A stretch of DNA of 64,000 bases. Origin: Diplonema japonicum (Eukaryota; Protista; Euglenozoa: Diplonemea). A model generated the notes under the pieces. That model was given only the letters and a program-made list of their open reading frames with translations. It made no database searches and had not been told where the DNA came from. Each line of letters opens with the position of its first letter. The stretch's first letter is position 1. The DNA is taken from NCBI GenBank assembly GCA_964019335.1, contig OZ025658.1, positions 186,001-250,000 on the forward strand. The letters are read 5' to 3'. Both the position numbers and the translations under genes were made by a program. This document shows, one piece after another, positions 1 to 64,000 of the stretch.

Positions 1-1036
1 CACGCAGTGCCCCGCCATCTTGAGGGGGGCTCAATGGTGGCAGTACTGGGGTGCTAGCCACAAGGTGCTGCCTATTTGTCGCGGAGCACACGGGGTCCAG
101 GTGAAGCGCCCGTCCGCATTCTGTGCACATCGGTGCGGGGTTGCCGTGTTCCCACAGGTTGTGGTCGATGCCTGCCCTGTCCGCGATGATCGCCACCTTG
201 GACAGCGTCTCCTTGATCGCCTCAGCATCGCCCTGCAACATGCACCCCGCAGGCATCGAGACGTGGTAGTCCCGCAGCGTGCGCGCCCCCATGTGCGGCA
301 CCTCCAGACGCACCACAGGCCGCTTCCACTCCCCGTCGACGATCTTCTCCAGCCGACCGGTGTTCACGAAAATGAACTTTTGTACGACGCTTGCTTCTGT
401 TTGGAACTCAACACAGTCGCCGCGATCCTCCGCTGCACGCAGTGCTTCTGCTGGAGGGCATGGTTCCCAACCTTGGAAAGGGGGAACGGGGTGCAGGCGG
501 CCGGTAGCTTGACAGAAGGCAGGCGCGGTGGCAAGCTGACGGCCGCAATAAAAACAGGTTTCAGATGTGGTTTGGGAGACTTCGATACCGGCTTCCCGAA
601 TATCCTTCCAAAGGTCGTGCGGCACGGAGGCACGGGTGGCAAGGCGGGCGAGGCCGCCGAGGACGCGGAGGAGCGCCGCGTCGCGCTGAGGGAGCTCCGC
701 AAGCACATCATCATCAGCGTGCAGCACAACAGAGTCGTTAGCAATGGTGACGGCAAGGGATTCCACTGCACGTGTCCAGGCACCATCAACTATATATTCA
801 AGCCGCCTGGGCTTGCACAAGCACAAGGTCACCCTTTGCCGGTTGAGGTTCTCACAGTACATCACGTCGCCTCGCGACTGAGCTGCCAGCACCGCTGCTG
901 ACGGAGGTGCCTCCAGAGCATCTCTTGTGCTCCTTCTCGATCTCCTCCTTCGTCTATCATGCGGGCTACCACTATGCACTACCTCACTGCTCCTCCTCCC
1001 GCTCTGCCTCGGGGACGACGAGGACCCCGCGCCCAT
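1..1036 (-). CDS. Partial CDS (runs off the window start): putative N-myristoylated protein with a tandem repeat module ending in CxxCG..CxxTxxxH
   Basis: Manual translation from ATG 1036 (MGAGSSSS...) stays open to base 1. Two repeats: RGD..LEYIVDGAW..HDLW..CFYCGR..CQATGRLH and RGD..LEKIVDGEW..HNLW..CTECGR..CSATNRQH. Absent from the ORF track because there is no stop in the window. Confidence 0.8.
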   Translation of the reverse strand, partial: MGAGSSSSPRQSGRRSSEVVHSGSPHDRRRRRSRRSTRDALEAPPSAAVLAAQSRGDVMYCENLNRQRVTLCLCKPRRLEYIVDGAWTRAVESLAVTIANDSVVLHADDDVLAELPQRDAALLRVLGGLARLATRASVPHDLWKDIREAGIEVSQTTSETCFYCGRQLATAPAFCQATGRLHPVPPFQGWEPCPPAEALRAAEDRGDCVEFQTEASVVQKFIFVNTGRLEKIVDGEWKRPVVRLEVPHMGARTLRDYHVSMPAGCMLQGDAEAIKETLSKVAIIADRAGIDHNLWEHGNPAPMCTECGRALHLDPVCSATNRQHLVASTPVLPPLSPPQDGGALR

Positions 1037-1501
1037 GGTGCCGCCTGTTGAGGTAGACGTGGTGATAGAATGTAAAAAAAAAAGAGGAAGGTGCACTATT
1101 TTCTTTTATTTTACGAGAGCGAAGCAAAGCACACCGTAAGGAACAAAGAAGAAGAAGAAGAAGAAAAATGGAGAAATCTTATTGAGAGAGCGATCATTGT
1201 TTCTATTTCTGTCGTCGACTTTGCATGAAAACCCAGGGGGGGGGGGATATTTTGAGACACTAAGATAACTTAGAAAAGAAAATGTTGATGACGTCACACC
1301 ACACCACAGCAGGGAGGGTACTATTTTGATTCTAGAGGAGCGAGAAAAAAAAAAAAAGAAAAAAAGAGGGGGAAAGATAGGTCATCCTCCTCCTCCTCCC
1401 CTGTTCCTCATGCAAGCAACTGGAATCAATTCATAAGTAAAATACCAAAGTTTTTTCTTACTTTTTTTTTAATGGGGGAACATAAAAAAACGTTGACTGG
1501 A

Positions 1502-1532
<31 letters not shown>

Positions 1533-1537
1533 GCCCC

Positions 1538-4500
1538 TCACCCTCTAGGAGGTGCTCGCAACCCTGTGATGGATAAAACCTTCTCAGGAGAACGGAGAAG
1601 ATTAATCAGGTGGTAGTAAAGCTCCTCTTCAAGCCTGAAGTTGCCCTCCCCTCGCGCAAGATGAACATGGTCCGCCATCCTCGCTATAAACGAGGGATCC
1701 TCCATGTCCTGAATCACAACGGCGGCAGCAGAACCCGAAATAATACCCCTGATAACCCGTCCGATGGCCAGGACGAAGGTGACATACAGCGCAACGATCC
1801 CAACATTGAAAAGCCCTGCCAGTGGATTATCATCGTTCTGTGCCAGATCGCTGATGGCGACGTAGTACAAGGGAACAAGCCCGGATCCTGTTGTGCAAGG
1901 GTCCAAAGGATCAACATCATAATTGGGGCAGCGGGTATCCCCGCTGAGGCAGCCCTCTTCCGCCGGGCCTGGGTAATTTCCGCATGAGAACAAACCGCGG
2001 CAGTAGACTTCAAAGTACTTCGATGCGCCGTCCGGATTCGAACCGCTGCTCCGCTCCACCGACAGATAGCAATCACTCGCACTCTGCAGGAACGACAGTG
2101 ATGACGGTTTGTTCAACATCAACGGTGTGATCAGCTTCGGGAAGTACACCGGTGCCGGCATCGAACCATTTCCGTCCCACAACAGCAAATCCACCAAACC
2201 ATTCTGTAGTTGTGATATATATATATATATAATTATAGTAAAAAGAAGAGTGGGGGGGATACCATCATTGTCTGGTTGGTTCCGTTCACTGTGTACCTTA
2301 GGTATTCCTTGATGTTGAGGTCTGCTTGGGCTCCTGCGGTGCGTTGTACCTCTATCGACGTGACGAGGTTTGGGACCATTCCCGGGTTTGAGGATGAGTT
2401 GCGAAACTTTTCTGCCAGGTCCGAGGTGGCCGGGTCGGTGATCAGCCATCGTTGTGACGAGAAGCTTGTGAATTGCAGCAATTGCAGGTTCTTCGTCGAT
2501 GCCTAAGGGGATATTTCTCTCCCCCCCCCCCCCCCCCCTTCCCGTTTTTCTCCATACCGTAACCGACTGTTTATCAACAGAATTCCTTGTTCTGCTCAAC
2601 TGCGACGCTAACGTTGAATTCTTCGACCCCTCCACCGTCAACAAGTCATTCTTTTTTTTTTTTTTTTGTTTTTTGAAAAAAATCTTTTTTTTAATACCTG
2701 GTAAAACGGTGGGGAACCTTCGAACCCAAGTTCGACTCGTAGCTGTTTGATGCTGTTCGTCTGCAGCGCCGGGCTGAAGGTGCTGTAGTACAGAAGTGGG
2801 AAGAAGATCAGAAACAGCATCACGATAATGAGGAGCCACCCGGAGGTGATCTTCTTCGCAGCAGGGAAGGAAGTGGCCGGCTTCGGGTTCGTGACTTTCG
2901 AATCTTCAATGTCCATCTTCCGGACCAACATTTCATTTCTCACGTCCTCAAGCTTCAGCCAATAGTTAAGCTTCAACGTCGTCTTCGAGCAACACCAATC
3001 GAGAAGCACCCTCATCTCCCACAAAAATGGGACTGCCCGGCAGACTTGATACACGAGAAAAATCTTTGAGTCCGACGAATCGGTAAAACAATCATGTCTC
3101 CTCACGATGGGGTAGCCCCGTTCAATTTGCTTCGCTGCCACAAACAGCCACAGCGCTCTTGTAAGGAACAAAAATGCTCCTGCAGTGTGGCTGCTGTTTG
3201 AGGACGAATTGCTGTCTTGAAACCATATGAAAAAACCCCACAGGTAACCCATAGTCAGAGCAACTTGCATCGCGAACTTTCCTTTCAGACTCCCGTACAG
3301 GTATAGAACTCTGTCGACAACCATTGTCATGACACAGATTATGACACCGAGGACAAGTGCGCCAGGCAAGAGATTCTGCGCGATAGAATCCCCGAGATCG
3401 AAGTCTTTCTCGGTGCTGACCTTAGAGTACACCGCGATGAACACGAGGAAACTAATTAAGTCGATGCTGAAGGCGACTATGTAGTAGTCCTTTGTGCGGC
3501 CGATTTTGTCCTCTTCGGACAGCACCTTCTCATAGACTTTGATGAACCGGAGAACCCATGTTTTGATCTTCTCGACAGTTTCGTTCCCGGGTTCTTTTTT
3601 GCCGTGTTGTTCCAGCATTTGTTCTTCTTTTAGTTTCGACACCTCCCGTGCAGCGGTTATTCGTGTCACGGTGGACGTGCTGCGAATTGAAGAGACCGAC
3701 GCGCGGCGTTTCAACGGGGAATGCTCAGGAGCGGTACTTGTGTTTGTTTTCGGTTCCCTGTAGATGCCCCACGATCGCAGAACGCTTTGCCTTATGATGA
3801 TCGACACGATCGCGATGAAATCCCCGAGAACGTTTGTAAAGAAGCTGCTCTTTCCAAGTGACCCATAAAAGTTCGAGAAGGCGGTGGGCATCTCGTCGTC
3901 GAAGGTGACCTCCAACGCCTGCACGACACACTTCAACGCGAGGAGAAACTGCATAAAAATCAACATAACCTCCCAGTACCTTGCAGGAGGCCGCGGCATG
4001 ATCAACAGCGCGTACAAATAAACAGAAGCCGGCGGGACAATGTCAAGAATGGACACAGATATCGTGAAGTTCAATGTAAACACAAAAAAACACAGTTTAT
4101 CCGAGTTTTCCTTGAAGTACAGAAGCATGCCGTCGAACAAATACGCCCAGGGCTTCCTGCGGATCTCTGTAGGGGTGAGGTCTGCTTTTCCGAGTAACGT
4201 GTTGCGATGGAAAAACATCACCACCTTCATGAGATTTGTCGTCTCCGCCTTTGCCCCTGCTGACATCGCTGCCACCGCACCGACTGTCGCCATTACAGTC
4301 GCAATGCTTGCTTCTTTAGGCATGAATGAGGCTGCTGCTTGTTTCCCAGCAACAAACGCTTCTTTTTCGGGTGTTTTTGCCTCTATTTCATCGGCTTTAA
4401 ACGGGCCTTCAAGCAACCCTGCGACATACTCCGTTGCGTGTTTCAGATACTGCGGAGGGACTTCAACGCTAGCGGATTGTCCTAACTCGAACGCCCTTCG

Positions 4501-7500
4501 GAGCTGCCTCACCATGTCTCCATCGTCGTCGTTGTCGTTGATTAAAGAGTCTGGGAATTCGTTCTTCTTTCCAGCGGTGAAGCCTTTCAAAGCGGCGTCT
4601 CTCAATCGTTTACGAAGAGCCCTCTCTCTGGGTTTTAACTTCGGGTCGTCTCTGAATTTCGGTGGTGGGAACATTCCGTTGGCACGGCGTCCTCCTTTGC
4701 GACCTTGCAGTTCTTGTTTGGTTCTTTCTAGGATGCGGTGTCGTTCCTCGACCATCTCCCGGGTTTTCTGCAGGCCGGCTTCGCGTCGTTGCCGTAGTTT
4801 GCTATCGATAAGGGATTTTACGTCACGGGCGTTGATATCGTTCTGATGCGACTGGTGTATCACGAAGACATGTTCGAACTTGTCGTAGTTGAGACGCTGG
4901 AGGTACAGCAAGGACATGATGATGATTTCAAAGGCATTGACTTGGATGAGGCTGCCCTGGCATTTGTCGCTGGACTGGTATTGGTTGTTGTCGCAGTCCA
5001 TGATGCCTGTGAAGGTGTAGACTTTGGAAATCGCGTCGCTGTGTTCCCATCTGTCCGCCAGCCATGGAATGTTCCAGATGAGATGCACGACAAGCGCGAA
5101 GAAGAAGTAGTCATTGATGTGTTTCCACATTGCGTTCCCTCGCCATTCCATGACCTCCCAGACTCCGAACAGGTACATTGCCAGAGCAAGCTTCCCCATT
5201 CTGATCACAGTGATGAATTCTGCTGTGGTCCCGTCGATGAAAACCAACGTCAGGCAGAGGAACGGAAGGTATTTCAACCAGTATCCGTGCAGTCTTTCCG
5301 GGACGGTCTTCGGCTTGCGGATGAAATCGTTGCCTTTCGGTGTCGGAAGCAAGCTTTCAAGCCTCTCCATGGTGAATTCCGGCGACCCTCGAAGTTCCAA
5401 CAGTTTCGCTCTCCTCGAGATACCCCCTTCCACCTTTTGCGATAGAAATTCTGTAAGCGTCTCGCATTTATAAATATCGTAGTTTTCATTGACCTCTTCG
5501 AAACGTTTGTTGTACCTGAAGTGGTACATGATGAAGACGGAGCAGCAGAATGACGCGAACAAATCCCACCTATCCGGGAAGGCTCCGAAGTAATACCAGT
5601 ATTCCTTCCAGGTGTCGCCGATGCTGTTCTTGTCTTTAAAAGGCCCCCACTCCGAACCCTTTGGCATCCCGACGAAGAAAAACTGCTGGATACAGTACAT
5701 GGAAATCACCCACACAATGCATATACTGATCCACAACCCACCACGACGGCCGAAATAACGCATAACAATGACTACTGAGAAGTACACCAGCGACTTTATG
5801 ATACGAGGACGCGCTGCGCAGGTAATGAGCAGGCACAGCATCGTGAGCTCGTACGACCACCTCAGAAACCCGAAGTCGACGAACCAACAGAACTGTTCTG
5901 CCGCCCACTTTATGAACCGTATGATGTAAGGTTTGGCTTCTCCTGCCAACTCTTGTGATTTATTCTTCATGCTTAGCACGACTTCCATCACGGAGCTCTT
6001 CGGCTTCACCACCGCAGGTACGTAGGACACCTTCAATACCTTTTTCAACCCTAAAAACTCGGTTATTTCCAATTCCGGATCCGACACCCTCATCGACAGC
6101 CCGCCCTCATCCATGCGACTCTTAACAAGTTTTGTAACATCAACCGATCCCTCTTCGCCTACGTATTCTGCTTCCATTATGGCTTCTATTGTTCCTGTGG
6201 GGATCGACAGGGTGTTCCCATCCTTTGCTGTCACTGTCGTCGCTTCAGACAGCCGTTTCTGAACCAGGTATACCCTCCATCTGGACTGGACCTTCACGAT
6301 GAGTTTTAGTTGTTCGGGTGTGATGTCTTTGAACTCATCTTCCCCATCCGTTACCTCCAAGGCAGGGGTGCCTCGCACTGACGCGGGGCTTTTGTCGGGC
6401 GCATCGCTTTCATCGTCTTTGTGTTCGAAGATAGTCATCTCACGCAGGTAAGCATTGATGCTTAAACCTTCCGGAGAATCGTTGAACGCCCATAATCTGA
6501 CACGCCTGCATAGCATGGCAGTGACGAGAACAAGGACATCTATCCATATCTTGCTTGAAAGGGATGGATCCGATGAAGGCGGTAGGCATGTGTTGTTCGT
6601 GTGGCTCCACGTGCATTCGTCCATGAACAGGCATCGTTCCATGTCGTTCTGTGCGGCGTTGCACTCCCACACGGTCCCGATCCTTTCCAACCCGAAGTAC
6701 CGGTAGGAGTCCCGCGACATAAACGACGGGAAGAACTTGTACTGGTACCAGAATTTCAGAATGAGCACCATAGAGGAGTACGACACCAACAGCAACGAGT
6801 TGACTCTCCCTGTGACCATCGTCACTATCATCATCACAAAGTACCCTACCGCGTTCAGCGACATGCTATCAGACGACGCTATCCACAACGCCACGAGGAT
6901 CAAGACAGGCGACGTCAAAATGAGGAATCTCTTCACCCGCATGTAGTAGTACGAGGCCTTCTTCTGGAGGGTGCCTTTGGGCGAAGCGTCATTGATGGCC
7001 TCTGCAGGCAGCATCCAAGCTTTTTTCAAGTAAGACGCTTGCATGATAACGACCGCTGCGACGGCCCAGTGCGGGAACAGGTTGATGACGCGTGAGAACA
7101 CGCCATCGTAGGTTTTGAAGCCGACCTGTCTGACGCAGATGGTGGTGGTGTTTTGAGAGCCGTCGTCGCAGCTCATGATCGTGTTGACAGCCTCGGAGAA
7201 GAGCGTTGCCAACCCGTTAAACTGGAACAGATACGATGTAAGGAAGCACGCTGTACTGTAGCACAAGGCGATCACCCATATGATGGCAAGGGACCCACTC
7301 CGTGCTCCACCTCCAAAGGCAGTCACAGCCGACACCCACAAGAACAGCACCAGGTACCCTGCCGTCATGATCGACGGTGTGGCAAACATGATAATCGCGA
7401 TCAGCGCGATCCATGTTAACAGCAGCGACGCCCCCGACTTGAACAGAATGAACAGCGGCGTTTCCTCCGTACTGTCTTCCCTCACATCATCCGACTCTTT

Positions 7501-9738
7501 GAACAGCTTCAGCTGCCATATACTGAAGAATACCATGACAAGAAACGGTGTCAGCTCCCACATAGACCCGAAGGCCCCCTCAACGAGTGTGCTCCAATCC
7601 AGAGAGCCCAGCTTGTCCGGGGCGGAGAACCCCTTTTCGGCTACGTTGTAGAGATACAGGAATATCGTCAAGAGAATCTCGTACGCCACAAGGACCCCCC
7701 AGTACTTCTTGGCGGTGCTGGGCGACGAAGCGAACACCACAAAAAAGACCAGCAGCGAGGCCTGGAGGAGGTCGACGTGCAGGCATCCGACGATCACTAA
7801 GATCAGAAGCGAGACGTACTGCGCCTTTGCCAACAGAATGTCCTTGATCTTGCGCAGCAGTGTTGCACTGCGAAGCTCGGTAGACTTGGGCTGATGCTCC
7901 GTCGCCGTCACCAACCCCGAGGCACGCATCACAATGGCGATCAACAGGATAAGCGACGCATGTGCCCCCAAGGCAGCAGTGTCACTACCATCATGCCGCG
8001 TGATGCCAATGGCGTCCAGCTTGTCCATCGTGTCGTCACCGTAGTCCAGCACGCTGGGGATGGCGGCCACGAAGATGGCGCAGACATGCAAGGCGCTCCA
8101 CACCAAGGCGAAGGGCAGGGTGCTAACAATAGGCGTCACGTTTTCCAAGATGAGAACGCACCACATGAACAGGAACAACATGATAAGCCATATTGCAGAG
8201 AGGAAGGAGGGGTCCACGAGGGCCGTGAGGCCAAGCACCAGACCAAGGAGGTGGGGACTGTACTTCGACATGAAGTAGCGCACCGTCTTGGTTGTCTGTG
8301 TCTCTGCGGCAGTGTTGCCGTAGGTGGCTTGCGATGACAGGCTGACAAGCTCGGTACCTCCTTCGCTGTTATTTGAAACTTGCAAGATGATCCTGTTGTC
8401 ACTGCTGCCCTGTACATCGGCAGCCAGTCGCTCCCCGTCAGTGTTGGTGTACACGTCTGCTGCGTTTGCAGTGCTTTCAGCTGCTGCAGTCTCTTCTTGC
8501 TCACAGCTCTCGGTGGCATTCTCCATGTCCCCCTCGTCCCTCATAGTGTTCATCACCATGTAGCTCGAAGTGCTCATACGCTCTTCAGGAAGCGGTTCAG
8601 TTAATGACCTACCCACGGGATCGCCCTCACCCACCATTCCGTCACGCATGGTCTTCATCGCGGTGTAGCTGGAAGAGCTCATCCTCTCAGGCTGAGGGCT
8701 TGGTATCTGCACACCCACTGTCTCTTCTTCATCGCTGTCACGGTCCATCCCATGCTCCTCTAAGTAGGCGTGGAACGTGTCTTCTAGCAGCACTTTGCTG
8801 GCTTTGAGACAGATTTGGAAGTAGCCTTTCCACGTTATGTAGAAAATCATCGGGAGGACGAGGATGTGCCCGCTGTACTCCCGCCCGGAGGAAGTCTGCG
8901 CGATGTCTTTGAACTCTTCAAGCCGCAGCACGCCGATCCACAAGAGGGTGCTGGTGTTGTCCTCGTAGAAGGTTTTGAAGAAGTACTGCTGCGTGACGAA
9001 CTGGATGCAGAGGGAGATCGCGGTGCTGACGAACATGACGGCGAGAACGATCCGCCGGGTTTGCGGACTGAACTTTGCCTTCCTTGCGGAGAGACCCCAC
9101 GCGGCTGTGGTACCCAAAAAGACAAGGAGGTAAGGAATGGTAAGGACACGGGGCCAGAGGACAGCAACGACACCAGAGAGGATAGTGACGAGGGGAAGGA
9201 TGAGGGAGTTGATCGCAGAGCGCTTCTTCTGAGGCAGCAGAGGTTCGCCCGAAGGGGACAGCTTCGCGAATATAATGCGAGTGGAACAGACGCTGGGGAA
9301 CTTCTGCTTGCCAAATATCTGGACGACAGACGCGACGACCAACACCACTGAAGGGAGAAGGTGCCGGAGGAACCTGTCGAACGTGCCCAGAGGCGATTCG
9401 TAAATCCAGATACCAAAGCCTTCCATAAGGCTTGTGTGGTTAGAGTACCAATCGTTGAAGCTGTTCGTTGTGTCGGAGGCGTAATAAATATTTGCGGTCG
9501 CCACAGCGCAGCACTTCACCACGGCCACAACCAGTGCCGTGCCAACAAGTGCCGGGTACGGCCCTATCTCGGCTTTTCCGGAGTCATTCACTACCTGCAC
9601 CTCGTGTACTAAACTGTGCACGAACAGAAGCAAGAAGTAGCAGCATGATGTGTAAGACGGGCCGATCATGCAAGCAGCCGTCATCGCCAGCACAACGAAC
9701 ATGTGCCGAATCGTGTTGCCAGCGGCCCCTTCTTCCAT
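1538..9738 (-). CDS. PIEZO: Piezo-family mechanosensitive channel; join(1538..2203,2263..2502,2558..2650,2698..9738)
   Basis: Very many TM helices, PFLWEMRVLLDW (PFxxE motif) and a C-terminal GIVALYVTFVLAIG...LEEELY..LI.LLRSPE. Three GT-AG introns (2651-2697, 2503-2557, 2204-2262) join the ORF pieces in frame. Confidence 0.93.
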
Positions 9739-10069
9739 TCCAACCGGCCGGTTGGTCTCCCCCCGACCGTTAGATGTTTGGATGCTAATCTTGGTTTTTT
9801 TTTTTTTTTAAGTATGTTTCTTCTTTTTCTTTTTCTCGCTATTTTATGTTTTTTTTTTCTTGTGTTTGTATTTATTTATTTTCTTCCTCTCCCTTTTTTC
9901 AACGCATTTCTTTTTTTTTCCTCCCGCCCCTTCCTTTTTTTTTGATGAGGGTGGTTGAAATGAAGAGGGGGGGGGAATAAAAAACGTAACAAAAAGGCAA
10001 AAGAAAAAAAAGTAGTGGAAACCTCTTTCTTTTTTCTTTCCCCCCCCCCCTGGGAACTTGGGATTTTTT

Positions 10070-13000
10070 TCAAAAATGTGTGTGCGAGCTGGCTTCGTTA
10101 GCGTCGCCAAACGCAATGGAGACGTGCGACGGGTCGACATCGTTGTCGTCAGCAGACGTGATCTCCACAAGCCTGTCCTCGTGAGAGTCGAACGTGAAGA
10201 CCGCTTGCAGCTGGTGCAGCAAGGCAGACAGAGTGCGCACCGAAATGCTGTTGTGCTCGAAGTGAATCTCTTTATCAGTGAATGACACATTCTTCAACAC
10301 ATCACTACCCACCGTGACACTGCCGTCTTTGTACACGATATTAGAAGGAAGTACCAGCTATAAAAAAAAAAAAATAAAAAAAAGGATATTTCTTCCTTCC
10401 TTTTCCCCACATACCTTGTCATCCTCATGTCCCGTCAACATGATGGTTGTACTCCCCTGTGTCACGAGGCTCGACAGCTTCCCATCACCCATGGTGAGCG
10501 TCATCTTGTCGATTATGTTCACAGGGGTGCCGTATGTAATGGGCTTTTGCTGTTTGAACAGATTCTTCCCGGACAGGACAAGCAGGGGTCGGCTGCAGTC
10601 TACCACTATCTTTTCCTTCCCTTCGATAGGGTTTTCCACATCGCTGATTTTAAAAAGCAGCGCACGGTGGCCCGGGGTGAGCCGCTCCGTGTTGGAGGCG
10701 AACGTAATACAATTCATGATGTAAGTAGCCATGGAGATGGACACGGCGGGAGGATCGTTGGTGGTGAAGCTGATCTTCACGTTGTTGACCCCCGGGAAGG
10801 ACGACCTTGGGTTCTCAACAGTGGCGACCTGAACCTCGCCGTTATAAATGGCTTGGTTCTTGAAATCAAGCTCGCCTTCCCACACCTCTTGTTCGATGTT
10901 GTCAGGCGAGAGGTTTGCTTTAGCTTTTCGCTGCTGCGGGACCGTCATGAAACCAAGAACATCACCTTTCACTGCACCAGATGTGAACTCAACAGCGAAC
11001 CTTCCCCCGTCGAACCAAGGTGTGTCGGGGTCAAGAAGGTACGAGTTTCCCATTTCTGTCAACGGGAAGCACCCTAGTTTTTGCCCAACAAGCTGGCCCG
11101 GTCTGTACTTTGTGCGGAGGTTTGCGATTACGAATTCTGTGACGTCGTCGACAGGCTTTATCTCAATCTGCATGATGGCTTGGCTCACGGAGTCCCCGCG
11201 GCCTTTCAGGGTGATTCTTAAGACCTTGTCGAGGATCTTCGGGCCGTTGCTCTTGTTGGTGTACGACAGCGATCGAAGGCACAGCGACACGTCCTTTTTC
11301 GTGACCTTTCCTGCAAACTTTATCAACAGCTGTTGCTTCCCGCTCACGATCGTCCCCGAGTATTTCTGCCCCCACCACAGATCGTTCCCTGTGTCCTCAT
11401 AGTTCTTCGCGGACATTGCCGTCACCGATCTTTTCAGCTCCGACGTTGCCCCAAGCAATGCCGTGGCTTTGAGGAGTTTCGTCTTTGTTTCCTTCTTTTT
11501 TTCGGGTGCCATCGTCGACTTTCGTAGATCTACGGTGGGCTTCTTCTGTGGTGCCGAGGGTTGCAGCCCGTGGTATGGCTTCACAAACTCATTGACCTCT
11601 GGAAGACACACACCAACACCTTTTCGCTCGCGGACCTTGAACTCCTCCTTCATCCCCGCTTTGATGAATAAGAAATCGTCCTCACACCCACCAGAGATCA
11701 CCTCTACTCGGATGTAACCGTTGTCAAAGGATACGTCTAGCTCTTGGCTGATATCGATGGGAGCGAGACGCGCTGCGCCGGAACCTTCGCGGTACTCAAG
11801 CTGGACGTGAGAAGGGGGGAGATCGAACAACGGTTGTGTGACCTTCACTTCTTTCTTCCCAGTTAGGGTTTGGTACTCGTCATTGTCGGGCACACTCCAT
11901 GACGTGTCAAGGAGCTCTGCCAACTCCTCCTTGTTGTTCCAACCGATTTCAAGCGACTTCACAGCAGGGCCAAGCACCAGCTCAACGGAGATGTGTCGCG
12001 CGCCTTCTTGCGGAGCGTAGTAAGATGATGTAAAACAAACGCTGCGTAGAATTGCCTGCACCGCAGACAAGGTAGCCGCCCCGGTCAATGGGAACTTCAC
12101 ACGGATCCCTTGTACTATAGCACCACCGCTCACGCTCCGCCGGGTAGACCTCGTCATCGGCGATACAATGTTGGACACGCTGCTTTTCTTCCGGGTTCGT
12201 TGCGAAATAGTTTCTTCTTTGTACATATCGAAGAAAGGCGGGACGCCCTCACCCTCACACAACGCGGCAACATGCACACCATTGTGGATAATGCACTTCT
12301 CAACGACAGCGATGGACTCCTCGTTGTCGGGGGTGATGAAGAGTGTGTCGCCCTTGCATTGACCTGATTGGAACCGGATCTCCAACGTCCCGCCGGAGAA
12401 ATGATCGGTGTCGACATCTGTCACAGCCGCGTCGGGGAAAAGGGGAAGAGGAAGGGGTTTGATGTACTGCCGCAGTTCGTGGGACACACCTGTGTGCGCG
12501 ATCGACCTGAAGGAGATCTTCTCCTTTCCGACCGTCATGGTGGTCGGCTTGTCTGACGGGAAGATCTCCACATACTGGTGCATGAAAGATTGATTCCCGC
12601 TGCTGTCTGTCAACGAGATCTCGAGCTGGCGTCTGTCCTGCGGGGCGAGCAAGTTAACAGTGATCATGATGAAGCGCAACCGGCGAAGTACCTTTTGCAA
12701 GTGTCGGAATGACGCGCCTGGTAGAAACTCGATGCTAAACCCAGACGCAGCACCTCCCGGTGAGCATGCACCCAGTCCCCACGCTTCTTTTAATGTCAGC
12801 AACCTCCCGTTGCCCACCACCGCTACCTTTTCTCCGTTGAAGGTTATTTCTTGTGCGCCCGTGATGTCTATGTCAAACCTCTCGTCGCCATCGTCGTAGT
12901 AGAGCCCGTTTTTGAAAACGATCTGATCGTCTGCGCTGGCGTTCTCGAGGACCCGGACGGACACGACGCACTGCCCCACGGGGGCACTCACGATCATTCC

Positions 13001-15334
13001 CCTTTCCAGTTTTAAGGGCGGTGCTATAGCCGCCTCTGTGAAGATACCCACACCTTTGTCCTCAGGTGCCCTCTCCTCGTCTCTGGCCTCCACCCATTCC
13101 AGCGGCTTGTCTGAAATCTTCAACGGCAACGGGGATATAATAAACTGAGGCTTTACCACCAGTTTCACCTCGGACACAGCGCTGAAGGCCTCCTCAACTG
13201 ACTGGAAACGTGCGCCCCTCTCGACGCTGCACAAGGCAGGGTACCAGAGTGTTATCGTCAACATGATACGCCGCGTCACAGCAGACGATACGCTGCCCAC
13301 GTACTTGTACTGTATAGTGTTGATAAGGGTGTCGATGGCGCTGAGAGTGACACCCTCGCTGAGCGGTACGGTTACGCAGTCCTCATCCTCTGCTGTAGAG
13401 TACGACCCAAAGGGTGCTGCGAAGCAGTCGCGGCCCGTTTGGCTGGCAGGGTCACAAGTGGCTTCTATACTCCCTCCCATGATGCTCAGCCGCGTCCCTG
13501 TGTCGCAGAGCCAGAGTGGTTCTTCAAGCATTGGGTCGGAGGATGGGAAATACTGCAGTTCGCCGCAAGGTTGCACGGCGGGCTTGCCCTGTGACTTGTG
13601 CCCGTAGATCAACGCTTCGTTCCACCGAACAGCATGTGTTCTCACTGCATTAGAAGCGATCGTGAGCTCTTTTTGAAGCTCCGCGCGCGCTTTGTTCATT
13701 CGCTGCCTGAGGGTGTCCAAGGCAGCCATTTTATTTGGAGGTATCAAGTCATGGCTAAGACGCATTTTTAGGTCCAGAGGTGAATTCCCTTGCCACTTCG
13801 AGTTGAAGAAGACTCTCGACACAGTGCTTTCCGTGATGGATAACAACGGTGCTGCACTCCACGACACAAGCAGCTTGGACTCCCAGTGTGCTAAGCTGCT
13901 CTTCGCTCTGCTGACTGCTAAGTCCACTGCGGCCATTTCATCATAAACTGCAAAGGCTGCAGCTTCATCAGCATAGTGCACCTTCCTTGCCGTTTCCTCT
14001 TTGACTTCTTTCGCCATGCGTTCTCCCTTCATTTGCCTCTCTCGTCTGTACATCTCAACCATGTCGCGCTCTTTCTTGCAGAGGGCTTCATACTCCAGTC
14101 GCCTCTCTTCGGCCTCCTGCTTCCTTCGTTTCTCTTCTTCTGCCTCCTGTCGCTGTCGCAGTCGCTCTCCGGCCTCTTCTTGATCCACTGCCGCCACTTC
14201 CATCAGCCGTTCTAGCCAGGTAACACGCGCTGCAAAGGTAGTGTTTCGTGTTGAGGTCTCCTCGTCTGCCACCTCTTGCAAGGCTTGCTCGTTCTTTGCC
14301 TTGCGCGTCTTCTCGAGGCGTCGTGTCGTGTTCCAACCTTCCTTCTCAGACAGCTTGTTGAGTCTCAGCGACAACATGAATAGCAACAGCACTGTGTCTC
14401 TCCCGCTGCCCTCTGCCCTGAGGAAGGCTTTCCTGATGGCTGCTTGTTCGTCGTTCATAATCTCCATCCGGCAAGTCTCCTCAAGTGCTACAAGACGGCG
14501 CTTCTTCTCCGCACGCCGTGCCTTCACGATGCGTGTGTACTCTTTTTTTTTCGCGAGCTTCCAGTCCACAGTGTGCCGCATGCGCAGCTGCCTGTGCTCC
14601 AGGGCGTACTCGTTTAACATTGCGGAGTACTCTGCCATCTGTTCCTTACGCGTGGCTTTGGCGCTCATCTCGAAGAGCTCCTCTTGCTCGGTGTGAAACC
14701 TGCTCAGCTCCTTCGCTCTGAGCATTTCATAGCGCTTTGTTTGGTGTCTTAGGTTTGTGTCAGTGCAGGCCGACAGCTTTCGCAGCATGGCGGGTGCTAC
14801 GAAGGTGTTGTGGAGGCTGATATGCGTGACGTTCCTGCCTGCTGTGATTGTGTCGAGGAGGAGCTGCGCACCTGCGTCCGTGATGGGGTTGCTCGATAGG
14901 TCCAGCGATGTGATGGTAGGGTGCGCGTGTAGTGTGCACGTCACTGCGACGACGTCTGCGTCAGCCAAGTGGTGCCCGTTGAGGTCGAGCCGTGTCATGT
15001 CCCGCCTTGCGATGTTGATGATCCTCTGCAGGTTCGACTTGTTCCCAGATAACACTTGCAGTGCAGTCGCCGCAACCTTTTTGTTGACCACTTTCCTCCG
15101 CTTCTGCTTCGGAACCGCCTTGCTAGCCACCACCAGCGAGGGGGTCCAATATTCATACTTGTCCCGCCGAACCTTTTCGCTCCCCACCTCGCTGAACACC
15201 TTGCTGCCCGACACTTCGGGGAAGTAGCAACTCACGATGCCCGATTCGGATGTCAGTTCCTCTTCAATCTTGGCAAGCCTCTGCATGGGGCCCTTGGCCT
15301 TGTGCAGCCAGCTGGGCTCCGGTAGGTCAACCAT
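10070..15334 (-). CDS. Large protein: RNI-like LRRs, coiled coil and repeated Ig/cadherin-like modules; join(10070..10357,10415..15334)
   Basis: LDLSSNPITDAGA LRRs, EE..R coiled coil, and D.D...F.GG.L repeats. ATG 15334 lies just after a likely acceptor AG. Intron 10358-10414 is in frame. Confidence 0.8.
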
Positions 15335-15443
15335 GTCTGGCAACACATGTGAAACACCCTGTGAATAATATTTTCTTTTTTTTATCAAAGAAAAGAAAAA
15401 CGAATGTATCAAACACGTAAGTTTCACCCCCTTGATTGGAAAA

Positions 15444-16163
15444 TCAAGTGATGGCAGGGAGGGGATCTTGCTTGAGAGTATGCAGAACGTTACGGAGGTG
15501 GGAGGTGAATGCTGTGCCGCGGGTGGTGGTGTAGGAAGTAAGCGAGTTAAGAGTGAGGAGGCCAGAATACTTTTTTTTGAGCATAACAAGGTGGGCTTCG
15601 TACGCATGGGCACTCGCTTGGGCAGCGAAGCTAGCTTTGCGAAGACGAAGGACTTCGTTGAACTGCTCGTCTGTGACCCAATCAGGTTTGTACTGACCGA
15701 GATTACTCGGGTCGAGTTCACTCTGTGCTTGCTTCACACCCACGCGTTTTCTCGTAGATATGTCAGGAAGGGAACAGGTTTCTGGGCAGGAAAACACTTT
15801 GTGAAGAACGTCTATCCCACGCTCTCGCCGCTTCCTCTCCCCTCTGTCCTCAGTAACAGACGCCCTGCGCCCTGCTCTGATTTCTGCCAGCATTTCCGCG
15901 AACCCGTTCGCCACGGTCTCCACCTCCTCCTCCTTGATGCGCACTCTGGACTCAAACGCCTCTATTTTGTCTCGTTCCTGGTCCACCTTCTCCCTCACCT
16001 GTCCTTGTCGTGACCGCCATTTCTCCAACCGTTTTTCGTTGCTTTCCAACAATGACTGCTTCCACTGTATCTCTTTTTCTTGAAACACTACAGCAGGAGG
16101 GGCTTTGGGCACGTGGGTTGGCTGTTGAGGCTGCTCCTCCACCGACGGCTTCCTTCCTTTCAT
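15444..16163 (-). CDS. Hypothetical coiled-coil protein (239 aa)
   Basis: ATG-initiated ORF with coding-like composition, collinear with its neighbours. Confidence 0.7.
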   Translation of the reverse strand: MKGRKPSVEEQPQQPTHVPKAPPAVVFQEKEIQWKQSLLESNEKRLEKWRSRQGQVREKVDQERDKIEAFESRVRIKEEEVETVANGFAEMLAEIRAGRRASVTEDRGERKRRERGIDVLHKVFSCPETCSLPDISTRKRVGVKQAQSELDPSNLGQYKPDWVTDEQFNEVLRLRKASFAAQASAHAYEAHLVMLKKKYSGLLTLNSLTSYTTTRGTAFTSHLRNVLHTLKQDPLPAIT

Positions 16164-16498
16164 TTTCCAGTTTTTCCTAAAATTCAGTTAGTTTTCATGT
16201 AAGCATGAAAAACAAACAAAAACAAAAAAAAAATAATAATAAACGCTCCATATCTCGAAAACCCGATACTTGTTTTTTTTCTTCTTCTCCCCCCCTTTTC
16301 TTTTTGCAATTTTCTCCGATCTAACGGAAGGGGGGTCAATATCGGGTTTATATAAAAAGGCTAGGGAAGAAGCGAAAAAAAAAAAAAATCAACGTTTTTC
16401 CACCATGAGTAAGTGGGCATGCATTGGTCCTGGAAGTTCCACGTGGGAGTCGGCGGGCTTAAGAGCGAGTTGCCCCATCTCAACCTGCACACAGCCAG

Positions 16499-16543
<45 letters not shown>

Positions 16544-16602
16544 AAGAAAGGAAAAAAAAAGGGGGGGTTCATAAAAAAAATAAATAAAGAAAGAGGCCTT
16601 AC

Positions 16603-17778
16603 TTAAAAGCGCTGCTTCATTGTCTCATCGTGTCGCTCCCAAACCCTCACGAAGTCTTCAAAAAGGCTCTTCGGGGTCTTGTCGGCATCACCGTGGGTCT
16701 TCTTCAAGCCATCGACGGCCGATCGGTAATCCTCATAAGACCTAAACATACGCGGCCCCGGGCGGATCCTTTTAACCAAGGCCAAGGTATCCCGCTCAAA
16801 CTCACGGATCTGAACGGCATGGGGCATCAAGGAAGCCGAGGGGATCTCTCCCGACTCTGAAAACCCGTGTAGCCCCGTGGAGATTTCTTCAAGAATCGTT
16901 CTGTGGGCCACGGTGGCTATCCAATCGGATGGAATCTTCTCAACACCGTAGTACGCCCCCGCGAGCATCCCGTAAATGGCAGCAATGGTATCAGTGTCCT
17001 CACCAAGGTTCACACAGAGAAGAGCTCCGGACTTGAAGCACTCTGTGGAGTAAAACGCCCATAAAGCGGCTTCCAAAGCATGGAGGACCCAACCCCCCGC
17101 ACGTATCTCGTCCCTGGTTTTTGTTTTATACGATTTGTCGACGACGATAGCTTTGAGACCATCTGAGAGCTCGCCTTGAATGGACACCGTTGGGGTCAAA
17201 ATAGTTTCTTTATCTTCATTTTCCAAGGCTGCGATGATCATTTCGGTGTAGATGGCACATGCTTTGACGGCGTCCTTGCCACCGTGGGTGGTTTTTGATG
17301 AGTCTTCTGCGAAGATGATAGCTTGTTTGAGATTGTGTCGGTATGCCAGGGGAATGGGTGCGATACGCATTAAGGAGCCGTTTCCGTTGGCTTCTTCGGT
17401 TGTCGGGCCGTAGAAGGTTTCGGGGGATGGGAGTTTTTCTCCGTCGTTAGTCGCGCGACGCCAGAGGCCTAGTGCTTTCACCGTGCATTTCCCGATATCG
17501 AAGGCATCGCCGTTTGATGACATATGGCCTGTTTCGTACCAGTTAAGGTACCTGCACATCTGGTCGTCGGCGTTGAAGCCGTTTCTCAGGAGGCTCTCTG
17601 CCATGCACAGTGCCATGGATGTGTCGTCGGTCCACTCCCCCGGTCGGAGGTCGAATTTGCCTCCGCTCCTCATTCCTGTTACCTCTTCGTAGCTGCCTCT
17701 TGCTTGGAACTCTACCACCGCACCAAGAGCGTCACACACAGCCATCCCCAGTACACATCCTTTGTACTTGTTCTCCAT
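16603..17778 (-). CDS. ADP-ribosylglycohydrolase (ARH/DraG family)
   Basis: Motifs G.A.CDALG, WTDDT, GNGSLMR, S..TH and GEDTDT.AAI.G.LAGA.YG. Confidence 0.93.
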   Translation of the reverse strand: MENKYKGCVLGMAVCDALGAVVEFQARGSYEEVTGMRSGGKFDLRPGEWTDDTSMALCMAESLLRNGFNADDQMCRYLNWYETGHMSSNGDAFDIGKCTVKALGLWRRATNDGEKLPSPETFYGPTTEEANGNGSLMRIAPIPLAYRHNLKQAIIFAEDSSKTTHGGKDAVKACAIYTEMIIAALENEDKETILTPTVSIQGELSDGLKAIVVDKSYKTKTRDEIRAGGWVLHALEAALWAFYSTECFKSGALLCVNLGEDTDTIAAIYGMLAGAYYGVEKIPSDWIATVAHRTILEEISTGLHGFSESGEIPSASLMPHAVQIREFERDTLALVKRIRPGPRMFRSYEDYRSAVDGLKKTHGDADKTPKSLFEDFVRVWERHDETMKQRF

Positions 17779-17938
17779 GGAAAGTGGTCACCCTTTTTCT
17801 TTTTTGGTTTTTTTTTTTTGATTTTGAAAGAAAAAGAATGGGGAGGGGGGATAGGTCAATTATTATGAGGGAATGTGGGGGGGGGGGGGGGTTTCTTTTT
17901 TAAATCTTCTTCTTTAAAAAAAAATCTTTTTTTTCTTT

Positions 17939-18038
17939 TTACACATTTTTGTCTTTCGAGCCATTTTGCCCACCGAAACCCAGTGCTAGGTACATGCCGA
18001 ACAGGAAGAAATCGAGGACTAGTGCGCAGATGAGACCC

Positions 18039-18070
<32 letters not shown>

Positions 18071-18294
18071 TTTTTTTCCGTTCTTTTTTTTTCTTCCTGT
18101 TCCCAACATACTTTTGTGACAATTTTCACAGGCTCCGGCTCTTGCGACGAGGGTGGGTCAAAGAGGGTGGTGTCCATTTGGTAAAGTATGAAGACCCCTA
18201 TGATGCATGCCACCATTTTAAGGCATGCTTTGAAACGGAGGTTGGTGTCGCTGAAGATTGGTGTGAGCGCACAGTGTATGAGGAAGAAGAGCAT
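17939..18294 (-). CDS. Small membrane protein; join(17939..18037,18112..18294); 5' end uncertain
   Basis: GTATGT..AG intron 18038-18111 joins ...KIVTK to GLICALVLDFFLFGMYLALG..., giving several hydrophobic segments. Confidence 0.55.
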
Positions 18295-18397
18295 CTTTTT
18301 TTTTTCCCCCTCCCCTCTCTTTTCTTTTTCCCTCCTTCTCTAACAAACAAAAAAAAAAATGAAAGAACTGATGGACACACACAAACACATATCATCC

Positions 18398-18932
18398 CTA
18401 TTCTTGAGGACCACGTCTGAAGGGCCCGCCAGGGTATGCATTAGATCGCTGTAGCTCCAAGGCATCCCTGGTGAGAGGACCCTGCCCGCCTAGCTTCTGC
18501 CAAACCCAGTTTTTCATCTGCCAGATTTTGGATTGTTTGTCCTCTTCAAGCTCTCGTTGCTGTTGCTTGAGGTACTCTGTGAACACGTCTTCTTTGAATT
18601 TGACGTCTTTCTTCCATGTATCGAACCCAGCTCGTGTAGCTTGTTCGTTCACAGCCTTCCCGCGGGCTTCCTTGTCCAGTTCCATTTCCTTTTCTTGTTC
18701 CTTCCAAAGGTCTTTTCTCTCGAACCACTCCCTCGAGATGGTATCGGCGGCCGGCCCCACCCCGGCGAACCGCTTCTCCAAAGCCTCTCGTATCCGATCG
18801 TCCGTTTCAATGATGTAAATCCTGGGCTCAACCTCCCCACTGGGATCAAGGCTGAGGTTCACCAAAGCCATGGACACAATATCATCCGGTTCGCACCAAC
18901 CTTCCTGCACCATGATCGCTTTGTAACTGGGT

Positions 18933-18968
<36 letters not shown>

Positions 18969-19687
18969 CAAATTTTCCCATACATGTTCAAAACCACATG
19001 GTAATAGTTCAGATGTGAGTACAAAAGAAAATCGAGGGGTTGCTCTGCGTACCGCGTCTCCCCCACATCCGGGTATACATCGAAATCATTGTGGCACACA
19101 GGGTAGATCAGAACAAGCTTCCTATAAGCGATTTCGGTAACATGCATAATCTGCGGTACGACCCCACCTACCTTGTACTTTGGTGAAGCAACGATGAGTT
19201 CTCCTGTGTAGTACGAGTAGACTCTTCGGGTGAAGTAAGTAACGACTTTTCGCCAGGCGGTGTAGTACTTCGGCAGGAGGTGGTCGATACCAGCTACTTC
19301 CCACTGCATGGGGGTGGATAGCTTCGAACCTGTATAGTAGGCTGCTGAGTACTCACGGAGCAGCATGGTTATGTTCCAGAGGCCGATTTGTTCCAGCATG
19401 AGCTCCTCGGTTGTCATATTTTCGGTTTTTTCATTGAGGAGCTCGTAATCTTCCTTTGTTCTTGGTAGGAACCCTGGGAAATATTGGTCAGCGAGCCTTT
19501 CTACAGAAGGGTACCTCTCGTTGCACATTGTGAAGGTACCTTTTGAGAATTCTGCAACGATCGGTTCGTCGATTCTGGGGTGCATGGCAATTCTCTCCTC
19601 CACAGGGGACGACCATTTCTTCAACAAAGGGTACCTCTTGTCTACCAAGGACATGTCAATCAGCATTTTCCCATTGCGTTTAAACAT
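18398..19687 (-). CDS. Probable degenerate PD-(D/E)XK exonuclease-like protein; join(18398..18926,18984..19687), 410 aa
   Basis: Intron 18927-18983 joins two ORFs in frame (LNYYHVVLNIYKAIM). Motif spacing recalls phage/giant-virus exonucleases. Confidence 0.65.
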
Positions 19688-20255
19688 TTTTCTTTCTTTT
19701 TCTTTTCCCCCCCTCGCACCCCTCTTTTTTTTGTTTTAAAGGAACGGAATATCTGAAATTTTAATTTAATAAGAACCGAATTTTTTTTCAAGGGGAGGGT
19801 GGTGGCGGAGAATAAAGACCATCCCATCATAATCTATGCAAGGGTATCAAGGGACAGTCTTTTTTTTTTTGAAAAAAAGAGGGGGGAGGGAAAAAGAAGA
19901 GGGAAGAGTTGTGGTTAAAATTGGGGATTTAAAAAAAAATGAAAAAAGAAGAAGTTTGGGGGGGGGGGGGGGGCAAAGGATTTTTTCTTTTTTTTTCCCT
20001 TAGAGTTTAACGGGTAACTTAGTAAACTTTTTTGTTTGCCTTTTTTTTTCTCCCCCCCCTCTCTCATTTTTTTTTCTTCTCGGGATAACGTTGTAGCAGG
20101 GGACACTAACCTCAAAAGACTCACCCGAACTTCTTTGTGTGTACACTTTCTTTTTTTTTTTTTTTTTTTTTCTTCAAGAAGCTCGGGTAAACCTTTTTAT
20201 AACTGGAAATAAATAAATAAATAAAATAATAATAAAAAACTCGTACTCGCCCTTT

Positions 20256-21394
20256 TCACAACAACACCCCTCCGGACCCTCGCGTGTTTTTCGGCCACAA
20301 GACCTCTTCCGCATCATGTTTCAATCTTACCAAGTAATCGTCTACCCAATCCTGTTTCTGATATTCGTGCTGCAGCTGAGCAACAAGCGAGTAGTTAGAT
20401 CCTTTTGGACCGAATGCACCCGCAATTCGCTGCGCAGCCTGCTTGGGGAGAACCTTAGAGAGAGTCTTGTCGATGAAGGCAACGGCTCGGACTACCTTCC
20501 CACCGCAGTCGATGGGCAAGACAGCAATGGCAGTCTCAGGTCGGATTTTCGTCTTGGAAATGTCAACGAGAACGTCCTTATCAACCTTATACACAACACC
20601 GAGAGCAGAGGCAATGGGGTCAGCTTGCAAAGAGCACACCAGCCCAGGGTGGTGTTGAGTTCCCCAATTAGTGGAGTCGGCAGTGCAGAACATAACCTGG
20701 AACCCTTTCAAAACACCCATTTGTGCGGAGAAATATTCTTGAGACACATCCCACATATCCTCCCCAACAGCGAAGTAAGGAACGTAAGACCCCGTTTTGA
20801 AAGATTCGAGAATTTTCGAAATATCGTGGACGCCGAGCAGCGACGATATTTCGGTGTTGTGCGGGTACCCTATTTTCGCCAAATGGGATTTTCCCACAGC
20901 ATGGTCCAGCCAGCATTGTGGTGTGACCCATTTCCCGCAGGGGTCGCAGTGGAACGACCCGGCTGTTTTCCGTTCGGCTTCTTGGCAGGATAATTTTTCC
21001 TGTTCGATGAAGGCTTCGTCTTCTTGCTTGCCTAGCATGCGGAGTCGTTCCTTGTGTTGAGCGAAGGCGACGTGGGAGAGGAAACCGTGTGGGGCAACTA
21101 GCATTTCGCATGCCGAGCAGTCGTACTGTACCCCACCTGAATAGACTTTCCTGTATAGGTCTCTTGGGTTCACATTTCCGGAGTTTCGGTGGTACTGGTA
21201 GTCCAGCACTTTCTGCTTCTTCTTCTTGTCCTTGGTGTCTATGACGCGGCGCATTTTCCTATCTTTGGCGACCCTAAGTTCCCGTGCACCCTCCTGTTTC
21301 AAATATTCGATTAGCTGTGAGGGCACGTGTGCGCCGGTGTCTTGAAACTTCTTACTCTGTAAATGGTCTAGGGCTGTCACGGCTGTTTGGCACT

Positions 21395-21444
<50 letters not shown>

Positions 21445-21535
21445 TTATTTGTACCTTTGTTCCAGTCGCGTGGACGTTGTACGCAGAGCCGGTGTATGTA
21501 TAAATGTGGTTGTTTTGGTAGGTCGCTGTTGCCAT
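20256..21535 (-). CDS. Two U1/matrin-type zinc fingers plus ChaC-like gamma-glutamylcyclotransferase domain; join(20256..21392,21455..21535)
   Basis: Two CxxC...H...H fingers; WGTQHHPGLV and GPKGSNYS ChaC-like motifs. Intron 21393-21454 is at the same position as in the paralogue. Confidence 0.8.
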
Positions 21536-21655
21536 ATGGTAATTTTCTTTTTTTTTTCCCCCTCTCTCTTTTTTTTTTTTTTTTTAAACGGGGAAAGGGG
21601 AGGGGAAATTGGGGTTTTTTTTTTTTCGAAAAAAAAAGAAGAAAAAAAAAAAAAA

Positions 21656-23566
21656 CTATTCTTTAAGGTATGCGTTTTTGCGCTCACCGGCCGCGCTGTA
21701 CTTAGTCCCCGTTCTGGGGGCTCTGGCGGGTTCCTACTGCGGTGGTAAAACTGCGGGGCAGCCTTGTCCCTGCCGACAACTGTAATTGCTATTGTTGTTG
21801 CGCCGGCCCTTGGGGCAGCAGCAGCGGGGTGGTTGGGTGCTGCGGGTCGACCGCCATCTGCGTGGGGGTGCTCGCTGTGGACCTCGCACCGGACTCGACA
21901 CCTTCCCGCCTTTCTCTTCACCGCCTGCCGTTCTCTTCCTGCTGCCACTGCTTGTCAGCGCAACCGCCGCCAGCTCGGTAAGCTGCTGCTCCACCTCCAT
22001 CAGCCGGGCTTGCGTTCGCTCTGCTCCTCCTGCATCCGGACAATCTTGTTCAGTGCGTCCCGCAGCGCCTTCGACATGGCCTCCTGGTCAGCCTGTCTCC
22101 TCTGCTGTTCGTGATGGAGCTTCGCCATCGTCTCCCCGTGTCGGCGATCTTTCTCCGCGAACTCGGCCTCCTTGGCCTGCCACCACGAGTGGAACGACTG
22201 CTCAGCTTCGCCGTCCCGCTTCGGTTGCTTGGCAGGTCGAGGCTGCGCGGCGGTTCGTAGGGGAGGGAAGTCATTCGACTTCGTGCTCTTCTTTGCCGCA
22301 GGTGGAGAGGCTGGCGTCGGTTTCCTCGGCCCACCCCTCGGTCCCGCTGTGTCGGTACAGGGTGTCCAGGTCTGCCCGGGCCACCACCAGGCATAGCTCG
22401 GCGCAGCCGTCCCTCGTTGACCCCGACCTTGGCTCGACCCGTGCTGCGCATTTGCTCGCAGCCCAGCGGACGAGGTCCCTCCTGGCGCTGTGGAAGTCCT
22501 TTCTGGTCTTCTCTACCAGGTAGACCTCGGCGGTACAGCTTACCACCGCGGGGACCGTCGTCGCCTGCTTGACCTGCTTCAGCGGAGGGCCGCCCTTCGC
22601 GGTCACCCACAGCCTGCGGACACACCTCCCTTTGCCGCCGTCGGTTGCAAGAACCACCTGCTCTTGCTCTCCCTGCATCGTGGGGAGCTTGCTTCTGGAC
22701 ACCAGGGTGGGACCGCTTGTCGCCGGCGTCCATCAGCCACAGCGACGCTTCCTTCTCCATTCCTGCCGGCACGAGCAGGACTGACCTCCTGCCCACCTGC
22801 GGCGTCCAGTCACCAGAGAACGCCTCCCAGCCGTTCGCCACCAGTACCGCGTCTTCCTTCGGCTTCGTCTCGCCGTCTCCGTCCTTGGCCTTCCGCGCGG
22901 CTGCAGCTGCGGTCGCAGCCGCCTTCTTCTTCGCTCCCTCGCTCAGGTAGGGCATAGGGACCTTCGGGTTGTTGTAGGTCCCCGCCGCCGGGAGCTCCGT
23001 GCCCTCGCGCACCTCCAGCGTCACGTAGTGAGCGGCTACGAACCCCAGGTATATGGGGGTGCTCACTACGGGGTTGCGCGCAGCGAAAGACGTGCACAGC
23101 AGCTTCCCTTCTTTCACCTGGTAGCAGGCCAGGTGGCGCCGACATACCTGGCTGACCGCGAGGAGCTGCAGGATGCTCCCCATGCCCCGTCCCTCGCTTG
23201 CACGTACTCCCCGTAGCGCTCTGGGGCGTATAATAGCGCACTGTTGTCGGTGGCTGCCAGATGGCTGGCCACCAGCTCCCTCAGTGCCCCTCCAGCGGAG
23301 GTGCCCTGGTGGATCGCTACCGAGGTCGCTCGTAGAGGCACTCTCCTTCAGTTTTGGAGTAGTCTCTGATCGAGACTCCACCTCCTAGCTTCGCCAGGAG
23401 CTCGGCCTTCGCCTTGCTCACCTCCCCGTTCGTCCCGCGGCCGAAGCCTTCGCCGTTGCCACCCCCCACCATGTGGCACCGTTGCCCGGGGTTCAACCTC
23501 GAGGAGGTCGCTCCCACCGCACTGGACGTCGATGATGTTGTTTAACCCAAATTCAAGAACCCCCGG
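21656..23566 (-). mobile_element. Internally deleted non-LTR retroelement: 5' HDV-like ribozyme, frameshifted OTU-like protease ORF, 3' end AGAATAG, flanked by poly(T)
   Basis: The 3' 113 nt (21656-21768) are near-identical to the end of the RT-bearing element (48640-48760). T14 runs flank both ends on the sense strand. Confidence 0.85.
23437..23563 (-). ncRNA. HDV-like self-cleaving ribozyme at the element 5' end
   Basis: P1 GGGGUUC/GAACCCC; P3-L3 ACC-UCCUCGA-GGU; J1/4 GGGCAAC; P4 UGCCAC/GUGGCA; J4/2 GGCGAA; P2 GCGGU-GGGAGC/GCUUCG-GCCGC. Confidence 0.85.
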
Positions 23567-23949
23567 AAAAAAAAAAAAAAGGGCAGCCGACAAAAGGTTC
23601 GTGAAGGAAGGGAGAACAATTAAAAAAAAAAATTACTCCTAGAACTTGACACTACACGAACACTTCCAACTGGTACCTTTTCTTTTCTTTTCTTTTTTTT
23701 TTCTTTTGAGAGAAATATTTTTCAAAGGGGGGGAGAGGTTTCCTTTTTCTTCTTCTCCGGTTCTTCTTGTTTCCCCTCCCCCTCCTTTTCTTTGGATTTT
23801 GAAAGGGGGGGGAAAAACAAAAAAAAAGAAGGAAGAAAAATACCTCAGATCCCCGTTTGAAAAAAAAAAAAAATATTTCCCCCCACTCTTTTAAAGGCCC
23901 AAATCCCATATCCCATTTCTTTAAGCTTTACAACAAGAAAACACTACAC

Positions 23950-24011
<62 letters not shown>

Positions 24012-24024
24012 CTTCTTCTCCCGT

Positions 24025-25215
24025 TCACTTCTTTCTCCCCCAAATAATCGCTTCGGTTTGTTTCAAAATAGTCCGGAGATACTCGTCCTCCCAATCTTGT
24101 TTTTCGTGCTCGTGCACCAGGCGGGACAGCATGGAGTACCCCGGACCAAGGGAACCCACCGCCTTTGCAAGCTTCTGTGAAACGGTCGATATCTTACACT
24201 TCACCACATTCTTCATCACAAACACTTTAGCATCAGCATAGCCGTCGTCTACCCGCACCACGATAGGTTCAAGTTTGTTGGCAGCATGTTTTGGAGAGTC
24301 TTGTAGAACTCGTAGTTCAGTCTTTGGCACAGTGTACATCACCCCAAGCGTAGCGGCAGTAGGGTCCTTAACAATGGTGAGGTGCATTGAAGGGTTTGCC
24401 ACCGAACCGTAATCCGTTGTATCCTGTCCGAAAAATGCAGACTGATACCCATCCAAGGTGCAAATTGCAACATCTGTGTACGTAAAACCAGGTTTCCACA
24501 TATCAGTTCAAAACAGAATAATTGCTCTGAATCGTTGTTGATCCTCGACACTCTCACGGGTTGTGCCTCTGGAGGGCCTGCTTTGTGTATGTGCGATTTA
24601 CCAATTTCATGTGACGGGAGGTTTAACTCCGGTATCCATTTTTGGCAGGGTTCGCAGAATACAGATTTTGCCTTGTTGCGTTCGGCGAGCTTTGTAATTT
24701 CGAGTTCTTGCTGGACGAATTCTTCGTCTTCTGTGAAACCTGATTCGGTTAATGCTGTTTTGTGGGCTTCCATGGCCACGTGGCTGTTGAAGGCGAAGGC
24801 GTGGACAAGGCGTTTGCATGCATTGCAGTCGTATACAATATCAGAATCCTTGATGAGTTTTACGTAGAGGCACCTGTCGTTGGGGAGCTGGTTGGACACG
24901 TGGAGGTCTTCGTACTCCGCTAGGCGTTTTTGTTTCTTTTTCGCTTTTTGCTCGTGGCATTTTCTTTTTCTGTTTTCCTTGGCCTGCTGGATCTCCTCGT
25001 CGCCCTTCGCACGCAGGTAGCTCATCAACCCCTCCGGGACATCGACACCCAGCGTTTTGTATTTCTTGGATTGCAAGTGCGAAATGGTAGTGAGCGCCGT
25101 ATGGAGCTGGATGGATTTTTTTTTCCCCCTCCCATACCGTCATATTTGTCGCCTTTACGTAATACTCACCATTTTGACAAGTAAATATTATGTTGTCACA
25201 ATTTTCAAACGGCAT
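24025..25215 (-). pseudogene. Zinc finger-ChaC-like paralogue with a 1-nt frameshift near 24509 (pseudogene or assembly error); intron 25107-25137
   Basis: Collinear similarity to the 20256..21535 gene. One extra G restores ...LFCFGTDMWKPG. Confidence 0.7.
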
Positions 25216-25944
25216 TTTTTTTTTTTTTTTTGTGTGTGTTTTTTTTTTTTTTACTTTTTTACTTAGGAGGATTGGGAGGGGGGTTTTTTTAAAAAAAAAG
25301 GGGGGGGAGGGGGGAAAATTTTTCTTGGTGCAAAAAAAATATACCTCGTTTTTTTTTTTTGTCTCGTTCTTTTCCTCACAAAACCCTTTTCTTTTTTTTT
25401 TCCTCCGCCTCCCCTTTCCTTTTTTTCCCCTCTTTTTTTTATCAACACCCCCTCTTCCCGTGTTGTGGACAGCACGCTATATTTATTTTTTTTTGGGGGG
25501 GGGGCAAGTAAAAAAAAGAGAACGATCACGTTGCTTGTAGTCCAGGCAAAAACTTCTTTCTTAAAAAAAGGCGGGGGAAAAAAAAAACACTCAAAAAAAA
25601 ATCCTTTAGAAAAAAAAGAAAAAAAAAAACCACCCCACCGCTTACGAGCGGGTACTGATCCCCCCCACCCCTTCCTGCTTTCTCACCCCTATTCTTTTTT
25701 TTTTCTTTCTTTCCTGTTCGCTTACGCATTCTAGGGACTGGGAAAGTGTAGGGGGGAAAAGGGGAGCACATAAAAAAAAAGGGAAAAAAAAGAAAAAAAA
25801 CCGGATTAGCTCAGATGACTTACCAGACCACCGGACCAGAAGGGGGCACATAAAAAAAGAGAAATGGGGGGGGGGGGGAGGGGGTAAAAAAAAAGCGGGG
25901 GTAAAAAAAGATTACTGAACAGGCCCTACGGTCTGTGTGAGTTG

Positions 25945-27069
25945 TTATAATGTAGTTAAGCAACATACGAGGTGGAGATATTTGCATGTGTTGCCTGCCC
26001 GGCAAGAACCGGCCCGAAAGTGGGTGCACGCAGCCTGGAAAAAAAAGTTTTTTTTAAAAGATTTTCAAAAAAAAAACCCGATCGATTGCGGTGCGCTGGT
26101 TGGTGCCCACCGTGGACTGGGGGACCTACACGTGCTTGTCACCATTCTGCGGTGCCGGCCGTCGGGGTTTGCCTTTCAGTCATGGATGGCATCTGCACTA
26201 AGAACATCGGCTGCAGCCCTCTAAGTAGGGAGTAGGGAGAAGGTTTGGGCGGACGAGAACAGGGGTCTCTTGTCGTAGCCATGCGTCGCTGGTGCACCCA
26301 GGTTCCTCAGGTAGTGTGTACTGCAGGAGCGCGGCTTTTCACTCTAATAAATCGCTCTTCCCACTACTTCGTTCCCCTACAAGTACTTCTTTGCTCCAAG
26401 GTATCACCTCAGACCTCGTAGCAAAGGTAGCACTTCCTTCGCGCCTAGCGCCAGCCCTTCTCTTTTCACCCCCGCGGACACGTTCTCCTGCTGTGCTTGC
26501 CTTGCAGGGGCACTCTCCCATAGCGCGTGCTCCGTCGTGCCGCTTGGTGGTCGACATCACATGTGAGCTTCTGTCATCTTCTTGCTCACACCACCGTGAA
26601 TATTGCTCCACAGATGACCCTCCTGGAAAAAAAAGAAAAATTATACCTGTGGCCTTGCGTCCTGCCACTTAGATGCAGCGTTGGTCCCATAATATTCAAC
26701 AAAGCCTTCGATTGTGTAAGGATTGCCTTCGTCCATCCGCTTCTCAGGGGGGGCCATGTCCCACTGAGCTGTCCCACCGTAGAAGTCGATAAACTCTGCC
26801 CTTGTATAATACGTCCCGTCAGCATCCGCCTTTCTTTCCTCCACAGCCATAGGGTTTTCGACCCACTCAGGCTCTTGCCCCGTGCTGTTAAGAAAATGAA
26901 GCATTTCTTGTTCCATTCTGCTGTCTAGCTGTCCCCCATCTGCTGTAATTCCCTGCGGGACCACGCTTTCGGGGTCGCACTCTGCTTCTAGTTGATTGGC
27001 GAATTCATCGGCTCCCTCCTCTTCTGCGATTTGGTCCAAGAGCCACTTCTCTTCCTCTTCTGTTAACAT
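25945..27069 (-). CDS. Protein with two ExRxDxxGxxYTxxxFxxxYG repeats and a CCCH zinc finger; join(25945..26034,26647..27069); 3' end uncertain
   Basis: Intron 26035-26646 joins ..ARPQ in frame to AACTHFRAGSCRAGNTCKYLH (C-x7-C-x5-C-x3-H). Confidence 0.75.
26077..26626 (-). mobile_element. Decayed 5'-truncated LINE remnant in the intron T-tract
   Basis: Fragmentary peptides RRVICGAIFT, EHALWE, LRNLGAPATHGYDKRP and PQNGD match the LINEs at 48.6 and 55 kb. T-runs flank both ends. Confidence 0.75.
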
Positions 27070-27845
27070 GCTACTTATTTACCTACTATGAAAAAAAAAG
27101 ATTTCTTTTGTAAAGCAAAAAAAGAAATGGAAAAAAAGGGAAGAAAGGGAGGGGGGGGGGGGGGGAACAACGGTGAGAAGATGGAGAAAAAAAAAACAAA
27201 AAAAAAGAAGAAAATAAAAAGGAGAGCTGTGTGATATATAAAAAAAAAATTAGCGCGTCTTCCTTTTTTTCTTTCTTTTTTCCTTTTTCCCCCCCTCTTA
27301 TAAAGGGAGAGGATGATTTTTTTTTTTTTTTTTTTTTTTTTGCGGCAAAAAAATAGGGGGAAAAGGGGGGAAAATCAGCACCGAGGGGGAAAAAAAAGGG
27401 GGGGGAAATACCAACCCTTCAGAGTTTTTCTTCCCGCCCCCCTTTCTTTTTCCTATATTCGGCAGACTTTGCGGATGTCCACTTTCCCCTCCTTCCTCAT
27501 TTCTTTCCCCTTTTTTTTGCCGCGGTACTTTAGAAAAGCTCACTTCGGTCTTTTTTCTTTTTCTCCTCTTCTTCTTTTCTTTTTCTTTCTTTTTTTTTTT
27601 TTCCATTTCTTTTGTTTTCTTTTTTTTTTGCAGTCATGATGCTAGGCTCTCGTGTGTTTTAAAAACTAGGGAGGGGTTACTTTGAAATAAAGTCAAAGAT
27701 TATGGGGGGGGGGGGTAGATTTTCAAAAAAAAACGATAAAGTGGTTTATTAATAAAGCACTGAGAGAGAGTACATAGAAAAAAAAATTTAAAAAGGGCAA
27801 AGGCAAAAGGCGAGAAGAGGAAAAGAAGAAAAACATGACACAAAG

Positions 27846-27870
27846 AATTCTCAGCTGCTGAGGGTTTCAT
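27846..27870 (-). promoter_or_regulatory. 25-nt motif conserved downstream of both NOX/FRE copies (copy B)
   Basis: AATTCTCAGCTGCTGAGGGTTTCAT is identical at 34186-34210, in otherwise diverged flanks. Confidence 0.5.
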
Positions 27871-29431
27871 CCTGTGCACTATTTTCTTTTTTTCCCCCCC
27901 TTCTTTTATTTTCCTTTTTTCTTTACAAACCTCCTCCAATCCCGCAGAAGGCTTTGTCCTTTTTCTTCTTCTTTTAAAAAAAAAAAGTTATATAGGCCCA
28001 CGAGAGGGTAGCCATTCCTGGCATCAAGACTGCGAAAATAAAGAAAATTCTTTTTTTTTGCCATGGAAAAAAAAAAAAAGGGCTTTTTTTGAAGAGGGGG
28101 AAAAAAAAAAGAAATGGTTTAAAAAAAAAAGGGCATAGAGGGAGCGGCACGTCTGAGCGTAACTAAAGGAAAAGAAAAAATATAAGAAGCTACGATTGGG
28201 GAAGAATAAAATCTTGGTGGGAAAAGGCAAAAAAGATTTTAAAAAAAAAGGGAAAGGACACATGTATGAGTCTCCTTTACTCTCTCTCTTTTTTTGATTC
28301 CCCTTCTCCCTGTGTGTGTTTTTCCTCCCCTCCGTATCCGGCAACTGCTGTTTTTTTTTTTTCTTTTTCCCTTGATTGTTCTTTTTACCGCTCAGAAACC
28401 TTGATTTCGATTAGTGAAAACAAATATGCCGATGCTACCCTCCTTCCTCCTTTTTTTTTTTTTTTTGTGAACAAAAAAAAGGATGTAGAAGAAATAAAAA
28501 AAAAGAAAAAAAGCAGGATTATTAAAATATCCAATAAAAGAGAGGGAAGAGAAAGGTAGGATAAAAGTAAAAGAAATATAAAAAAGGCCACTGTATAAAA
28601 TGCCATCCGAAAAGAGTGGGAGGGAAAAAAGAGTTAAAAAACGAAAGGGCAAAAAAAAATATTTAGAGGAAGAAAAAAAAGGGGGGGGGAATCGTAAAAA
28701 GAAATAAAAAGAATGTAAATCGGAAAAGAAAAAAAAAAAGAAGAAGCTCAATAGTGCTTCATGCATGTTTTCTTTTTTTTATTTTGGTGCAACAATCAAG
28801 TTAAAACTGTGAGTTTTTTTTTAAAAAAAAAAAGATTTTTGTTTTACATCAAACTTTCTAAATTCTCATTCACCATCTTCTTTGCCCCCCCTCAGGCCTT
28901 TTTTCCCCAATTCTCTTCTACCCCTAAAAGATTTTTAAATTCCTTGTTTTCAAATCTCTTTTTTTTCTTCCCCCTCTTCAATTTCTACCAACAACCTGCT
29001 GGTAGGGAGGCAAATGAAAAAAACGAGAAAGAAAAAAAAAACGGGGTGGGAACCAAGGTGAATGCAGATTATATATTAAGAAACTGGAAAAAAAAAATTA
29101 AAAAAAATAACAAATGTGGCCTTTACTTTTCAAGATCTTTTTGTCATAATATATCTTGGTCTTTGTAAGTTGTTTTTTTTTTTTTTTTCCCCAACAAAAA
29201 AGTAGTGTGACCCGGTAGAGCGTAAGTTACTTTTTAGTTGAAATTCATGAAGGAGGTGGAGGGAAAAGGGATAAGAAAACTTTAAACACGTGGGGGGGGG
29301 GGGGGGGAAGAAATTCAATCAATAGATTAAAGGAGCAACAAGCTTGCGGTACTTTCATTACATTCCATTTTGTGTTTATACGAAATAAGGTTGTGATTCC
29401 AATATTTTTTTTTTCCTCATTCAGTTATCAC

Positions 29432-32400
29432 CTAGAACATGAAGACCTCCTTGTGGAAGTCGAACTTGTGGGCGAAGGCGGCAGCCTCGACGTCGTCGAC
29501 GAGGAGGGCGGGTCCGCAGGCGAAGACGGCTGTCTTCTTCCCGTCGCACTCTGTGAGGAGCTTCTCCCAGTCGGGGCGGCCCGTCTTCAGGGGGAGCTCG
29601 TACACGGGGTCCTCGCCGTCGTCGGATTGCTGCACCTCGAGGTACTCCTTCGTGTTCTCCTTCTCCGTGTTGTGCAGCTCCCACTGGACCTCCGTCCCCG
29701 CCTTCGAGGTCACGGACGCCTTGTGCAGCGCTGCGAGCTCCTTCGAGAAGGGGGCGAACCCTTCCGCCCCGCGGCCCGACCACACCATCGACACCACGCA
29801 GCCTCCCGAACCCTCCACGGGCTCCGTCGCCTTCTTGTTGTTCACCATGTGGTCCACGAAGGCCAGCGCGGGGGTGATCCCCACCCCGCCCGTGCACAGC
29901 ACAATGCGCTCGTACCCGCCCGTCAGGAACGGGAGAGACGGCGCCCCGAACGGTCCCTGCACGCGCACCTTCCAGTCCGGCGACGCCTGCGCCACCAGGT
30001 GCGTGAAGCTCGCCGCCGACGGCCCCATGTCCTTCACGAACAGCGAGAACTCCGTCCTCCCGTCCTCCCTCGCCTCTCCCCTGCTGGCGATGGAGAAGGG
30101 GTGCCACTGCTGCGCGCAGGCTGCCCCCGGGAGCCCGGTCCCGTTGAACGACAGGTTCACGAGCACGTACTGCAGAGGCTCGAAGGTGAAGCCCCTCTTC
30201 GCGATGGTGAGCTTCGTCACCCCCGCACGCGGCTCCACCTTCACCAGGTTCGTCGCGGTGCAGAAGGCCGCCGCGTGGCGCCCGAAGACGTCGATCACGT
30301 ACAGGAAGAGCGGGATCACCATGAAGATCATGAGGGACGGGTAGTGGATCCAAGCGAGGGGGAAGACCACCGCGTACAAGCTGTGCGTCACCACGAACAC
30401 GTACCAGTGGTTCCTGCGCACCCAGCTCAGCGAGGTCACCGCCATCAGCGTCATCGCAATCCAGGCAATGAGACCCGCGAGGGGAGGGCCGTGGGGCCAG
30501 CCGATCGTCCACGCGACCAAGCGCTCCGCCGCCTTGCGCGCAGCGCGGGTGTGCCCCGCCCCGTTGATGTACACCGCGTTCCCCTGGGCATCGTTCCCCG
30601 TGAACGTCCCGAGGAGCCAGTAGCGGTAGTGCGCCACCCACATCCCGAAGCCGTGCACCAGGGTGAGGACCCAGATCCAGCCACCGATCTTCCTGTGGAA
30701 GGCGAGGGCGCGCTCGAACGGGATCCCGAACACCCACAGGAGCAGGCTGTTGCGCGACACGGGAAGCAGCTGCACGCACAGCAGACCCGTCACCACACCG
30801 CCGATCCCACGCGGAATATCCCCGACAAGGTTGTTGATCTCAGAGTGGTTCCACACGTACATGAAGCACAGCAGGCACCACCCGATCAGCCACAGCGACA
30901 TCACCACCTCGCCCCAGCGCAAGCGCAGCGGGATCGGGGAGATCGAGTCGATCTCTTCCAAGGGACCACCGGTCGCGAACGGCTTCACAGGAGAGCCCTG
31001 CACCTTCCCCTTCAGCAGGAACCCCATCACCATCAGGAACAGGAGGAGGCCCACCCAGGCTGCGATGAGCCCCGCGATCGTCGCACCCTTCGACCCCCTC
31101 CACTCGAAGTACAGGTGTCCGCCGCGGGTCTTTCTGTTCCCGTCCTCCATCTTCATCCACACAAAGTACGGGAAGTTCGTGCGCGTGCAGGACTGCTGCC
31201 CGAGACACCCCGCCCCGTCGATGACGCCCCTGGTCCAACCACTACTGCGAGCAACGACGCCACCACTGTCCCCACCACCGTCCCCACCGTCCCCACCAGT
31301 GGTGGTGCCATCACCACCGTCCGCAGCCTGCAGCATGGAACCCAGGCGGTTGTTGGTCGTCGTCGCCGCTGTCGACACCTCTGCCGCGTTAACCACAGGG
31401 TACGAGAGGGCCAGGGGTTGTCCAGAGGCCGGGAGCCCGTCGGCGAAAGCCTCCCCAAGGGGATCCGTCCCCGCAGGCGCCGAGTAGGAGGTGCTGTCGT
31501 ACTGCAGAACGAACTCCACGTACATGGACCCAGCGGTGAGCCCCGTCCGCGTCGTCGTCACGGCACCGGGCTGCGCGGCCCTCCCCAACCTCGTCAGGAT
31601 CTGCGCCCTGTTCTGGCAGGAGGAGGTCGGAACCGCCCCGTTCGCGTCCACCGTGCAGAGCTTGTTCACAACGAGGGTGTACAGGGGCGTGTTGCTGTTG
31701 GTCGTCGTCGTTGACCCACCACCGGTCGTCGTCCCGTCACCACCGTCACCCCCGGTCGTCGTCGTCCCGTCACCACCGTCGGCAGTTGTGTCACCACCAG
31801 TCGCCGTCGTCCCGTCGCCACCGTCGGCAGTTGTGTCACCACCAGTCGCCGTGGTCCCATCGCCAGTCGCCCCGTCACCGTAGTTGGCCGTTGTTCGTGC
31901 AACCCTGCCGTTCGAGTCACCGTCAGCAGTAGTGGTGTCACCACCGTCGGCGGTTGCGGTGTCGCCACCGTCGGCGGTTGTCCCGTCACCGCCACCATCG
32001 GCTCCATCGCCGGTGTTCGTTGCGCCGCCCGAGGTCGGTGTCGTGGTGGTGGTGGACCTCGTCGTCGGTGCGGTGAGGTTGTTGTGAAGGCCTTGGCCTA
32101 CGAACGTAGCGTTCGCGGTGTTCCAGAAACCGTCGTAGGCAGCAGCGAGGAGCGTGTTGTTCGCGAGGAGCGCGGCGAGGTCCCCGGTCACGGTCACCCC
32201 GATCGCGGACGTGTGCAGGACCGCCACCTGCTGCTGCACGGCAACGCTCCCGGCAACGACAGAAAGGCCGCCAAGGGGAAGCGAGTAGTTGTAGTTCGCC
32301 ATCACAGCAGCCACAGCAGCCTGCACGCTGGACGAGGACACCCCCCTCACGGTGAGCTGAAGGTGGGCCCTCCCGGGAGTCGCCGCCGCCTGCAGCACAA

Positions 32401-33787
32401 CAGCAACACCGTGCGTGGTCGTGGCGGGAGGGGTGAGCTTCGTCCCCAGCTCCGTCCCGGTCGAGCACGTGGTCGAGTTGTATGCCCCGTCCTGCCTCCA
32501 GTCGCAGATGCTGCTGATGCTCGTCTGCAGACCGGAGAAGGCCCCGGTCGTCGTCGTCGTCGTCGTCGTCGTCGACCCACTGTCGCCGTCGCCCGCCGTC
32601 GCCGTTCCGTCCCCGCCGTCAGCAGTAGTAGTCCCGTCCCCACCGTCGGCCGTAGTGGTACCGTCCCCACCGTCGGCCGTAGTGGTACCGTCGCCGTCCT
32701 GAGACACACGCCCATGCCTCCTGCTTGCGTCCCCAACAGCGGCGTCCCCGCCATCAGCGGTAGTAGTCCCGTCCCCACCGTCGGCCGTAGTGGTACCGTC
32801 CCCACCGTCGGCCGTAGTAGTCCCGTCACCACCACCGTCAGCGGTCCCCCCCGTGTTCGTGTTCGTGTTCGTAGAGGTGGGTGCGGCGGCCGTGCTGCCT
32901 GTGAGCTGCGTCACGTGCGCAAGGAACTCGTTCGCCACCGTGCGCACAAGCGCGTCGTCCGACCAAAAGGACTCGTAGGTCCCGGCGAGGGTCACGTCAA
33001 CGGAGATGATGGACTGCGGGGCAACAGAGGCGGGGACGGTGGTGACGCGCGGCGCACCGTCAGGGGAGAACCCGTACCCACCGAAGGTCTCGTCGGGGCG
33101 CACAGCGGCCACCGCAACCGTCGCAGCCTGGAACACAGCGTTTGCGTCAGAGCCGGTGAAGTCAATCTCGACGTAGATCTCGCCCACCGCCACCAGCACC
33201 CGTCCGTGTCTCATGTTCCCGTCCCCGTCCGTACCACCGCCGTCAGCAGCCCCATCGGCGCCATCAGCCGTCGCCGCCCCATCCCCACCGTCGGCGGCGT
33301 CCCCGGTGTTGGTGTTGTACGCCTGGGTGATCTGAGCGCGCGACTCGCACGATCCCCAGTTCCCCCAAGCCACAGCCGTCACGTTGCAGATCCTGTCCAC
33401 CACCACAGAGATGCTTCCGGTAGACGAGGAGGTGGTGGTGGTGGTGGTACCGTCACCGTCCGCTCCCGTTGCCCCGTCGGCCCCTGTTGCTCCGTCGGCC
33501 CCTGTGTCGCCGTATTCCAGGGCACGCGCCGTCCTCTTCGTCCCGCCCAACGCGACCCCGAACCTCTGCTCCACCTCCGTCAGGAGAGCCATCAACTTCG
33601 TGTGGTTCGACTGCAGCGTGCTGAACTGCCCTTGGAGCACCAGCCCCACCGTCGCCGTGTTTGTGGTCGCCGAACTAGGCGACGCAGGTCCCAGGTCGGA
33701 ACGCTCAACCCGCACAATCCCCGCAATGAAGAACCCTATCCACATCCCCAGCAGGATGAGGGCTGGTATCAGCTTTAGTGCTGCCAT
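29432..33787 (-). CDS. Ferric reductase/NADPH oxidase-family protein with a large Thr/Gly/Asp-repeat N-terminal ectodomain (copy B, 1451 aa)
   Basis: Haem His pairs (FHR..H, H..H), HPFSI, GPFG, GGVGITP, CGP and a terminal FHKEVF; N-terminal signal/TM segment. Confidence 0.93.
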   Translation of the reverse strand: MAALKLIPALILLGMWIGFFIAGIVRVERSDLGPASPSSATTNTATVGLVLQGQFSTLQSNHTKLMALLTEVEQRFGVALGGTKRTARALEYGDTGADGATGADGATGADGDGTTTTTTSSSTGSISVVVDRICNVTAVAWGNWGSCESRAQITQAYNTNTGDAADGGDGAATADGADGAADGGGTDGDGNMRHGRVLVAVGEIYVEIDFTGSDANAVFQAATVAVAAVRPDETFGGYGFSPDGAPRVTTVPASVAPQSIISVDVTLAGTYESFWSDDALVRTVANEFLAHVTQLTGSTAAAPTSTNTNTNTGGTADGGGDGTTTADGGDGTTTADGGDGTTTADGGDAAVGDASRRHGRVSQDGDGTTTADGGDGTTTADGGDGTTTADGGDGTATAGDGDSGSTTTTTTTTTGAFSGLQTSISSICDWRQDGAYNSTTCSTGTELGTKLTPPATTTHGVAVVLQAAATPGRAHLQLTVRGVSSSSVQAAVAAVMANYNYSLPLGGLSVVAGSVAVQQQVAVLHTSAIGVTVTGDLAALLANNTLLAAAYDGFWNTANATFVGQGLHNNLTAPTTRSTTTTTPTSGGATNTGDGADGGGDGTTADGGDTATADGGDTTTADGDSNGRVARTTANYGDGATGDGTTATGGDTTADGGDGTTATGGDTTADGGDGTTTTGGDGGDGTTTGGGSTTTTNSNTPLYTLVVNKLCTVDANGAVPTSSCQNRAQILTRLGRAAQPGAVTTTRTGLTAGSMYVEFVLQYDSTSYSAPAGTDPLGEAFADGLPASGQPLALSYPVVNAAEVSTAATTTNNRLGSMLQAADGGDGTTTGGDGGDGGGDSGGVVARSSGWTRGVIDGAGCLGQQSCTRTNFPYFVWMKMEDGNRKTRGGHLYFEWRGSKGATIAGLIAAWVGLLLFLMVMGFLLKGKVQGSPVKPFATGGPLEEIDSISPIPLRLRWGEVVMSLWLIGWCLLCFMYVWNHSEINNLVGDIPRGIGGVVTGLLCVQLLPVSRNSLLLWVFGIPFERALAFHRKIGGWIWVLTLVHGFGMWVAHYRYWLLGTFTGNDAQGNAVYINGAGHTRAARKAAERLVAWTIGWPHGPPLAGLIAWIAMTLMAVTSLSWVRRNHWYVFVVTHSLYAVVFPLAWIHYPSLMIFMVIPLFLYVIDVFGRHAAAFCTATNLVKVEPRAGVTKLTIAKRGFTFEPLQYVLVNLSFNGTGLPGAACAQQWHPFSIASRGEAREDGRTEFSLFVKDMGPSAASFTHLVAQASPDWKVRVQGPFGAPSLPFLTGGYERIVLCTGGVGITPALAFVDHMVNNKKATEPVEGSGGCVVSMVWSGRGAEGFAPFSKELAALHKASVTSKAGTEVQWELHNTEKENTKEYLEVQQSDDGEDPVYELPLKTGRPDWEKLLTECDGKKTAVFACGPALLVDDVEAAAFAHKFDFHKEVFMF

Positions 33788-34185
33788 TGGTCACTACTTC
33801 TCTCTCTCTCTCTCTTTTTTTTTCTTTGTGTTGTTTTTTTTTTTTTTGAAAAGAAGTTTCAAAAAAAAAAAGAAAAACCTGTTTTATTTTATTCTATATT
33901 TGGTGAGGGAGGGGAGAAAATATAAACGAATATAATTTTGGGAGGGACGACAAGAAGAAGAAGATGAAGATGAAGATGAAGAGGAAGAGGGGGGGAGGGG
34001 GGGGAAAGAAAAAGAGATGGAAAAGTGAGGAGGAGAAGAAAAATAAAAAGGGAGAGAATGAAAATAGAGAAATAAGAAAGAAAAGAGAGAGAAAAAGAGA
34101 ATATTATTTGTAGGAAGGGGACACAAAGAAGAAAGGTAGAAGAAGAAGAAGGTTTATTTCTTTTGAGGAGAGGGAAAGAGAAGAA

Positions 34186-34210
34186 AATTCTCAGCTGCTG
34201 AGGGTTTCAT
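34186..34210 (-). promoter_or_regulatory. 25-nt motif conserved downstream of both NOX/FRE copies (copy A)
   Basis: Identical to 27846-27870. Confidence 0.5.
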
Positions 34211-35460
34211 TTTATTTTATTACCTCTCCCCTTCCCTTACTTCTTTTACCTGACTGTTTTCGTTTTGTGTTTCCTCCAAACCTTTTTTTTTTTTTTTTTT
34301 TTTTCCTTTTTTTTTTCCTCTTTTTCTTTTTGCTAATTCTCTGCATTTTCCTTTAATTCTTTTCTCTCTCTTTCTATACAGTGCATTCTTGCTACTCCTT
34401 TACTTTCTTCCTGTATACAACCTTTTTTTTTCTCTCTTTTAAAAGTATATCAGTTCAACGGGGGTGCCATTCCGCATTACGTAAAAAAAAAAAAAAAAGA
34501 AAAAAGCAAAAAGCAAAAGAAAAAAAAAGAAAAAGAAATTGCTGAATAGAAAAGACAACAAGGACCACTTGTATATAGCCTTCCAGAGACAAGACAAAGG
34601 AGGGGGGAGGGAAAGGGGAACTGGCCGTTGTTTTGCCATTGTGTGTTCCCTTTTTTGCTTAGACAAAAAGAAAGAAAGAAAGAATGAAAGAAAGACAAAC
34701 ATACAAAAAAGAAAAAAAAAAGAAGAAGAAGAAAAGAGAAGATAGACATGGTTTGCATAAGAAACGTATACAAGTATACAAGTCTTCTTTCTTCTTCTTC
34801 TTCTTCTTCTTCTTCTTCTTCTTTTTTGCGTGATAAACAGCTTACACCTTCGCTTTTCTTTTATTTCTTTCTTTCTTTCTTTTTTTTTTTTTTTTTTTTT
34901 TTGTTGTTGTTGTTCTTCTTCCCCAAAAATGTCCTGTGCACTGCCAACAACCTTTGTTGGCAGGGAAGGCAAAATTAAATTTGAAAGAGAAAAAAAAAAG
35001 GGAGGGGAGGGAACAGGGGGGGATGTGGTCCAAGTTCTTTGTGTACAAATTCAGGCAAATAGAAATAAACGGAGAGAGGAGAGCTAAATTAATATCTTAC
35101 TTTAAGAAGAAAAAGAAAACAGATCAAAAGCTGTGTAATATGGAAATACAAATTTTTAGGAGAAATAAGGCTTAAGAAGGGGATAAGAAGAAAGGGAAAA
35201 GAAGAAGAAGAAAAGGGGTAAGGGTATCACCTAGAATCAAGTCTGCACATATATGGCAGAATCGCTTTCGGCTTGGGGTTGTCGGGAGAGAAAGCAAATA
35301 GTGCAATTGGTCTCCCTTTTTTTGTCACCCTGTAAAAACAACAGCTTTTCCCTTCTGCCTCATTCAATCTTAAAGCTCCTATATAGCGGTCAGCTTTTTC
35401 AAAAAAAAAAAAAAAAGTAGAGATGGTTGTTAAATATTTTGTTGTTTTCTTGTGGAAACC

Positions 35461-38400
35461 CTAAAACATGAAGACCTCCTTGTGGAAGTCGAACTTGTGG
35501 GCGAAGGCGGCAGCCTCGACGTCGTCGACGAGGAGGGCGGGTCCGCAGGCGAAGACGGCTGTCTTCTTCCCGTCGCACTCTGTGAGGAGCTTCTCCCAGT
35601 CGGGGCGGCCCGTCTTCAGGGGGAGCTCGTACACGGGGTCCTCGCCGTCGTCGGATTGCTGCACCTCGAGGTACTCCTTCGTGTTCTCCTTCTCCGTGTT
35701 GTGCAGCTCCCACTGGACCTCCGTCCCCGCCTTCGAGGTCACGGACGCCTTGTGCAGCGCTGCGAGCTCCTTCGAGAAGGGGGCGAACCCTTCCGCCCCG
35801 CGGCCCGACCACACCATCGACACCACGCAGCCTCCCGAACCCTCCACGGGCTCCGTCGCCTTCTTGTTGTTCACCATGTGGTCCACGAAGGCCAGCGCGG
35901 GGGTGATCCCCACCCCGCCCGTGCACAGCACAATGCGCTCGTACCCGCCCGTCAGGAACGGGAGAGACGGCGCCCCGAACGGTCCCTGCACGCGCACCTT
36001 CCAGTCCGGCGACGCCTGCGCCACCAGGTGCGTGAAGCTCGCCGCCGACGGCCCCATGTCCTTCACGAACAGCGAGAACTCCGTCCTCCCGTCCTCCCTC
36101 GCCTCTCCCCTGCTGGCGATGGAGAAGGGGTGCCACTGCTGCGCGCAGGCTGCCCCCGGGAGCCCGGTCCCGTTGAACGACAGGTTCACGAGCACGTACT
36201 GCAGAGGCTCGAAGGTGAAGCCCCTCTTCGCGATGGTGAGCTTCGTCACCCCCGCACGCGGCTCCACCTTCACCAGGTTCGTCGCGGTGCAGAAGGCCGC
36301 CGCGTGGCGCCCGAAGACGTCGATCACGTACAGGAAGAGCGGGATCACCATGAAGATCATGAGGGACGGGTAGTGGATCCAAGCGAGGGGGAAGACCACC
36401 GCGTACAAGCTGTGCGTCACCACGAACACGTACCAGTGGTTCCTGCGCACCCAGCTCAGCGAGGTCACCGCCATCAGCGTCATCGCAATCCAGGCAATGA
36501 GACCCGCGAGGGGAGGGCCGTGGGGCCAGCCGATCGTCCACGCGACCAAGCGCTCCGCCGCCTTGCGCGCAGCGCGGGTGTGCCCCGCCCCGTTGATGTA
36601 CACCGCGTTCCCCTGGGCATCGTTCCCCGTGAACGTCCCGAGGAGCCAGTAGCGGTAGTGCGCCACCCACATCCCGAAGCCGTGCACCAGGGTGAGGACC
36701 CAGATCCAGCCACCGATCTTCCTGTGGAAGGCGAGGGCGCGCTCGAACGGGATCCCGAACACCCACAGGAGCAGGCTGTTGCGCGACACGGGAAGCAGCT
36801 GCACGCACAGCAGACCCGTCACCACACCGCCGATCCCACGCGGAATATCCCCGACAAGGTTGTTGATCTCAGAGTGGTTCCACACGTACATGAAGCACAG
36901 CAGGCACCACCCGATCAGCCACAGCGACATCACCACCTCGCCCCAGCGCAAGCGCAGCGGGATCGGGGAGATCGAGTCGATCTCTTCCAAGGGACCACCG
37001 GTCGCGAACGGCTTCACAGGAGAGCCCTGCACCTTCCCCTTCAGCAGGAACCCCATCACCATCAGGAACAGGAGGAGGCCCACCCAGGCTGCGATGAGCC
37101 CCGCGATCGTCGCACCCTTCGACCCCCTCCACTCGAAGTACAGGTGTCCGCCGCGGGTCTTTCTGTTCCCGTCCTCCATCTTCATCCACACAAAGTACGG
37201 GAAGTTCGTGCGCGTGCAGGACTGCTGCCCGAGACACCCCGCCCCGTCGATGACGCCCCTGGTCCAACCACTACTGCGAGCAACGACGCCACCACTGTCC
37301 CCACCACCGTCCCCACCGTCCCCACCAGTGGTGGTGCCATCACCACCGTCCGCAGCCTGCAGCATGGAACCCAGGCGGTTGTTGGTCGTCGTCGCCGCTG
37401 TCGACACCTCTGCCGCGTTAACCACAGGGTACGAGAGGGCCAGGGGTTGTCCAGAGGCCGGGAGCCCGTCGGCGAAAGCCTCCCCAAGGGGATCCGTCCC
37501 CGCAGGCGCCGAGTAGGAGGTGCTGTCGTACTGCAGAACGAACTCCACGTACATGGACCCAGCGGTGAGCCCCGTCCGCGTCGTCGTCACGGCACCGGGC
37601 TGCGCGGCCCTCCCCAACCTCGTCAGGATCTGCGCCCTGTTCTGGCAGGAGGAGGTCGGAACCGCCCCGTTCGCGTCCACCGTGCAGAGCTTGTTCACAA
37701 CGAGGGTGTACAGGGGCGTGTTGCTGTTGGTCGTCGTCGTTGACCCACCACCGGTCGTCGTCCCGTCACCACCGTCACCCCCGGTCGTCGTCGTCCCGTC
37801 ACCACCGTCGGCAGTTGTGTCACCACCAGTCGCCGTCGTCCCGTCGCCACCGTCGGCAGTTGTGTCACCACCAGTCGCCGTGGTCCCATCGCCAGTCGCC
37901 CCGTCACCGTAGTTGGCCGTTGTTCGTGCAACCCTGCCGTTCGAGTCACCGTCAGCAGTAGTGGTGTCACCACCGTCGGCGGTTGCGGTGTCGCCACCGT
38001 CGGCGGTTGTCCCGTCACCGCCACCATCGGCTCCATCGCCGGTGTTCGTTGCGCCGCCCGAGGTCGGTGTCGTGGTGGTGGTGGACCTCGTCGTCGGTGC
38101 GGTGAGGTTGTTGTGAAGGCCTTGGCCTACGAACGTAGCGTTCGCGGTGTTCCAGAAACCGTCGTAGGCAGCAGCGAGGAGCGTGTTGTTCGCGAGGAGC
38201 GCGGCGAGGTCCCCGGTCACGGTCACCCCGATCGCGGACGTGTGCAGGACCGCCACCTGCTGCTGCACGGCAACGCTCCCGGCAACGACAGAAAGGCCGC
38301 CAAGGGGAAGCGAGTAGTTGTAGTTCGCCATCACAGCAGCCACAGCAGCCTGCACGCTGGACGAGGACACCCCCCTCACGGTGAGCTGAAGGTGGGCCCT

Positions 38401-39816
38401 CCCGGGAGTCGCCGCCGCCTGCAGCACAACAGCAACACCGTGCGTGGTCGTGGCGGGAGGGGTGAGCTTCGTCCCCAGCTCCGTCCCGGTCGAGCACGTG
38501 GTCGAGTTGTATGCCCCGTCCTGCCTCCAGTCGCAGATGCTGCTGATGCTCGTCTGCAGACCGGAGAAGGCCCCGGTCGTCGTCGTCGTCGTCGTCGTCG
38601 TCGACCCACTGTCGCCGTCGCCCGCCGTCGCCGTTCCGTCCCCGCCGTCAGCAGTAGTAGTCCCGTCCCCACCGTCGGCCGTAGTGGTACCGTCCCCACC
38701 GTCGGCCGTAGTGGTACCGTCGCCGTCCTGAGACACACGCCCATGCCTCCTGCTTGCGTCCCCAACAGCGGCGTCCCCGCCATCAGCGGTAGTAGTCCCG
38801 TCCCCACCGTCGGCCGTAGTGGTACCGTCCCCACCGTCGGCCGTAGTAGTCCCGTCACCACCACCGTCAGCGGTCCCCCCCGTGTTCGTGTTCGTGTTCG
38901 TAGAGGTGGGTGCGGCGGCCGTGCTGCCTGTGAGCTGCGTCACGTGCGCAAGGAACTCGTTCGCCACCGTGCGCACAAGCGCGTCGTCCGACCAAAAGGA
39001 CTCGTAGGTCCCGGCGAGGGTCACGTCAACGGAGATGATGGACTGCGGGGCAACAGAGGCGGGGACGGTGGTGACGCGCGGCGCACCGTCAGGGGAGAAC
39101 CCGTACCCACCGAAGGTCTCGTCGGGGCGCACAGCGGCCACCGCAACCGTCGCAGCCTGGAACACAGCGTTTGCGTCAGAGCCGGTGAAGTCAATCTCGA
39201 CGTAGATCTCGCCCACCGCCACCAGCACCCGTCCGTGTCTCATGTTCCCGTCCCCGTCCGTACCACCGCCGTCAGCAGCCCCATCGGCGCCATCAGCCGT
39301 CGCCGCCCCATCCCCACCGTCGGCGGCGTCCCCGGTGTTGGTGTTGTACGCCTGGGTGATCTGAGCGCGCGACTCGCACGATCCCCAGTTCCCCCAAGCC
39401 ACAGCCGTCACGTTGCAGATCCTGTCCACCACCACAGAGATGCTTCCGGTAGACGAGGAGGTGGTGGTGGTGGTGGTACCGTCACCGTCCGCTCCCGTTG
39501 CCCCGTCGGCCCCTGTTGCTCCGTCGGCCCCTGTGTCGCCGTATTCCAGGGCACGCGCCGTCCTCTTCGTCCCGCCCAACGCGACCCCGAACCTCTGCTC
39601 CACCTCCGTCAGGAGAGCCATCAACTTCGTGTGGTTCGACTGCAGCGTGCTGAACTGCCCTTGGAGCACCAGCCCCACCGTCGCCGTGTTTGTGGTCGCC
39701 GAACTAGGCGACGCAGGTCCCAGGTCGGAACGCTCAACCCGCACAATCCCCGCAATGAAGAACCCTATCCACATCCCCAGCAGGATGAGGGCTGGTATCA
39801 GCTTTAGTGCTGCCAT
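35461..39816 (-). CDS. Ferric reductase/NOX-family protein (copy A); true start is ATG 39816
   Basis: Same protein as 29432..33787. The ORF-track extension to 40392 overlaps the PPR gene and is spurious. Confidence 0.93.
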   Translation of the reverse strand: MAALKLIPALILLGMWIGFFIAGIVRVERSDLGPASPSSATTNTATVGLVLQGQFSTLQSNHTKLMALLTEVEQRFGVALGGTKRTARALEYGDTGADGATGADGATGADGDGTTTTTTSSSTGSISVVVDRICNVTAVAWGNWGSCESRAQITQAYNTNTGDAADGGDGAATADGADGAADGGGTDGDGNMRHGRVLVAVGEIYVEIDFTGSDANAVFQAATVAVAAVRPDETFGGYGFSPDGAPRVTTVPASVAPQSIISVDVTLAGTYESFWSDDALVRTVANEFLAHVTQLTGSTAAAPTSTNTNTNTGGTADGGGDGTTTADGGDGTTTADGGDGTTTADGGDAAVGDASRRHGRVSQDGDGTTTADGGDGTTTADGGDGTTTADGGDGTATAGDGDSGSTTTTTTTTTGAFSGLQTSISSICDWRQDGAYNSTTCSTGTELGTKLTPPATTTHGVAVVLQAAATPGRAHLQLTVRGVSSSSVQAAVAAVMANYNYSLPLGGLSVVAGSVAVQQQVAVLHTSAIGVTVTGDLAALLANNTLLAAAYDGFWNTANATFVGQGLHNNLTAPTTRSTTTTTPTSGGATNTGDGADGGGDGTTADGGDTATADGGDTTTADGDSNGRVARTTANYGDGATGDGTTATGGDTTADGGDGTTATGGDTTADGGDGTTTTGGDGGDGTTTGGGSTTTTNSNTPLYTLVVNKLCTVDANGAVPTSSCQNRAQILTRLGRAAQPGAVTTTRTGLTAGSMYVEFVLQYDSTSYSAPAGTDPLGEAFADGLPASGQPLALSYPVVNAAEVSTAATTTNNRLGSMLQAADGGDGTTTGGDGGDGGGDSGGVVARSSGWTRGVIDGAGCLGQQSCTRTNFPYFVWMKMEDGNRKTRGGHLYFEWRGSKGATIAGLIAAWVGLLLFLMVMGFLLKGKVQGSPVKPFATGGPLEEIDSISPIPLRLRWGEVVMSLWLIGWCLLCFMYVWNHSEINNLVGDIPRGIGGVVTGLLCVQLLPVSRNSLLLWVFGIPFERALAFHRKIGGWIWVLTLVHGFGMWVAHYRYWLLGTFTGNDAQGNAVYINGAGHTRAARKAAERLVAWTIGWPHGPPLAGLIAWIAMTLMAVTSLSWVRRNHWYVFVVTHSLYAVVFPLAWIHYPSLMIFMVIPLFLYVIDVFGRHAAAFCTATNLVKVEPRAGVTKLTIAKRGFTFEPLQYVLVNLSFNGTGLPGAACAQQWHPFSIASRGEAREDGRTEFSLFVKDMGPSAASFTHLVAQASPDWKVRVQGPFGAPSLPFLTGGYERIVLCTGGVGITPALAFVDHMVNNKKATEPVEGSGGCVVSMVWSGRGAEGFAPFSKELAALHKASVTSKAGTEVQWELHNTEKENTKEYLEVQQSDDGEDPVYELPLKTGRPDWEKLLTECDGKKTAVFACGPALLVDDVEAAAFAHKFDFHKEVFMF

Positions 39817-39922
39817 GTTGCAGGTAGTTCGAACCTCTGAACTTGTCAACTGTTGTAAGAAAAAAAAAGCAACCTGCCAGATAAGTAAACAACGAGAAGG
39901 TAAAAATGAGGAAGCAAATAAA

Positions 39923-40933
39923 CTAAACGGCAAGCTCCCCGATGAGGGAGAGAAGCGAAGGCGTAGCACGGACACCGCTCGAAGCGAACGTGTCAGCGAG
40001 GCGATGCACGGAAACGGTGTCACCTGCTTGTGAATAGAGTTTGATACCCAGCTCCCAGAAAGGGGCGTACTTTGGGTACTCGTACAAGGCAGCATCGAGA
40101 AGAACATCCCATTTCTGAGGACGGGTCCGGGCAGCAAGATGACAGTGTAAGGCAAACTCATACATGCCACGTGACGGGGCACCTTCGTACCGCTTGAAGC
40201 AGATGTGAAGCGCAGTCGTGTAGTCGCCAGCATTGTAGTAAACACGTGCGAGGTAGAGATAAAGAGAAGCAGTACCGAAAGAGGAGACATATCTTTGAAA
40301 GACACGTTCACCATATTGAACATCACGTAGCCGTGCGCAGACGAGGAGAAGCGTAAGAGGAACGGCCTCTGTGACAGGCTTGATATTAGCAAGAATCTCC
40401 TCGGCTGTGGATACTGATGAAGAGCAGCTGGCGAGCGCTGAGTATAAATCGTCGGTCATCTCTATGCCATTGTCGAGCATCTCTTGGTGGATTTCAGTGC
40501 CAGCGGCTTGGTCTGAGGTGAGTGAGGTGGCTTTGAGCAAAGCTAGGTAACAAGATTTGTTTGGTGTTACACCTGCAAGCTCCATTTTCGACCAGATATA
40601 AGGCACTCTGTCACTCCTGCCCCCGATGACGAAGGCGTGGAGAAGCGTGGCGAATGAATACGGTGTGGGTTTCAACCCGTTCTCAACCATTGTCCAGTGA
40701 ACCTGCTCCGCCTGCTTGGGTCGTTTTCGCCTCCCAAGTTCGTGCATCACTGCAGAATAAGTCTTGGTTCCAACCTCCCAGCCTATTTTTTTCATCGCTT
40801 TGACTTCTTGCAGCATTTCCGCAGCGGAGTCGGCACGCCGGCCGTCGTTCCTCCACCATGCCGCAAGAATGCGCTTGGCGCACTCCTTATCGCTCCGTGG
40901 CTTGCATTGCAATACCTGCGCTGCTTTAAACAT
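39923..40933 (-). CDS. Pentatricopeptide repeat (PPR) protein
   Basis: TYSAVM..L, M.ENGLKPT..SFATLL and M.LAGVTPN..CY.ALL PPR-type repeats. Confidence 0.85.
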   Translation of the reverse strand: MFKAAQVLQCKPRSDKECAKRILAAWWRNDGRRADSAAEMLQEVKAMKKIGWEVGTKTYSAVMHELGRRKRPKQAEQVHWTMVENGLKPTPYSFATLLHAFVIGGRSDRVPYIWSKMELAGVTPNKSCYLALLKATSLTSDQAAGTEIHQEMLDNGIEMTDDLYSALASCSSSVSTAEEILANIKPVTEAVPLTLLLVCARLRDVQYGERVFQRYVSSFGTASLYLYLARVYYNAGDYTTALHICFKRYEGAPSRGMYEFALHCHLAARTRPQKWDVLLDAALYEYPKYAPFWELGIKLYSQAGDTVSVHRLADTFASSGVRATPSLLSLIGELAV

Positions 40934-41034
40934 CCTATGCGTGAAGGGTGGGGGGGGGGGGGACAAAACAAACCGATCGAACATAAAAGTTTAAAAGAGG
41001 AACACCGTGTAAACAGCAACAAGAACGGGGAGGG

Positions 41035-41077
<43 letters not shown>

Positions 41078-41081
41078 TGGA

Positions 41082-41855
41082 TCATTTCACACCCATAACC
41101 GATCGCAAGAAGAACATCGCCGACATTTTCTTAGCATGGTACACAGGGATGTTGCACCCTGTGATGTCCATCTCGGTTATGTTCTTGTTCTGCTTGACGA
41201 TGAGGAGCAAGACACGTCCCGCGGTTGCAGCTAGATACCTGTTGCTGGCTAAGGACAATGAGGTGAGGTGCGGTGTTGACGCAACAAGGCTGGTTAAGGC
41301 AGGAAGGGTTTCTTCACGAAGATCATTCCAAGACAAGTCCAGCGTCGTCAGGGAAGGGTGCCCTGCTAGCGCGGAGATAAGAGGAATCGACCCGTAAGGC
41401 CCCAGAATGTGCCCTGAAAAGTCAGCCGACACAGTTTCCTTTGTTAGAGACGCAAGTTTCTTCAAAATGGTGCGGTTTACCTTAGGTCGCTTCTCTTCGT
41501 CATCAGTGATGTGGCATAGACAGCCTCGTAAGTACTTTTGCTGGTATTCTGTTCCTGTGACAACTTCTTCTGGTACCGTCAGGCTTTCCAAGCATTCTAT
41601 TTCCTCGTCGATGGTTTTTGTCTCTATGGCTCTCTTCAGGAAGGCGTCGCATTTTACTATGGGGCGGACCTTCACCGTTTCGCCTCTTTCTTCGAAGTCG
41701 AAGAGGCAGCGCTCCTTGAGTTTTTCCTTCACGCCTTCCTGCTCCACCGCTTTTGCCAGCAGCTTGATAACTTCGTCTATTTCCAGCATCTCGTTTGCAT
41801 CTGCGTTGTTATCGATGCCGAGCGTGGTTTGGATTTTCTTAAGGCTGTACCTCAT
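41082..41855 (-). CDS. RNI-like leucine-rich repeat protein
   Basis: LTTLDLSWNDL, LTSLSLASN and ITEMDITGC repeats. Confidence 0.8.
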   Translation of the reverse strand: MRYSLKKIQTTLGIDNNADANEMLEIDEVIKLLAKAVEQEGVKEKLKERCLFDFEERGETVKVRPIVKCDAFLKRAIETKTIDEEIECLESLTVPEEVVTGTEYQQKYLRGCLCHITDDEEKRPKVNRTILKKLASLTKETVSADFSGHILGPYGSIPLISALAGHPSLTTLDLSWNDLREETLPALTSLVASTPHLTSLSLASNRYLAATAGRVLLLIVKQNKNITEMDITGCNIPVYHAKKMSAMFFLRSVMGVK

Positions 41856-42280
41856 GTTCTTTTTTTTTTCTTTTGTTCCTTTTTTTTTTTTTTTTCTAGC
41901 CGTTCTCTCTCCCCCCCCTCGGCACTCCCTTTCTTTTTTTTTTTAAAGCTTTTACTGTAAAGATGAGAATGAAAAAAAGTCTTATCCCGTCCGGGCATTT
42001 TTTTTGTCAGCCCGACATTCCCCCCCCCCCCCCCCCCCCTCCCCCACTTTACAGCATTCATTTTTTTTGAGGGAAAAAATAATTACTTTGATGGGGAGAA
42101 AGAGAGGGGGGGGAAAAAACTACAAAAAAAAAAAGATGAAATAGAATGACACCATAACGTATAGCAAAAGGAAAAGGAAAAAAAAAAAAAAAAAAAAACA
42201 ATATGGTAAAAAAAGAAAGAAAAAAAAAAAAAAGAAGAAAAAAAAAACATGTCGTTTTGGTTTTTCGCTCGTAGCAAGGG

Positions 42281-42315
<35 letters not shown>

Positions 42316-42380
42316 GCAGAAGCAAATCCTTACTCGGCACAAAAGAAATACGAGGTTATTATCATTACTGTTTTTTTTTT

Positions 42381-42411
<31 letters not shown>

Positions 42412-42421
42412 CTACCATTAA

Positions 42422-43006
42422 CCATTAAGCCCACAGGCAAAAAACCGAAAAAAGCCCATTTTTGAGGCGATTCCAAAGAATTCAAAAAAATGGCAGCATT
42501 TAACCATACAAGTGTTCTTTTTACGGAGAAATTTTGTCGATTTTGCGGCGCTCCAGGTGGTTGTTTGTGAATGCTGTCAGGCATCGGAGGGTGTATGGTG
42601 TAAAAAACGAATAAAAAAGCTGGAGAGGGCTCTTCCCTGTTGGGTCGTCTGCTGGTTCGATTACAGTGCCTCTTTCCACCCCATTTCTTCCAATTCTTCC
42701 ACACTTTCCTCCCCCCAAGCACTACTAGACTCAGAACTACCATTTTCTGACATTTCTTCGCATTCTTCATCACTCACGACCAGCCCTCTGCTCCAGTCGA
42801 GTATTCTTCATTCTAAAATCATTTTTCCCCGGATTTTCGACCTCTCAAATTCTTAAATTGCTGAAAAAGGGCAGCATTTAGCCAAACAAAGTGGAAAAAA
42901 TCGCGCAATGGCGTCAGTGAAAGGAAGGTCATAATTTGACCAAAAGGCCTATAGATCTTTTCTTTTTTTTTTTATGTCATATATATATGACATGTGGGTT
43001 AATGGT
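42422..43006 (-). mobile_element. Internally deleted piggyBac-like DNA transposon
   Basis: TTAA at 42418-21 and 43007-10; imperfect TIR CCATTAA(G)CCCACA; internal acidic tract plus SPLQLFYSFFT...LTAFTNNH, resembling the start of the piggyBac DDE domain. Confidence 0.65.
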
Positions 43007-43025
43007 TTAAAAAAAAAAAAAAAAA

Positions 43026-43967
43026 TCATTCCTTAGGTTTTTCATCCTTTAGCTGCGCCATAACGGTGTCAAACGAGTGGTCGGTGGCCTTCCACGTAAC
43101 GGCAACCTCATTGTACAGCTCCTCAGACCACCCATAGTTTCTGGAAGGCCCGAAACGGGTAACAGTCCAGTTGCGTGATATTAAATCATCGATAAGATGC
43201 TCGCAGTGGATGTGCCCCCAGCAGACGGCAATCGATTCAGCAGCAGGGTTGTCACTATACATAGAAACGTCTTCCTCAAGAAGCCCTCGAAGGACACGGC
43301 CACAATGGTCGGTCCGACCGTGGACTATAAAAAAATCACGTTCGTCTTTATCCTCAATCGCCATGACTTTGTCTCTGTTAACATCGCTGTTGTGTACCTT
43401 AAGAGGCGAGGAAAGAACAACACGAGGCTTAAAATAAAGCTCTTGATGCACCAAGCCAAGCTGTTTCGCCTCCGTGTAAGGAACATAAGTAGCTTCAAAT
43501 AGGTCTTCTTCTTCTTGTTGGGCGAAGTGTGAGTTGTTTTCAATTTGAGATGAAAGATGTTGACGTGCTGAGGGGTCGACTGCCACTCTCATACAGGTGT
43601 TTTTTTCGTGTTGTCTTAGTTCGTCGTTGTCCATGACTCCCTCCATCAGGATTAGGTAGTGTTCATCCTTCTTCACTTCCTCCAGAACGGAGTTGAAGAA
43701 TGCTTCAGATGCTATGTGTTGCATTGGTATCAGAGTGACTTTCTTCCCGTCTTTTTCAAGGACGGTTTGCATTGACAGGAATTTCGTGAACGTTTTGCTG
43801 TCGACGGCGTCGAAGAAGTCGTCTCGTGCCCCGCTGCTGCACCATCTTGTTGCGTTCCCCCTCCACGGCCGGCTGTCTACCCGCTGCACGTTATTATTAC
43901 ATTGCCGCCCTGATGGGGACACCCTCTTCAACACCCCGAACGCCCTCCTCGTCACCGCACGATACAT
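43026..43967 (-). CDS. Hypothetical protein with an Arg-rich, mitochondrial-presequence-like N-terminus
   Basis: 313-aa ORF starting MYRAVTRRAFGVLKR. Confidence 0.75.
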   Translation of the reverse strand: MYRAVTRRAFGVLKRVSPSGRQCNNNVQRVDSRPWRGNATRWCSSGARDDFFDAVDSKTFTKFLSMQTVLEKDGKKVTLIPMQHIASEAFFNSVLEEVKKDEHYLILMEGVMDNDELRQHEKNTCMRVAVDPSARQHLSSQIENNSHFAQQEEEDLFEATYVPYTEAKQLGLVHQELYFKPRVVLSSPLKVHNSDVNRDKVMAIEDKDERDFFIVHGRTDHCGRVLRGLLEEDVSMYSDNPAAESIAVCWGHIHCEHLIDDLISRNWTVTRFGPSRNYGWSEELYNEVAVTWKATDHSFDTVMAQLKDEKPKE

Positions 43968-44124
43968 TTTCTCTTTTCTTTTTTCAACTGATCTCTTATC
44001 CTCACCCTGTAAAGTTTGCGTATTGGGAAGGGGGGGGGAATGGAAAATGGTACATGGGTTGGGAAAGGGGGTCGGTGTACAGGTACAAACATAAACAAAA
44101 GAATAAAAAAAGGGGTCATCATCA

Positions 44125-45015
44125 TCATGCCGCTCGTTCTAATCGGGTTCGAATTTTCACCCTTGCAGTCTCCAGAGCCCTTTCATGCCGCCTGATGCTG
44201 CCTTCCCAACCATCCTCAGAAGACAGCACATAGTTGAAATCATCACGCACCGCCGACTTGACTGTGGTAAAGTCGCTATTGATGTCTGTGGTGGTATTAG
44301 AAGTAACGGGGGCACGGGCATGGACTGGCATAGGGGTTGGTGCTGGGGTGGTCAATGGTTCAGGCGGGGTAGGGGGGTGCCGCACTGGTCTTGCGAGGGC
44401 TTCCTTCATCGCACGATGTACAAGCTCCGCCTCCAGATTGTTCGCCACCATCTCCTGCTGAAGGGAATGGTCCGCAAGGGCACTCTTCGCAGCTTGCATG
44501 TGAAGCAGCTTCTTTTGATGAAGCAGCAGTTCCTCCTCCCGCAGCTTCAACAGCGTCATCTTCTCCCCTTCCAAAGCCATCATCGACGTTGCAAGGTTCT
44601 CAATCTGGTCTTGCTGCGCCATGATCACGTAGTCCTTCTCGTGGACGTTGACCTCTCTCACCATGGCTCGGTGCCTGTCGGGGTTTCCTATGGGCAGCGT
44701 GCTCATCCGGCATCTTCCTACCATTTCTTGAGCTTTTGCTTCCCACGCGTGGCCTTCCCATCTTCGTTTTGTGGGAGGTGCGTCTGGGGGTTTCGGTGCC
44801 CCCCCCAGGCGCCTGCCCCCCATGCTAACTAAAGTTCCTGGTGCAGTGGCGTGTTCTATGTGTGACACACTCCTAGAGTCCAAGCTCACACCTGACTCAG
44901 TGACAGCACCTCCCACCCACCTGCCTCTTTCTCTCTCCACCTTCATGTCCCCGCCCAGACCATCTAGGTACTGATCAATATCAGAACATCTATACAACGG
45001 GAGGGACGACAGCAT
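44125..45015 (-). CDS. Hypothetical coiled-coil protein
   Basis: ORF from ATG 45015 (MLSSLPLYRC) with a central coiled coil. Confidence 0.7.
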   Translation of the reverse strand: MLSSLPLYRCSDIDQYLDGLGGDMKVERERGRWVGGAVTESGVSLDSRSVSHIEHATAPGTLVSMGGRRLGGAPKPPDAPPTKRRWEGHAWEAKAQEMVGRCRMSTLPIGNPDRHRAMVREVNVHEKDYVIMAQQDQIENLATSMMALEGEKMTLLKLREEELLLHQKKLLHMQAAKSALADHSLQQEMVANNLEAELVHRAMKEALARPVRHPPTPPEPLTTPAPTPMPVHARAPVTSNTTTDINSDFTTVKSAVRDDFNYVLSSEDGWEGSIRRHERALETARVKIRTRLERAA

Positions 45016-45195
45016 TTTCTTTTTTTCGGGGGAGGTTTTTTTTTTCTTTTTTTTTTTTTTGGTTTCCCTCTTCCCCCCCCCTGCCCCTCCCACTGACAAG
45101 GTGACGGTTATAAAGGAATCAGGTATGTTGGGGGGGGGAAGGGGAAATTTTACACTTTCTTCTTTTCCTTTTTTTTTTTTGTTTTTGTTTTTTTT

Positions 45196-47407
45196 TTAAG
45201 TTGACGACCTCCGCCGCCTCCGTTTTCTTTCCTTGTCGTGGCGGGAGTCTCTTCGCGACGCCTTGCTGTCCCGCTTACGTGTAGCCTGAGGGTTTATTTT
45301 TTCCCCCACTTTTTTCTTTTTTTTTCCCTCCAACATACTGTGCTACCATCTGTTTTATCGCGTTTCCGTTTCCGAGTGTCGTTGTCCTGCGCAGATTTAC
45401 CCCCCTTTTTTTCTTATTGGCACGCACCTGTAATTCAGTAATAGCCTCATCGATGGCCGACAGCCTGTGAGTGCTAGTTGGGTCTAGATCCGCTAGGTCA
45501 TCCCACATGGGTTCTCTCTGTAGCAAAGAAAGCAAATCGTGTTTGGGGGTAGAGAGGGCATCTGATCGGGAGGCTATGTGGGACTTGAGCCGGGAGATTT
45601 TGTGAGAGAGAAGGTCTTCGCGGTCTTGGACCCTGGACCTGCATTGGTGGAGGAAAGCTTCGATGGATGAAATATGCACCGGCGGCGTGAGGTCGGAGAA
45701 AGAGTCCGTCCGGGCGTCCAAAATATTCTTCAGCTTCTTTTTAAGCACCGCCCTGGTGAGGCGCTTCCTGTCTTTCTCGAAAGAAATGGTTAATTCGTCA
45801 ATTTTCATATCGAAAAGGTCGTGGCGTGCAGAGCTGCCCTGGAGCTTCGCGTAGATCGGTTCCGCTCGTATACAGTGCGAGAAATCCTTCCATTTTGTAA
45901 AGCAATGCAGGGCACCGTTGGCAACAGAGTCGCTTAGGAGCTTTAAGAACTCCTCCCAATGCGGTTTTTCGGTCTTCCGAGCTTCATGGGCAGCCCGCTC
46001 TTTTTGTATCTCCTCGAGGTTTTCCAAGTGAACAATGTATTCCTGATAAGCGAAGGTACGGCAGTCCTCAGATGCACCTGCGTACCTAGGGTCTTTCTTC
46101 TGTGTTGATGTCAAGCATTGCGAGATGGTCAGCTGCCTTGCGTCCGGAAGACGAACGTCGGCTTCTTGCAATAATTCTCCGAGACCCTTCGCCATAGTGA
46201 TTTGCGTCTTTCTTCGCTTTTCTTTGGTCCTTTCGTCCAGCTTTGCCATGAACTCGTTGAAAGCTCTCCGACGCTCGCCTGCGTTTTCCATGCCCTTCCA
46301 TGCCTCGGTGTCCCCGTAAAGCTGCGCACCACTGTCGTATGATATCGGAGAAGACAGCTCGGCACCCGACAGCATGGCTTGGAAGGCCTCGTAAGCGTGT
46401 CTCTTCTGTCGTTTTTCGGCGTCCTTGCGCTCTCTCAGGGTTTTCTCACAGTATTCCTTGAAGGAGTTCACCTTGTCTTTCTTAGACTTAAGTGCTGAGT
46501 ACCTTTCGTCTGCGATGAGCGTCTTCAAGACGTCCTCCCAAGCTGCCTCGGGATCCACCTTGAGATCGACTAACATGTTTCGAAACGCCTCCACCCTCTC
46601 CTTTTTATTCCCGTAGATACGTTCTTCTTGTACTTCTTGACCGGCGAGGCTCGCCATGCTTCCTGTGGACATGCGAGGCGGCATTATTGGTTCGGGTTCG
46701 GGTGAGGGTTGTCGATCTTTCTCCACAGATGGTGGCGGGGTGTTGGTGTTGTTGTTGCTGCTTCCCATCATTGCCTTCAGCTTTGCTTGTTCCTTTTGCT
46801 TCCGTAGGGACCTGACCTCTGGGGGTAAACTGTACACCGTTTTGTTCCTCCCTTTGTTGTGGTAGTACGACCTTCCTGTCTCGTCCTTGTACTCCACCCA
46901 TCCGGCCTCTGCTTCTCCCTGAGGAATATGCGCTGCGGCGGCTTTCTTCCTCTCCGCTTCTTCCCGTTTATGTCGGATGGGCTCCGGCTCCGTCCACGTT
47001 GTTTCCTTTGTTGTTTTGTGTCCCCAGTAGATTTTCCCCTCCGGGGTTTTGTACTCTGCCCAGTCCTCGGCTTTATCACTCGATTGAACAGGTGCGGGGG
47101 AAGGGACAGGCACAGGGGCAGGGGCAGGGGAAGGGATATTGCCCATCATCATCGGGTTCATGTGTCCCATGTACATCATCTGCATCTGCTGCATGTGCAT
47201 CATTTGCTGCATTTGAAACGCGTGCATATGATGATGGTGGTGGTGGTGGTGCTGATGATGGTGGTGGTGATGGTGTTGATGCTGGTGTGGTGTGTGCGCT
47301 ATGCTGTGCGCCTGCGCCACCTGTGCACCTTGCACCACCGGAACCTGAGGGGGAGTCGGTTTCGTCGTCAGTTCCGGTTGTTGTTTTTGCTGCTCCGGAG
47401 CAGCCAT
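45196..47407 (-). CDS. PRP40: PRP40-like splicing factor (WW and FF domains); join(45196..45285,45339..45386,45428..47407)
   Basis: Two WW domains and FF repeats. Introns 45387-45427 and 45286-45338 give an in-frame RS/RK-rich tail. Confidence 0.88.
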
Positions 47408-47612
47408 ATTCTCTCCCCCCCTTCCCTTCCTTTGTTTTCGTGTTTTTTGGGGAGGAGGGGGGGGGGGGGGAAGAAAACACTATGACACTTTTTTTTTGGT
47501 TCTTTTTTTTGAGTCCACGACGTGGGGTGCGGGTATCATTAAGCCTCAGCTTAAAAAAAGTAACCCTTTTTTTTTTCTTCTTGTTGTGTGTTTTCTTTTT
47601 CTTTCTTTCCTC

Positions 47613-48329
47613 TCAGTTGAAGAGGATATCAAGCGGGAAACGGTGGTAAGGCGCGGTATCTGCGATACAAGCCTCCCACGCAGTGTCGACTGCCGTGCTG
47701 GCAATGCGCGAGCAGGTGGGGTTGTGGGAAACGGAGAGAACAGCTCGGCGCTGGACACACTGTTGTCCGAGGGGGAGTTTCCCCCCGTCGCCTGCTATGG
47801 ACTTGCCCCGAAGGAGTTCCTCACCGATGGCGCATTCCCCTGAGAGCCGGGCTGCGCGGATCTCACTACAAGCGTGATGCAGACAGTCGGAGGGGTCGAC
47901 CAAGGCACGTGCATCGTCAAAGGCATGGAGGAGCTCATGCCGTAAAGCTATTTTAACTGTGTTGCTGGTGTGGCAGTCCTTCTCACTGACTGCGATATCA
48001 CCATGAGAGAGCCCTGCTTCGGGAACATCTCGCCAAAGGTACCCACCTTGCCCGGACAAGGTCATCGCCTTTGTTCCCCCTACGCACCGCACGCGGTCCA
48101 CCGTCATTTCCCTCCCAAGCATTTTGATCTCGTCCACGAGGAATTTTATCCCCCGGTTCTCCCACCAGAACTTCACCCATTTTTCGCATTGGCTGTGGTC
48201 CCGCTCCTGGTCCCACGGGTCCGCCACGCTCTCGGACGCCTGGTTCCACATCGTTGGCGGGGTTTTGTCGTCATTCTTATGGATATTCCGAGCGACGTTG
48301 CTCCAATATTTTTTTGTATTGCTTTCCAT
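47613..48329 (-). CDS. ATP23: Mitochondrial inner-membrane protease ATP23 (peptidase M76)
   Basis: HELLHAFD, HACSEIRAA.LSGEC, CV.RRA.LSV and C..DTAP motifs. Confidence 0.92.
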   Translation of the reverse strand: MESNTKKYWSNVARNIHKNDDKTPPTMWNQASESVADPWDQERDHSQCEKWVKFWWENRGIKFLVDEIKMLGREMTVDRVRCVGGTKAMTLSGQGGYLWRDVPEAGLSHGDIAVSEKDCHTSNTVKIALRHELLHAFDDARALVDPSDCLHHACSEIRAARLSGECAIGEELLRGKSIAGDGGKLPLGQQCVQRRAVLSVSHNPTCSRIASTAVDTAWEACIADTAPYHRFPLDILFN

Positions 48330-48451
48330 ATTTTCTTTTTTCCCCTCCCTTCCCCGCTTCTTCAGAATATGTTGCCACAAAAAGAAAATGGGGGGTATGC
48401 ATGCTGTACACTGTCATGAGGAGAAGGGGGAGGGGTAGAAATAAAGAAAAT

Positions 48452-48605
48452 CTAATGTCGCTTAGCTTGCGGGTAATAAGTCATATTGTTGAAGGCGCCT
48501 CTCTTCCCTTGCTGTTGAGGGCTGAAATTTGCCGCAGCAGCAGCAGCGGCGGTGGCCTGCGGAAGGAACTGCGACGCAGGGATCGTATTTCTGGGTTTTT
48601 TTGTT

Positions 48606-48641
<36 letters not shown>

Positions 48642-51623
48642 ATTCTTTTAAGGTGCGTTTTTGCGCTCACCGGCCGCGCTGTCCTTAGTCTCCGTTGTCC
48701 CCGTTCTGGGGGCTCTGGCGGGTTCCTACTGCGGTGGTAAAACTGCGGGGCAGCCTTGTCGGGGTCTGCGACAGGTACGTGTCACGCAAGCCTTCGATGC
48801 TGCTCATGGTTCGCTCCGGGAGTACTGGCCTCCTGTCATACCCGTGTGTGGTCGGTCCTCCTATACAGCGCGGGGAGTTGACGCGATCCACTCGCGCTGC
48901 TGGGAACGCCGTCCTTCTGCCATCAGCGTGGTACAGGTCCTGGACACGTCTCAGCACATACCTCAGCCTCCTTGCCTTGACGCCCAGGTCCTCCACCTTG
49001 CCCACTTCCCCGCCGTCGTCTAGCGGCAGCTCCATCTCCCGCTCGAAGTCGAGGGCAAGCTCCAGCGTCGTAACCGTCGTGTGCCGTCCAGGGGCGTCAT
49101 CCCACAGCAAGCCACTCAGCCACCTCAGCACCGGCCCCAGCAGCCTGTCCATCACCTTCCCCGATGCTCCCAGCCCACGTAATTCGGCCACCGTCGGCGT
49201 CGGGGTGTGCCCTTCCCGTCACGACCACCCGCCACGGGTATGTCTGCGTCTGCAATGCGCGGTTCGCTTCCACCGCCGTATCCCTCAGCGTGACCACCTC
49301 CAGCAGGTACCTTTGCACCAACAGGGCCCTCGGCTTGTCTTGGCATCCCCTGGGCACTATCCCGTGGAGCGCCGTCGCGTTCGGCATGGTCGCCGGGTCG
49401 AGGCTCGCATACTCTGCCTTGCCCCGCACCGCATCTCCGAGTTCGCATCGCCAGAGGGCGTGCTCCAGCACCTCGGTGTAGCTGCCGTAACGCTCCCCAC
49501 ACACGTCACAGAGGTGCTGCAGCGGGTTGTCCGGCCCCTCCGCCACTCCCCGCACCGCAGGGTACACCGCAAACACCGCCCCAGCAATCAGCCTCCTCAA
49601 CCTGTACGCCGCCATCGGGTTGTTCGCGAGCGCCCTCCACCACCCGTTCGTGACCGGGTCGGCCCCCTCCGGCATGCCGCTGTGGGAGGTCCTCCCTTCT
49701 GCTTGTTCCGCTGCTGTCATGGCCCGTGCCACTTGGCGGATCTCGTGCTTGCGTTCCCGCTCGGTCGCGGTACTCAGCCCCTCCACAAAACTCCAGCTCT
49801 TCCCGATCGCCGGCAGCCATCGTCTCACTAGGGTTCCCACTGGTCCCTGGGCTTCCACGTCGCTCTGCAGGTACAGGGCGGCACACCTTCCCATCCGGTC
49901 CCACAGCTCTGCATCCGACCTACCAACCTTCACCACCGTGCACAACAGTCGATAAAGCGTCACCACCAGCGGGTCCGTCGTGTGCCCCGGCAGCAAGATG
50001 TTCGCTACAGCACACGGTGAGCGCATCTTGAACTTCGGTCCCCAGAGGCATGTCGCAACTCTCGACCGGATTGTGCCTGCATCCACTTTCGAGGGGGGGG
50101 CATACGCAACACCGTAGAGGCAAGAGGGGAGGATGGAGCTGGAGATGATCCTTGCCTTCTGTGAGAATCCCAACGGCATGGCAGCCAGCCTTCCGCACGC
50201 CCGTTCCATTCCTACAAGGGGCTTGGCCCTGTGCTCGCCGTCCATGCAAACCTTGATGCCCAGGGCGCTGATCTCCGTCTTGGCTGCAAGCACTTCCCGC
50301 CCGCATTTCACCGACCCGGACCCTTCTGTGGCGAACATGTCCGTCTTCCTCAGGTTGAGACTCATCCCCGTTAGCAGAGAGAACTCGCCTACCCCCGCTG
50401 CCGCCTTCTCCAGTGCGCTGAGCAGAGCTGCAATCAGGTACACGTCATCTGCGTACGACAGGGAATCTGCCCCGGGCACCTCCGCCATGATCGCCCTCAC
50501 CATCACCAAAAAAAAAAAAGAAAAAAAAAGATCCCCTCACATACTTTGCAACCAAACCGTTATAATACTGAGAAAGAATGGCCGCGGAGTCCATGTCGCT
50601 GTCCTTTGAAGGGCTCTTACCATTTGCCTCGGCGGCACCCGACAGCAAAAGCAGTCTGTCCGACAGCAATCCACCGATTTCAGTACCAATCCATTGCTTG
50701 AAGGTGGGCTCCTCCAACGAGATTCTGTCTACCAAAGAAACAGCGGTTTCACCCTCGGGCCCGGACAGGGCCGCAACGACCTTGTAAAGGTAAGTGGTAA
50801 GCGGGTCTGAGGAATTCTGCCCCGCGAAGGATGCAGGGTCGGTTTTGTTCTGGCATATTGCGAAACACGATGGGATTTTTGTAGGCGGCAACACCCGCGG
50901 CCAGGTCAAGCTCACTCTGTCAAAGGTCAACCGAAGAATGTACAATATACTAGCAGAGAACTCCGATGCAATGTCGGGGACATGCAGTATAAAAGAACCA
51001 CCCTTCGACACTGACAACAAGGCAAGAAGCAGCCTCGCCACTGTGTACGCCCGTTGCGTTCGTGTTTTTGACCCGGCAGGCTCTGCCCCAAGAAGAACTT
51101 GCAGCCCGGCATTTCTCGTCCTTTGCTGCACCGCCCCCGTGAATGCCTTGATATTCGATGGCTCCCTTGGGTCGCCTGTTGTGTCTGCTCCTGTGAAGTG
51201 GAACGCCTTTGGAAGGAATCTCGTTGTTGGGGATTCTTCCAGCCTGGACATAGTCGACCCCATTCCTATCCCGTTTGCGGAGGGGGCGTTTTGTGCGGTG
51301 TTTGAAGCATGGCACAGGCCTTCCACCCAACCCCCTGCACCGCCTTCGATGTCGCCCAGCCATCCCAGGTTTCCCCCGAACTGAAATTTTCTCTCTAGTT
51401 CCAGGCACGCATAGGTGCTCCTGTCCAGGAAGCCCGGTAGCACCGGCCCGAGCACAGGGTCCACCTTCTCCAGGCACCGCAGCCCGCCCCTTTCGAAACA
51501 CGCCTCCTCGTGCGGGGCCAGGTCTTGCAACGTTTTCTCCGAGACAACTCTGTACTGCGGCCTGTCTACTTCCCCATCCCACGCGGTCTCCAGGCAGTCC
51601 CAAAGCTCTGCGAGATCCTCCAT
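48452..51623 (-). CDS. FtsJ/CMTR-like cap 2'-O-methyltransferase homologue; join(48452..48590,50545..51623)
   Basis: GDIEGGAGGW, GADTTGD and KGGSFILHVPD motifs. Removing the LINE-containing intron 48591-50544 joins VAK to NTIPASQF in frame. Confidence 0.75.
48640..50507 (-). mobile_element. 5'-truncated non-LTR retrotransposon (RT C-half, CCHC finger, C-terminal ORF) inside an intron poly(T) tract
   Basis: SYADD, LNLRKT and CDVC..EHALWRC; ends AAGAATAG followed by T32; preceded by T12. Confidence 0.92.
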
Positions 51624-51754
51624 TTTTTTTTCTCCTAACATTTTTGTCCCACAAATGAACAATAGGAAAAAGAAGAAGAAAAAAAAAGACTATTTTGTGG
51701 AAGAAAATAAAATAAAATCTATGGTACACCCCCCCCCTCCCCTTCCCTTTTCGG

Positions 51755-53101
51755 CTACAACCCATCACCAAACTGAGGCAGGTAAGTGTCCCGCCAGTTA
51801 GGATCGCACTCCGACGCTTCCTGCATCCGGAACCGTTGCGGAAGCCCGTGCGAGGTGACAAACGTGCTGTAGTCGGGGGAGAGGTACCGAGAGAACCAAC
51901 GCCGCGACCACGTTTTCATTTCGATAGACTCCGACGTTGCCCACAGCGAAGAGAGGAGGTCCTGCGCGGCCGTGGGTGACAAACACCACACGGAGGCACG
52001 CAACGACGCATGAACAGGTCTATGATCAGAGATGTGCATCTCATGCCTGGTATATGATTCACACGTCAGCCGGGTCCCCCGTGCATTCTTACTGTGGAAG
52101 AGAACACGGTCGCAGTACGCAGGTATTCGCTTTTTACCTTTTTCATCGCCGAGAGAACACGCGTATTCATCTGTACCGCGTTCATATTTGTATGTTGGCG
52201 GGAAATCGATGGGCGCCTCACAGAAACCTTCGAAAGACTCCCCCGTTTTCATGGTCCTCGCCAGCTGATCATGCGCCATTAAGGATGTGTATTGTTTCAA
52301 GGAGATTCGCCGTTTTGCTTCGTTTTCTGAGATCCCGACAAGACGGTAGTTTAAGTCCCCGAAGAACACGACATAGTCGTGGCAGGCAACGGTGACTTTT
52401 TTTTTTCGGGAGTCTGTGACCGAAGCGGTGTGGCATGCTGCTTGCAATGTGAAGACAGCGTCGTCTTGAATAGAGGTTTCGAAGGATAGTTCCGACATTA
52501 AATGTTCGAACGATTCATTTCGCTTCGCCCAGTTCTCCTCGTTGGGGACGAGGTGGACAGAGATGAAACAGAAAGACCTTCCTCGGAGGCTGAACCGCAT
52601 TCCTATACCCGCTTTGTTGCCTATCCTGCCGCCTTTGCCCTGTCTCAAGACATCCGAGGAAACATGGCGGACCTCGTGAGATATGTCCGAGCGCACGAAC
52701 ACGATAAGCATCAGGCCGACAACCTGCATGGGGCTGAGAACTTTATAGACGCCAGTTCCGCCTAGTTGTTGGTGTAGGTTTTGAAGCCACACGCTGCCTT
52801 TTTGAGATGTTTCCGATGCCAATGAACGCATGCTCATGTCGACTTCTTGCAGGGAAACGGCGATGATGTCCGGGCGGCGTAGTTTAACCCCTAGCCACTC
52901 CTCCATGCTCGCCACGGGAGGGCACTCTCCTACGTTCCATGTCGCGCAGGATATTTCAACTTCTTCTGTGTCCGGGGCGTATTTATCAGTCTGCAGCATT
53001 CTGTACACTGTGTTGCGTATCCGTCCGGAACGCTCGGAGTTGTCCTGAATCTGTTCCTCATCCACTGCGGAGATAGCCGACCCGCCTCTTCGCTTCCACA
53101 T
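51755..53101 (-). CDS. Inositol polyphosphate 5-phosphatase
   Basis: TWNV, GNKAG, FGDLNYR, PPTYKY, PAYCDRVL and SDHRPV motifs. Confidence 0.94.
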   Translation of the reverse strand: MWKRRGGSAISAVDEEQIQDNSERSGRIRNTVYRMLQTDKYAPDTEEVEISCATWNVGECPPVASMEEWLGVKLRRPDIIAVSLQEVDMSMRSLASETSQKGSVWLQNLHQQLGGTGVYKVLSPMQVVGLMLIVFVRSDISHEVRHVSSDVLRQGKGGRIGNKAGIGMRFSLRGRSFCFISVHLVPNEENWAKRNESFEHLMSELSFETSIQDDAVFTLQAACHTASVTDSRKKKVTVACHDYVVFFGDLNYRLVGISENEAKRRISLKQYTSLMAHDQLARTMKTGESFEGFCEAPIDFPPTYKYERGTDEYACSLGDEKGKKRIPAYCDRVLFHSKNARGTRLTCESYTRHEMHISDHRPVHASLRASVWCLSPTAAQDLLSSLWATSESIEMKTWSRRWFSRYLSPDYSTFVTSHGLPQRFRMQEASECDPNWRDTYLPQFGDGL

Positions 53102-53403
53102 TTTCTTTTCCTTTTTTTTTTGTACGTAATCAAATTGATATTTTAAAATACCCGGTATTACGCAAAAAAAAAGGGGGGGGGGCATAATCTTACGTACCCG
53201 TTATTGTAACGATATCGAATTAAATAACGTTATCTTACTCAGAATAACGTTATTTTATTCTGTGAAAAGCCCTATTTTGACGATGTGAGCCCGACCTCTA
53301 AAACCCAAAACAGAGCCTTATTTTAGAGAAAATTGGTTTTTTCGGAATTGTAATCAAAATGCTGGGTCAGGGTCGATTATTTACCCATATTTCAGGCAAA
53401 ACG

Positions 53404-53472
<69 letters not shown>

Positions 53473-54124
53473 TAGATATGATATGAATCCGCCCAGAAAG
53501 AAATGTGTTAAACAGCTTTCGGGAAAATAATCCTTTTCTATGTCGTTTCGATGCTAGTGGGTCGGCTTTGTGCATCTGGGGGCCCCGGGAGACGAATAAG
53601 TACCCGAACCGATTAAAATACCCGATTGGTATCGGTATACTGTACAGGCTATGTACATGATGGGTTAATTTCTCCATTAGTTCACCCCCCCCCCCCCGAT
53701 GAAGTAGGTTGACAAAAGTGAGTCTTCGTAAATACAGGTGAAAGCGGGAGAAAGAAAAAAAAAAGAAGAAAAAACGGAGTTGCATTGAGGAAAAGAAAAA
53801 GAGAAGGTGGAAAAACAAAAACAAAAAAAAAAAAAGCTTCCGCCTAAAATATGGCTCATCTCAAGGAAAGAGTCATGATACGGGAGGGAAGCAAAAAAAG
53901 AAGATAAAAAAAAAAGGCAAACCATTCTTTCTTTAACACAGAGATAATAAAAAAGAATGTTTTTTGTTTACCCCCCCCCCGAATGTTGTTTTTTGTTTAC
54001 CCCCCCCCACCCTGTAGAATATTTCCTCTTTTCCTTTTTTTTATATATAATATCATCCCCTTTGGAAAAAGGAGGGTAATAAGGAACATAAAAACGTATT
54101 CATCTATTTCTTCGTTTCTCTCAT

Positions 54125-57100
54125 CTAACTGTCCCTCCACTGCTCCGGTTCCGGGTCGTCAACCTGAAGGATGTCCACTTCACTAGTATTATCAGCCTTC
54201 TGCATATGACTTCTTGCTTTAAACCAGTCGGAAAGGTAGACAGCAGGGTACAGCGGCCTGTCCCGAAGAATCTCATGAACCGCCTTATTATTATTTTTTT
54301 TTTTTCCCTCCCAAAAAAAAAAACTATTCTGTTAACTGAATCGTCCAATACTACCTATAGGCGCTCTTGCAACGACCACCACAGCCATCGCCAACGTGCC
54401 AAAAAATGGGCTAAACTCGCACACTGGTGTGAGCTTCAAGGGAGCTAAACGTTTCAGACATGACGTGCCACACCCATAGGCCTCACGACCGGGGAGGGGG
54501 GGCATTTATCTTTCGCCCGTAAGCTAGAGTGCGCATGCATCCCCAGCTCGCTTTGGGAGGTGTTGCCAACACCTGGGTCGCTTCGCGGTCCGACCTGCTG
54601 CCCAATTCAAAGCGCGGTTGCGGTGAATCCAAGCCCCCTAAGCATCGACACGATTAACAAAGGGGTTTGTTACGCCGGGATATCTTGTTCACCAATGCTC
54701 CATACGCCCCCTGTTGCCAGTTCGCCGGATGAGCATACTGCAGGGACTTCCACTCATCCGTTGCCCGGTGGGTACCACGAGGAGGTCAGCAACAATTCTA
54801 TACTTTTGGCCACGTAGGGCCTGTTCTACATTTAGTATAGTCCCACCTGAAAAAAAAAAAAAGAGATGAGATAAAGGAGGTTCCTGTTTTAGAACGTCCC
54901 CCTTGTCTCTACTTATCTACCCCTTTCTCCCTTCTGGGGCCTCGGCCTTTCTTTCTTTTTTGGCTGTGTTGCCTTTCTCAAAGTATCCTCCCTTTCTTCT
55001 CGCCACTTTCTGCCCAGTTTCTTAAGGTCCTTCTTGGTTTTCTCTGATGCAAAAACTGGCCTTCTGTTCCATCCCAGACTCTTCTTCGCACCTATGGTTC
55101 TGAGCGCGTGGTTCTTCTTGCTCTCCGCTGGGAAGATCCGCTTGCCTCTGACCTTCTTCTGTATGCGTGCTGTGTCCCACCCTTCTTGGATTCTTTCCAG
55201 GAGGCCGTGGAAACTCCGCGCTTTCTTCTGTATCATGTCTAGATCACCCTTCTTCCCCGTGATCGGCTCGACGCCCAGCGTGTTCTCGAAGTCTAGTACG
55301 AGTTCCATTGTGGTGACTGTCGTCTTCCTCGGTCCATCGTACCACTTCAGCTTTTTGAGCCACTTGACGATGTCTTCACCGTGCTTCATCATCAGGCTCC
55401 TTCCATTCAGGTGGCGCATGAGCGTTTCCTTCCGTTATCTGTTCCCAGGGGTGCGTCGTGTACGTTTCTAGCATTCTCTTGTCCTGGAGAAGCTGGTCCC
55501 GTTTTGCCACCACTTCCAGCAGGTAGTATTGCGTCTTCCTCAGCCGGTGTTGGTGTGTTTGGTGACCACGCGGGAGCATTCCATGTAGCTGCATGCAGAT
55601 TGGCATTTCCGTCTTGTTGGCCACTACTTCTGCATGTACTTCCTTCTGTTGCACCTCCTTCGCCACACTGCATTCCCATAATGCGTGTCGCAGCATGTTG
55701 CTCTCGTCCTCCTCCGCATCGCACGCGTCGCATGTGACCTCGTCTGTTGTTGGTCTCTTGTTCACACGCTCGTGTGTCTCGTCCCCTTCCTCTTCCGAGC
55801 TGTCCTCGCTTTCGCTCTGCTCGCCCTCTGGGGGCCGTCTGGTGATTTTGTCCTGGTACCACGCCTTTGGGTGGGTGTAGAAAACCCCTCCCGCCACGAT
55901 CCTCCGGAGGTCTCTCGCTGCCATTGCTCCTTGTGGTCCGAGTCTCATCAGCTCTCGCCACAGGTCGTTCGTGCGTGGGTCTGCGCCCCGGTCTAACCCC
56001 TCCATCGAGCGTCTTCTGTCCTGTATGTGTTCCGCACGTCCTGACCTTAGCTTTTCTCGCACTACATGTGCGAATTTGTCCTTGTTCTCAGCTAGCATTT
56101 CGGTGAATTGCCCCCAGTTTGTGCTGATCTTCGGGAGCCACCGCTTCATCGCGTTGCCTATCGGGCCCAAAGGTGTCGTTCTTGTCGGGTCTTGGTACCC
56201 TTTGGCAAGTCTCTGGCACCGCTCCCACACCTCTCCCAATTTTCGTCTCGTTCTGTATATGGCTGCTAGTGCTCTGTAGGGCGCTGCTACCTCTGGGTCG
56301 TGTGTGTGTCCGCTGAACAGGTTTGACAGCACCGCCGCTGGTGATCTTGTTCTGTACCTCGGTCCCCACAAGGCGTATGTCGCGCTTGATGTGAGCGATT
56401 TGAGGTATCCTTCCGACGGCGGCGCGAATGCAACATCATACAGACAGCTGGGTAGCACCGTTGTTCGCAGGACTTCCGCTTTCTGCCAGAAAGAGAGCTG
56501 AGTGGTCGCGAGCCTCCGTAGCGTGTCGCCCGCCGCCCTGGCCCTGGTGTTGTCCGTCTGCGTCTGACCATCCGTGCGTATCCTCGCCCCCAGGATCTTA
56601 AAAAAGAAAAAAAAGAAATCATACATCCTCTACCATTTTTGCAATATGCTTTGCTTGTAAATATTCGATATTTTGAGAGCACGTGGCTGACAAAGGCTGC
56701 GCCAGATCGCTGAGGCAATGTCTTGAGTGCAAGGAGGTCGTGCTCTGCCCTTTTCGAGATCTTGTCGAACAGGTGCTTACTTGACGCGACAGCGCCTGCA
56801 AAGAATCACGTTTCTTAATAAAGGTCTCGAAATTGGTTAGCTTGGGCTTCCAGACAGGTGAACGCTGCTGTTCCATGAACTTGGGAACGCACCGCATAAA
56901 CTGAACGTTCTTGCAGTTAATAAGAAGACGCGAGTAGTACACATGAAGCAAGCTTCTCTTGTTTGTCCGTGCGAGAAGCAAAGCACAGGCGGCTTTGATG
57001 ATAGCGAAGTCAAATAATGTTTCATCGAACCTGCCTTCTCGGAGCTGGAGAAGCTTCACAGGGTCGGCAATGACCTTTGCAAGCTGTCTAAGCCGGAGTT

Positions 57101-57601
57101 CTTGGTGGTGTTGGTGAATGCTTCCCACACGTTTTTCCTTAACCTCGTCTATAGAATCCTGCGCGCTTTTTCCCAAGGAAAGCATCATCCACCCAGCGAT
57201 CATGGTGCCCGTCCTCCCGATGCCTTCCTTGCAGTGGACCAACGCCACCCCTCCCTTCGCATTGACTTCGTCAACAAACATAGCGCCCTGGCTTAGCTGC
57301 TGTATTGTGGGCGGGGTCTTGTCTATGATAGAAAGATGCATGTAGTCGATGCTGACAACGGACATTACGTTTTTGTCCAGACCGTCCTCCGTGAGACTTA
57401 GAATGCCCCGTATGTTGTGGTGTATAGATAGGTACTCGATCTGCTCCCGAAGGTGCGACTTGTTTGGATGCCCGCTGCCTGCAATCCGTCCGTTGATCAC
57501 GACAGAGAAAAACGGCTGTGTGAGGGTTTTTTTTTTTTTTTTTTTTTCTTTTTTTATTCTTTGTTTTATTCCTCACACACCGGCAGGTCATCGCTTGTCA
57601 T
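54125..57601 (-). CDS. Dual-specificity phosphatase with a C-terminal RIIa/Dpy-30-like dimerisation motif; join(54125..54283,56625..57515,57581..57601)
   Basis: HCKEGIGRTG active site. Splicing across intron 54284-56624 gives EYLQAKHIAKMVED|AVHEILRDRPLYPAVYLSDWF. Confidence 0.85.
54324..54849 (-). mobile_element. Non-coding SINE-like element (~526 nt) with a 5' HDV-like ribozyme and 3' AGAATAG, between T-runs
   Basis: Begins after T13 and ends CAGAATAG plus T11, sharing AGAATAG with the LINE ends at 21656 and 48640. No long ORF. Confidence 0.7.
54712..54847 (-). ncRNA. HDV-like self-cleaving ribozyme
   Basis: P1 GGUGGG/CCCACC; P2 UGUUGCUG/UGGCAACA; P3-L3 ACC-UCCUCGU-GGU; GGGCAAC; P4 GGAUGAGU/GCUCAUCC; J4/2 GGCGAA. 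J1/2 carries an extra hairpin (CUAUACU/AGUAUAG). Confidence 0.87.
54863..56599 (-). mobile_element. 5'-truncated non-LTR retrotransposon (divergent family) inside an intron poly(T) tract
   Basis: ORFs 55376..56626 and 54913..55419 are homologous to the 48.6-kb LINE (LPSCLY, LWGP...RSP, H..DP, CDAC..RHALWEC, TTVTT.EL.LDFE). Confidence 0.9.
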
Positions 57602-58495
57602 ATCGAGATTCAGCGAGATTGCTAATTTTTTCTTCTTCATTTTTTTTTTTGAAGTACTTTTTTTTTTTTTTTCCCGAGGAACAAAAGTGGGGGGGGGGGG
57701 GGGGGGGGGGGGATCTTAACGCCACAGATTCTGTGGTTTCCCTGGGTGTGATATTTGGCAATGGTGTGTCTTTACCCTGGTATTTCTATCTTGGGTCGAT
57801 ACTGAGGTGGTGCCGTGGGTCTCCGCGTCGTTTAGGGCCGTTGGGTGGTGTGTGCAGTCCTTGTTTCGACTAGCTTAGACCGACTAGCTTCCCCGGTGGG
57901 ATTGGTATCGGACATCGTCTCTTCCGGCCTCTTTCTGGGTGCCCTTTTTTGAATTGATTTTTAAGGGTAAATTTGGGCTGGCGTTTTTTTTTTTTTTATT
58001 TTTTCATTTTCTTGCAAAGTTAGGGCAGCATTTATTATTTATATTTTTCATATTTTCCGCGCAGGACCCCGGATGCGAGAAGTGGCCGGGCTGTATTGCA
58101 TTGAAAGCCCTTTGCGCAAAAGATTTTTTTTTTTTCAAATCGTCTCTATAAAGACGCTCGTTGGTAGATGGTTAAAAGAAAAAAAAGAAAACGAAGAAGG
58201 GAGCTGGGGAAGAGGGTAAAAAAAAAGGGGGGGGGGCTTTTTTATTTACCCTCCTTTTTTTTTTTGTATTTAACAAAGTACTGCCCAGTTTTCTTGTAAG
58301 AAACGAAAAAAGAGTAGCTATGCAGTACTTGTGCAAAAGAAAAAAAATGCAAATACCAACTCTTTCTTACTTCGTCTTTTCTTTCTTCATATGTTTGTTT
58401 TTCTGCGTTATACAGTTTTTGTAAATAAAAGAAATGAAAAAAAAAAAAAGAAGAAAAATAAAGAAGAAGAGGTAGTGGAAAAGAAAGGGGAGGTA

Positions 58496-58697
58496 CTGTA
58501 AATTCTCTGAAGTCCGGGAAGAAAGGTATCCTAAAAGATTTGAATATAAACTGGCAAACTTCTGGGCCTCGGCCTAGGCCTATCCGACTATTTTACAGTG
58601 GGTGTACTTGGCCTTGGACAACAATGGGGACACTGCCCTTCGATGGACGGGGCTCAGAGGAGGATTGCCCTCTGGTAAAAAATTAAGAGATTTACAG
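58496..58697. mobile_element. Possible ~200-bp MITE
   Basis: Short imperfect TIRs CTGTAAATTCTCT / AGAGATTTACAG, with TA on the left only. Confidence 0.3.
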
Positions 58698-58865
58698 GAA
58701 CTCAAAACGGAACCCCCCCCCCCCCCCCCTCCCCCCCACCCCGTCTTCTTACATTATTTTTTTTTTTCTTCTTTTTTTTTTTTTTTTTTTCTTCGTTCTC
58801 CCATTATTCTGTTTTTGTTGTTTCCCCAAAAAAATTAAAAAAAAAAAAAAAGCCAGTTTTATATT

Positions 58866-59882
58866 TGAGCTCGTCCGGAAAAAAATGTCAACAAATGACC
58901 CTCCTATGCGGCGGAAAACCCCCGTTAAATTTCTAAGTAAAAAAGTAGTCCGACACCACTTTGTGTGCAGAAATGCAGTCTAAGCTTGAACACCATATAG
59001 GTCAAAATTTGTTCTATTTTTAAAACGCACGTGCAAAAACATGTTTTTTAGAATGGTTTTTGGCAAACGATTCAATTTGGAAGTTACAAATAACCCAGAC
59101 TCCATTTTTTATTTTCGTTTTTCCGTGAAAAGTGACAGGAGGAATGGACGCAGATTGAAAATCTGTGAAACCTTTGGGGTCATTTTGGGTGGGCTGGACT
59201 CTAAATCACTATTAAAATGGGGTGGGGAGAACTTACCCTTAAAGTGCCATTTTGGCCTATTTAGGCTAAAATCCCTTTAAAACCCCTTAAAAAAGCAAAA
59301 TTTTCGCTTTTAAAGTATTATGAGTGCAAAAGAAAAGGAAAAACCTCAGCAGATGGGTAGAGAATGAAAGTTTGACCCCAAAGATACCAATGTCGAAGCT
59401 CTGCATGAGCAGGCAAGTGTTAAGAATTGGTTTTTCTGAAAAAGGCCAAAATCCCTTAGGAACCCCTTAAAAAAGCCAAAAAATAGGGTGTAAAAAACCG
59501 GATTTTCGGGGGCTATGCGGCGCCATATATTTTTCGCTGTACTTTTAACAGTAACCCGACCCTGGGTTGTACCCAGGGGTCACAAGTGCGTTTGAACACC
59601 AATTTTATGCACCCTAGATGCTGCATTTTAAGCAATAAAATTGCATTTTAAACATTTTTCGCCGTTTTTTTTGACCTCTATTTTTCGCTTCCCGAGGGCA
59701 GCCGGCAAAGCCTGCCACCCTCATGGCAAAACAAGCATCGCAATTGAAAGAACGGCGTCATGTACACCATATATGTCATCTTCCTATGGTTGCATGCTGC
59801 CCTTTTTTTGCTCAAATAATCAAAATAAGAAATTTTCGGAGGTGCCCAAAAAAGTGTTGACATTTTCGTCCGGACGGGCTCA
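58866..59882. repeat. ~1-kb AT-rich segment bounded by 28-bp imperfect inverted repeats (possible non-autonomous DNA transposon)
   Basis: 58866-58893 versus the reverse complement of 59855-59882 match at 25/28; internal direct repeats are present. Confidence 0.45.
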
Positions 59883-60131
59883 TAAAAAAGAAACGTTTTG
59901 GAAAAAAAATAATTCTTTATGACCATATGTCTTTGTTGTTCGCACGAGCAAAAAAGGTTTTTTAAAAGCTGCGAAAGTTTTTTGCTCGGCACAAGTTGCA
60001 TATAGTTATAAAATCATTTTTTGAAAGATAAATATTTGTAACAAAAAAAAAAAAAAAAAAAAAAAAAAAACATAAAGCCACTTGCGACAGGATTTTGAAG
60101 AAAAAAAAAAAATCATTATTTCATTCCCTTT

Positions 60132-62177
60132 TCACAATTTCGACCCAAGCACCCTCTCACGAATGGTGCCTGACTCGTACGCCTTAATGAGCTCCTTGAG
60201 CTCAAAGCAACGCTTCATCAATTTCACACCTTTGTCGGTATCCTTGATTCGCATTCTGGTGGTGTTGTGCCGCACAATGTGCGTCTTGGCATGGTTGTCG
60301 GCGTGGCGAGTGATCGCCTCGGCCTTCCCTTTGAAAGTCTTGTGCTCCGCAAGAAGCATCCCATAACTGTTGGAGATTAAGGTGTACCCGGCAATGCCGG
60401 TTTCCTTCTGATACGCCTTGGAAAACCCCCCATCGATAACAATGAGTTTTCCGTCAGATTTGATAGGAGACTCTCCCTTGGCAACTTTGACAGGGGTGTG
60501 ACCGTTCACAATAATACCAGTAGAAGGATCGCACCCAAATTCTTTAAGCACGACCGTAGCTACCTTCGCATCATGTCTCATCTTAAGGTAAGGGTCTTTC
60601 GGCTCGGAGTGCGTCTTTTTGTCGTCGATAAAGTATCGTTCAAATGTAGTCATTCTACCCTTTCCGAACAATGGTGATTTTGCGCCCGTCCACAAGTAAT
60701 ACATCATGTCCAACCCGTCTTGTTTCTCCTTGGACCCCTCTGGTGATGTGATACCCTGTCGAACTTTCTCCTCGAGAGCATCGCAGTAAGCCTTCCCCTT
60801 TAAGTACTTTCCATTGATCAAACATTCTTCAAGCGATCCGTCTTCCTTCATAGGAAGCGCACCGTGAAGCAGAAGGTTACCATTATGAACCGTGTACATC
60901 TCACCGTGGGACCAAAGGAAGTTCATGTGTCTTTGCAACCACCTGCTGTTTTTGAAGGAAGCTTGAAGCTGGTCGAGACAGTAGCGTTCCATGGGTGTTA
61001 GTTCGTGTGGGTTCTTCGGGTCGATAGTTGGGAAGAACGTGTCGTTTAAAGGGTACGTTTTCCCGTTGATGACGATGGTGCCCGCCTCCTTGTCGAGGGT
61101 GTGGAGCATGATTCGATCGTCCATCAAAAACTCCGGCTGTCGTCTGACCAAATGCGCTTCGAGTTTGAACTGAATAACCGCAATGGCCTTTTGCATTTTA
61201 GCAAGGAGGATCATGTCCTGTTCGGTCCGGGCTTTTTCCGTACTTTTCTTCGGTTTGAAGATCTTGTACGCTTTCTCATCGTCGGCGTAGTAGTGAAGAG
61301 CAAGCTGTGCCAACGGAAGAATGGCGATCCCGTACGCATCTTCTAATGTAGCCATGTTTGAATACCGCAGCGCGATTCTCACCGTCGTGCAAAGGCATAC
61401 TTCGCTTCCAGCTGCCGCTCCCATCCAAAGCATGTCGTGGTTGCCCCACTGAATATCAACTGAATGGTAATGTGTTAACTCTTCCATGATGTCATGAGCT
61501 GCCGGGCCTCTATCGTATATGTCACCTACAATGTGAAGGTGGTCGACAGCTAGCCTTCCAATGAGGTTGGCTAGAGTGATGATCACGTCGGGTGCCCTGC
61601 CGGACTCGATGACAGATGAGAGTACTGTTGTGTAGTAGCTTTCTTTGTTGGATTCGACACGGCCTGTCGTCCAGCTGTTTCCCTCGTTGATGGGAGGTTT
61701 GTGGTCGAGGAGTTCCATGATCATATGTTCGTATTCCGACGGGCATGCTTTCTGAACGTGTTTCGTGGTGTATTTTGATGCGACAGACTGTGCGATCGTT
61801 GTCAGGTTGTTGAGGTTTATTTTGTACCATGTTTGAAGATCGCCGCCTTTTCTGCTTCGTTCTTGAAGAACGTCTGATGGGTAATAGATGAGGGCGGCCA
61901 GTGCTGACTGTTCGTCTTCATTCATAGTGCCCTCGATGTCGTCGCATCCAGCGGGGAACATCTCCGAGATGTGTCGTTTAACCACGCCTGAGCACGATCG
62001 CAAGACGTGGTGGAATGCCTCATACTCCCCGTGAATGTCTGACAGGAAGTGTTCTGTTCCCTTCGGCAGCGATATGATCGTTTCAAGATTCACCACTTCT
62101 GTTGCAGCGGCTTGTCTGTTCGGGTACTGCTCCGAGAGAAGCTTGAGATAGTCCATATCCGGTGGGAAATGAGTCAT
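60132..62177 (-). CDS. fbp: Class 3 (Firmicute-type) fructose-1,6-bisphosphatase
   Basis: LPKGTEHFLSDIHGEYEAF, GDIYDRGP, DIQWGNHD, NGHTPVK and IDGGFSKAYQ..TGIAGYTL; intronless; start MTHFPP at 62177. Confidence 0.95.
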   Translation of the reverse strand: MTHFPPDMDYLKLLSEQYPNRQAAATEVVNLETIISLPKGTEHFLSDIHGEYEAFHHVLRSCSGVVKRHISEMFPAGCDDIEGTMNEDEQSALAALIYYPSDVLQERSRKGGDLQTWYKINLNNLTTIAQSVASKYTTKHVQKACPSEYEHMIMELLDHKPPINEGNSWTTGRVESNKESYYTTVLSSVIESGRAPDVIITLANLIGRLAVDHLHIVGDIYDRGPAAHDIMEELTHYHSVDIQWGNHDMLWMGAAAGSEVCLCTTVRIALRYSNMATLEDAYGIAILPLAQLALHYYADDEKAYKIFKPKKSTEKARTEQDMILLAKMQKAIAVIQFKLEAHLVRRQPEFLMDDRIMLHTLDKEAGTIVINGKTYPLNDTFFPTIDPKNPHELTPMERYCLDQLQASFKNSRWLQRHMNFLWSHGEMYTVHNGNLLLHGALPMKEDGSLEECLINGKYLKGKAYCDALEEKVRQGITSPEGSKEKQDGLDMMYYLWTGAKSPLFGKGRMTTFERYFIDDKKTHSEPKDPYLKMRHDAKVATVVLKEFGCDPSTGIIVNGHTPVKVAKGESPIKSDGKLIVIDGGFSKAYQKETGIAGYTLISNSYGMLLAEHKTFKGKAEAITRHADNHAKTHIVRHNTTRMRIKDTDKGVKLMKRCFELKELIKAYESGTIRERVLGSKL

Positions 62178-62745
62178 TTTTTGCTTTTTTTTTTTTTTCC
62201 CCCTTCTTTTGTGGAGGGATGATGGAGGGGAGAATGGCATGAAGAGAGGAGAAAAAAAAAAAAGGGAAAAAAAAAAAGAAAAAGAAAACTCGGAGGGTTT
62301 TTTCTTTTTGTTTTGTTTGTTGTTTTTTTTTTTTTTTTTTCTTCTTTCGTGCTGCCTACTTTGGTTGTCACAGGATGGGTAGAGGAAAACAGTGTAAAAA
62401 ACCAAAGATACCCAGATTTCATCAAAGGCATTTATTTATTTATTTATTTATTTATTTACTGTAAAACAAAAAAGAAGAGAAAAAATATCCGGGGGGGGGG
62501 GGGGGGGGGGGTTTGTCACTCCGGCATTTATTTTTCTCTTCCGACCTTTTTCTCCCCAGGCATCAATTATGTCCTTACAGAAAGGGAGGAATACTTCCTG
62601 TGCCCAGATCTCTGAGGGTATCCTCACCCCCTCCCCCAAGCCGAAAATGCCGGCTGGAGAAAAATATCCGGGCTTTTTTCGCTTCCGGGAGTTTGTCACT
62701 CCGGTATTTTCTCTGGAATTTTTCGCTTTACAGTATTTATTTATG

Positions 62746-62796
<51 letters not shown>

Positions 62797-63027
62797 TTTT
62801 GAAAGAAAGAAGACTTAATTAGCAACCAAACTCTTTTCAAAGAAGTTTGATGTTGTTGCTGTTAAAAGAGAAAAGAAATTCAAATTAACATGCAAGCCCC
62901 TAAGACGAAAGCCGCATGCCAAAAAAAGAAAAGAAGAAGAAACGATAAAGCTCGTAGTTTTGATCCCAGAGTTCAGGTTGCTTTGTGGCTCTTTACCCAG
63001 TTTTTTCGACGCTTACTGCTGATGATA

Positions 63028-63060
<33 letters not shown>

Positions 63061-63568
63061 AAAAAAATGCGTCAGGAGCTACACTCAATAAAACGGTGGT
63101 AATAACGGCCTTTTCACCACAATTCCCCTTTTCTCTGTTCTCTGAAAAACCCAGCGTTTTTTTCTTTTTTTTATATCGGTCCTGCACGGTCAAAAGGTGG
63201 ATTTTCTTTTTAAGAGCCCCACAGCAGTGCCTACTAATACTATTTCGCGAACGTCCTATGTACTGACAAGAAGAAGAAGAAGAAAGGGGGGGGGGGGGGG
63301 GGAGAAAAAGAAAAAGAATACCATCCTCTACATGAATCTGCCTTTATGAGTATAAAACCAGGTATTTTTAAGGTGGCGATTTTGCGCTCGCCAGCTAACT
63401 CCTGTGGCTTCTTTAAAAAAAAGACTTCTTTTTTAATATCACCTGGGGACAATGCCTACTGGGAGCTTACTGTAAAAAGAAAAAAGAAGGAAGAAAAAAA
63501 AAAAAGAAAAAAAAGAAAAAACGGTGTTTGTCACCGGTGGGTTATATTGTAAACACCTTGGTAGAAAC

Positions 63569-63599
<31 letters not shown>

Positions 63600-63809
63600 T
63601 CAAAACTAATGCAACGGGGCCGCGTGCTAAGATGAAAGAAGGCAGGGGAGGAAGTCGCAAGCAAACAACCCACGCCACAAAGCGCGGGCAAAATAGGAGA
63701 AAAGAGAAAAAAAATCACTGGGAAAAGGGTAGCAAGTTAAGGGGTAGGAAGGATTCAAGAAGGCAAGGATGAAGTTCTTTTTATAATATTATACACTTCG
63801 CTGCGCTCG

Positions 63810-63857
<48 letters not shown>

Positions 63858-64000
63858 CTTTTCTTTTAGTACAACTTGTCGTTTTATTAATTTCTTCTGC
63901 TCGAGTTAGGGAGGGCCCTTCACTCCGACACAAAAAATAAATAGTACAAGTTTATTTGAATCATTCACTTTTTTTTTTTAAAAGACCATATTAGTTCGAA

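Follow-up and report, generated by a model that had tools for sequence, protein, structure and literature searches.

Target-primed retroelements in sense-strand T-tracts of Diplonema japonicum, with predicted HDV-like ribozymes at their 5' ends

A 64,000-nucleotide stretch of the Diplonema japonicum genome (contig OZ025658.1, positions 186,001 to 250,000), called the window here, contains five elements whose analysis supports their identification as target-primed retroelements. They sit in T-tracts on their own sense strand, lack poly(A), and are co-oriented with host genes. We assign a probability of roughly 0.7 to the reading that they are recently active copies of APE-type, target-primed non-LTR retrotransposons, together with non-autonomous passengers, in a diplonemid-type euglenozoan. 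Random flanks or orientation, poly(A) tails, and unspliced elements, the outcomes named beforehand as evidence against the original prediction of this system, did not occur.

Retroelement families in the window

The five predicted elements are real dispersed repeats, all of them at the predicted positions on the minus strand (Table 1). Their division into at least three families is correct, and four families are counted: a 6.5-kb OTU-APE-RT LINE (OTU-LINE; elements 1 and 3), a SINE-like partner (element 4), a second LINE (element 5), and an older repeat (element 2). In the window sequence, T-runs (read in the element sense) border each of the five on both sides, and none has a poly(A) tail. 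The AGAATAG end attributed to three elements was confirmed for elements 1, 3, and 4.

Table 1. Positions of the retroelements and associated features in the window.
Feature	Position	Strand	Description	Basis
T-rich run	21626..21655	-	T15 CTTC T9 in element sense, directly 3' of element 1	sequence
Element 1	21656..23566	-	internally deleted OTU-APE-RT LINE copy	blastn against full-length L043:126-6618; sequence
Predicted HDV-like ribozyme, element 1 5' end	23426..23563	-	overlaps ORF1 start codon	Rfam best match HDV_ribozyme
T14 run	23567..23580	-	directly 5' of element 1	sequence
Element 2	26077..26626	-	divergent copy of fourth repeat family	search of the window's own genome; sequence
Element 3	48640..50507	-	5'-truncated OTU-LINE copy	blastn against L043:126-6618
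Host intron around elements 5 and 4	54284..56624	-	GT..AG, 2,341 nt	contig joint 54282->56624
Element 4	54324..54849	-	526-bp non-coding SINE-like non-autonomous element; predicted HDV-like 5' end; AGAATAG then T10	
Predicted HDV-like ribozyme, SINE (element 4)	54711..54847	-	top matches HDV families	Rfam evalue mode
T13 spacer	54850..54862	-	between element 5 3' end and element 4 5' end	sequence
Element 5	54863..56599	-	5'-truncated copy of second LINE family	tblastn

The full-length OTU-LINE (L043:126-6618) is 6,493 bp long. ORF1 encodes an OTU protease domain (Pfam OTU, 1.3e-6) and is followed by a single in-frame UAG and then by ORF2 (L043:2438-6568), in which an APE domain (Pfam Exo_endo_phos, 1.7e-11, residues 28-237) precedes the RT (Pfam RVT_1, 2e-18, residues 619-856) within one reading frame. 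Recovery of this copy identifies the endonuclease as APE-type. We did not detect an RNase H domain in ORF2 by Pfam search at E values up to 0.1. The 3' UTR is about 50 nt and terminates in AGAATAG without a tail. A blastn comparison of 44 loci with the full-length copy shows a constant 3' end, variable 5' truncation, and identities of 95-100%. The closest solved relative of ORF2 is human L1 ORF2p (E 6e-20; R2Bm, 1e-14), and L1Tc/ingi proteins are absent from the significant relatives. The clade of the RT can be assigned only as far as a diplonemid-specific lineage.

Element 1 retains reference positions 1-1264, 1739-2334, and 6371-6493 (the last 123 nt) by blastn against L043:126-6618; its 5' end is intact and its 3' end is AGAATAG. 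It occupies the spacer separating two ChaC-like genes, based on a Pfam ChaC match on the neighboring ORF. Two extra C (23566-23565) separate the T14 run from its G-run, based on the sequence and on a pattern match at G000:C11:209549-209583. Element 3 corresponds to reference positions 4625-6493 at 98.3% identity, and its frame is broken by a private 1-nt insertion; T9 C T13 precedes it and T33 follows its AGAATAG. Element 2 is about 83% identical to the fourth family, which has at least 30 copies in the window's own genome, and it is flanked by T8 and T10. Element 5 shares 33% amino acid identity with residues 853-1376 of OTU-LINE ORF2 (tblastn), is preceded by T8 C T6, and ends in ...CATCTC; the 3' 22-mer of its family occurs 173 times in the genome as an exact match, and the 3' 14-mer occurs 198 times. 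Elements 5 and 4 form a head-to-tail pair within one T-tract.

Full-length copies of the element 4 repeat number at least 11 (98-99% identity), alongside many 5'-truncated ones. This SINE is non-coding and has the AGAATAG end, T-run flanks, and predicted ribozyme core of the OTU-LINE. Rfam scans of 54300-54900 gave no tRNA or 5S match. These shared sequence features suggest that the SINE is probably mobilized by the OTU-LINE.

T-tract flanks and target-site duplications

The genome-wide tabulation of 3' flanks showed that, among the matches listed, most are T-runs and poly(A) tails are absent. At least three T directly abut the OTU-LINE 3' end in 93 of 100 cases among the matches listed, compared with a background of 3.5-4.4%, and in all 31 fetched copies. 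An A-run followed none of the 100 OTU-LINE 3' ends among the matches listed, and the unique AGAATAG is the terminus. The same flank is found at about 22 of 26 SINE 3' ends, and 3' flanks of the element-5 family begin with TT in about 84 of 100 matches listed. On the opposite side, a T-run precedes about 20 of 22 distinct 5' junctions. Dispersed insertion sites number in the hundreds genome-wide; the window has about 150 T-tracts of at least 6 nt on each strand.

Target duplications containing non-T bases were found (TTTATT, TTTTTTTA, and TTTTCTTT), and duplication length is 6-8 nt or more. The TTTATT and TTTTTTTA duplications identify the T-tract as duplicated target DNA rather than an added tail. 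An unoccupied site reads TATCTA-T16-ATCTGATAG, and the filled site reads TATCAA-T11AAT7G-[LINE]-T6-ATCTGATAG, a comparison with a paralogue in which the upstream homology is only 6 nt. The opposite view is that the 3' T-run is a tail borne by the element, U-tailed or 3'-oligouridylated RNA being copied at essentially random targets in the manner of poly(A). Downstream T-runs that vary from 3 to more than 48 and often exceed the upstream run are consistent with a tail, but T-runs also precede 5'-truncated copies wherever they are truncated, and several copies (L014, L023, and L028) have their longer T-run upstream. Moreover, the interspersed non-T bases of the three duplications match on both sides, and T16 is already present at the unoccupied paralogous site. 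We consider an element-borne tail very unlikely as the general explanation. In copies with long T-runs the real extent of the duplication is masked, so these may include a short added T-tail.

The original prediction was that reverse transcription is primed from the A-run strand. The orientation of the ORFs, truncation that varies at the 5' end while the 3' end stays constant, and the T-rich duplications support this and imply that the A-run strand is the first-strand primer.

Splicing of element-containing introns

Four of the elements had been placed in introns whose removal restores in-frame host exons. This is borne out for elements 4 and 5, which lie in an intron that is still spliced out. 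The joint 54282->56624 skips 2,341 nt in contigs from runs X11 and X4 (X11 is presumed to be RNA), and the flanking exons are in frame. Removing both elements would leave an intron of roughly 80 nt. The assignment of elements 2 and 3 is based on GT..AG consensus and open downstream frames. Element 2 is in a candidate GT..AG intron with donor CAG/GTATAA and acceptor CCAG/, and the next exon encodes a CCCH zinc finger. The candidate intron around element 3 has donor AA/GTATGT at 50544 and acceptor CAG/ at 48591.

Orientation relative to host genes

A single minus-strand gene cluster makes up the window, in which runs of 8 nt or longer number 95 for T and 97 for A. Co-orientation with host genes had been noted despite abundant A-runs on the sense strand, and it extends beyond the window. 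The insertion strand is that of the longest flanking ORF (at least 300 aa) in 15 of 16 cases, and adjacent copies on the same contig are concordant in strand in 50 of 55. The strand domains agree between both LINE families.

Selection offers one account of this bias. Integration would be T-tract-specific but strand-blind, and antisense copies would be removed because they burden host precursors, which rely on polypyrimidine/AG signals, with pyrimidine tracts and a donor-like GTATGC site. The LINE has a composition that fits, since its sense strand is 58% purine, and pyrimidine tracts of 8 nt or more number 5 on that strand and 43 on the antisense strand. Its 3' end in antisense reads AAG/GTATGC and resembles host donors seen in the window. 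A sense bias of retroposons is also known from Leishmania, where SIDER2 copies in 3' UTRs are sense-oriented in 82% of cases (PMC11520807). However, co-orientation also holds for fragments as short as 128-400 bp wherever a flanking ORF permits an assignment (L002, L006, L014, and L018), and the copies are 97-100% identical, meaning that selection would have to act immediately. Selection is a possible but somewhat doubtful origin of the bias; the present data do not separate it from a bias arising at integration.

Predicted HDV-like ribozymes

Both intact 5' ends, those of elements 1 and 4, had been predicted to start with an HDV fold. The prediction holds at the level of motifs, but not by Rfam gathering scores or folding energy. 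A motif and duplex search allows P1-P2-P3-L3-P1'-P1.1-P4-J4/2-P2' to be drawn in order in both families, and alignments to RF00094, RF02682, and RF01787 reveal the conserved core: L3 UCCUCG, a GG after P1 for P1.1, and the catalytic C in J4/2 GGCGAA. The predicted element 1 ribozyme has P1 GGGGUUC/GAACCCC, P3 ACC/GGU, L3 UCCUCGA, GG for P1.1, P4 GGUGCCAC/GUGGCAAC, J4/2 GGCGAA, and a long P2 of about 19 bp. The predicted SINE ribozyme has P1 GGUGGG/CCCACC, a hairpin insert in J1/2, P2 UUGUUGCU/GGCAACAG, P3 ACC/GGU, L3 UCCUCGU, P4 GGAUGAGU/GCUCAUCC, and J4/2 GGCGAA. Read directly from the sequences, three P1 pairs change on both sides between the LINE and the SINE, and the P2 helices adjoin P3 and GGCGAA in both families. 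The P2 duplex of element 1 (-28.9 kcal/mol) was equalled in 0 of 500 shuffles and that of the SINE in 12 of 500; the MFE fold of the SINE includes P1 and P4. A search of 62.5 Mb gives 28 occurrences of the core motif, which, except for one stray match, is confined to the OTU-LINE and SINE families.

The Rfam gathering scan of the whole window gave no match. The scores for HDV_ribozyme (RF00094), the best match for element 1, are 14.9 bits at element 1 and 21.6 bits at the SINE, compared to a gathering score of 50. In evalue mode the same 90 nt of the SINE score 18.9 bits with HDV-F-prausnitzii and 15.7 bits with drz-agam-1, all below gathering. The Rfam models cannot span the 45-nt J1/2 insert, which leaves the 5' strand of P1 unscored. 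Folding energies are ordinary at both predicted ribozymes (z about 0).

DNA copies of the LINE and the SINE begin at P1 G+1, give or take a few bases, and in most full-length copies 1-5 additional bases, frequently CA or CCA, separate G+1 from the T-run. If these bases are templated, the RNA 5' end lies upstream of the predicted cleavage site. The HDV-like motif might be inactive and the 5' end set by transcription start or by Y(n)CAG processing (a 3' splice or SL acceptor), the Y(n)CAG being made by the upstream T-run and the extra CA. An A, often CA, stands just before G+1 in 8 of 11 SINE and 5 of 8 LINE full-length copies, giving T(n)CAG/G, and this count favors an inactive motif, as do the sub-threshold Rfam scores and the z-scores near 0. 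On the other hand, no copy has a spliced-leader sequence on its 5' end, and the extra bases vary (none, CA, CCA, AA, CC, or CGA) like untemplated additions at LINE 5' junctions. Two otherwise unrelated elements also have one catalytic core with differing P1, P2, and P4 helices that still pair. An inactive motif is unlikely, and we favor the predicted HDV-like ribozyme as the origin of the 5' ends.

A model for integration

Integration is specific to T-tracts on the sense strand of the element, as seen in the target and its duplication. The endonuclease would nick the complementary A-run strand, and the oligo(dA) 3' end would prime reverse transcription at the last element base of the RNA. A second nick would fall at least 6 nt downstream and thus duplicate the T-tract on both sides. 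A T-run follows every genomic copy, so read-through RNA would carry a U-run after AGAAUAG, and this U-run could, by conjecture, anneal to the dA primer. The elements are aligned with long unidirectional host gene clusters and so would be transcribed within host precursors, from which the ribozyme would release a defined 5' end. Intronic copies would leave with the intron, as observed for the one around elements 5 and 4.

A tentative extension is that target-primed reverse transcription has a built-in strand specificity relative to transcription or replication. The nick would occur only on the template-strand A-run of a polycistronic unit, oligo(dA) would pair with the read-through U-run, T-tracts would be recreated on both sides, and the element would be a promoterless passenger. 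If so, the T-tracts and a few 5' junction bases would provide an upstream polypyrimidine-CAG signal and a downstream polypyrimidine tract. The element would be fully processed by its own ribozyme together with host splicing and trans-splicing, and head-to-tail trains within one tract would be possible.

Comparison with known systems

Trypanosomatid L1Tc/ingi, NARTc, RIME, and SIDER elements have an HDV-like ribozyme in their first nucleotides that frees the RNA from co-transcripts (PMC3185411, PMC4035085). The present elements resemble L1Tc/ingi as a euglenozoan LINE/SINE system with a predicted 5' HDV-like ribozyme and a location within polycistronic units. L1Tc/ingi copies carry poly(A) tails. 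The hallmarks of that clade, which include an RNase H domain downstream of the RT, differ from the present case, in which there are no A-tails and RNase H was not detected. In the predicted ribozyme here, J1/2 holds a 45-nt insert and P2 is long. An OTU domain and a leaky-stop arrangement are also present, and the T-tract target has no counterpart in the L1Tc/ingi clade.

In R2, a 5' HDV-like ribozyme excises the element from the host co-transcript (PMC3774820). The absence of poly(A) is shared with the stringent-type R2, RTE, and CR1 elements, whose RT is thought to recognize a specific 3' UTR. In R2 the endonuclease is restriction-like and lies C-terminal to the RT, and 28S rDNA is the single target, whereas the endonuclease here is APE-type and N-terminal, and any T-tract is a target.

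New copies of Zorro3, an L1-clade LINE of Candida albicans, are always in poly-A tracts with both ends adjoining the homopolymer, and its authors suggest pairing between the nicked complementary strand and the 3' end of the RNA (PMC1965478). A gene-relative orientation bias does not appear in the searched passages of PMC1965478. Both systems are APE-type LINEs with a homopolymer tract on both sides. Zorro3 uses sense A-tracts, is polyadenylated, and has an oligo(dT) primer, in contrast to the sense T-tracts, lack of an A-tail, and proposed oligo(dA) primer here. Zorro3 is not known to have a ribozyme or OTU domain; the present elements have an OTU domain and a predicted ribozyme.

In human L1, the endonuclease cuts at 5'-TTTTT/AA and priming takes place on poly(A) (PMC8565326). 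Human LINE-1 shares the APE endonuclease, target-primed reverse transcription, 5' truncation, and target-site duplications with the present elements, in mirror-image polarity. Intronic L1 copies are depleted in the sense orientation, whereas the present elements are almost all in sense.

Four repeat families and a full-length LINE

The 3'-terminal 121 nt of element 3, which belongs to a LINE family that we call OTU-LINE, served as query against the 62.5-Mb Diplonema japonicum assembly (132 contigs). At least 40 scored copies among 191 candidates are 93–100% identical, and the upstream homology of 12 fetched copies covers all lengths up to ~6.4 kb. The full-length copy sought in the original prediction was recovered at locus L043 (126-6618; 6,493 bp), and its endonuclease is APE-type. 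Its two ORFs share one frame and are separated by one UAG, and ORF2 is likely expressed by read-through because it is in frame with ORF1. The stop lies in CAA-UAG-CAA-UUA-CAG (L043:2429-2443; the corresponding minus-strand site of the window is near 21789-21791), and its hexanucleotide context equals that of the leaky UAG in tobacco mosaic virus. Element 3 has a private frame-breaking insertion of one nucleotide (CCC to CCCC; 49195-49215, minus strand), and the frame is continuous in eight other copies. The window copy of the element-5 family shifts frame at the homologous place.

Blastn, tblastn and own-genome searches resolve four families, where at least three divergent ones had been predicted. 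The protein of element 5 is only 33% identical to OTU-LINE ORF2, which makes element 5 a second LINE family, and element 4 represents a SINE family.

Features of the window elements and of the full-length OTU-LINE
Feature	Window position (minus strand)	Position in full-length copy	Description
OTU-LINE ORF1		L043:137-2434	OTU cysteine-protease domain, 1.3e-6
OTU-LINE ORF2		L043:2438-6568	APE-type endonuclease domain, 1.7e-11; reverse transcriptase domain, 2e-18
Element 1	21656-23566	reference 1-1264, 1739-2334, 6371-6493	OTU-LINE copy with internal deletions
Element 2	26077-26626		83% relative of the fourth family
Element 3	48640-50507	reference 4625-6493	OTU-LINE copy, 98.3%
Element 4	54324-54849		526 bp, non-coding; full-length and 5'-truncated copies exist
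Element 5	54863-56599		protein 33% identical to OTU-LINE ORF2 residues 853-1376

Sequencing runs X11, X12 and X13, filed under three other organism labels, contain contigs 90–99% like the SINE and LINE, and X11 additionally has host-gene contigs ~99% like the window. Either these runs come from this or a sister species that bears another label, or they are mixed cultures.

T-tracts as insertion targets

T stands directly after ...CCTTAAAAGAATAG in 31/31 fetched OTU-LINE copies. A 3'-end pattern printing 22 flanking bases matched 144 copies, and among the first 100 listed, 93 begin with 3 or more T, roughly one in four with 22 or more T, and none with an A-run. The background frequency of TTT at a random window position is 3.5–4.4%. 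TTT also directly follows ~22/26 SINE 3' ends genome-wide, and TT begins the flank in ~84 of the 100 listed among 198 genome-wide 3' ends of the element-5 family. These genome-wide tables come from pattern matches with 20–22 flanking bases, and the patterns miss copies whose final flanking base is G. The original observation of elements that lie in T-tracts and are devoid of poly(A) is confirmed. An identical 3' flank, TTATTCTGTGTTTATTTCATC, follows element-5 family copies on five contigs (C3:896509, C11:571075, C34:239071, C41:10693 and C48:65029); it could stem from 3' transduction, a longer-ended subfamily or repeated insertion into one repeat.

The 5' junctions bear on whether the T-run is target or an added 3' tail. 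A T-run precedes the 5' junction in about 20/22 distinct cases, comprising truncated and full-length copies. Short or interrupted tracts reveal matching strings at both element ends, such as TTTATT (L011), TTTTTTTA (L017) and TTTTCTTT (L002), and pure T6–T7 duplications occur at L005, L014, L023 and L043. The duplicated flanks are target-site duplications of 6–8 nt or more, not tails. The upstream run can also be longer than the downstream one (11 versus 6 at L014, 28 versus 7 at L023), which is unexpected for an added 3' tail. The duplications with non-T bases and the T-runs at 5' junctions thus uphold the predicted T-tract target.

Paralogues of the flanks of the five window insertions were absent from the window and the fetched loci. 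A paralogous empty site was found for L043, whose downstream flank recurs in L036 as TATCTA-T16-ATCTGATAG; with the LINE in place, the L043 site is TATCAA-T11AAT7G-[LINE]-T6-ATCTGATAG. With upstream homology of just 6 nt, this comparison is supportive of a pre-existing T-tract but not decisive.

The window is rich in homopolymers of at least 10 nt, with 59 T-runs and 53 A-runs in 64 kb compared to <1 expected from base composition by a rough estimate. Runs of 47–70 nt are present (e.g. 21397-21443, 23954-24010 and 53400-53470). Head-to-tail elements are frequent within one T-tract, as in the window, where element 5 is followed by T13 (54850-54862) and then element 4. The OTU-LINE copies L022 (C10:207579) and L027 (C82:335637) both adjoin the same downstream repeat, which begins GGCGGGCCGTTGCTAACC. 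Each new insertion remakes T-tracts that are open to further insertion.

Polarity of priming

The ORFs are oriented towards the AGAATAG terminus, and copies share one 3' end but differ in where they start at the 5' end, so first-strand synthesis begins at the sense 3' end. It must be primed by an oligo(dA) 3' end on the complement of the downstream flank, in line with the A-strand polarity originally proposed. The RNA may plausibly carry a U-run that pairs with this primer, because a T-run follows every source copy. Derivation of the T-run from a poly(A)-tailed antisense template is excluded by truncation at the sense 5' end and constancy of the sense 3' end.

Priming of target-primed reverse transcription has been studied mainly with oligo(dT) on poly(A), as in L1 and Zorro3, or at one rDNA site, as in R2. 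In L1, a nick at 5'-TTTTT/AA provides oligo(dT) for priming on poly(A) (PMC8565326); the oligo(dA) polarity deduced here is its mirror image. Zorro3 inserts into poly-A tracts (PMC1965478), and the sense-strand T-tracts used here are again the mirror image. A literature search that retrieved the Zorro3 and L1 endonuclease papers found no described tail-less LINE targeting T-tracts. Young, high-copy LINE and SINE families with mirror polarity would offer a natural test of whether primer–template pairing or 3' UTR recognition sets the start of reverse transcription.

Orientation relative to host genes

An ORF scan found all long host ORFs of the window on the minus strand, which makes the window a section of a single unidirectional gene cluster, and elements 1–5 lie on the same strand. 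The predicted co-orientation extends beyond the window: of 16 independent insertions flanked by an ORF of 300 aa or more, 15 point in the direction of that ORF (p = 2.6e-4, or 1.6e-3 allowing for target skew). In the element-5 family, 50/55 pairs of neighboring copies on one contig lie on the same strand (p = 1e-10; first 100 copies listed). OTU-LINE shares its strand domains with that family, including switch regions on C5, C10, C11, C38, C40, C41 and C52. Few OTU-LINE copies are discordant in orientation or without a T flank, and those at C35:414697 and C47:234949 are both. The supply of targets is nearly symmetrical, with 95 T-runs versus 97 A-runs of at least 8 nt in the window and a mild skew around insertions (225 T versus 171 A in element sense, runs of at least 10 nt). 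Co-orientation fits the long unidirectional gene clusters of Diplonema papillatum (PMC10161547).

Strand bias may arise at integration or by selection, and the data fit either. Antisense copies could plausibly disturb splicing, since the LINE has 43 pyrimidine tracts of 8 nt or longer on the antisense strand and 5 on the sense strand. In addition, the antisense of the conserved LINE 3' end (21656-21680, plus strand) reads CTATTCTTTTAAG|GTATGCG, close to the host donors GTATGT, GTATGA and GTATAA, and this donor-like sequence might penalize antisense insertions. However, fragments as short as 128–400 bp are also co-oriented. A bias >90% despite equal supply of T- and A-tracts makes coupling of integration to transcription or replication testable in a polycistronic genome.

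Residence in introns

Contigs of X11 (guessed to be RNA) and run X4 join 54282 to 56624, omitting 2,341 nt that contain elements 4 and 5, with GT..AG on the minus strand. Its position at splice sites rather than element borders marks the joint as spliced RNA, as opposed to an empty allele. The exons around this intron are in frame (...AKMVED|AVHEIL..., then 52 codons to the stop). Elements 2 and 3 lie in candidate introns, judged by canonical splice sites at both intron ends and by frames that stay open downstream, and the exon downstream of element 2 encodes a CCCH zinc finger. The predicted intron residence is shown by a spliced joint for elements 4 and 5 and suggested by consensus sites for the putative introns of elements 2 and 3. 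Insertion is one way in which host introns could lengthen from ~80 nt to kilobases with splicing kept.

Element 1 is located between two ChaC-like genes on the minus strand: 20256-21380, whose C-terminal domain is ChaC-like (Pfam 1.6e-12), and 24025-25076, paralogue-like by translation. Both have N-terminal regions resembling zinc fingers. The window also holds a tandem duplication (29431-41500; period 6,029 bp; 300-nt seed 100% identical) with very G+C-rich repetitive minus-strand ORFs of 1,452 and 1,664 codons that contain 27-nt internal repeats.

Predicted HDV-like ribozymes

The gathering-threshold Rfam scan of the whole window gave no matches. At permissive thresholds, and with all scores well below gathering, the LINE 5' end matches the HDV family RF00094 best (14.9 bits) and the SINE 5' end matches RF00094 (21.6), RF02682 (18.9) and RF01787 (15.7 bits). 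The models cover P3/L3, the P1 3' strand, GGGCAAC, P4 and GGCGAA; the P1 5' strand is out of their reach behind an intervening ~45-nt insert. This strand is predicted to be the first 6–7 nt of the element (GGGGUUC/GAACCCC in the LINE, GGUGGG/CCCACC in the SINE), and direct reading of the two sequences shows three P1 positions changed on both sides. A duplex search in both families placed P2 where expected, ending beside P3 and starting after GGCGAA. The LINE P2 (~19 bp, -28.9 kcal/mol) is matched by 0/500 shuffles and the 8-bp SINE P2 by 12/500. The core motif CCUCCUCGNGGN(7-8)GGGCAAC has 28 genome matches, all but one in the LINE and SINE families, compared to 3 for the reversed control. A genome-wide search for covariation found no further families with the exact core. 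When mismatches in the P1 strands were allowed, degenerate copies alone came up, and not the C73 variant.

Full-length DNA copies begin at the P1 G-run. Two features point against the 5' motif being a ribozyme. Its folding energies are ordinary (MFE z-scores 0.07 and -0.03, no thermodynamic support), and most full-length copies have 1–5 extra bases (CA, CCA, AA, CC or CGA) between the T-run and G+1, the predicted cleavage site. The extra bases are read here as putative untemplated additions at the 5' junction, although this does not account for the frequent CA. In the SINE and LINE they are usually C(n)A (e.g. 54848-54849 and 23565-23566) and with G+1 give T(n)CAG|G, which resembles a 3' splice or spliced-leader acceptor. 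With these predicted ribozymes, the 5' HDV-like type carried by L1Tc/ingi elements of trypanosomatids would also occur in another LINE lineage, on the diplonemid branch.

Comparison with known elements

The nearest proteins to OTU-LINE ORF2 are unnamed EukProt transcriptome ORFs (45–50% identity), and LINE ORFs of D. papillatum are 32–36% identical. By this kinship the host is a euglenozoan and probably a diplonemid. The automatic names on Diplonema matches ('X-element', 'R2DM') are unreliable for the reverse transcriptase clade. The solved structure that matches best is human L1 ORF2p (6e-20), ahead of R2 (1e-14). A metagenome scan for relatives gave one 3.3-kb contig that stops short of the element 3' end. 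The only published diplonemid genome paper left transposable elements uncharacterized (PMC10161547).

Each of the individual properties has a precedent. Homopolymer targeting has one in Zorro3, and the missing tail has precedents in the tail-less LINEs R2, RTE and CR1. R2 and L1Tc carry 5' HDV-like ribozymes like those predicted here. The orientation resembles that of the SIDER2 retroposons in the polycistronic genome of Leishmania, which have a sense bias of 82% (PMC11520807). What is new is the mirror-image primer polarity and the combination of known ingredients in an uncharacterized LINE lineage.

What the first reader, a model, noticed from the sequence alone, without database searches (positions are those of the whole stretch)
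54324..54849. Ribozyme-headed SINE-like RNA in sense orientation inside a host intron
A second HDV fold has the same core as 23437-23563 but entirely different, compensatory helices, which is natural covariation support. It is followed by ~390 nt of hairpin-rich non-coding sequence and the family terminus AGAATAG. It abuts the 3' T-run of a different LINE, implying re-insertion into a previous element's T-tract, or alternatively a LINE with a 3' ribozyme module. Active cleavage would cut the phosphatase pre-mRNA within the intron (compare CPEB3). The junction T13-CAG also mimics a splice acceptor.
Basis: partly seen in the sequence, partly recalled or inferred. Interest (0 to 1): 0.85.

Follow-up and report, generated by a model that had tools for sequence, protein, structure and literature searches.

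The report
Ribozyme-headed short retroposon inside an intron
A young 526-base jumping element that starts with a predicted self-cutting (HDV-like) RNA sits, in the gene's own direction, inside a normally spliced intron of a phosphatase gene of a diplonemid protist. It is a local version of a strategy already known from trypanosomes and fly R2 elements.

Summary
On the minus strand, 54847-54711 fits a complete HDV-like ribozyme fold. Its single-stranded core is identical to that of the fold at 23563-23437, and 8 of the 16 nested pairs differ by compensatory changes.

The 526-nt unit is a mobile family of its own:
- At least 11 full copies are 98.5-99.8% identical to their consensus.
- 5'-truncated copies keep the same 3' end.
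- About 30 copies exist in all, each with different flanks, so the unit is not a 3' module of the neighbouring LINE.
- It has no coding capacity and no tRNA-like head.
- It is flanked by T-rich duplications.

It shares with an autonomous LINE family (type-B ribozyme head, intact 1377-aa frames) only the ribozyme core and the terminus AGAATAG plus a T-run.

The host intron is real. A transcriptome-derived protein, 100% identical, joins ...KMVED to AVHEIL..., which removes exactly 54284-56624. The host mRNA is therefore still made.

Self-cleavage is inferred, not shown. In two families the copies become alike exactly at the predicted cleavage G, preceded by 0-3 variable extra bases.

The closest analogues are R2 SIDEs and NARTc/L1Tc. 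This scan had already found the same system on other DNA of this genome (s1-865589, s1-865580). "Hairpin-rich" is not above chance. Interest is moderate.

The parts
54324..54849 (-). 526-nt non-autonomous retroposon copy (524 nt from G1 at 54847, plus 2 extra bases CA)
   Evidence: At least 11 full copies are 98.5-99.8% identical to consensus. 5'-truncated copies share the 3' end, and flanks differ. No ORF exceeds 85 aa.
54711..54847 (-). Predicted HDV-like self-cleaving ribozyme (type A), with cleavage predicted 5' of G54847
   Evidence: Helices and core found by script. Weak Rfam HDV hits. Compensatory changes against type B. This copy is identical to the family consensus.
54798..54840 (-). 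Hairpin insert in J1/2 (CUAUACU/AGUAUAG outer stem, GGCC/GGCC inner stem)
   Evidence: Large J1/2 loops are known in R2 ribozymes (PMC3414825).
54848..54849 (-). Extra dinucleotide CA between the T-run and G1
   Evidence: Present in about 13 of 20 copies and absent in 5. It varies within one subfamily. Type-B copies show CCG, G, AAG, CA, AA and CA here.
54850..54862 (-). T13 run: the tail/flank of the upstream LINE piece and the 5' flank of the short element
54313..54323 (-). T11 run 3' of the element (T-rich duplication or tail)
54324..54330 (-). Terminus AGAATAG, shared with LINE48 and the 1.9-kb element
54863..56599 (-). 5'-truncated piece of a different LINE family (ORF2 C-terminal part plus a 3' ORF), ending CTCATCTC + T13
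   Evidence: 34% identical (E 2e-65) and 31% identical (E 6e-15) to the two ORFs of LINE48. Weak zf-RVT hit.
54284..56624 (-). Intron 2 (GTATGA...AATAAG, 2341 nt) of the dual-specificity phosphatase gene, carrying both retroelements
   Evidence: The splice-site features match PMC12621601.
56625..57515 (-). Exon 2 of the phosphatase gene (DSPc domain)
54125..54283 (-). Exon 3 (52 codons plus stop)
57581..57640 (-). Exon 1 (20 codons). Intron 1 is 57516-57580: 65 nt, GT..AG, A-rich.
23437..23563 (-). Type-B HDV-like ribozyme heading a 1.9-kb element (down to 21656). The same head precedes intact LINEs elsewhere.
48640..51700 (-). 5'-truncated LINE ('LINE48') ending AAAGAATAG + T25, a member of the presumed autonomous partner family

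Best explanation
54324-54849 (minus strand) is one young copy of a roughly 30-copy, non-coding, non-autonomous non-LTR retroposon of a diplonemid. The genome fits Diplonema japonicum.

The element has no promoter of its own that I could recognise. It lies in the transcription direction of its host genes, so it is transcribed as part of host RNA; here that RNA is intron 2 of a three-exon dual-specificity phosphatase gene.

Its first 137 nt fold as an HDV-like ribozyme. I infer that this ribozyme cuts the co-transcript just 5' of G54847 and so makes the 5' end of the transposition RNA, as in R2, R2-SIDEs and L1Tc/NARTc.

Its 3' end, ...AGAAUAG followed by U/T, is the only tail feature shared with an autonomous LINE family. 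That family has a type-B ribozyme head, intact 1377-aa frames and the same terminus. I infer that its reverse transcriptase copies the short RNA in trans. Priming would come from a nick in the A-run strand of a T-tract. That would give T-rich target duplications and, often, 0-3 extra bases (mostly CA) at the 5' junction.

This copy landed in the T-tract beside an earlier truncated LINE, inside what was a short intron of about 55-65 nt. The intron is still removed correctly.

Shown here: the fold, its covariation, family mobility, independence from the LINE, the shared terminus, the orientation bias, and the splicing.

Inferred: self-cleavage in vivo, the identity of the partner, and the priming mechanism.
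For: Fold:
- Fold and covariation.
- The type-A-only covariance model places type B at exactly 23440-23563 as the top hit in 7 kb.

Mobility:
- Family copies.
- The point where copies become alike is G1 of P1 in both ribozyme types, preceded by variable extra bases. This is the pattern described for R2 and R2 SIDE junctions (PMC3414825).
- No ORF, tRNA or Rfam head.

Partner LINE:
- Type-B cores lie 4.5-5.9 kb upstream, on the same strand, of LINE48-like ORF matches in 6 loci; several of these have open frames of 1377 aa.
- AGAATAG + T8 lies 450-530 nt downstream of such matches in at least 7 more loci.
- AGAATAG + T-run closes the short element, LINE48 and the 1.9-kb element.

Orientation: the longest flanking open frame is on the element's strand in 27 of 30 loci. 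T-runs outnumber A-runs on that strand only 1.2-2 fold.

T-rich duplications are visible at imperfect sites (L004, L005, L009, L024, L025).

Intron. The 5' splice site GTATG, the A-rich 3' tract and the short median intron length match PMC12621601.
Against: - No cleavage assay exists, and no reads could show RNA ends. All runs laid were contigs.
- One contig of run X2 runs across the predicted cleavage site into another flank. Uncleaved RNA, or DNA, therefore exists.
- CA is retained in most copies. That could mean uncleaved read-through RNA is the usual template.
- Rfam scores are below gathering, and P1 has only 6 pairs, with G1-C rather than G1-U.
- The tail shares just about 9 nt plus T's with the LINE, so the partner assignment is weak.
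- No LINE with the type-A head was found.
- Two truncated copies (L018, L021) lack a 5' T-run. It therefore stays open whether the T-run is a tail or a duplication.
- Orientation was called from crude ORF lengths, and some loci are duplicates of one event.
Confidence: 0.78

Rival explanations
1. The ribozyme fold is present, but it does not set the 5' end. The template would be uncleaved host read-through RNA, and the 5' junction would form where the cDNA's A-run, copied from the source copy's upstream T-run, anneals to the target T-tract. On this view the ribozyme is a relic or serves another role.
For: CA, which lies upstream of the predicted cut, is kept in about 13 of 20 copies. T-runs lie on both sides of nearly all copies. 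A contig spans the cleavage site.
Against: Junction bases vary within one subfamily and among type-B LINE copies: CCG, G, AAG, CA, AA. Five copies join the T-run directly to G1. The head of 11 young copies keeps every helix. Two ribozyme types with compensatory helices argue for selection on the fold.
Confidence: 0.13
2. The 526 nt are a 3' module (UTR) of the LINE that ends at 54850, not a separate element.
For: The two abut directly in this window.
Against: About 30 copies with unrelated upstream flanks. Many contigs carrying that LINE's tail diverge at 54850. The LINE piece has its own terminus plus T13.
Confidence: 0.01
3. It is a classical Pol III SINE, and its T-run is the terminator.
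For: A T-run follows every copy.
Against: No tRNA, 5S or 7SL-like head. The LINEs of the system carry the same T-run. Orientation follows the host genes.
Confidence: 0.03
4. It is a host-domesticated intronic ribozyme that regulates the phosphatase gene (CPEB3-like).
For: Sense orientation inside a conserved intron.
Against: This copy is one of many near-identical young copies. Homologues P0002 and P0004 have only 16-39 extra residues at this point, which leaves room for a short intron and not for a 2.3-kb one.
Confidence: 0.03

Closest known systems
R2 SIDEs of Drosophila (R2Dwi_SIDE; Eickbush and Eickbush 2012, PMC3414825)
   Same: Short (529 bp) non-coding element. It has a 5' HDV-like ribozyme that differs from the LINE's mainly by compensatory changes and in a large J1/2 loop, a unique centre, and a LINE-type 3' end. 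It depends on a host co-transcript. Its 5' junctions carry 0-2 non-templated bases. Hybrid SIDEs show that tails can be exchanged.
   Different: R2 SIDEs sit only in 28S rDNA, end in poly(A), and share long 5' and 3' stretches with R2. Here the targets are T-tracts in Pol II units and introns. The end is AGAATAG + T-run, only about 9 nt of tail are shared, and no LINE with this head was found.
L1Tc/NARTc, ingi/RIME and SIDER of trypanosomatids (Pr77/L1TcRz; PMC3185411, PMC3383444, PMC4035085)
   Same: Euglenozoan LINEs and their short partners begin with an HDV-like ribozyme that frees the RNA from polycistronic co-transcripts. The short partners are scattered between genes.
   Different: L1TcRz is a compact 77-nt hallmark that is also a promoter, and those elements end in poly(A). 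Here the ribozyme is 137 nt with a J1/2 hairpin, there is a T-run end, and no promoter is shown. Sequence homology to Pr77 was not tested.
CPEB3 and other intronic HDV-like ribozymes
   Same: A sense-strand HDV-like fold inside a spliced intron of a protein-coding gene.
   Different: CPEB3 is a single, conserved host locus. This is a recent copy of a mobile family.

Membership tests
HDV-like self-cleaving ribozyme | P1 helix starting at the cleavage site, closed by the P1.1 GG and followed by GCAAC-type J1.1/4 | tested here: met
   GGUGGG/CCCACC, 6 of 7 pairs, then GGGCAAC. 3 of 6 P1 pairs are compensatory against type B.
HDV-like self-cleaving ribozyme | P2 pseudoknot, P3 with an L3 carrying CC, and P4 | tested here: met
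   P2 9/9, P3 3/3, L3 UCCUCGU, P4 7/7. 5 of 7 P4 pairs are compensatory.
HDV-like self-cleaving ribozyme | Catalytic C in J4/2 (GGCGAA-type) | tested here: met
   GGCGAA at 54726-54721, identical in type B.
HDV-like self-cleaving ribozyme | Reaches the Rfam gathering score of an HDV family | tested here: not met
   RF00094 21.6 against 50 bits; RF02682 18.9 against 44; RF01787 15.7 against 37. The alignment drops P1 because of the 45-nt J1/2 insert.
HDV-like self-cleaving ribozyme | Self-cleavage | not testable with these tools
   Only indirect support: the family's 5' boundary is at G1 in two ribozyme types.
Non-autonomous non-LTR retroposon (SIDE/NARTc type) | Dispersed multi-copy, non-coding, with 5'-truncated copies that keep a fixed 3' end | tested here: met
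Non-autonomous non-LTR retroposon (SIDE/NARTc type) | Target-site duplications | tested here: inconclusive
   T-rich repeats lie on both sides and are similar at imperfect sites. In homopolymers they cannot be told from a T tail, and L018 and L021 lack the 5' run.
Non-autonomous non-LTR retroposon (SIDE/NARTc type) | 3' end shared with an autonomous LINE of the same genome | tested here: inconclusive
   Only ..A(C/A)AGAATAG + T-run is shared. That terminus closes a LINE family with intact frames.
Non-autonomous non-LTR retroposon (SIDE/NARTc type) | Arose by internal deletion of the LINE (long 5' and 3' identity) | tested here: not met
   The type-A head is found only on short elements. The body is found only within the family. 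The tail is unlike LINE48 apart from the terminus.
Classical Pol III SINE | tRNA-, 7SL- or 5S-derived head | tested here: not met
   ARAGORN finds none. Rfam finds none.
Pr77/L1TcRz hallmark elements | Conserved 77-nt 5' hallmark sequence | not tested
   No reference sequence was available through the tools. The size and the J1/2 architecture differ (PMC4035085).

The most novel reading that the evidence does not exclude
These promoter-less, ribozyme-headed retroposons may live entirely on host Pol II transcripts (spacers and introns). They would integrate in a transcription-coupled, strand-specific way into T-tracts, and each insertion would regenerate a T-tract. That would explain both the roughly 9:1 sense bias, which T-run asymmetry (1.2-2:1) cannot, and the stacking of elements. 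In introns the ribozyme would compete with splicing and impose a tunable cost on the host gene.
Probability: 0.3. Interest if true: 0.65.

Novelty: new variant of a known kind. Interest (0 to 1): 0.45.

Why it matters
The finding extends the strategy of a ribozyme freeing a retroposon from a host co-transcript from trypanosomatids and insect rDNA to diplonemids, a very abundant marine group. I found no paper linking nuclear ribozymes or these elements to diplonemids.

It adds two unusual traits: a T-run/T-tract end instead of poly(A), and a strong sense-orientation bias.

This copy is a natural test case for what a self-cleaving RNA does inside a spliced intron, because the host mRNA is still made. 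It also matters for annotation. The gene's stop-containing 'ORF end' at 56619 is an intron start, and the 2.3-kb intron is almost all retroelement.

Tried and rejected
- Rfam at gathering threshold: no hit.
- MFE folding of the ribozyme, tail and body: z-scores of 0.55, about 0 and 0.16. This is uninformative for a pseudoknot and argues against 'hairpin-rich'.
- MAFFT alignment of types A and B mis-paired P2' with P4' and was dropped.
- A covariance model built from type A alone finds type B only weakly (9.6 bits, E 0.1 in 7 kb).
- Metagenome scan with the core pattern: 47 contigs, mostly compact ribozymes with P1 about 15 nt upstream and none with this architecture. It says nothing about the family. 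L065, a human-gut metagenome contig, was left out of the script.
- A simple search for the P1 complement in a 139-nt upstream window discriminates poorly (chance 4-14%). The position of P1 at the family boundary is the informative part.
- L032: a head fragment in front of a 1357-aa ORF turned out to be a host gene, not a LINE.
- The tail-like 170-nt segment in arrays of about 8-kb period on contig C66, and repeated on C95, is intergenic (checked on C66) and lacks AGAATAG. I read it as an old copy amplified with the arrays.
The type-C head (C41:98468) and full-length LINE copies could therefore not be read.
- Exons were searched and compared one by one, by reference.
Full report
**1. What is there**

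Read on the minus strand, the stretch runs as follows:
- ...CTCATCTC-T13-CA|GGTGGGACTATAC... at 54862-54835;
- ...CAGTTAACAGAATAG, ending at 54324;
- then T11, then GGGAGGG-A12-TAATAATAAG|GCGG.

Rfam at its curated thresholds finds nothing in the window. With relaxed thresholds the three best ribozyme hits on 54712-54804(-) are HDV families: RF00094 at 21.6 bits, RF02682 at 18.9 and RF01787 at 15.7. All are far below gathering. The printed alignment shows why. The core (CCUCCUCGUGG, GGGCAAC, P4, GGCGAA) aligns, but P1 is lost because a 45-nt hairpin sits in J1/2.

**2. The fold**

A script located every helix.

| Element | Type A (54847-54711) | Type B (23563-23437) |
|---|---|---|
| P1 | GGUGGGA/ACCCACC, 6/7 | 7/7 |
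| P2 | UUGUUGCUG/UGGCAACAG, 9/9 | 10/11 |
| P3 | ACC/GGU, 3/3 | 4/4 |
| P4 | GGAUGAG/CUCAUCC, 7/7 | 7/8 |
| L3 | UCCUCGU | UCCUCGA |
| J1.1/4 | GGGCAAC | GGGCAAC |
| J4/2 | GGCGAA | GGCGAA |

The helix sequences of the two types are unrelated.

- A covariance model built from type-A copies only (P1, P3, P4) was run with filters off. It places type B as the best hit in 7 kb with exact ends 23440-23563, though at only 9.6 bits.
- On the resulting alignment, 96.9% of cells pair and 8 of 16 pairs change on both sides. Partners slid by 1-3 columns give 19-48% paired and 0-2 double changes. That alignment is fitted to the structure, so it leans towards it.
- The core pattern occurs twice in the window against none in 100 shuffles, and 28 times in the genome against 4 for the reversed control.

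The remark 'hairpin-rich' is not. The 387-nt body has z = 0.16 and the tail z of about 0 against shuffles.

**3. A mobile family of its own**

The genome (62.5 Mb, 132 contigs) holds:
- at least 11 full-length copies 98-100% identical to this one;
- 5'-truncated copies starting at positions 124, 169, 186, 215, 233 and 342, all ending in AGAATAG;
- decayed copies.

The central 189 nt occur about 30 times and only in this family. Eleven copies are 98.5-99.8% identical to the consensus, so the burst is recent.

Every copy has different flanks. In run X4, 33 contigs carrying the upstream LINE's tail diverge at 54850. The refutation condition 'always attached to the LINE' therefore fails in both directions.

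There is no ORF above 85 aa and no tRNA-like head.

The same 160-nt head also precedes a different short element with another body and tail (CCACTTAGA + T18) in L031. Heads and tails are therefore combined in more than one way.

**4. Ends and flanks**

Nearly all copies have T-rich sequence on both sides. At imperfect sites the two sides resemble each other, for example L004 with TTTATTTTTATTTATTTT against TTTATTTTTAATTTTATTTT, and also L005, L009, L024 and L025. This looks like a target duplication of T-tracts.

Two truncated copies (L018, L021) have the T-run on the 3' side only. Some T's may therefore belong to the element. This cannot be settled in homopolymers.

The copies become alike at G1 of P1. 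Between the T-run and G1 lie:
- CA in about 13 of 20 copies;
- nothing in 5;
- CAA, A/TA or CG in the rest.

One subfamily, marked by A at alignment site 519, contains both CA and CA-less junctions.

In six type-B copies the bases before GGGGTTC are CCG, G, AAG, CA, AA and CA. A fixed start at the predicted cleavage base with 0-3 variable added bases is the pattern reported for R2 and R2-SIDE junctions (PMC3414825). It is my main indirect argument that the ribozyme cuts in vivo.

The strong preference for CA remains unexplained. It leaves room for the rival reading that uncleaved RNA is often the template.

**5. The partner**

AGAATAG + T-run closes three minus-strand elements in the window:
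- the short element;
- a 5'-truncated LINE (about 51700-48640, 'LINE48');
- the 1.9-kb type-B-headed element (23563-21656).

The last two share about 150 nt of tail. The short element shares only ..AGAATAG + T's.

Genome-wide, AGAATAG + T8 occurs 245 times against 8 for the control.

LINE48's 470-aa frame has 893 first-look candidates, including 95%- and 82%-identical copies inside open frames of 1377 aa.
- In six loci a type-B ribozyme core lies 4.5-5.9 kb upstream on the same strand.
- In at least seven further loci AGAATAG + T8 lies 450-530 nt downstream.

So an apparently intact LINE family with a type-B head and this terminus exists, and it is the best candidate driver.

No LINE with the type-A head was found.

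The piece directly upstream of the short element (56599-54863) is a truncated LINE of another family, 34% and 31% identical to LINE48's two frames, with its own terminus.

**6. The host gene and the intron**

The ORF 57500-56619 carries a dual-specificity phosphatase domain. It stops at TGA right after GAT|GTATGA. The 52 codons from 54283 encode AVHEIL...WRDS*.

A database search with exon 2 alone found P0001, a 369-aa complete ORF from a EukProt Trinity transcriptome:
- it is 100% identical over the whole exon;
- its residues 318-369 are 52/52 identical to the downstream exon;
- they follow directly on ...AKMVED.

Independently, a 967-nt contig of run X1 (97.5% identical, probably RNA of a relative) joins 54282 to 56624.

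The gene has three exons: 57640-57581, 57515-56625 and 54283-54125. Intron 1 is 65 nt, GT..AG and A-rich.

The 5' site G|GTATG, the A-rich stretch before the 3' site and the short typical length (median 41 nt) match what is published for D. japonicum (PMC12621601). The assembly size matches its genome note (62.3 Mb, PMC13598402).

Without the two insertions, intron 2 would be about 55-65 nt. The distant homologues P0002 and P0004 carry 16 and 39 extra residues, beginning with V, at exactly this point. I read these as short introns translated through by gene prediction, which would make the intron position old.

I compared the exons one at a time and submitted no joined model.

**7. Orientation**

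In 27 of 30 loci the longest open frame in the flanks is on the element's strand. In the window all three elements and the host genes examined (peptidase M76, inositol-phosphatase-like, DSP phosphatase, class-3 FBPase, ChaC-like) are on the minus strand.

On that strand, T-runs of 10 or more outnumber A-runs only 100:86, and runs of 15 or more by 45:23. Choice of T-tracts alone would give roughly 55-66% sense insertions (my estimate: P of about 0.003 for 27 or more of 30 at 66%).

Caveats: the ORF-length call is crude, and a few loci are duplicates of one event.

**8. Mechanism and comparison**

The best reading is a SIDE/NARTc-like parasite of a ribozyme-headed LINE. It would be transcribed passively within host RNA, released at its 5' end by self-cleavage, and reverse-transcribed at nicked T-tracts by a LINE enzyme that recognises little more than ...AGAAUAG(U)n.

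It is not a member of the SIDE class in the strict sense, because it does not derive from a LINE by internal deletion. It is not a Pol III SINE either.

For the host, a cut inside intron 2 would separate exons 2 and 3. The transcript evidence shows that the mature mRNA is nevertheless made. I cannot say what fraction is lost.

The T13-CAG 'acceptor' is a resemblance only.

**9. Novelty**

Ribozyme-headed LINEs and short partners are well documented in trypanosomatids (PMC3185411, PMC3383444, PMC4035085) and in R2 and its SIDEs (PMC3414825). I found nothing on them in diplonemids.

The T-run end, T-tract targeting and sense bias make this a new variant. This scan had already described the system on other pieces of this genome (s1-865589, s1-865580, s1-867043). 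What this window adds:
- the intronic case, with proof of splicing;
- the formal covariation count;
- the junction statistics.

Noticed in passing
L031:7380-8197 (minus strand; G000 C64): Another short element carries the same 160-nt type-A ribozyme head (99% identical), but with a different body containing an Ala/Pro-rich 235-aa open frame and a different terminus (CCACTTAGA + T18).
   Followed up: partly
L062:200-380 (G000 C66, four copies about 8.1 kb apart) and G000 C95 (seven copies at irregular spacing): A 170-nt segment 91-93% identical to the short element's tail, but lacking AGAATAG, recurs in these arrays. On C66 it lies between ORFs. It is probably an old truncated copy amplified with the arrays.
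   Followed up: partly
window 57516-57580: Intron 1 of the phosphatase gene: 65 nt, GT..AG, with a 21-nt A-run before the 3' splice site. It is a clean example of the A-rich tract reported for D. japonicum introns.
   Followed up: yes
window 60132-62405 (minus strand): An intronless 757-aa ORF with a full-length match to the Firmicute-type class 3 fructose-1,6-bisphosphatase (PF06874, E 4.6e-261) in a eukaryote.
   Followed up: no
G000 C41:98468-98493: A third ribozyme core variant (P1' strand CCTGAGAA-type) suggests a further head family.
   Followed up: no
L032:6972-7219 (G000 C7): A decayed head fragment (positions 3-193, core mutated) lies just upstream of the start codon of a 1357-aa ORF with a signal-peptide-like N-terminus and no Pfam match.
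   Followed up: partly
window 54386-54856, run X2: A 1216-nt contig at depth of about 100 (host exons are at about 2-3) covers the element, crosses the predicted cleavage site and continues 746 nt into a different upstream flank. If the run is RNA, an uncleaved co-transcript of another copy is abundant.
   Followed up: no
window 54863-54980 (minus strand): The last 118 nt of the upstream LINE piece fold better than shuffles (z = -2.36, 3 of 200 shuffles as good), with a stem-loop just before its terminus. The AGAATAG tails do not.
   Followed up: no
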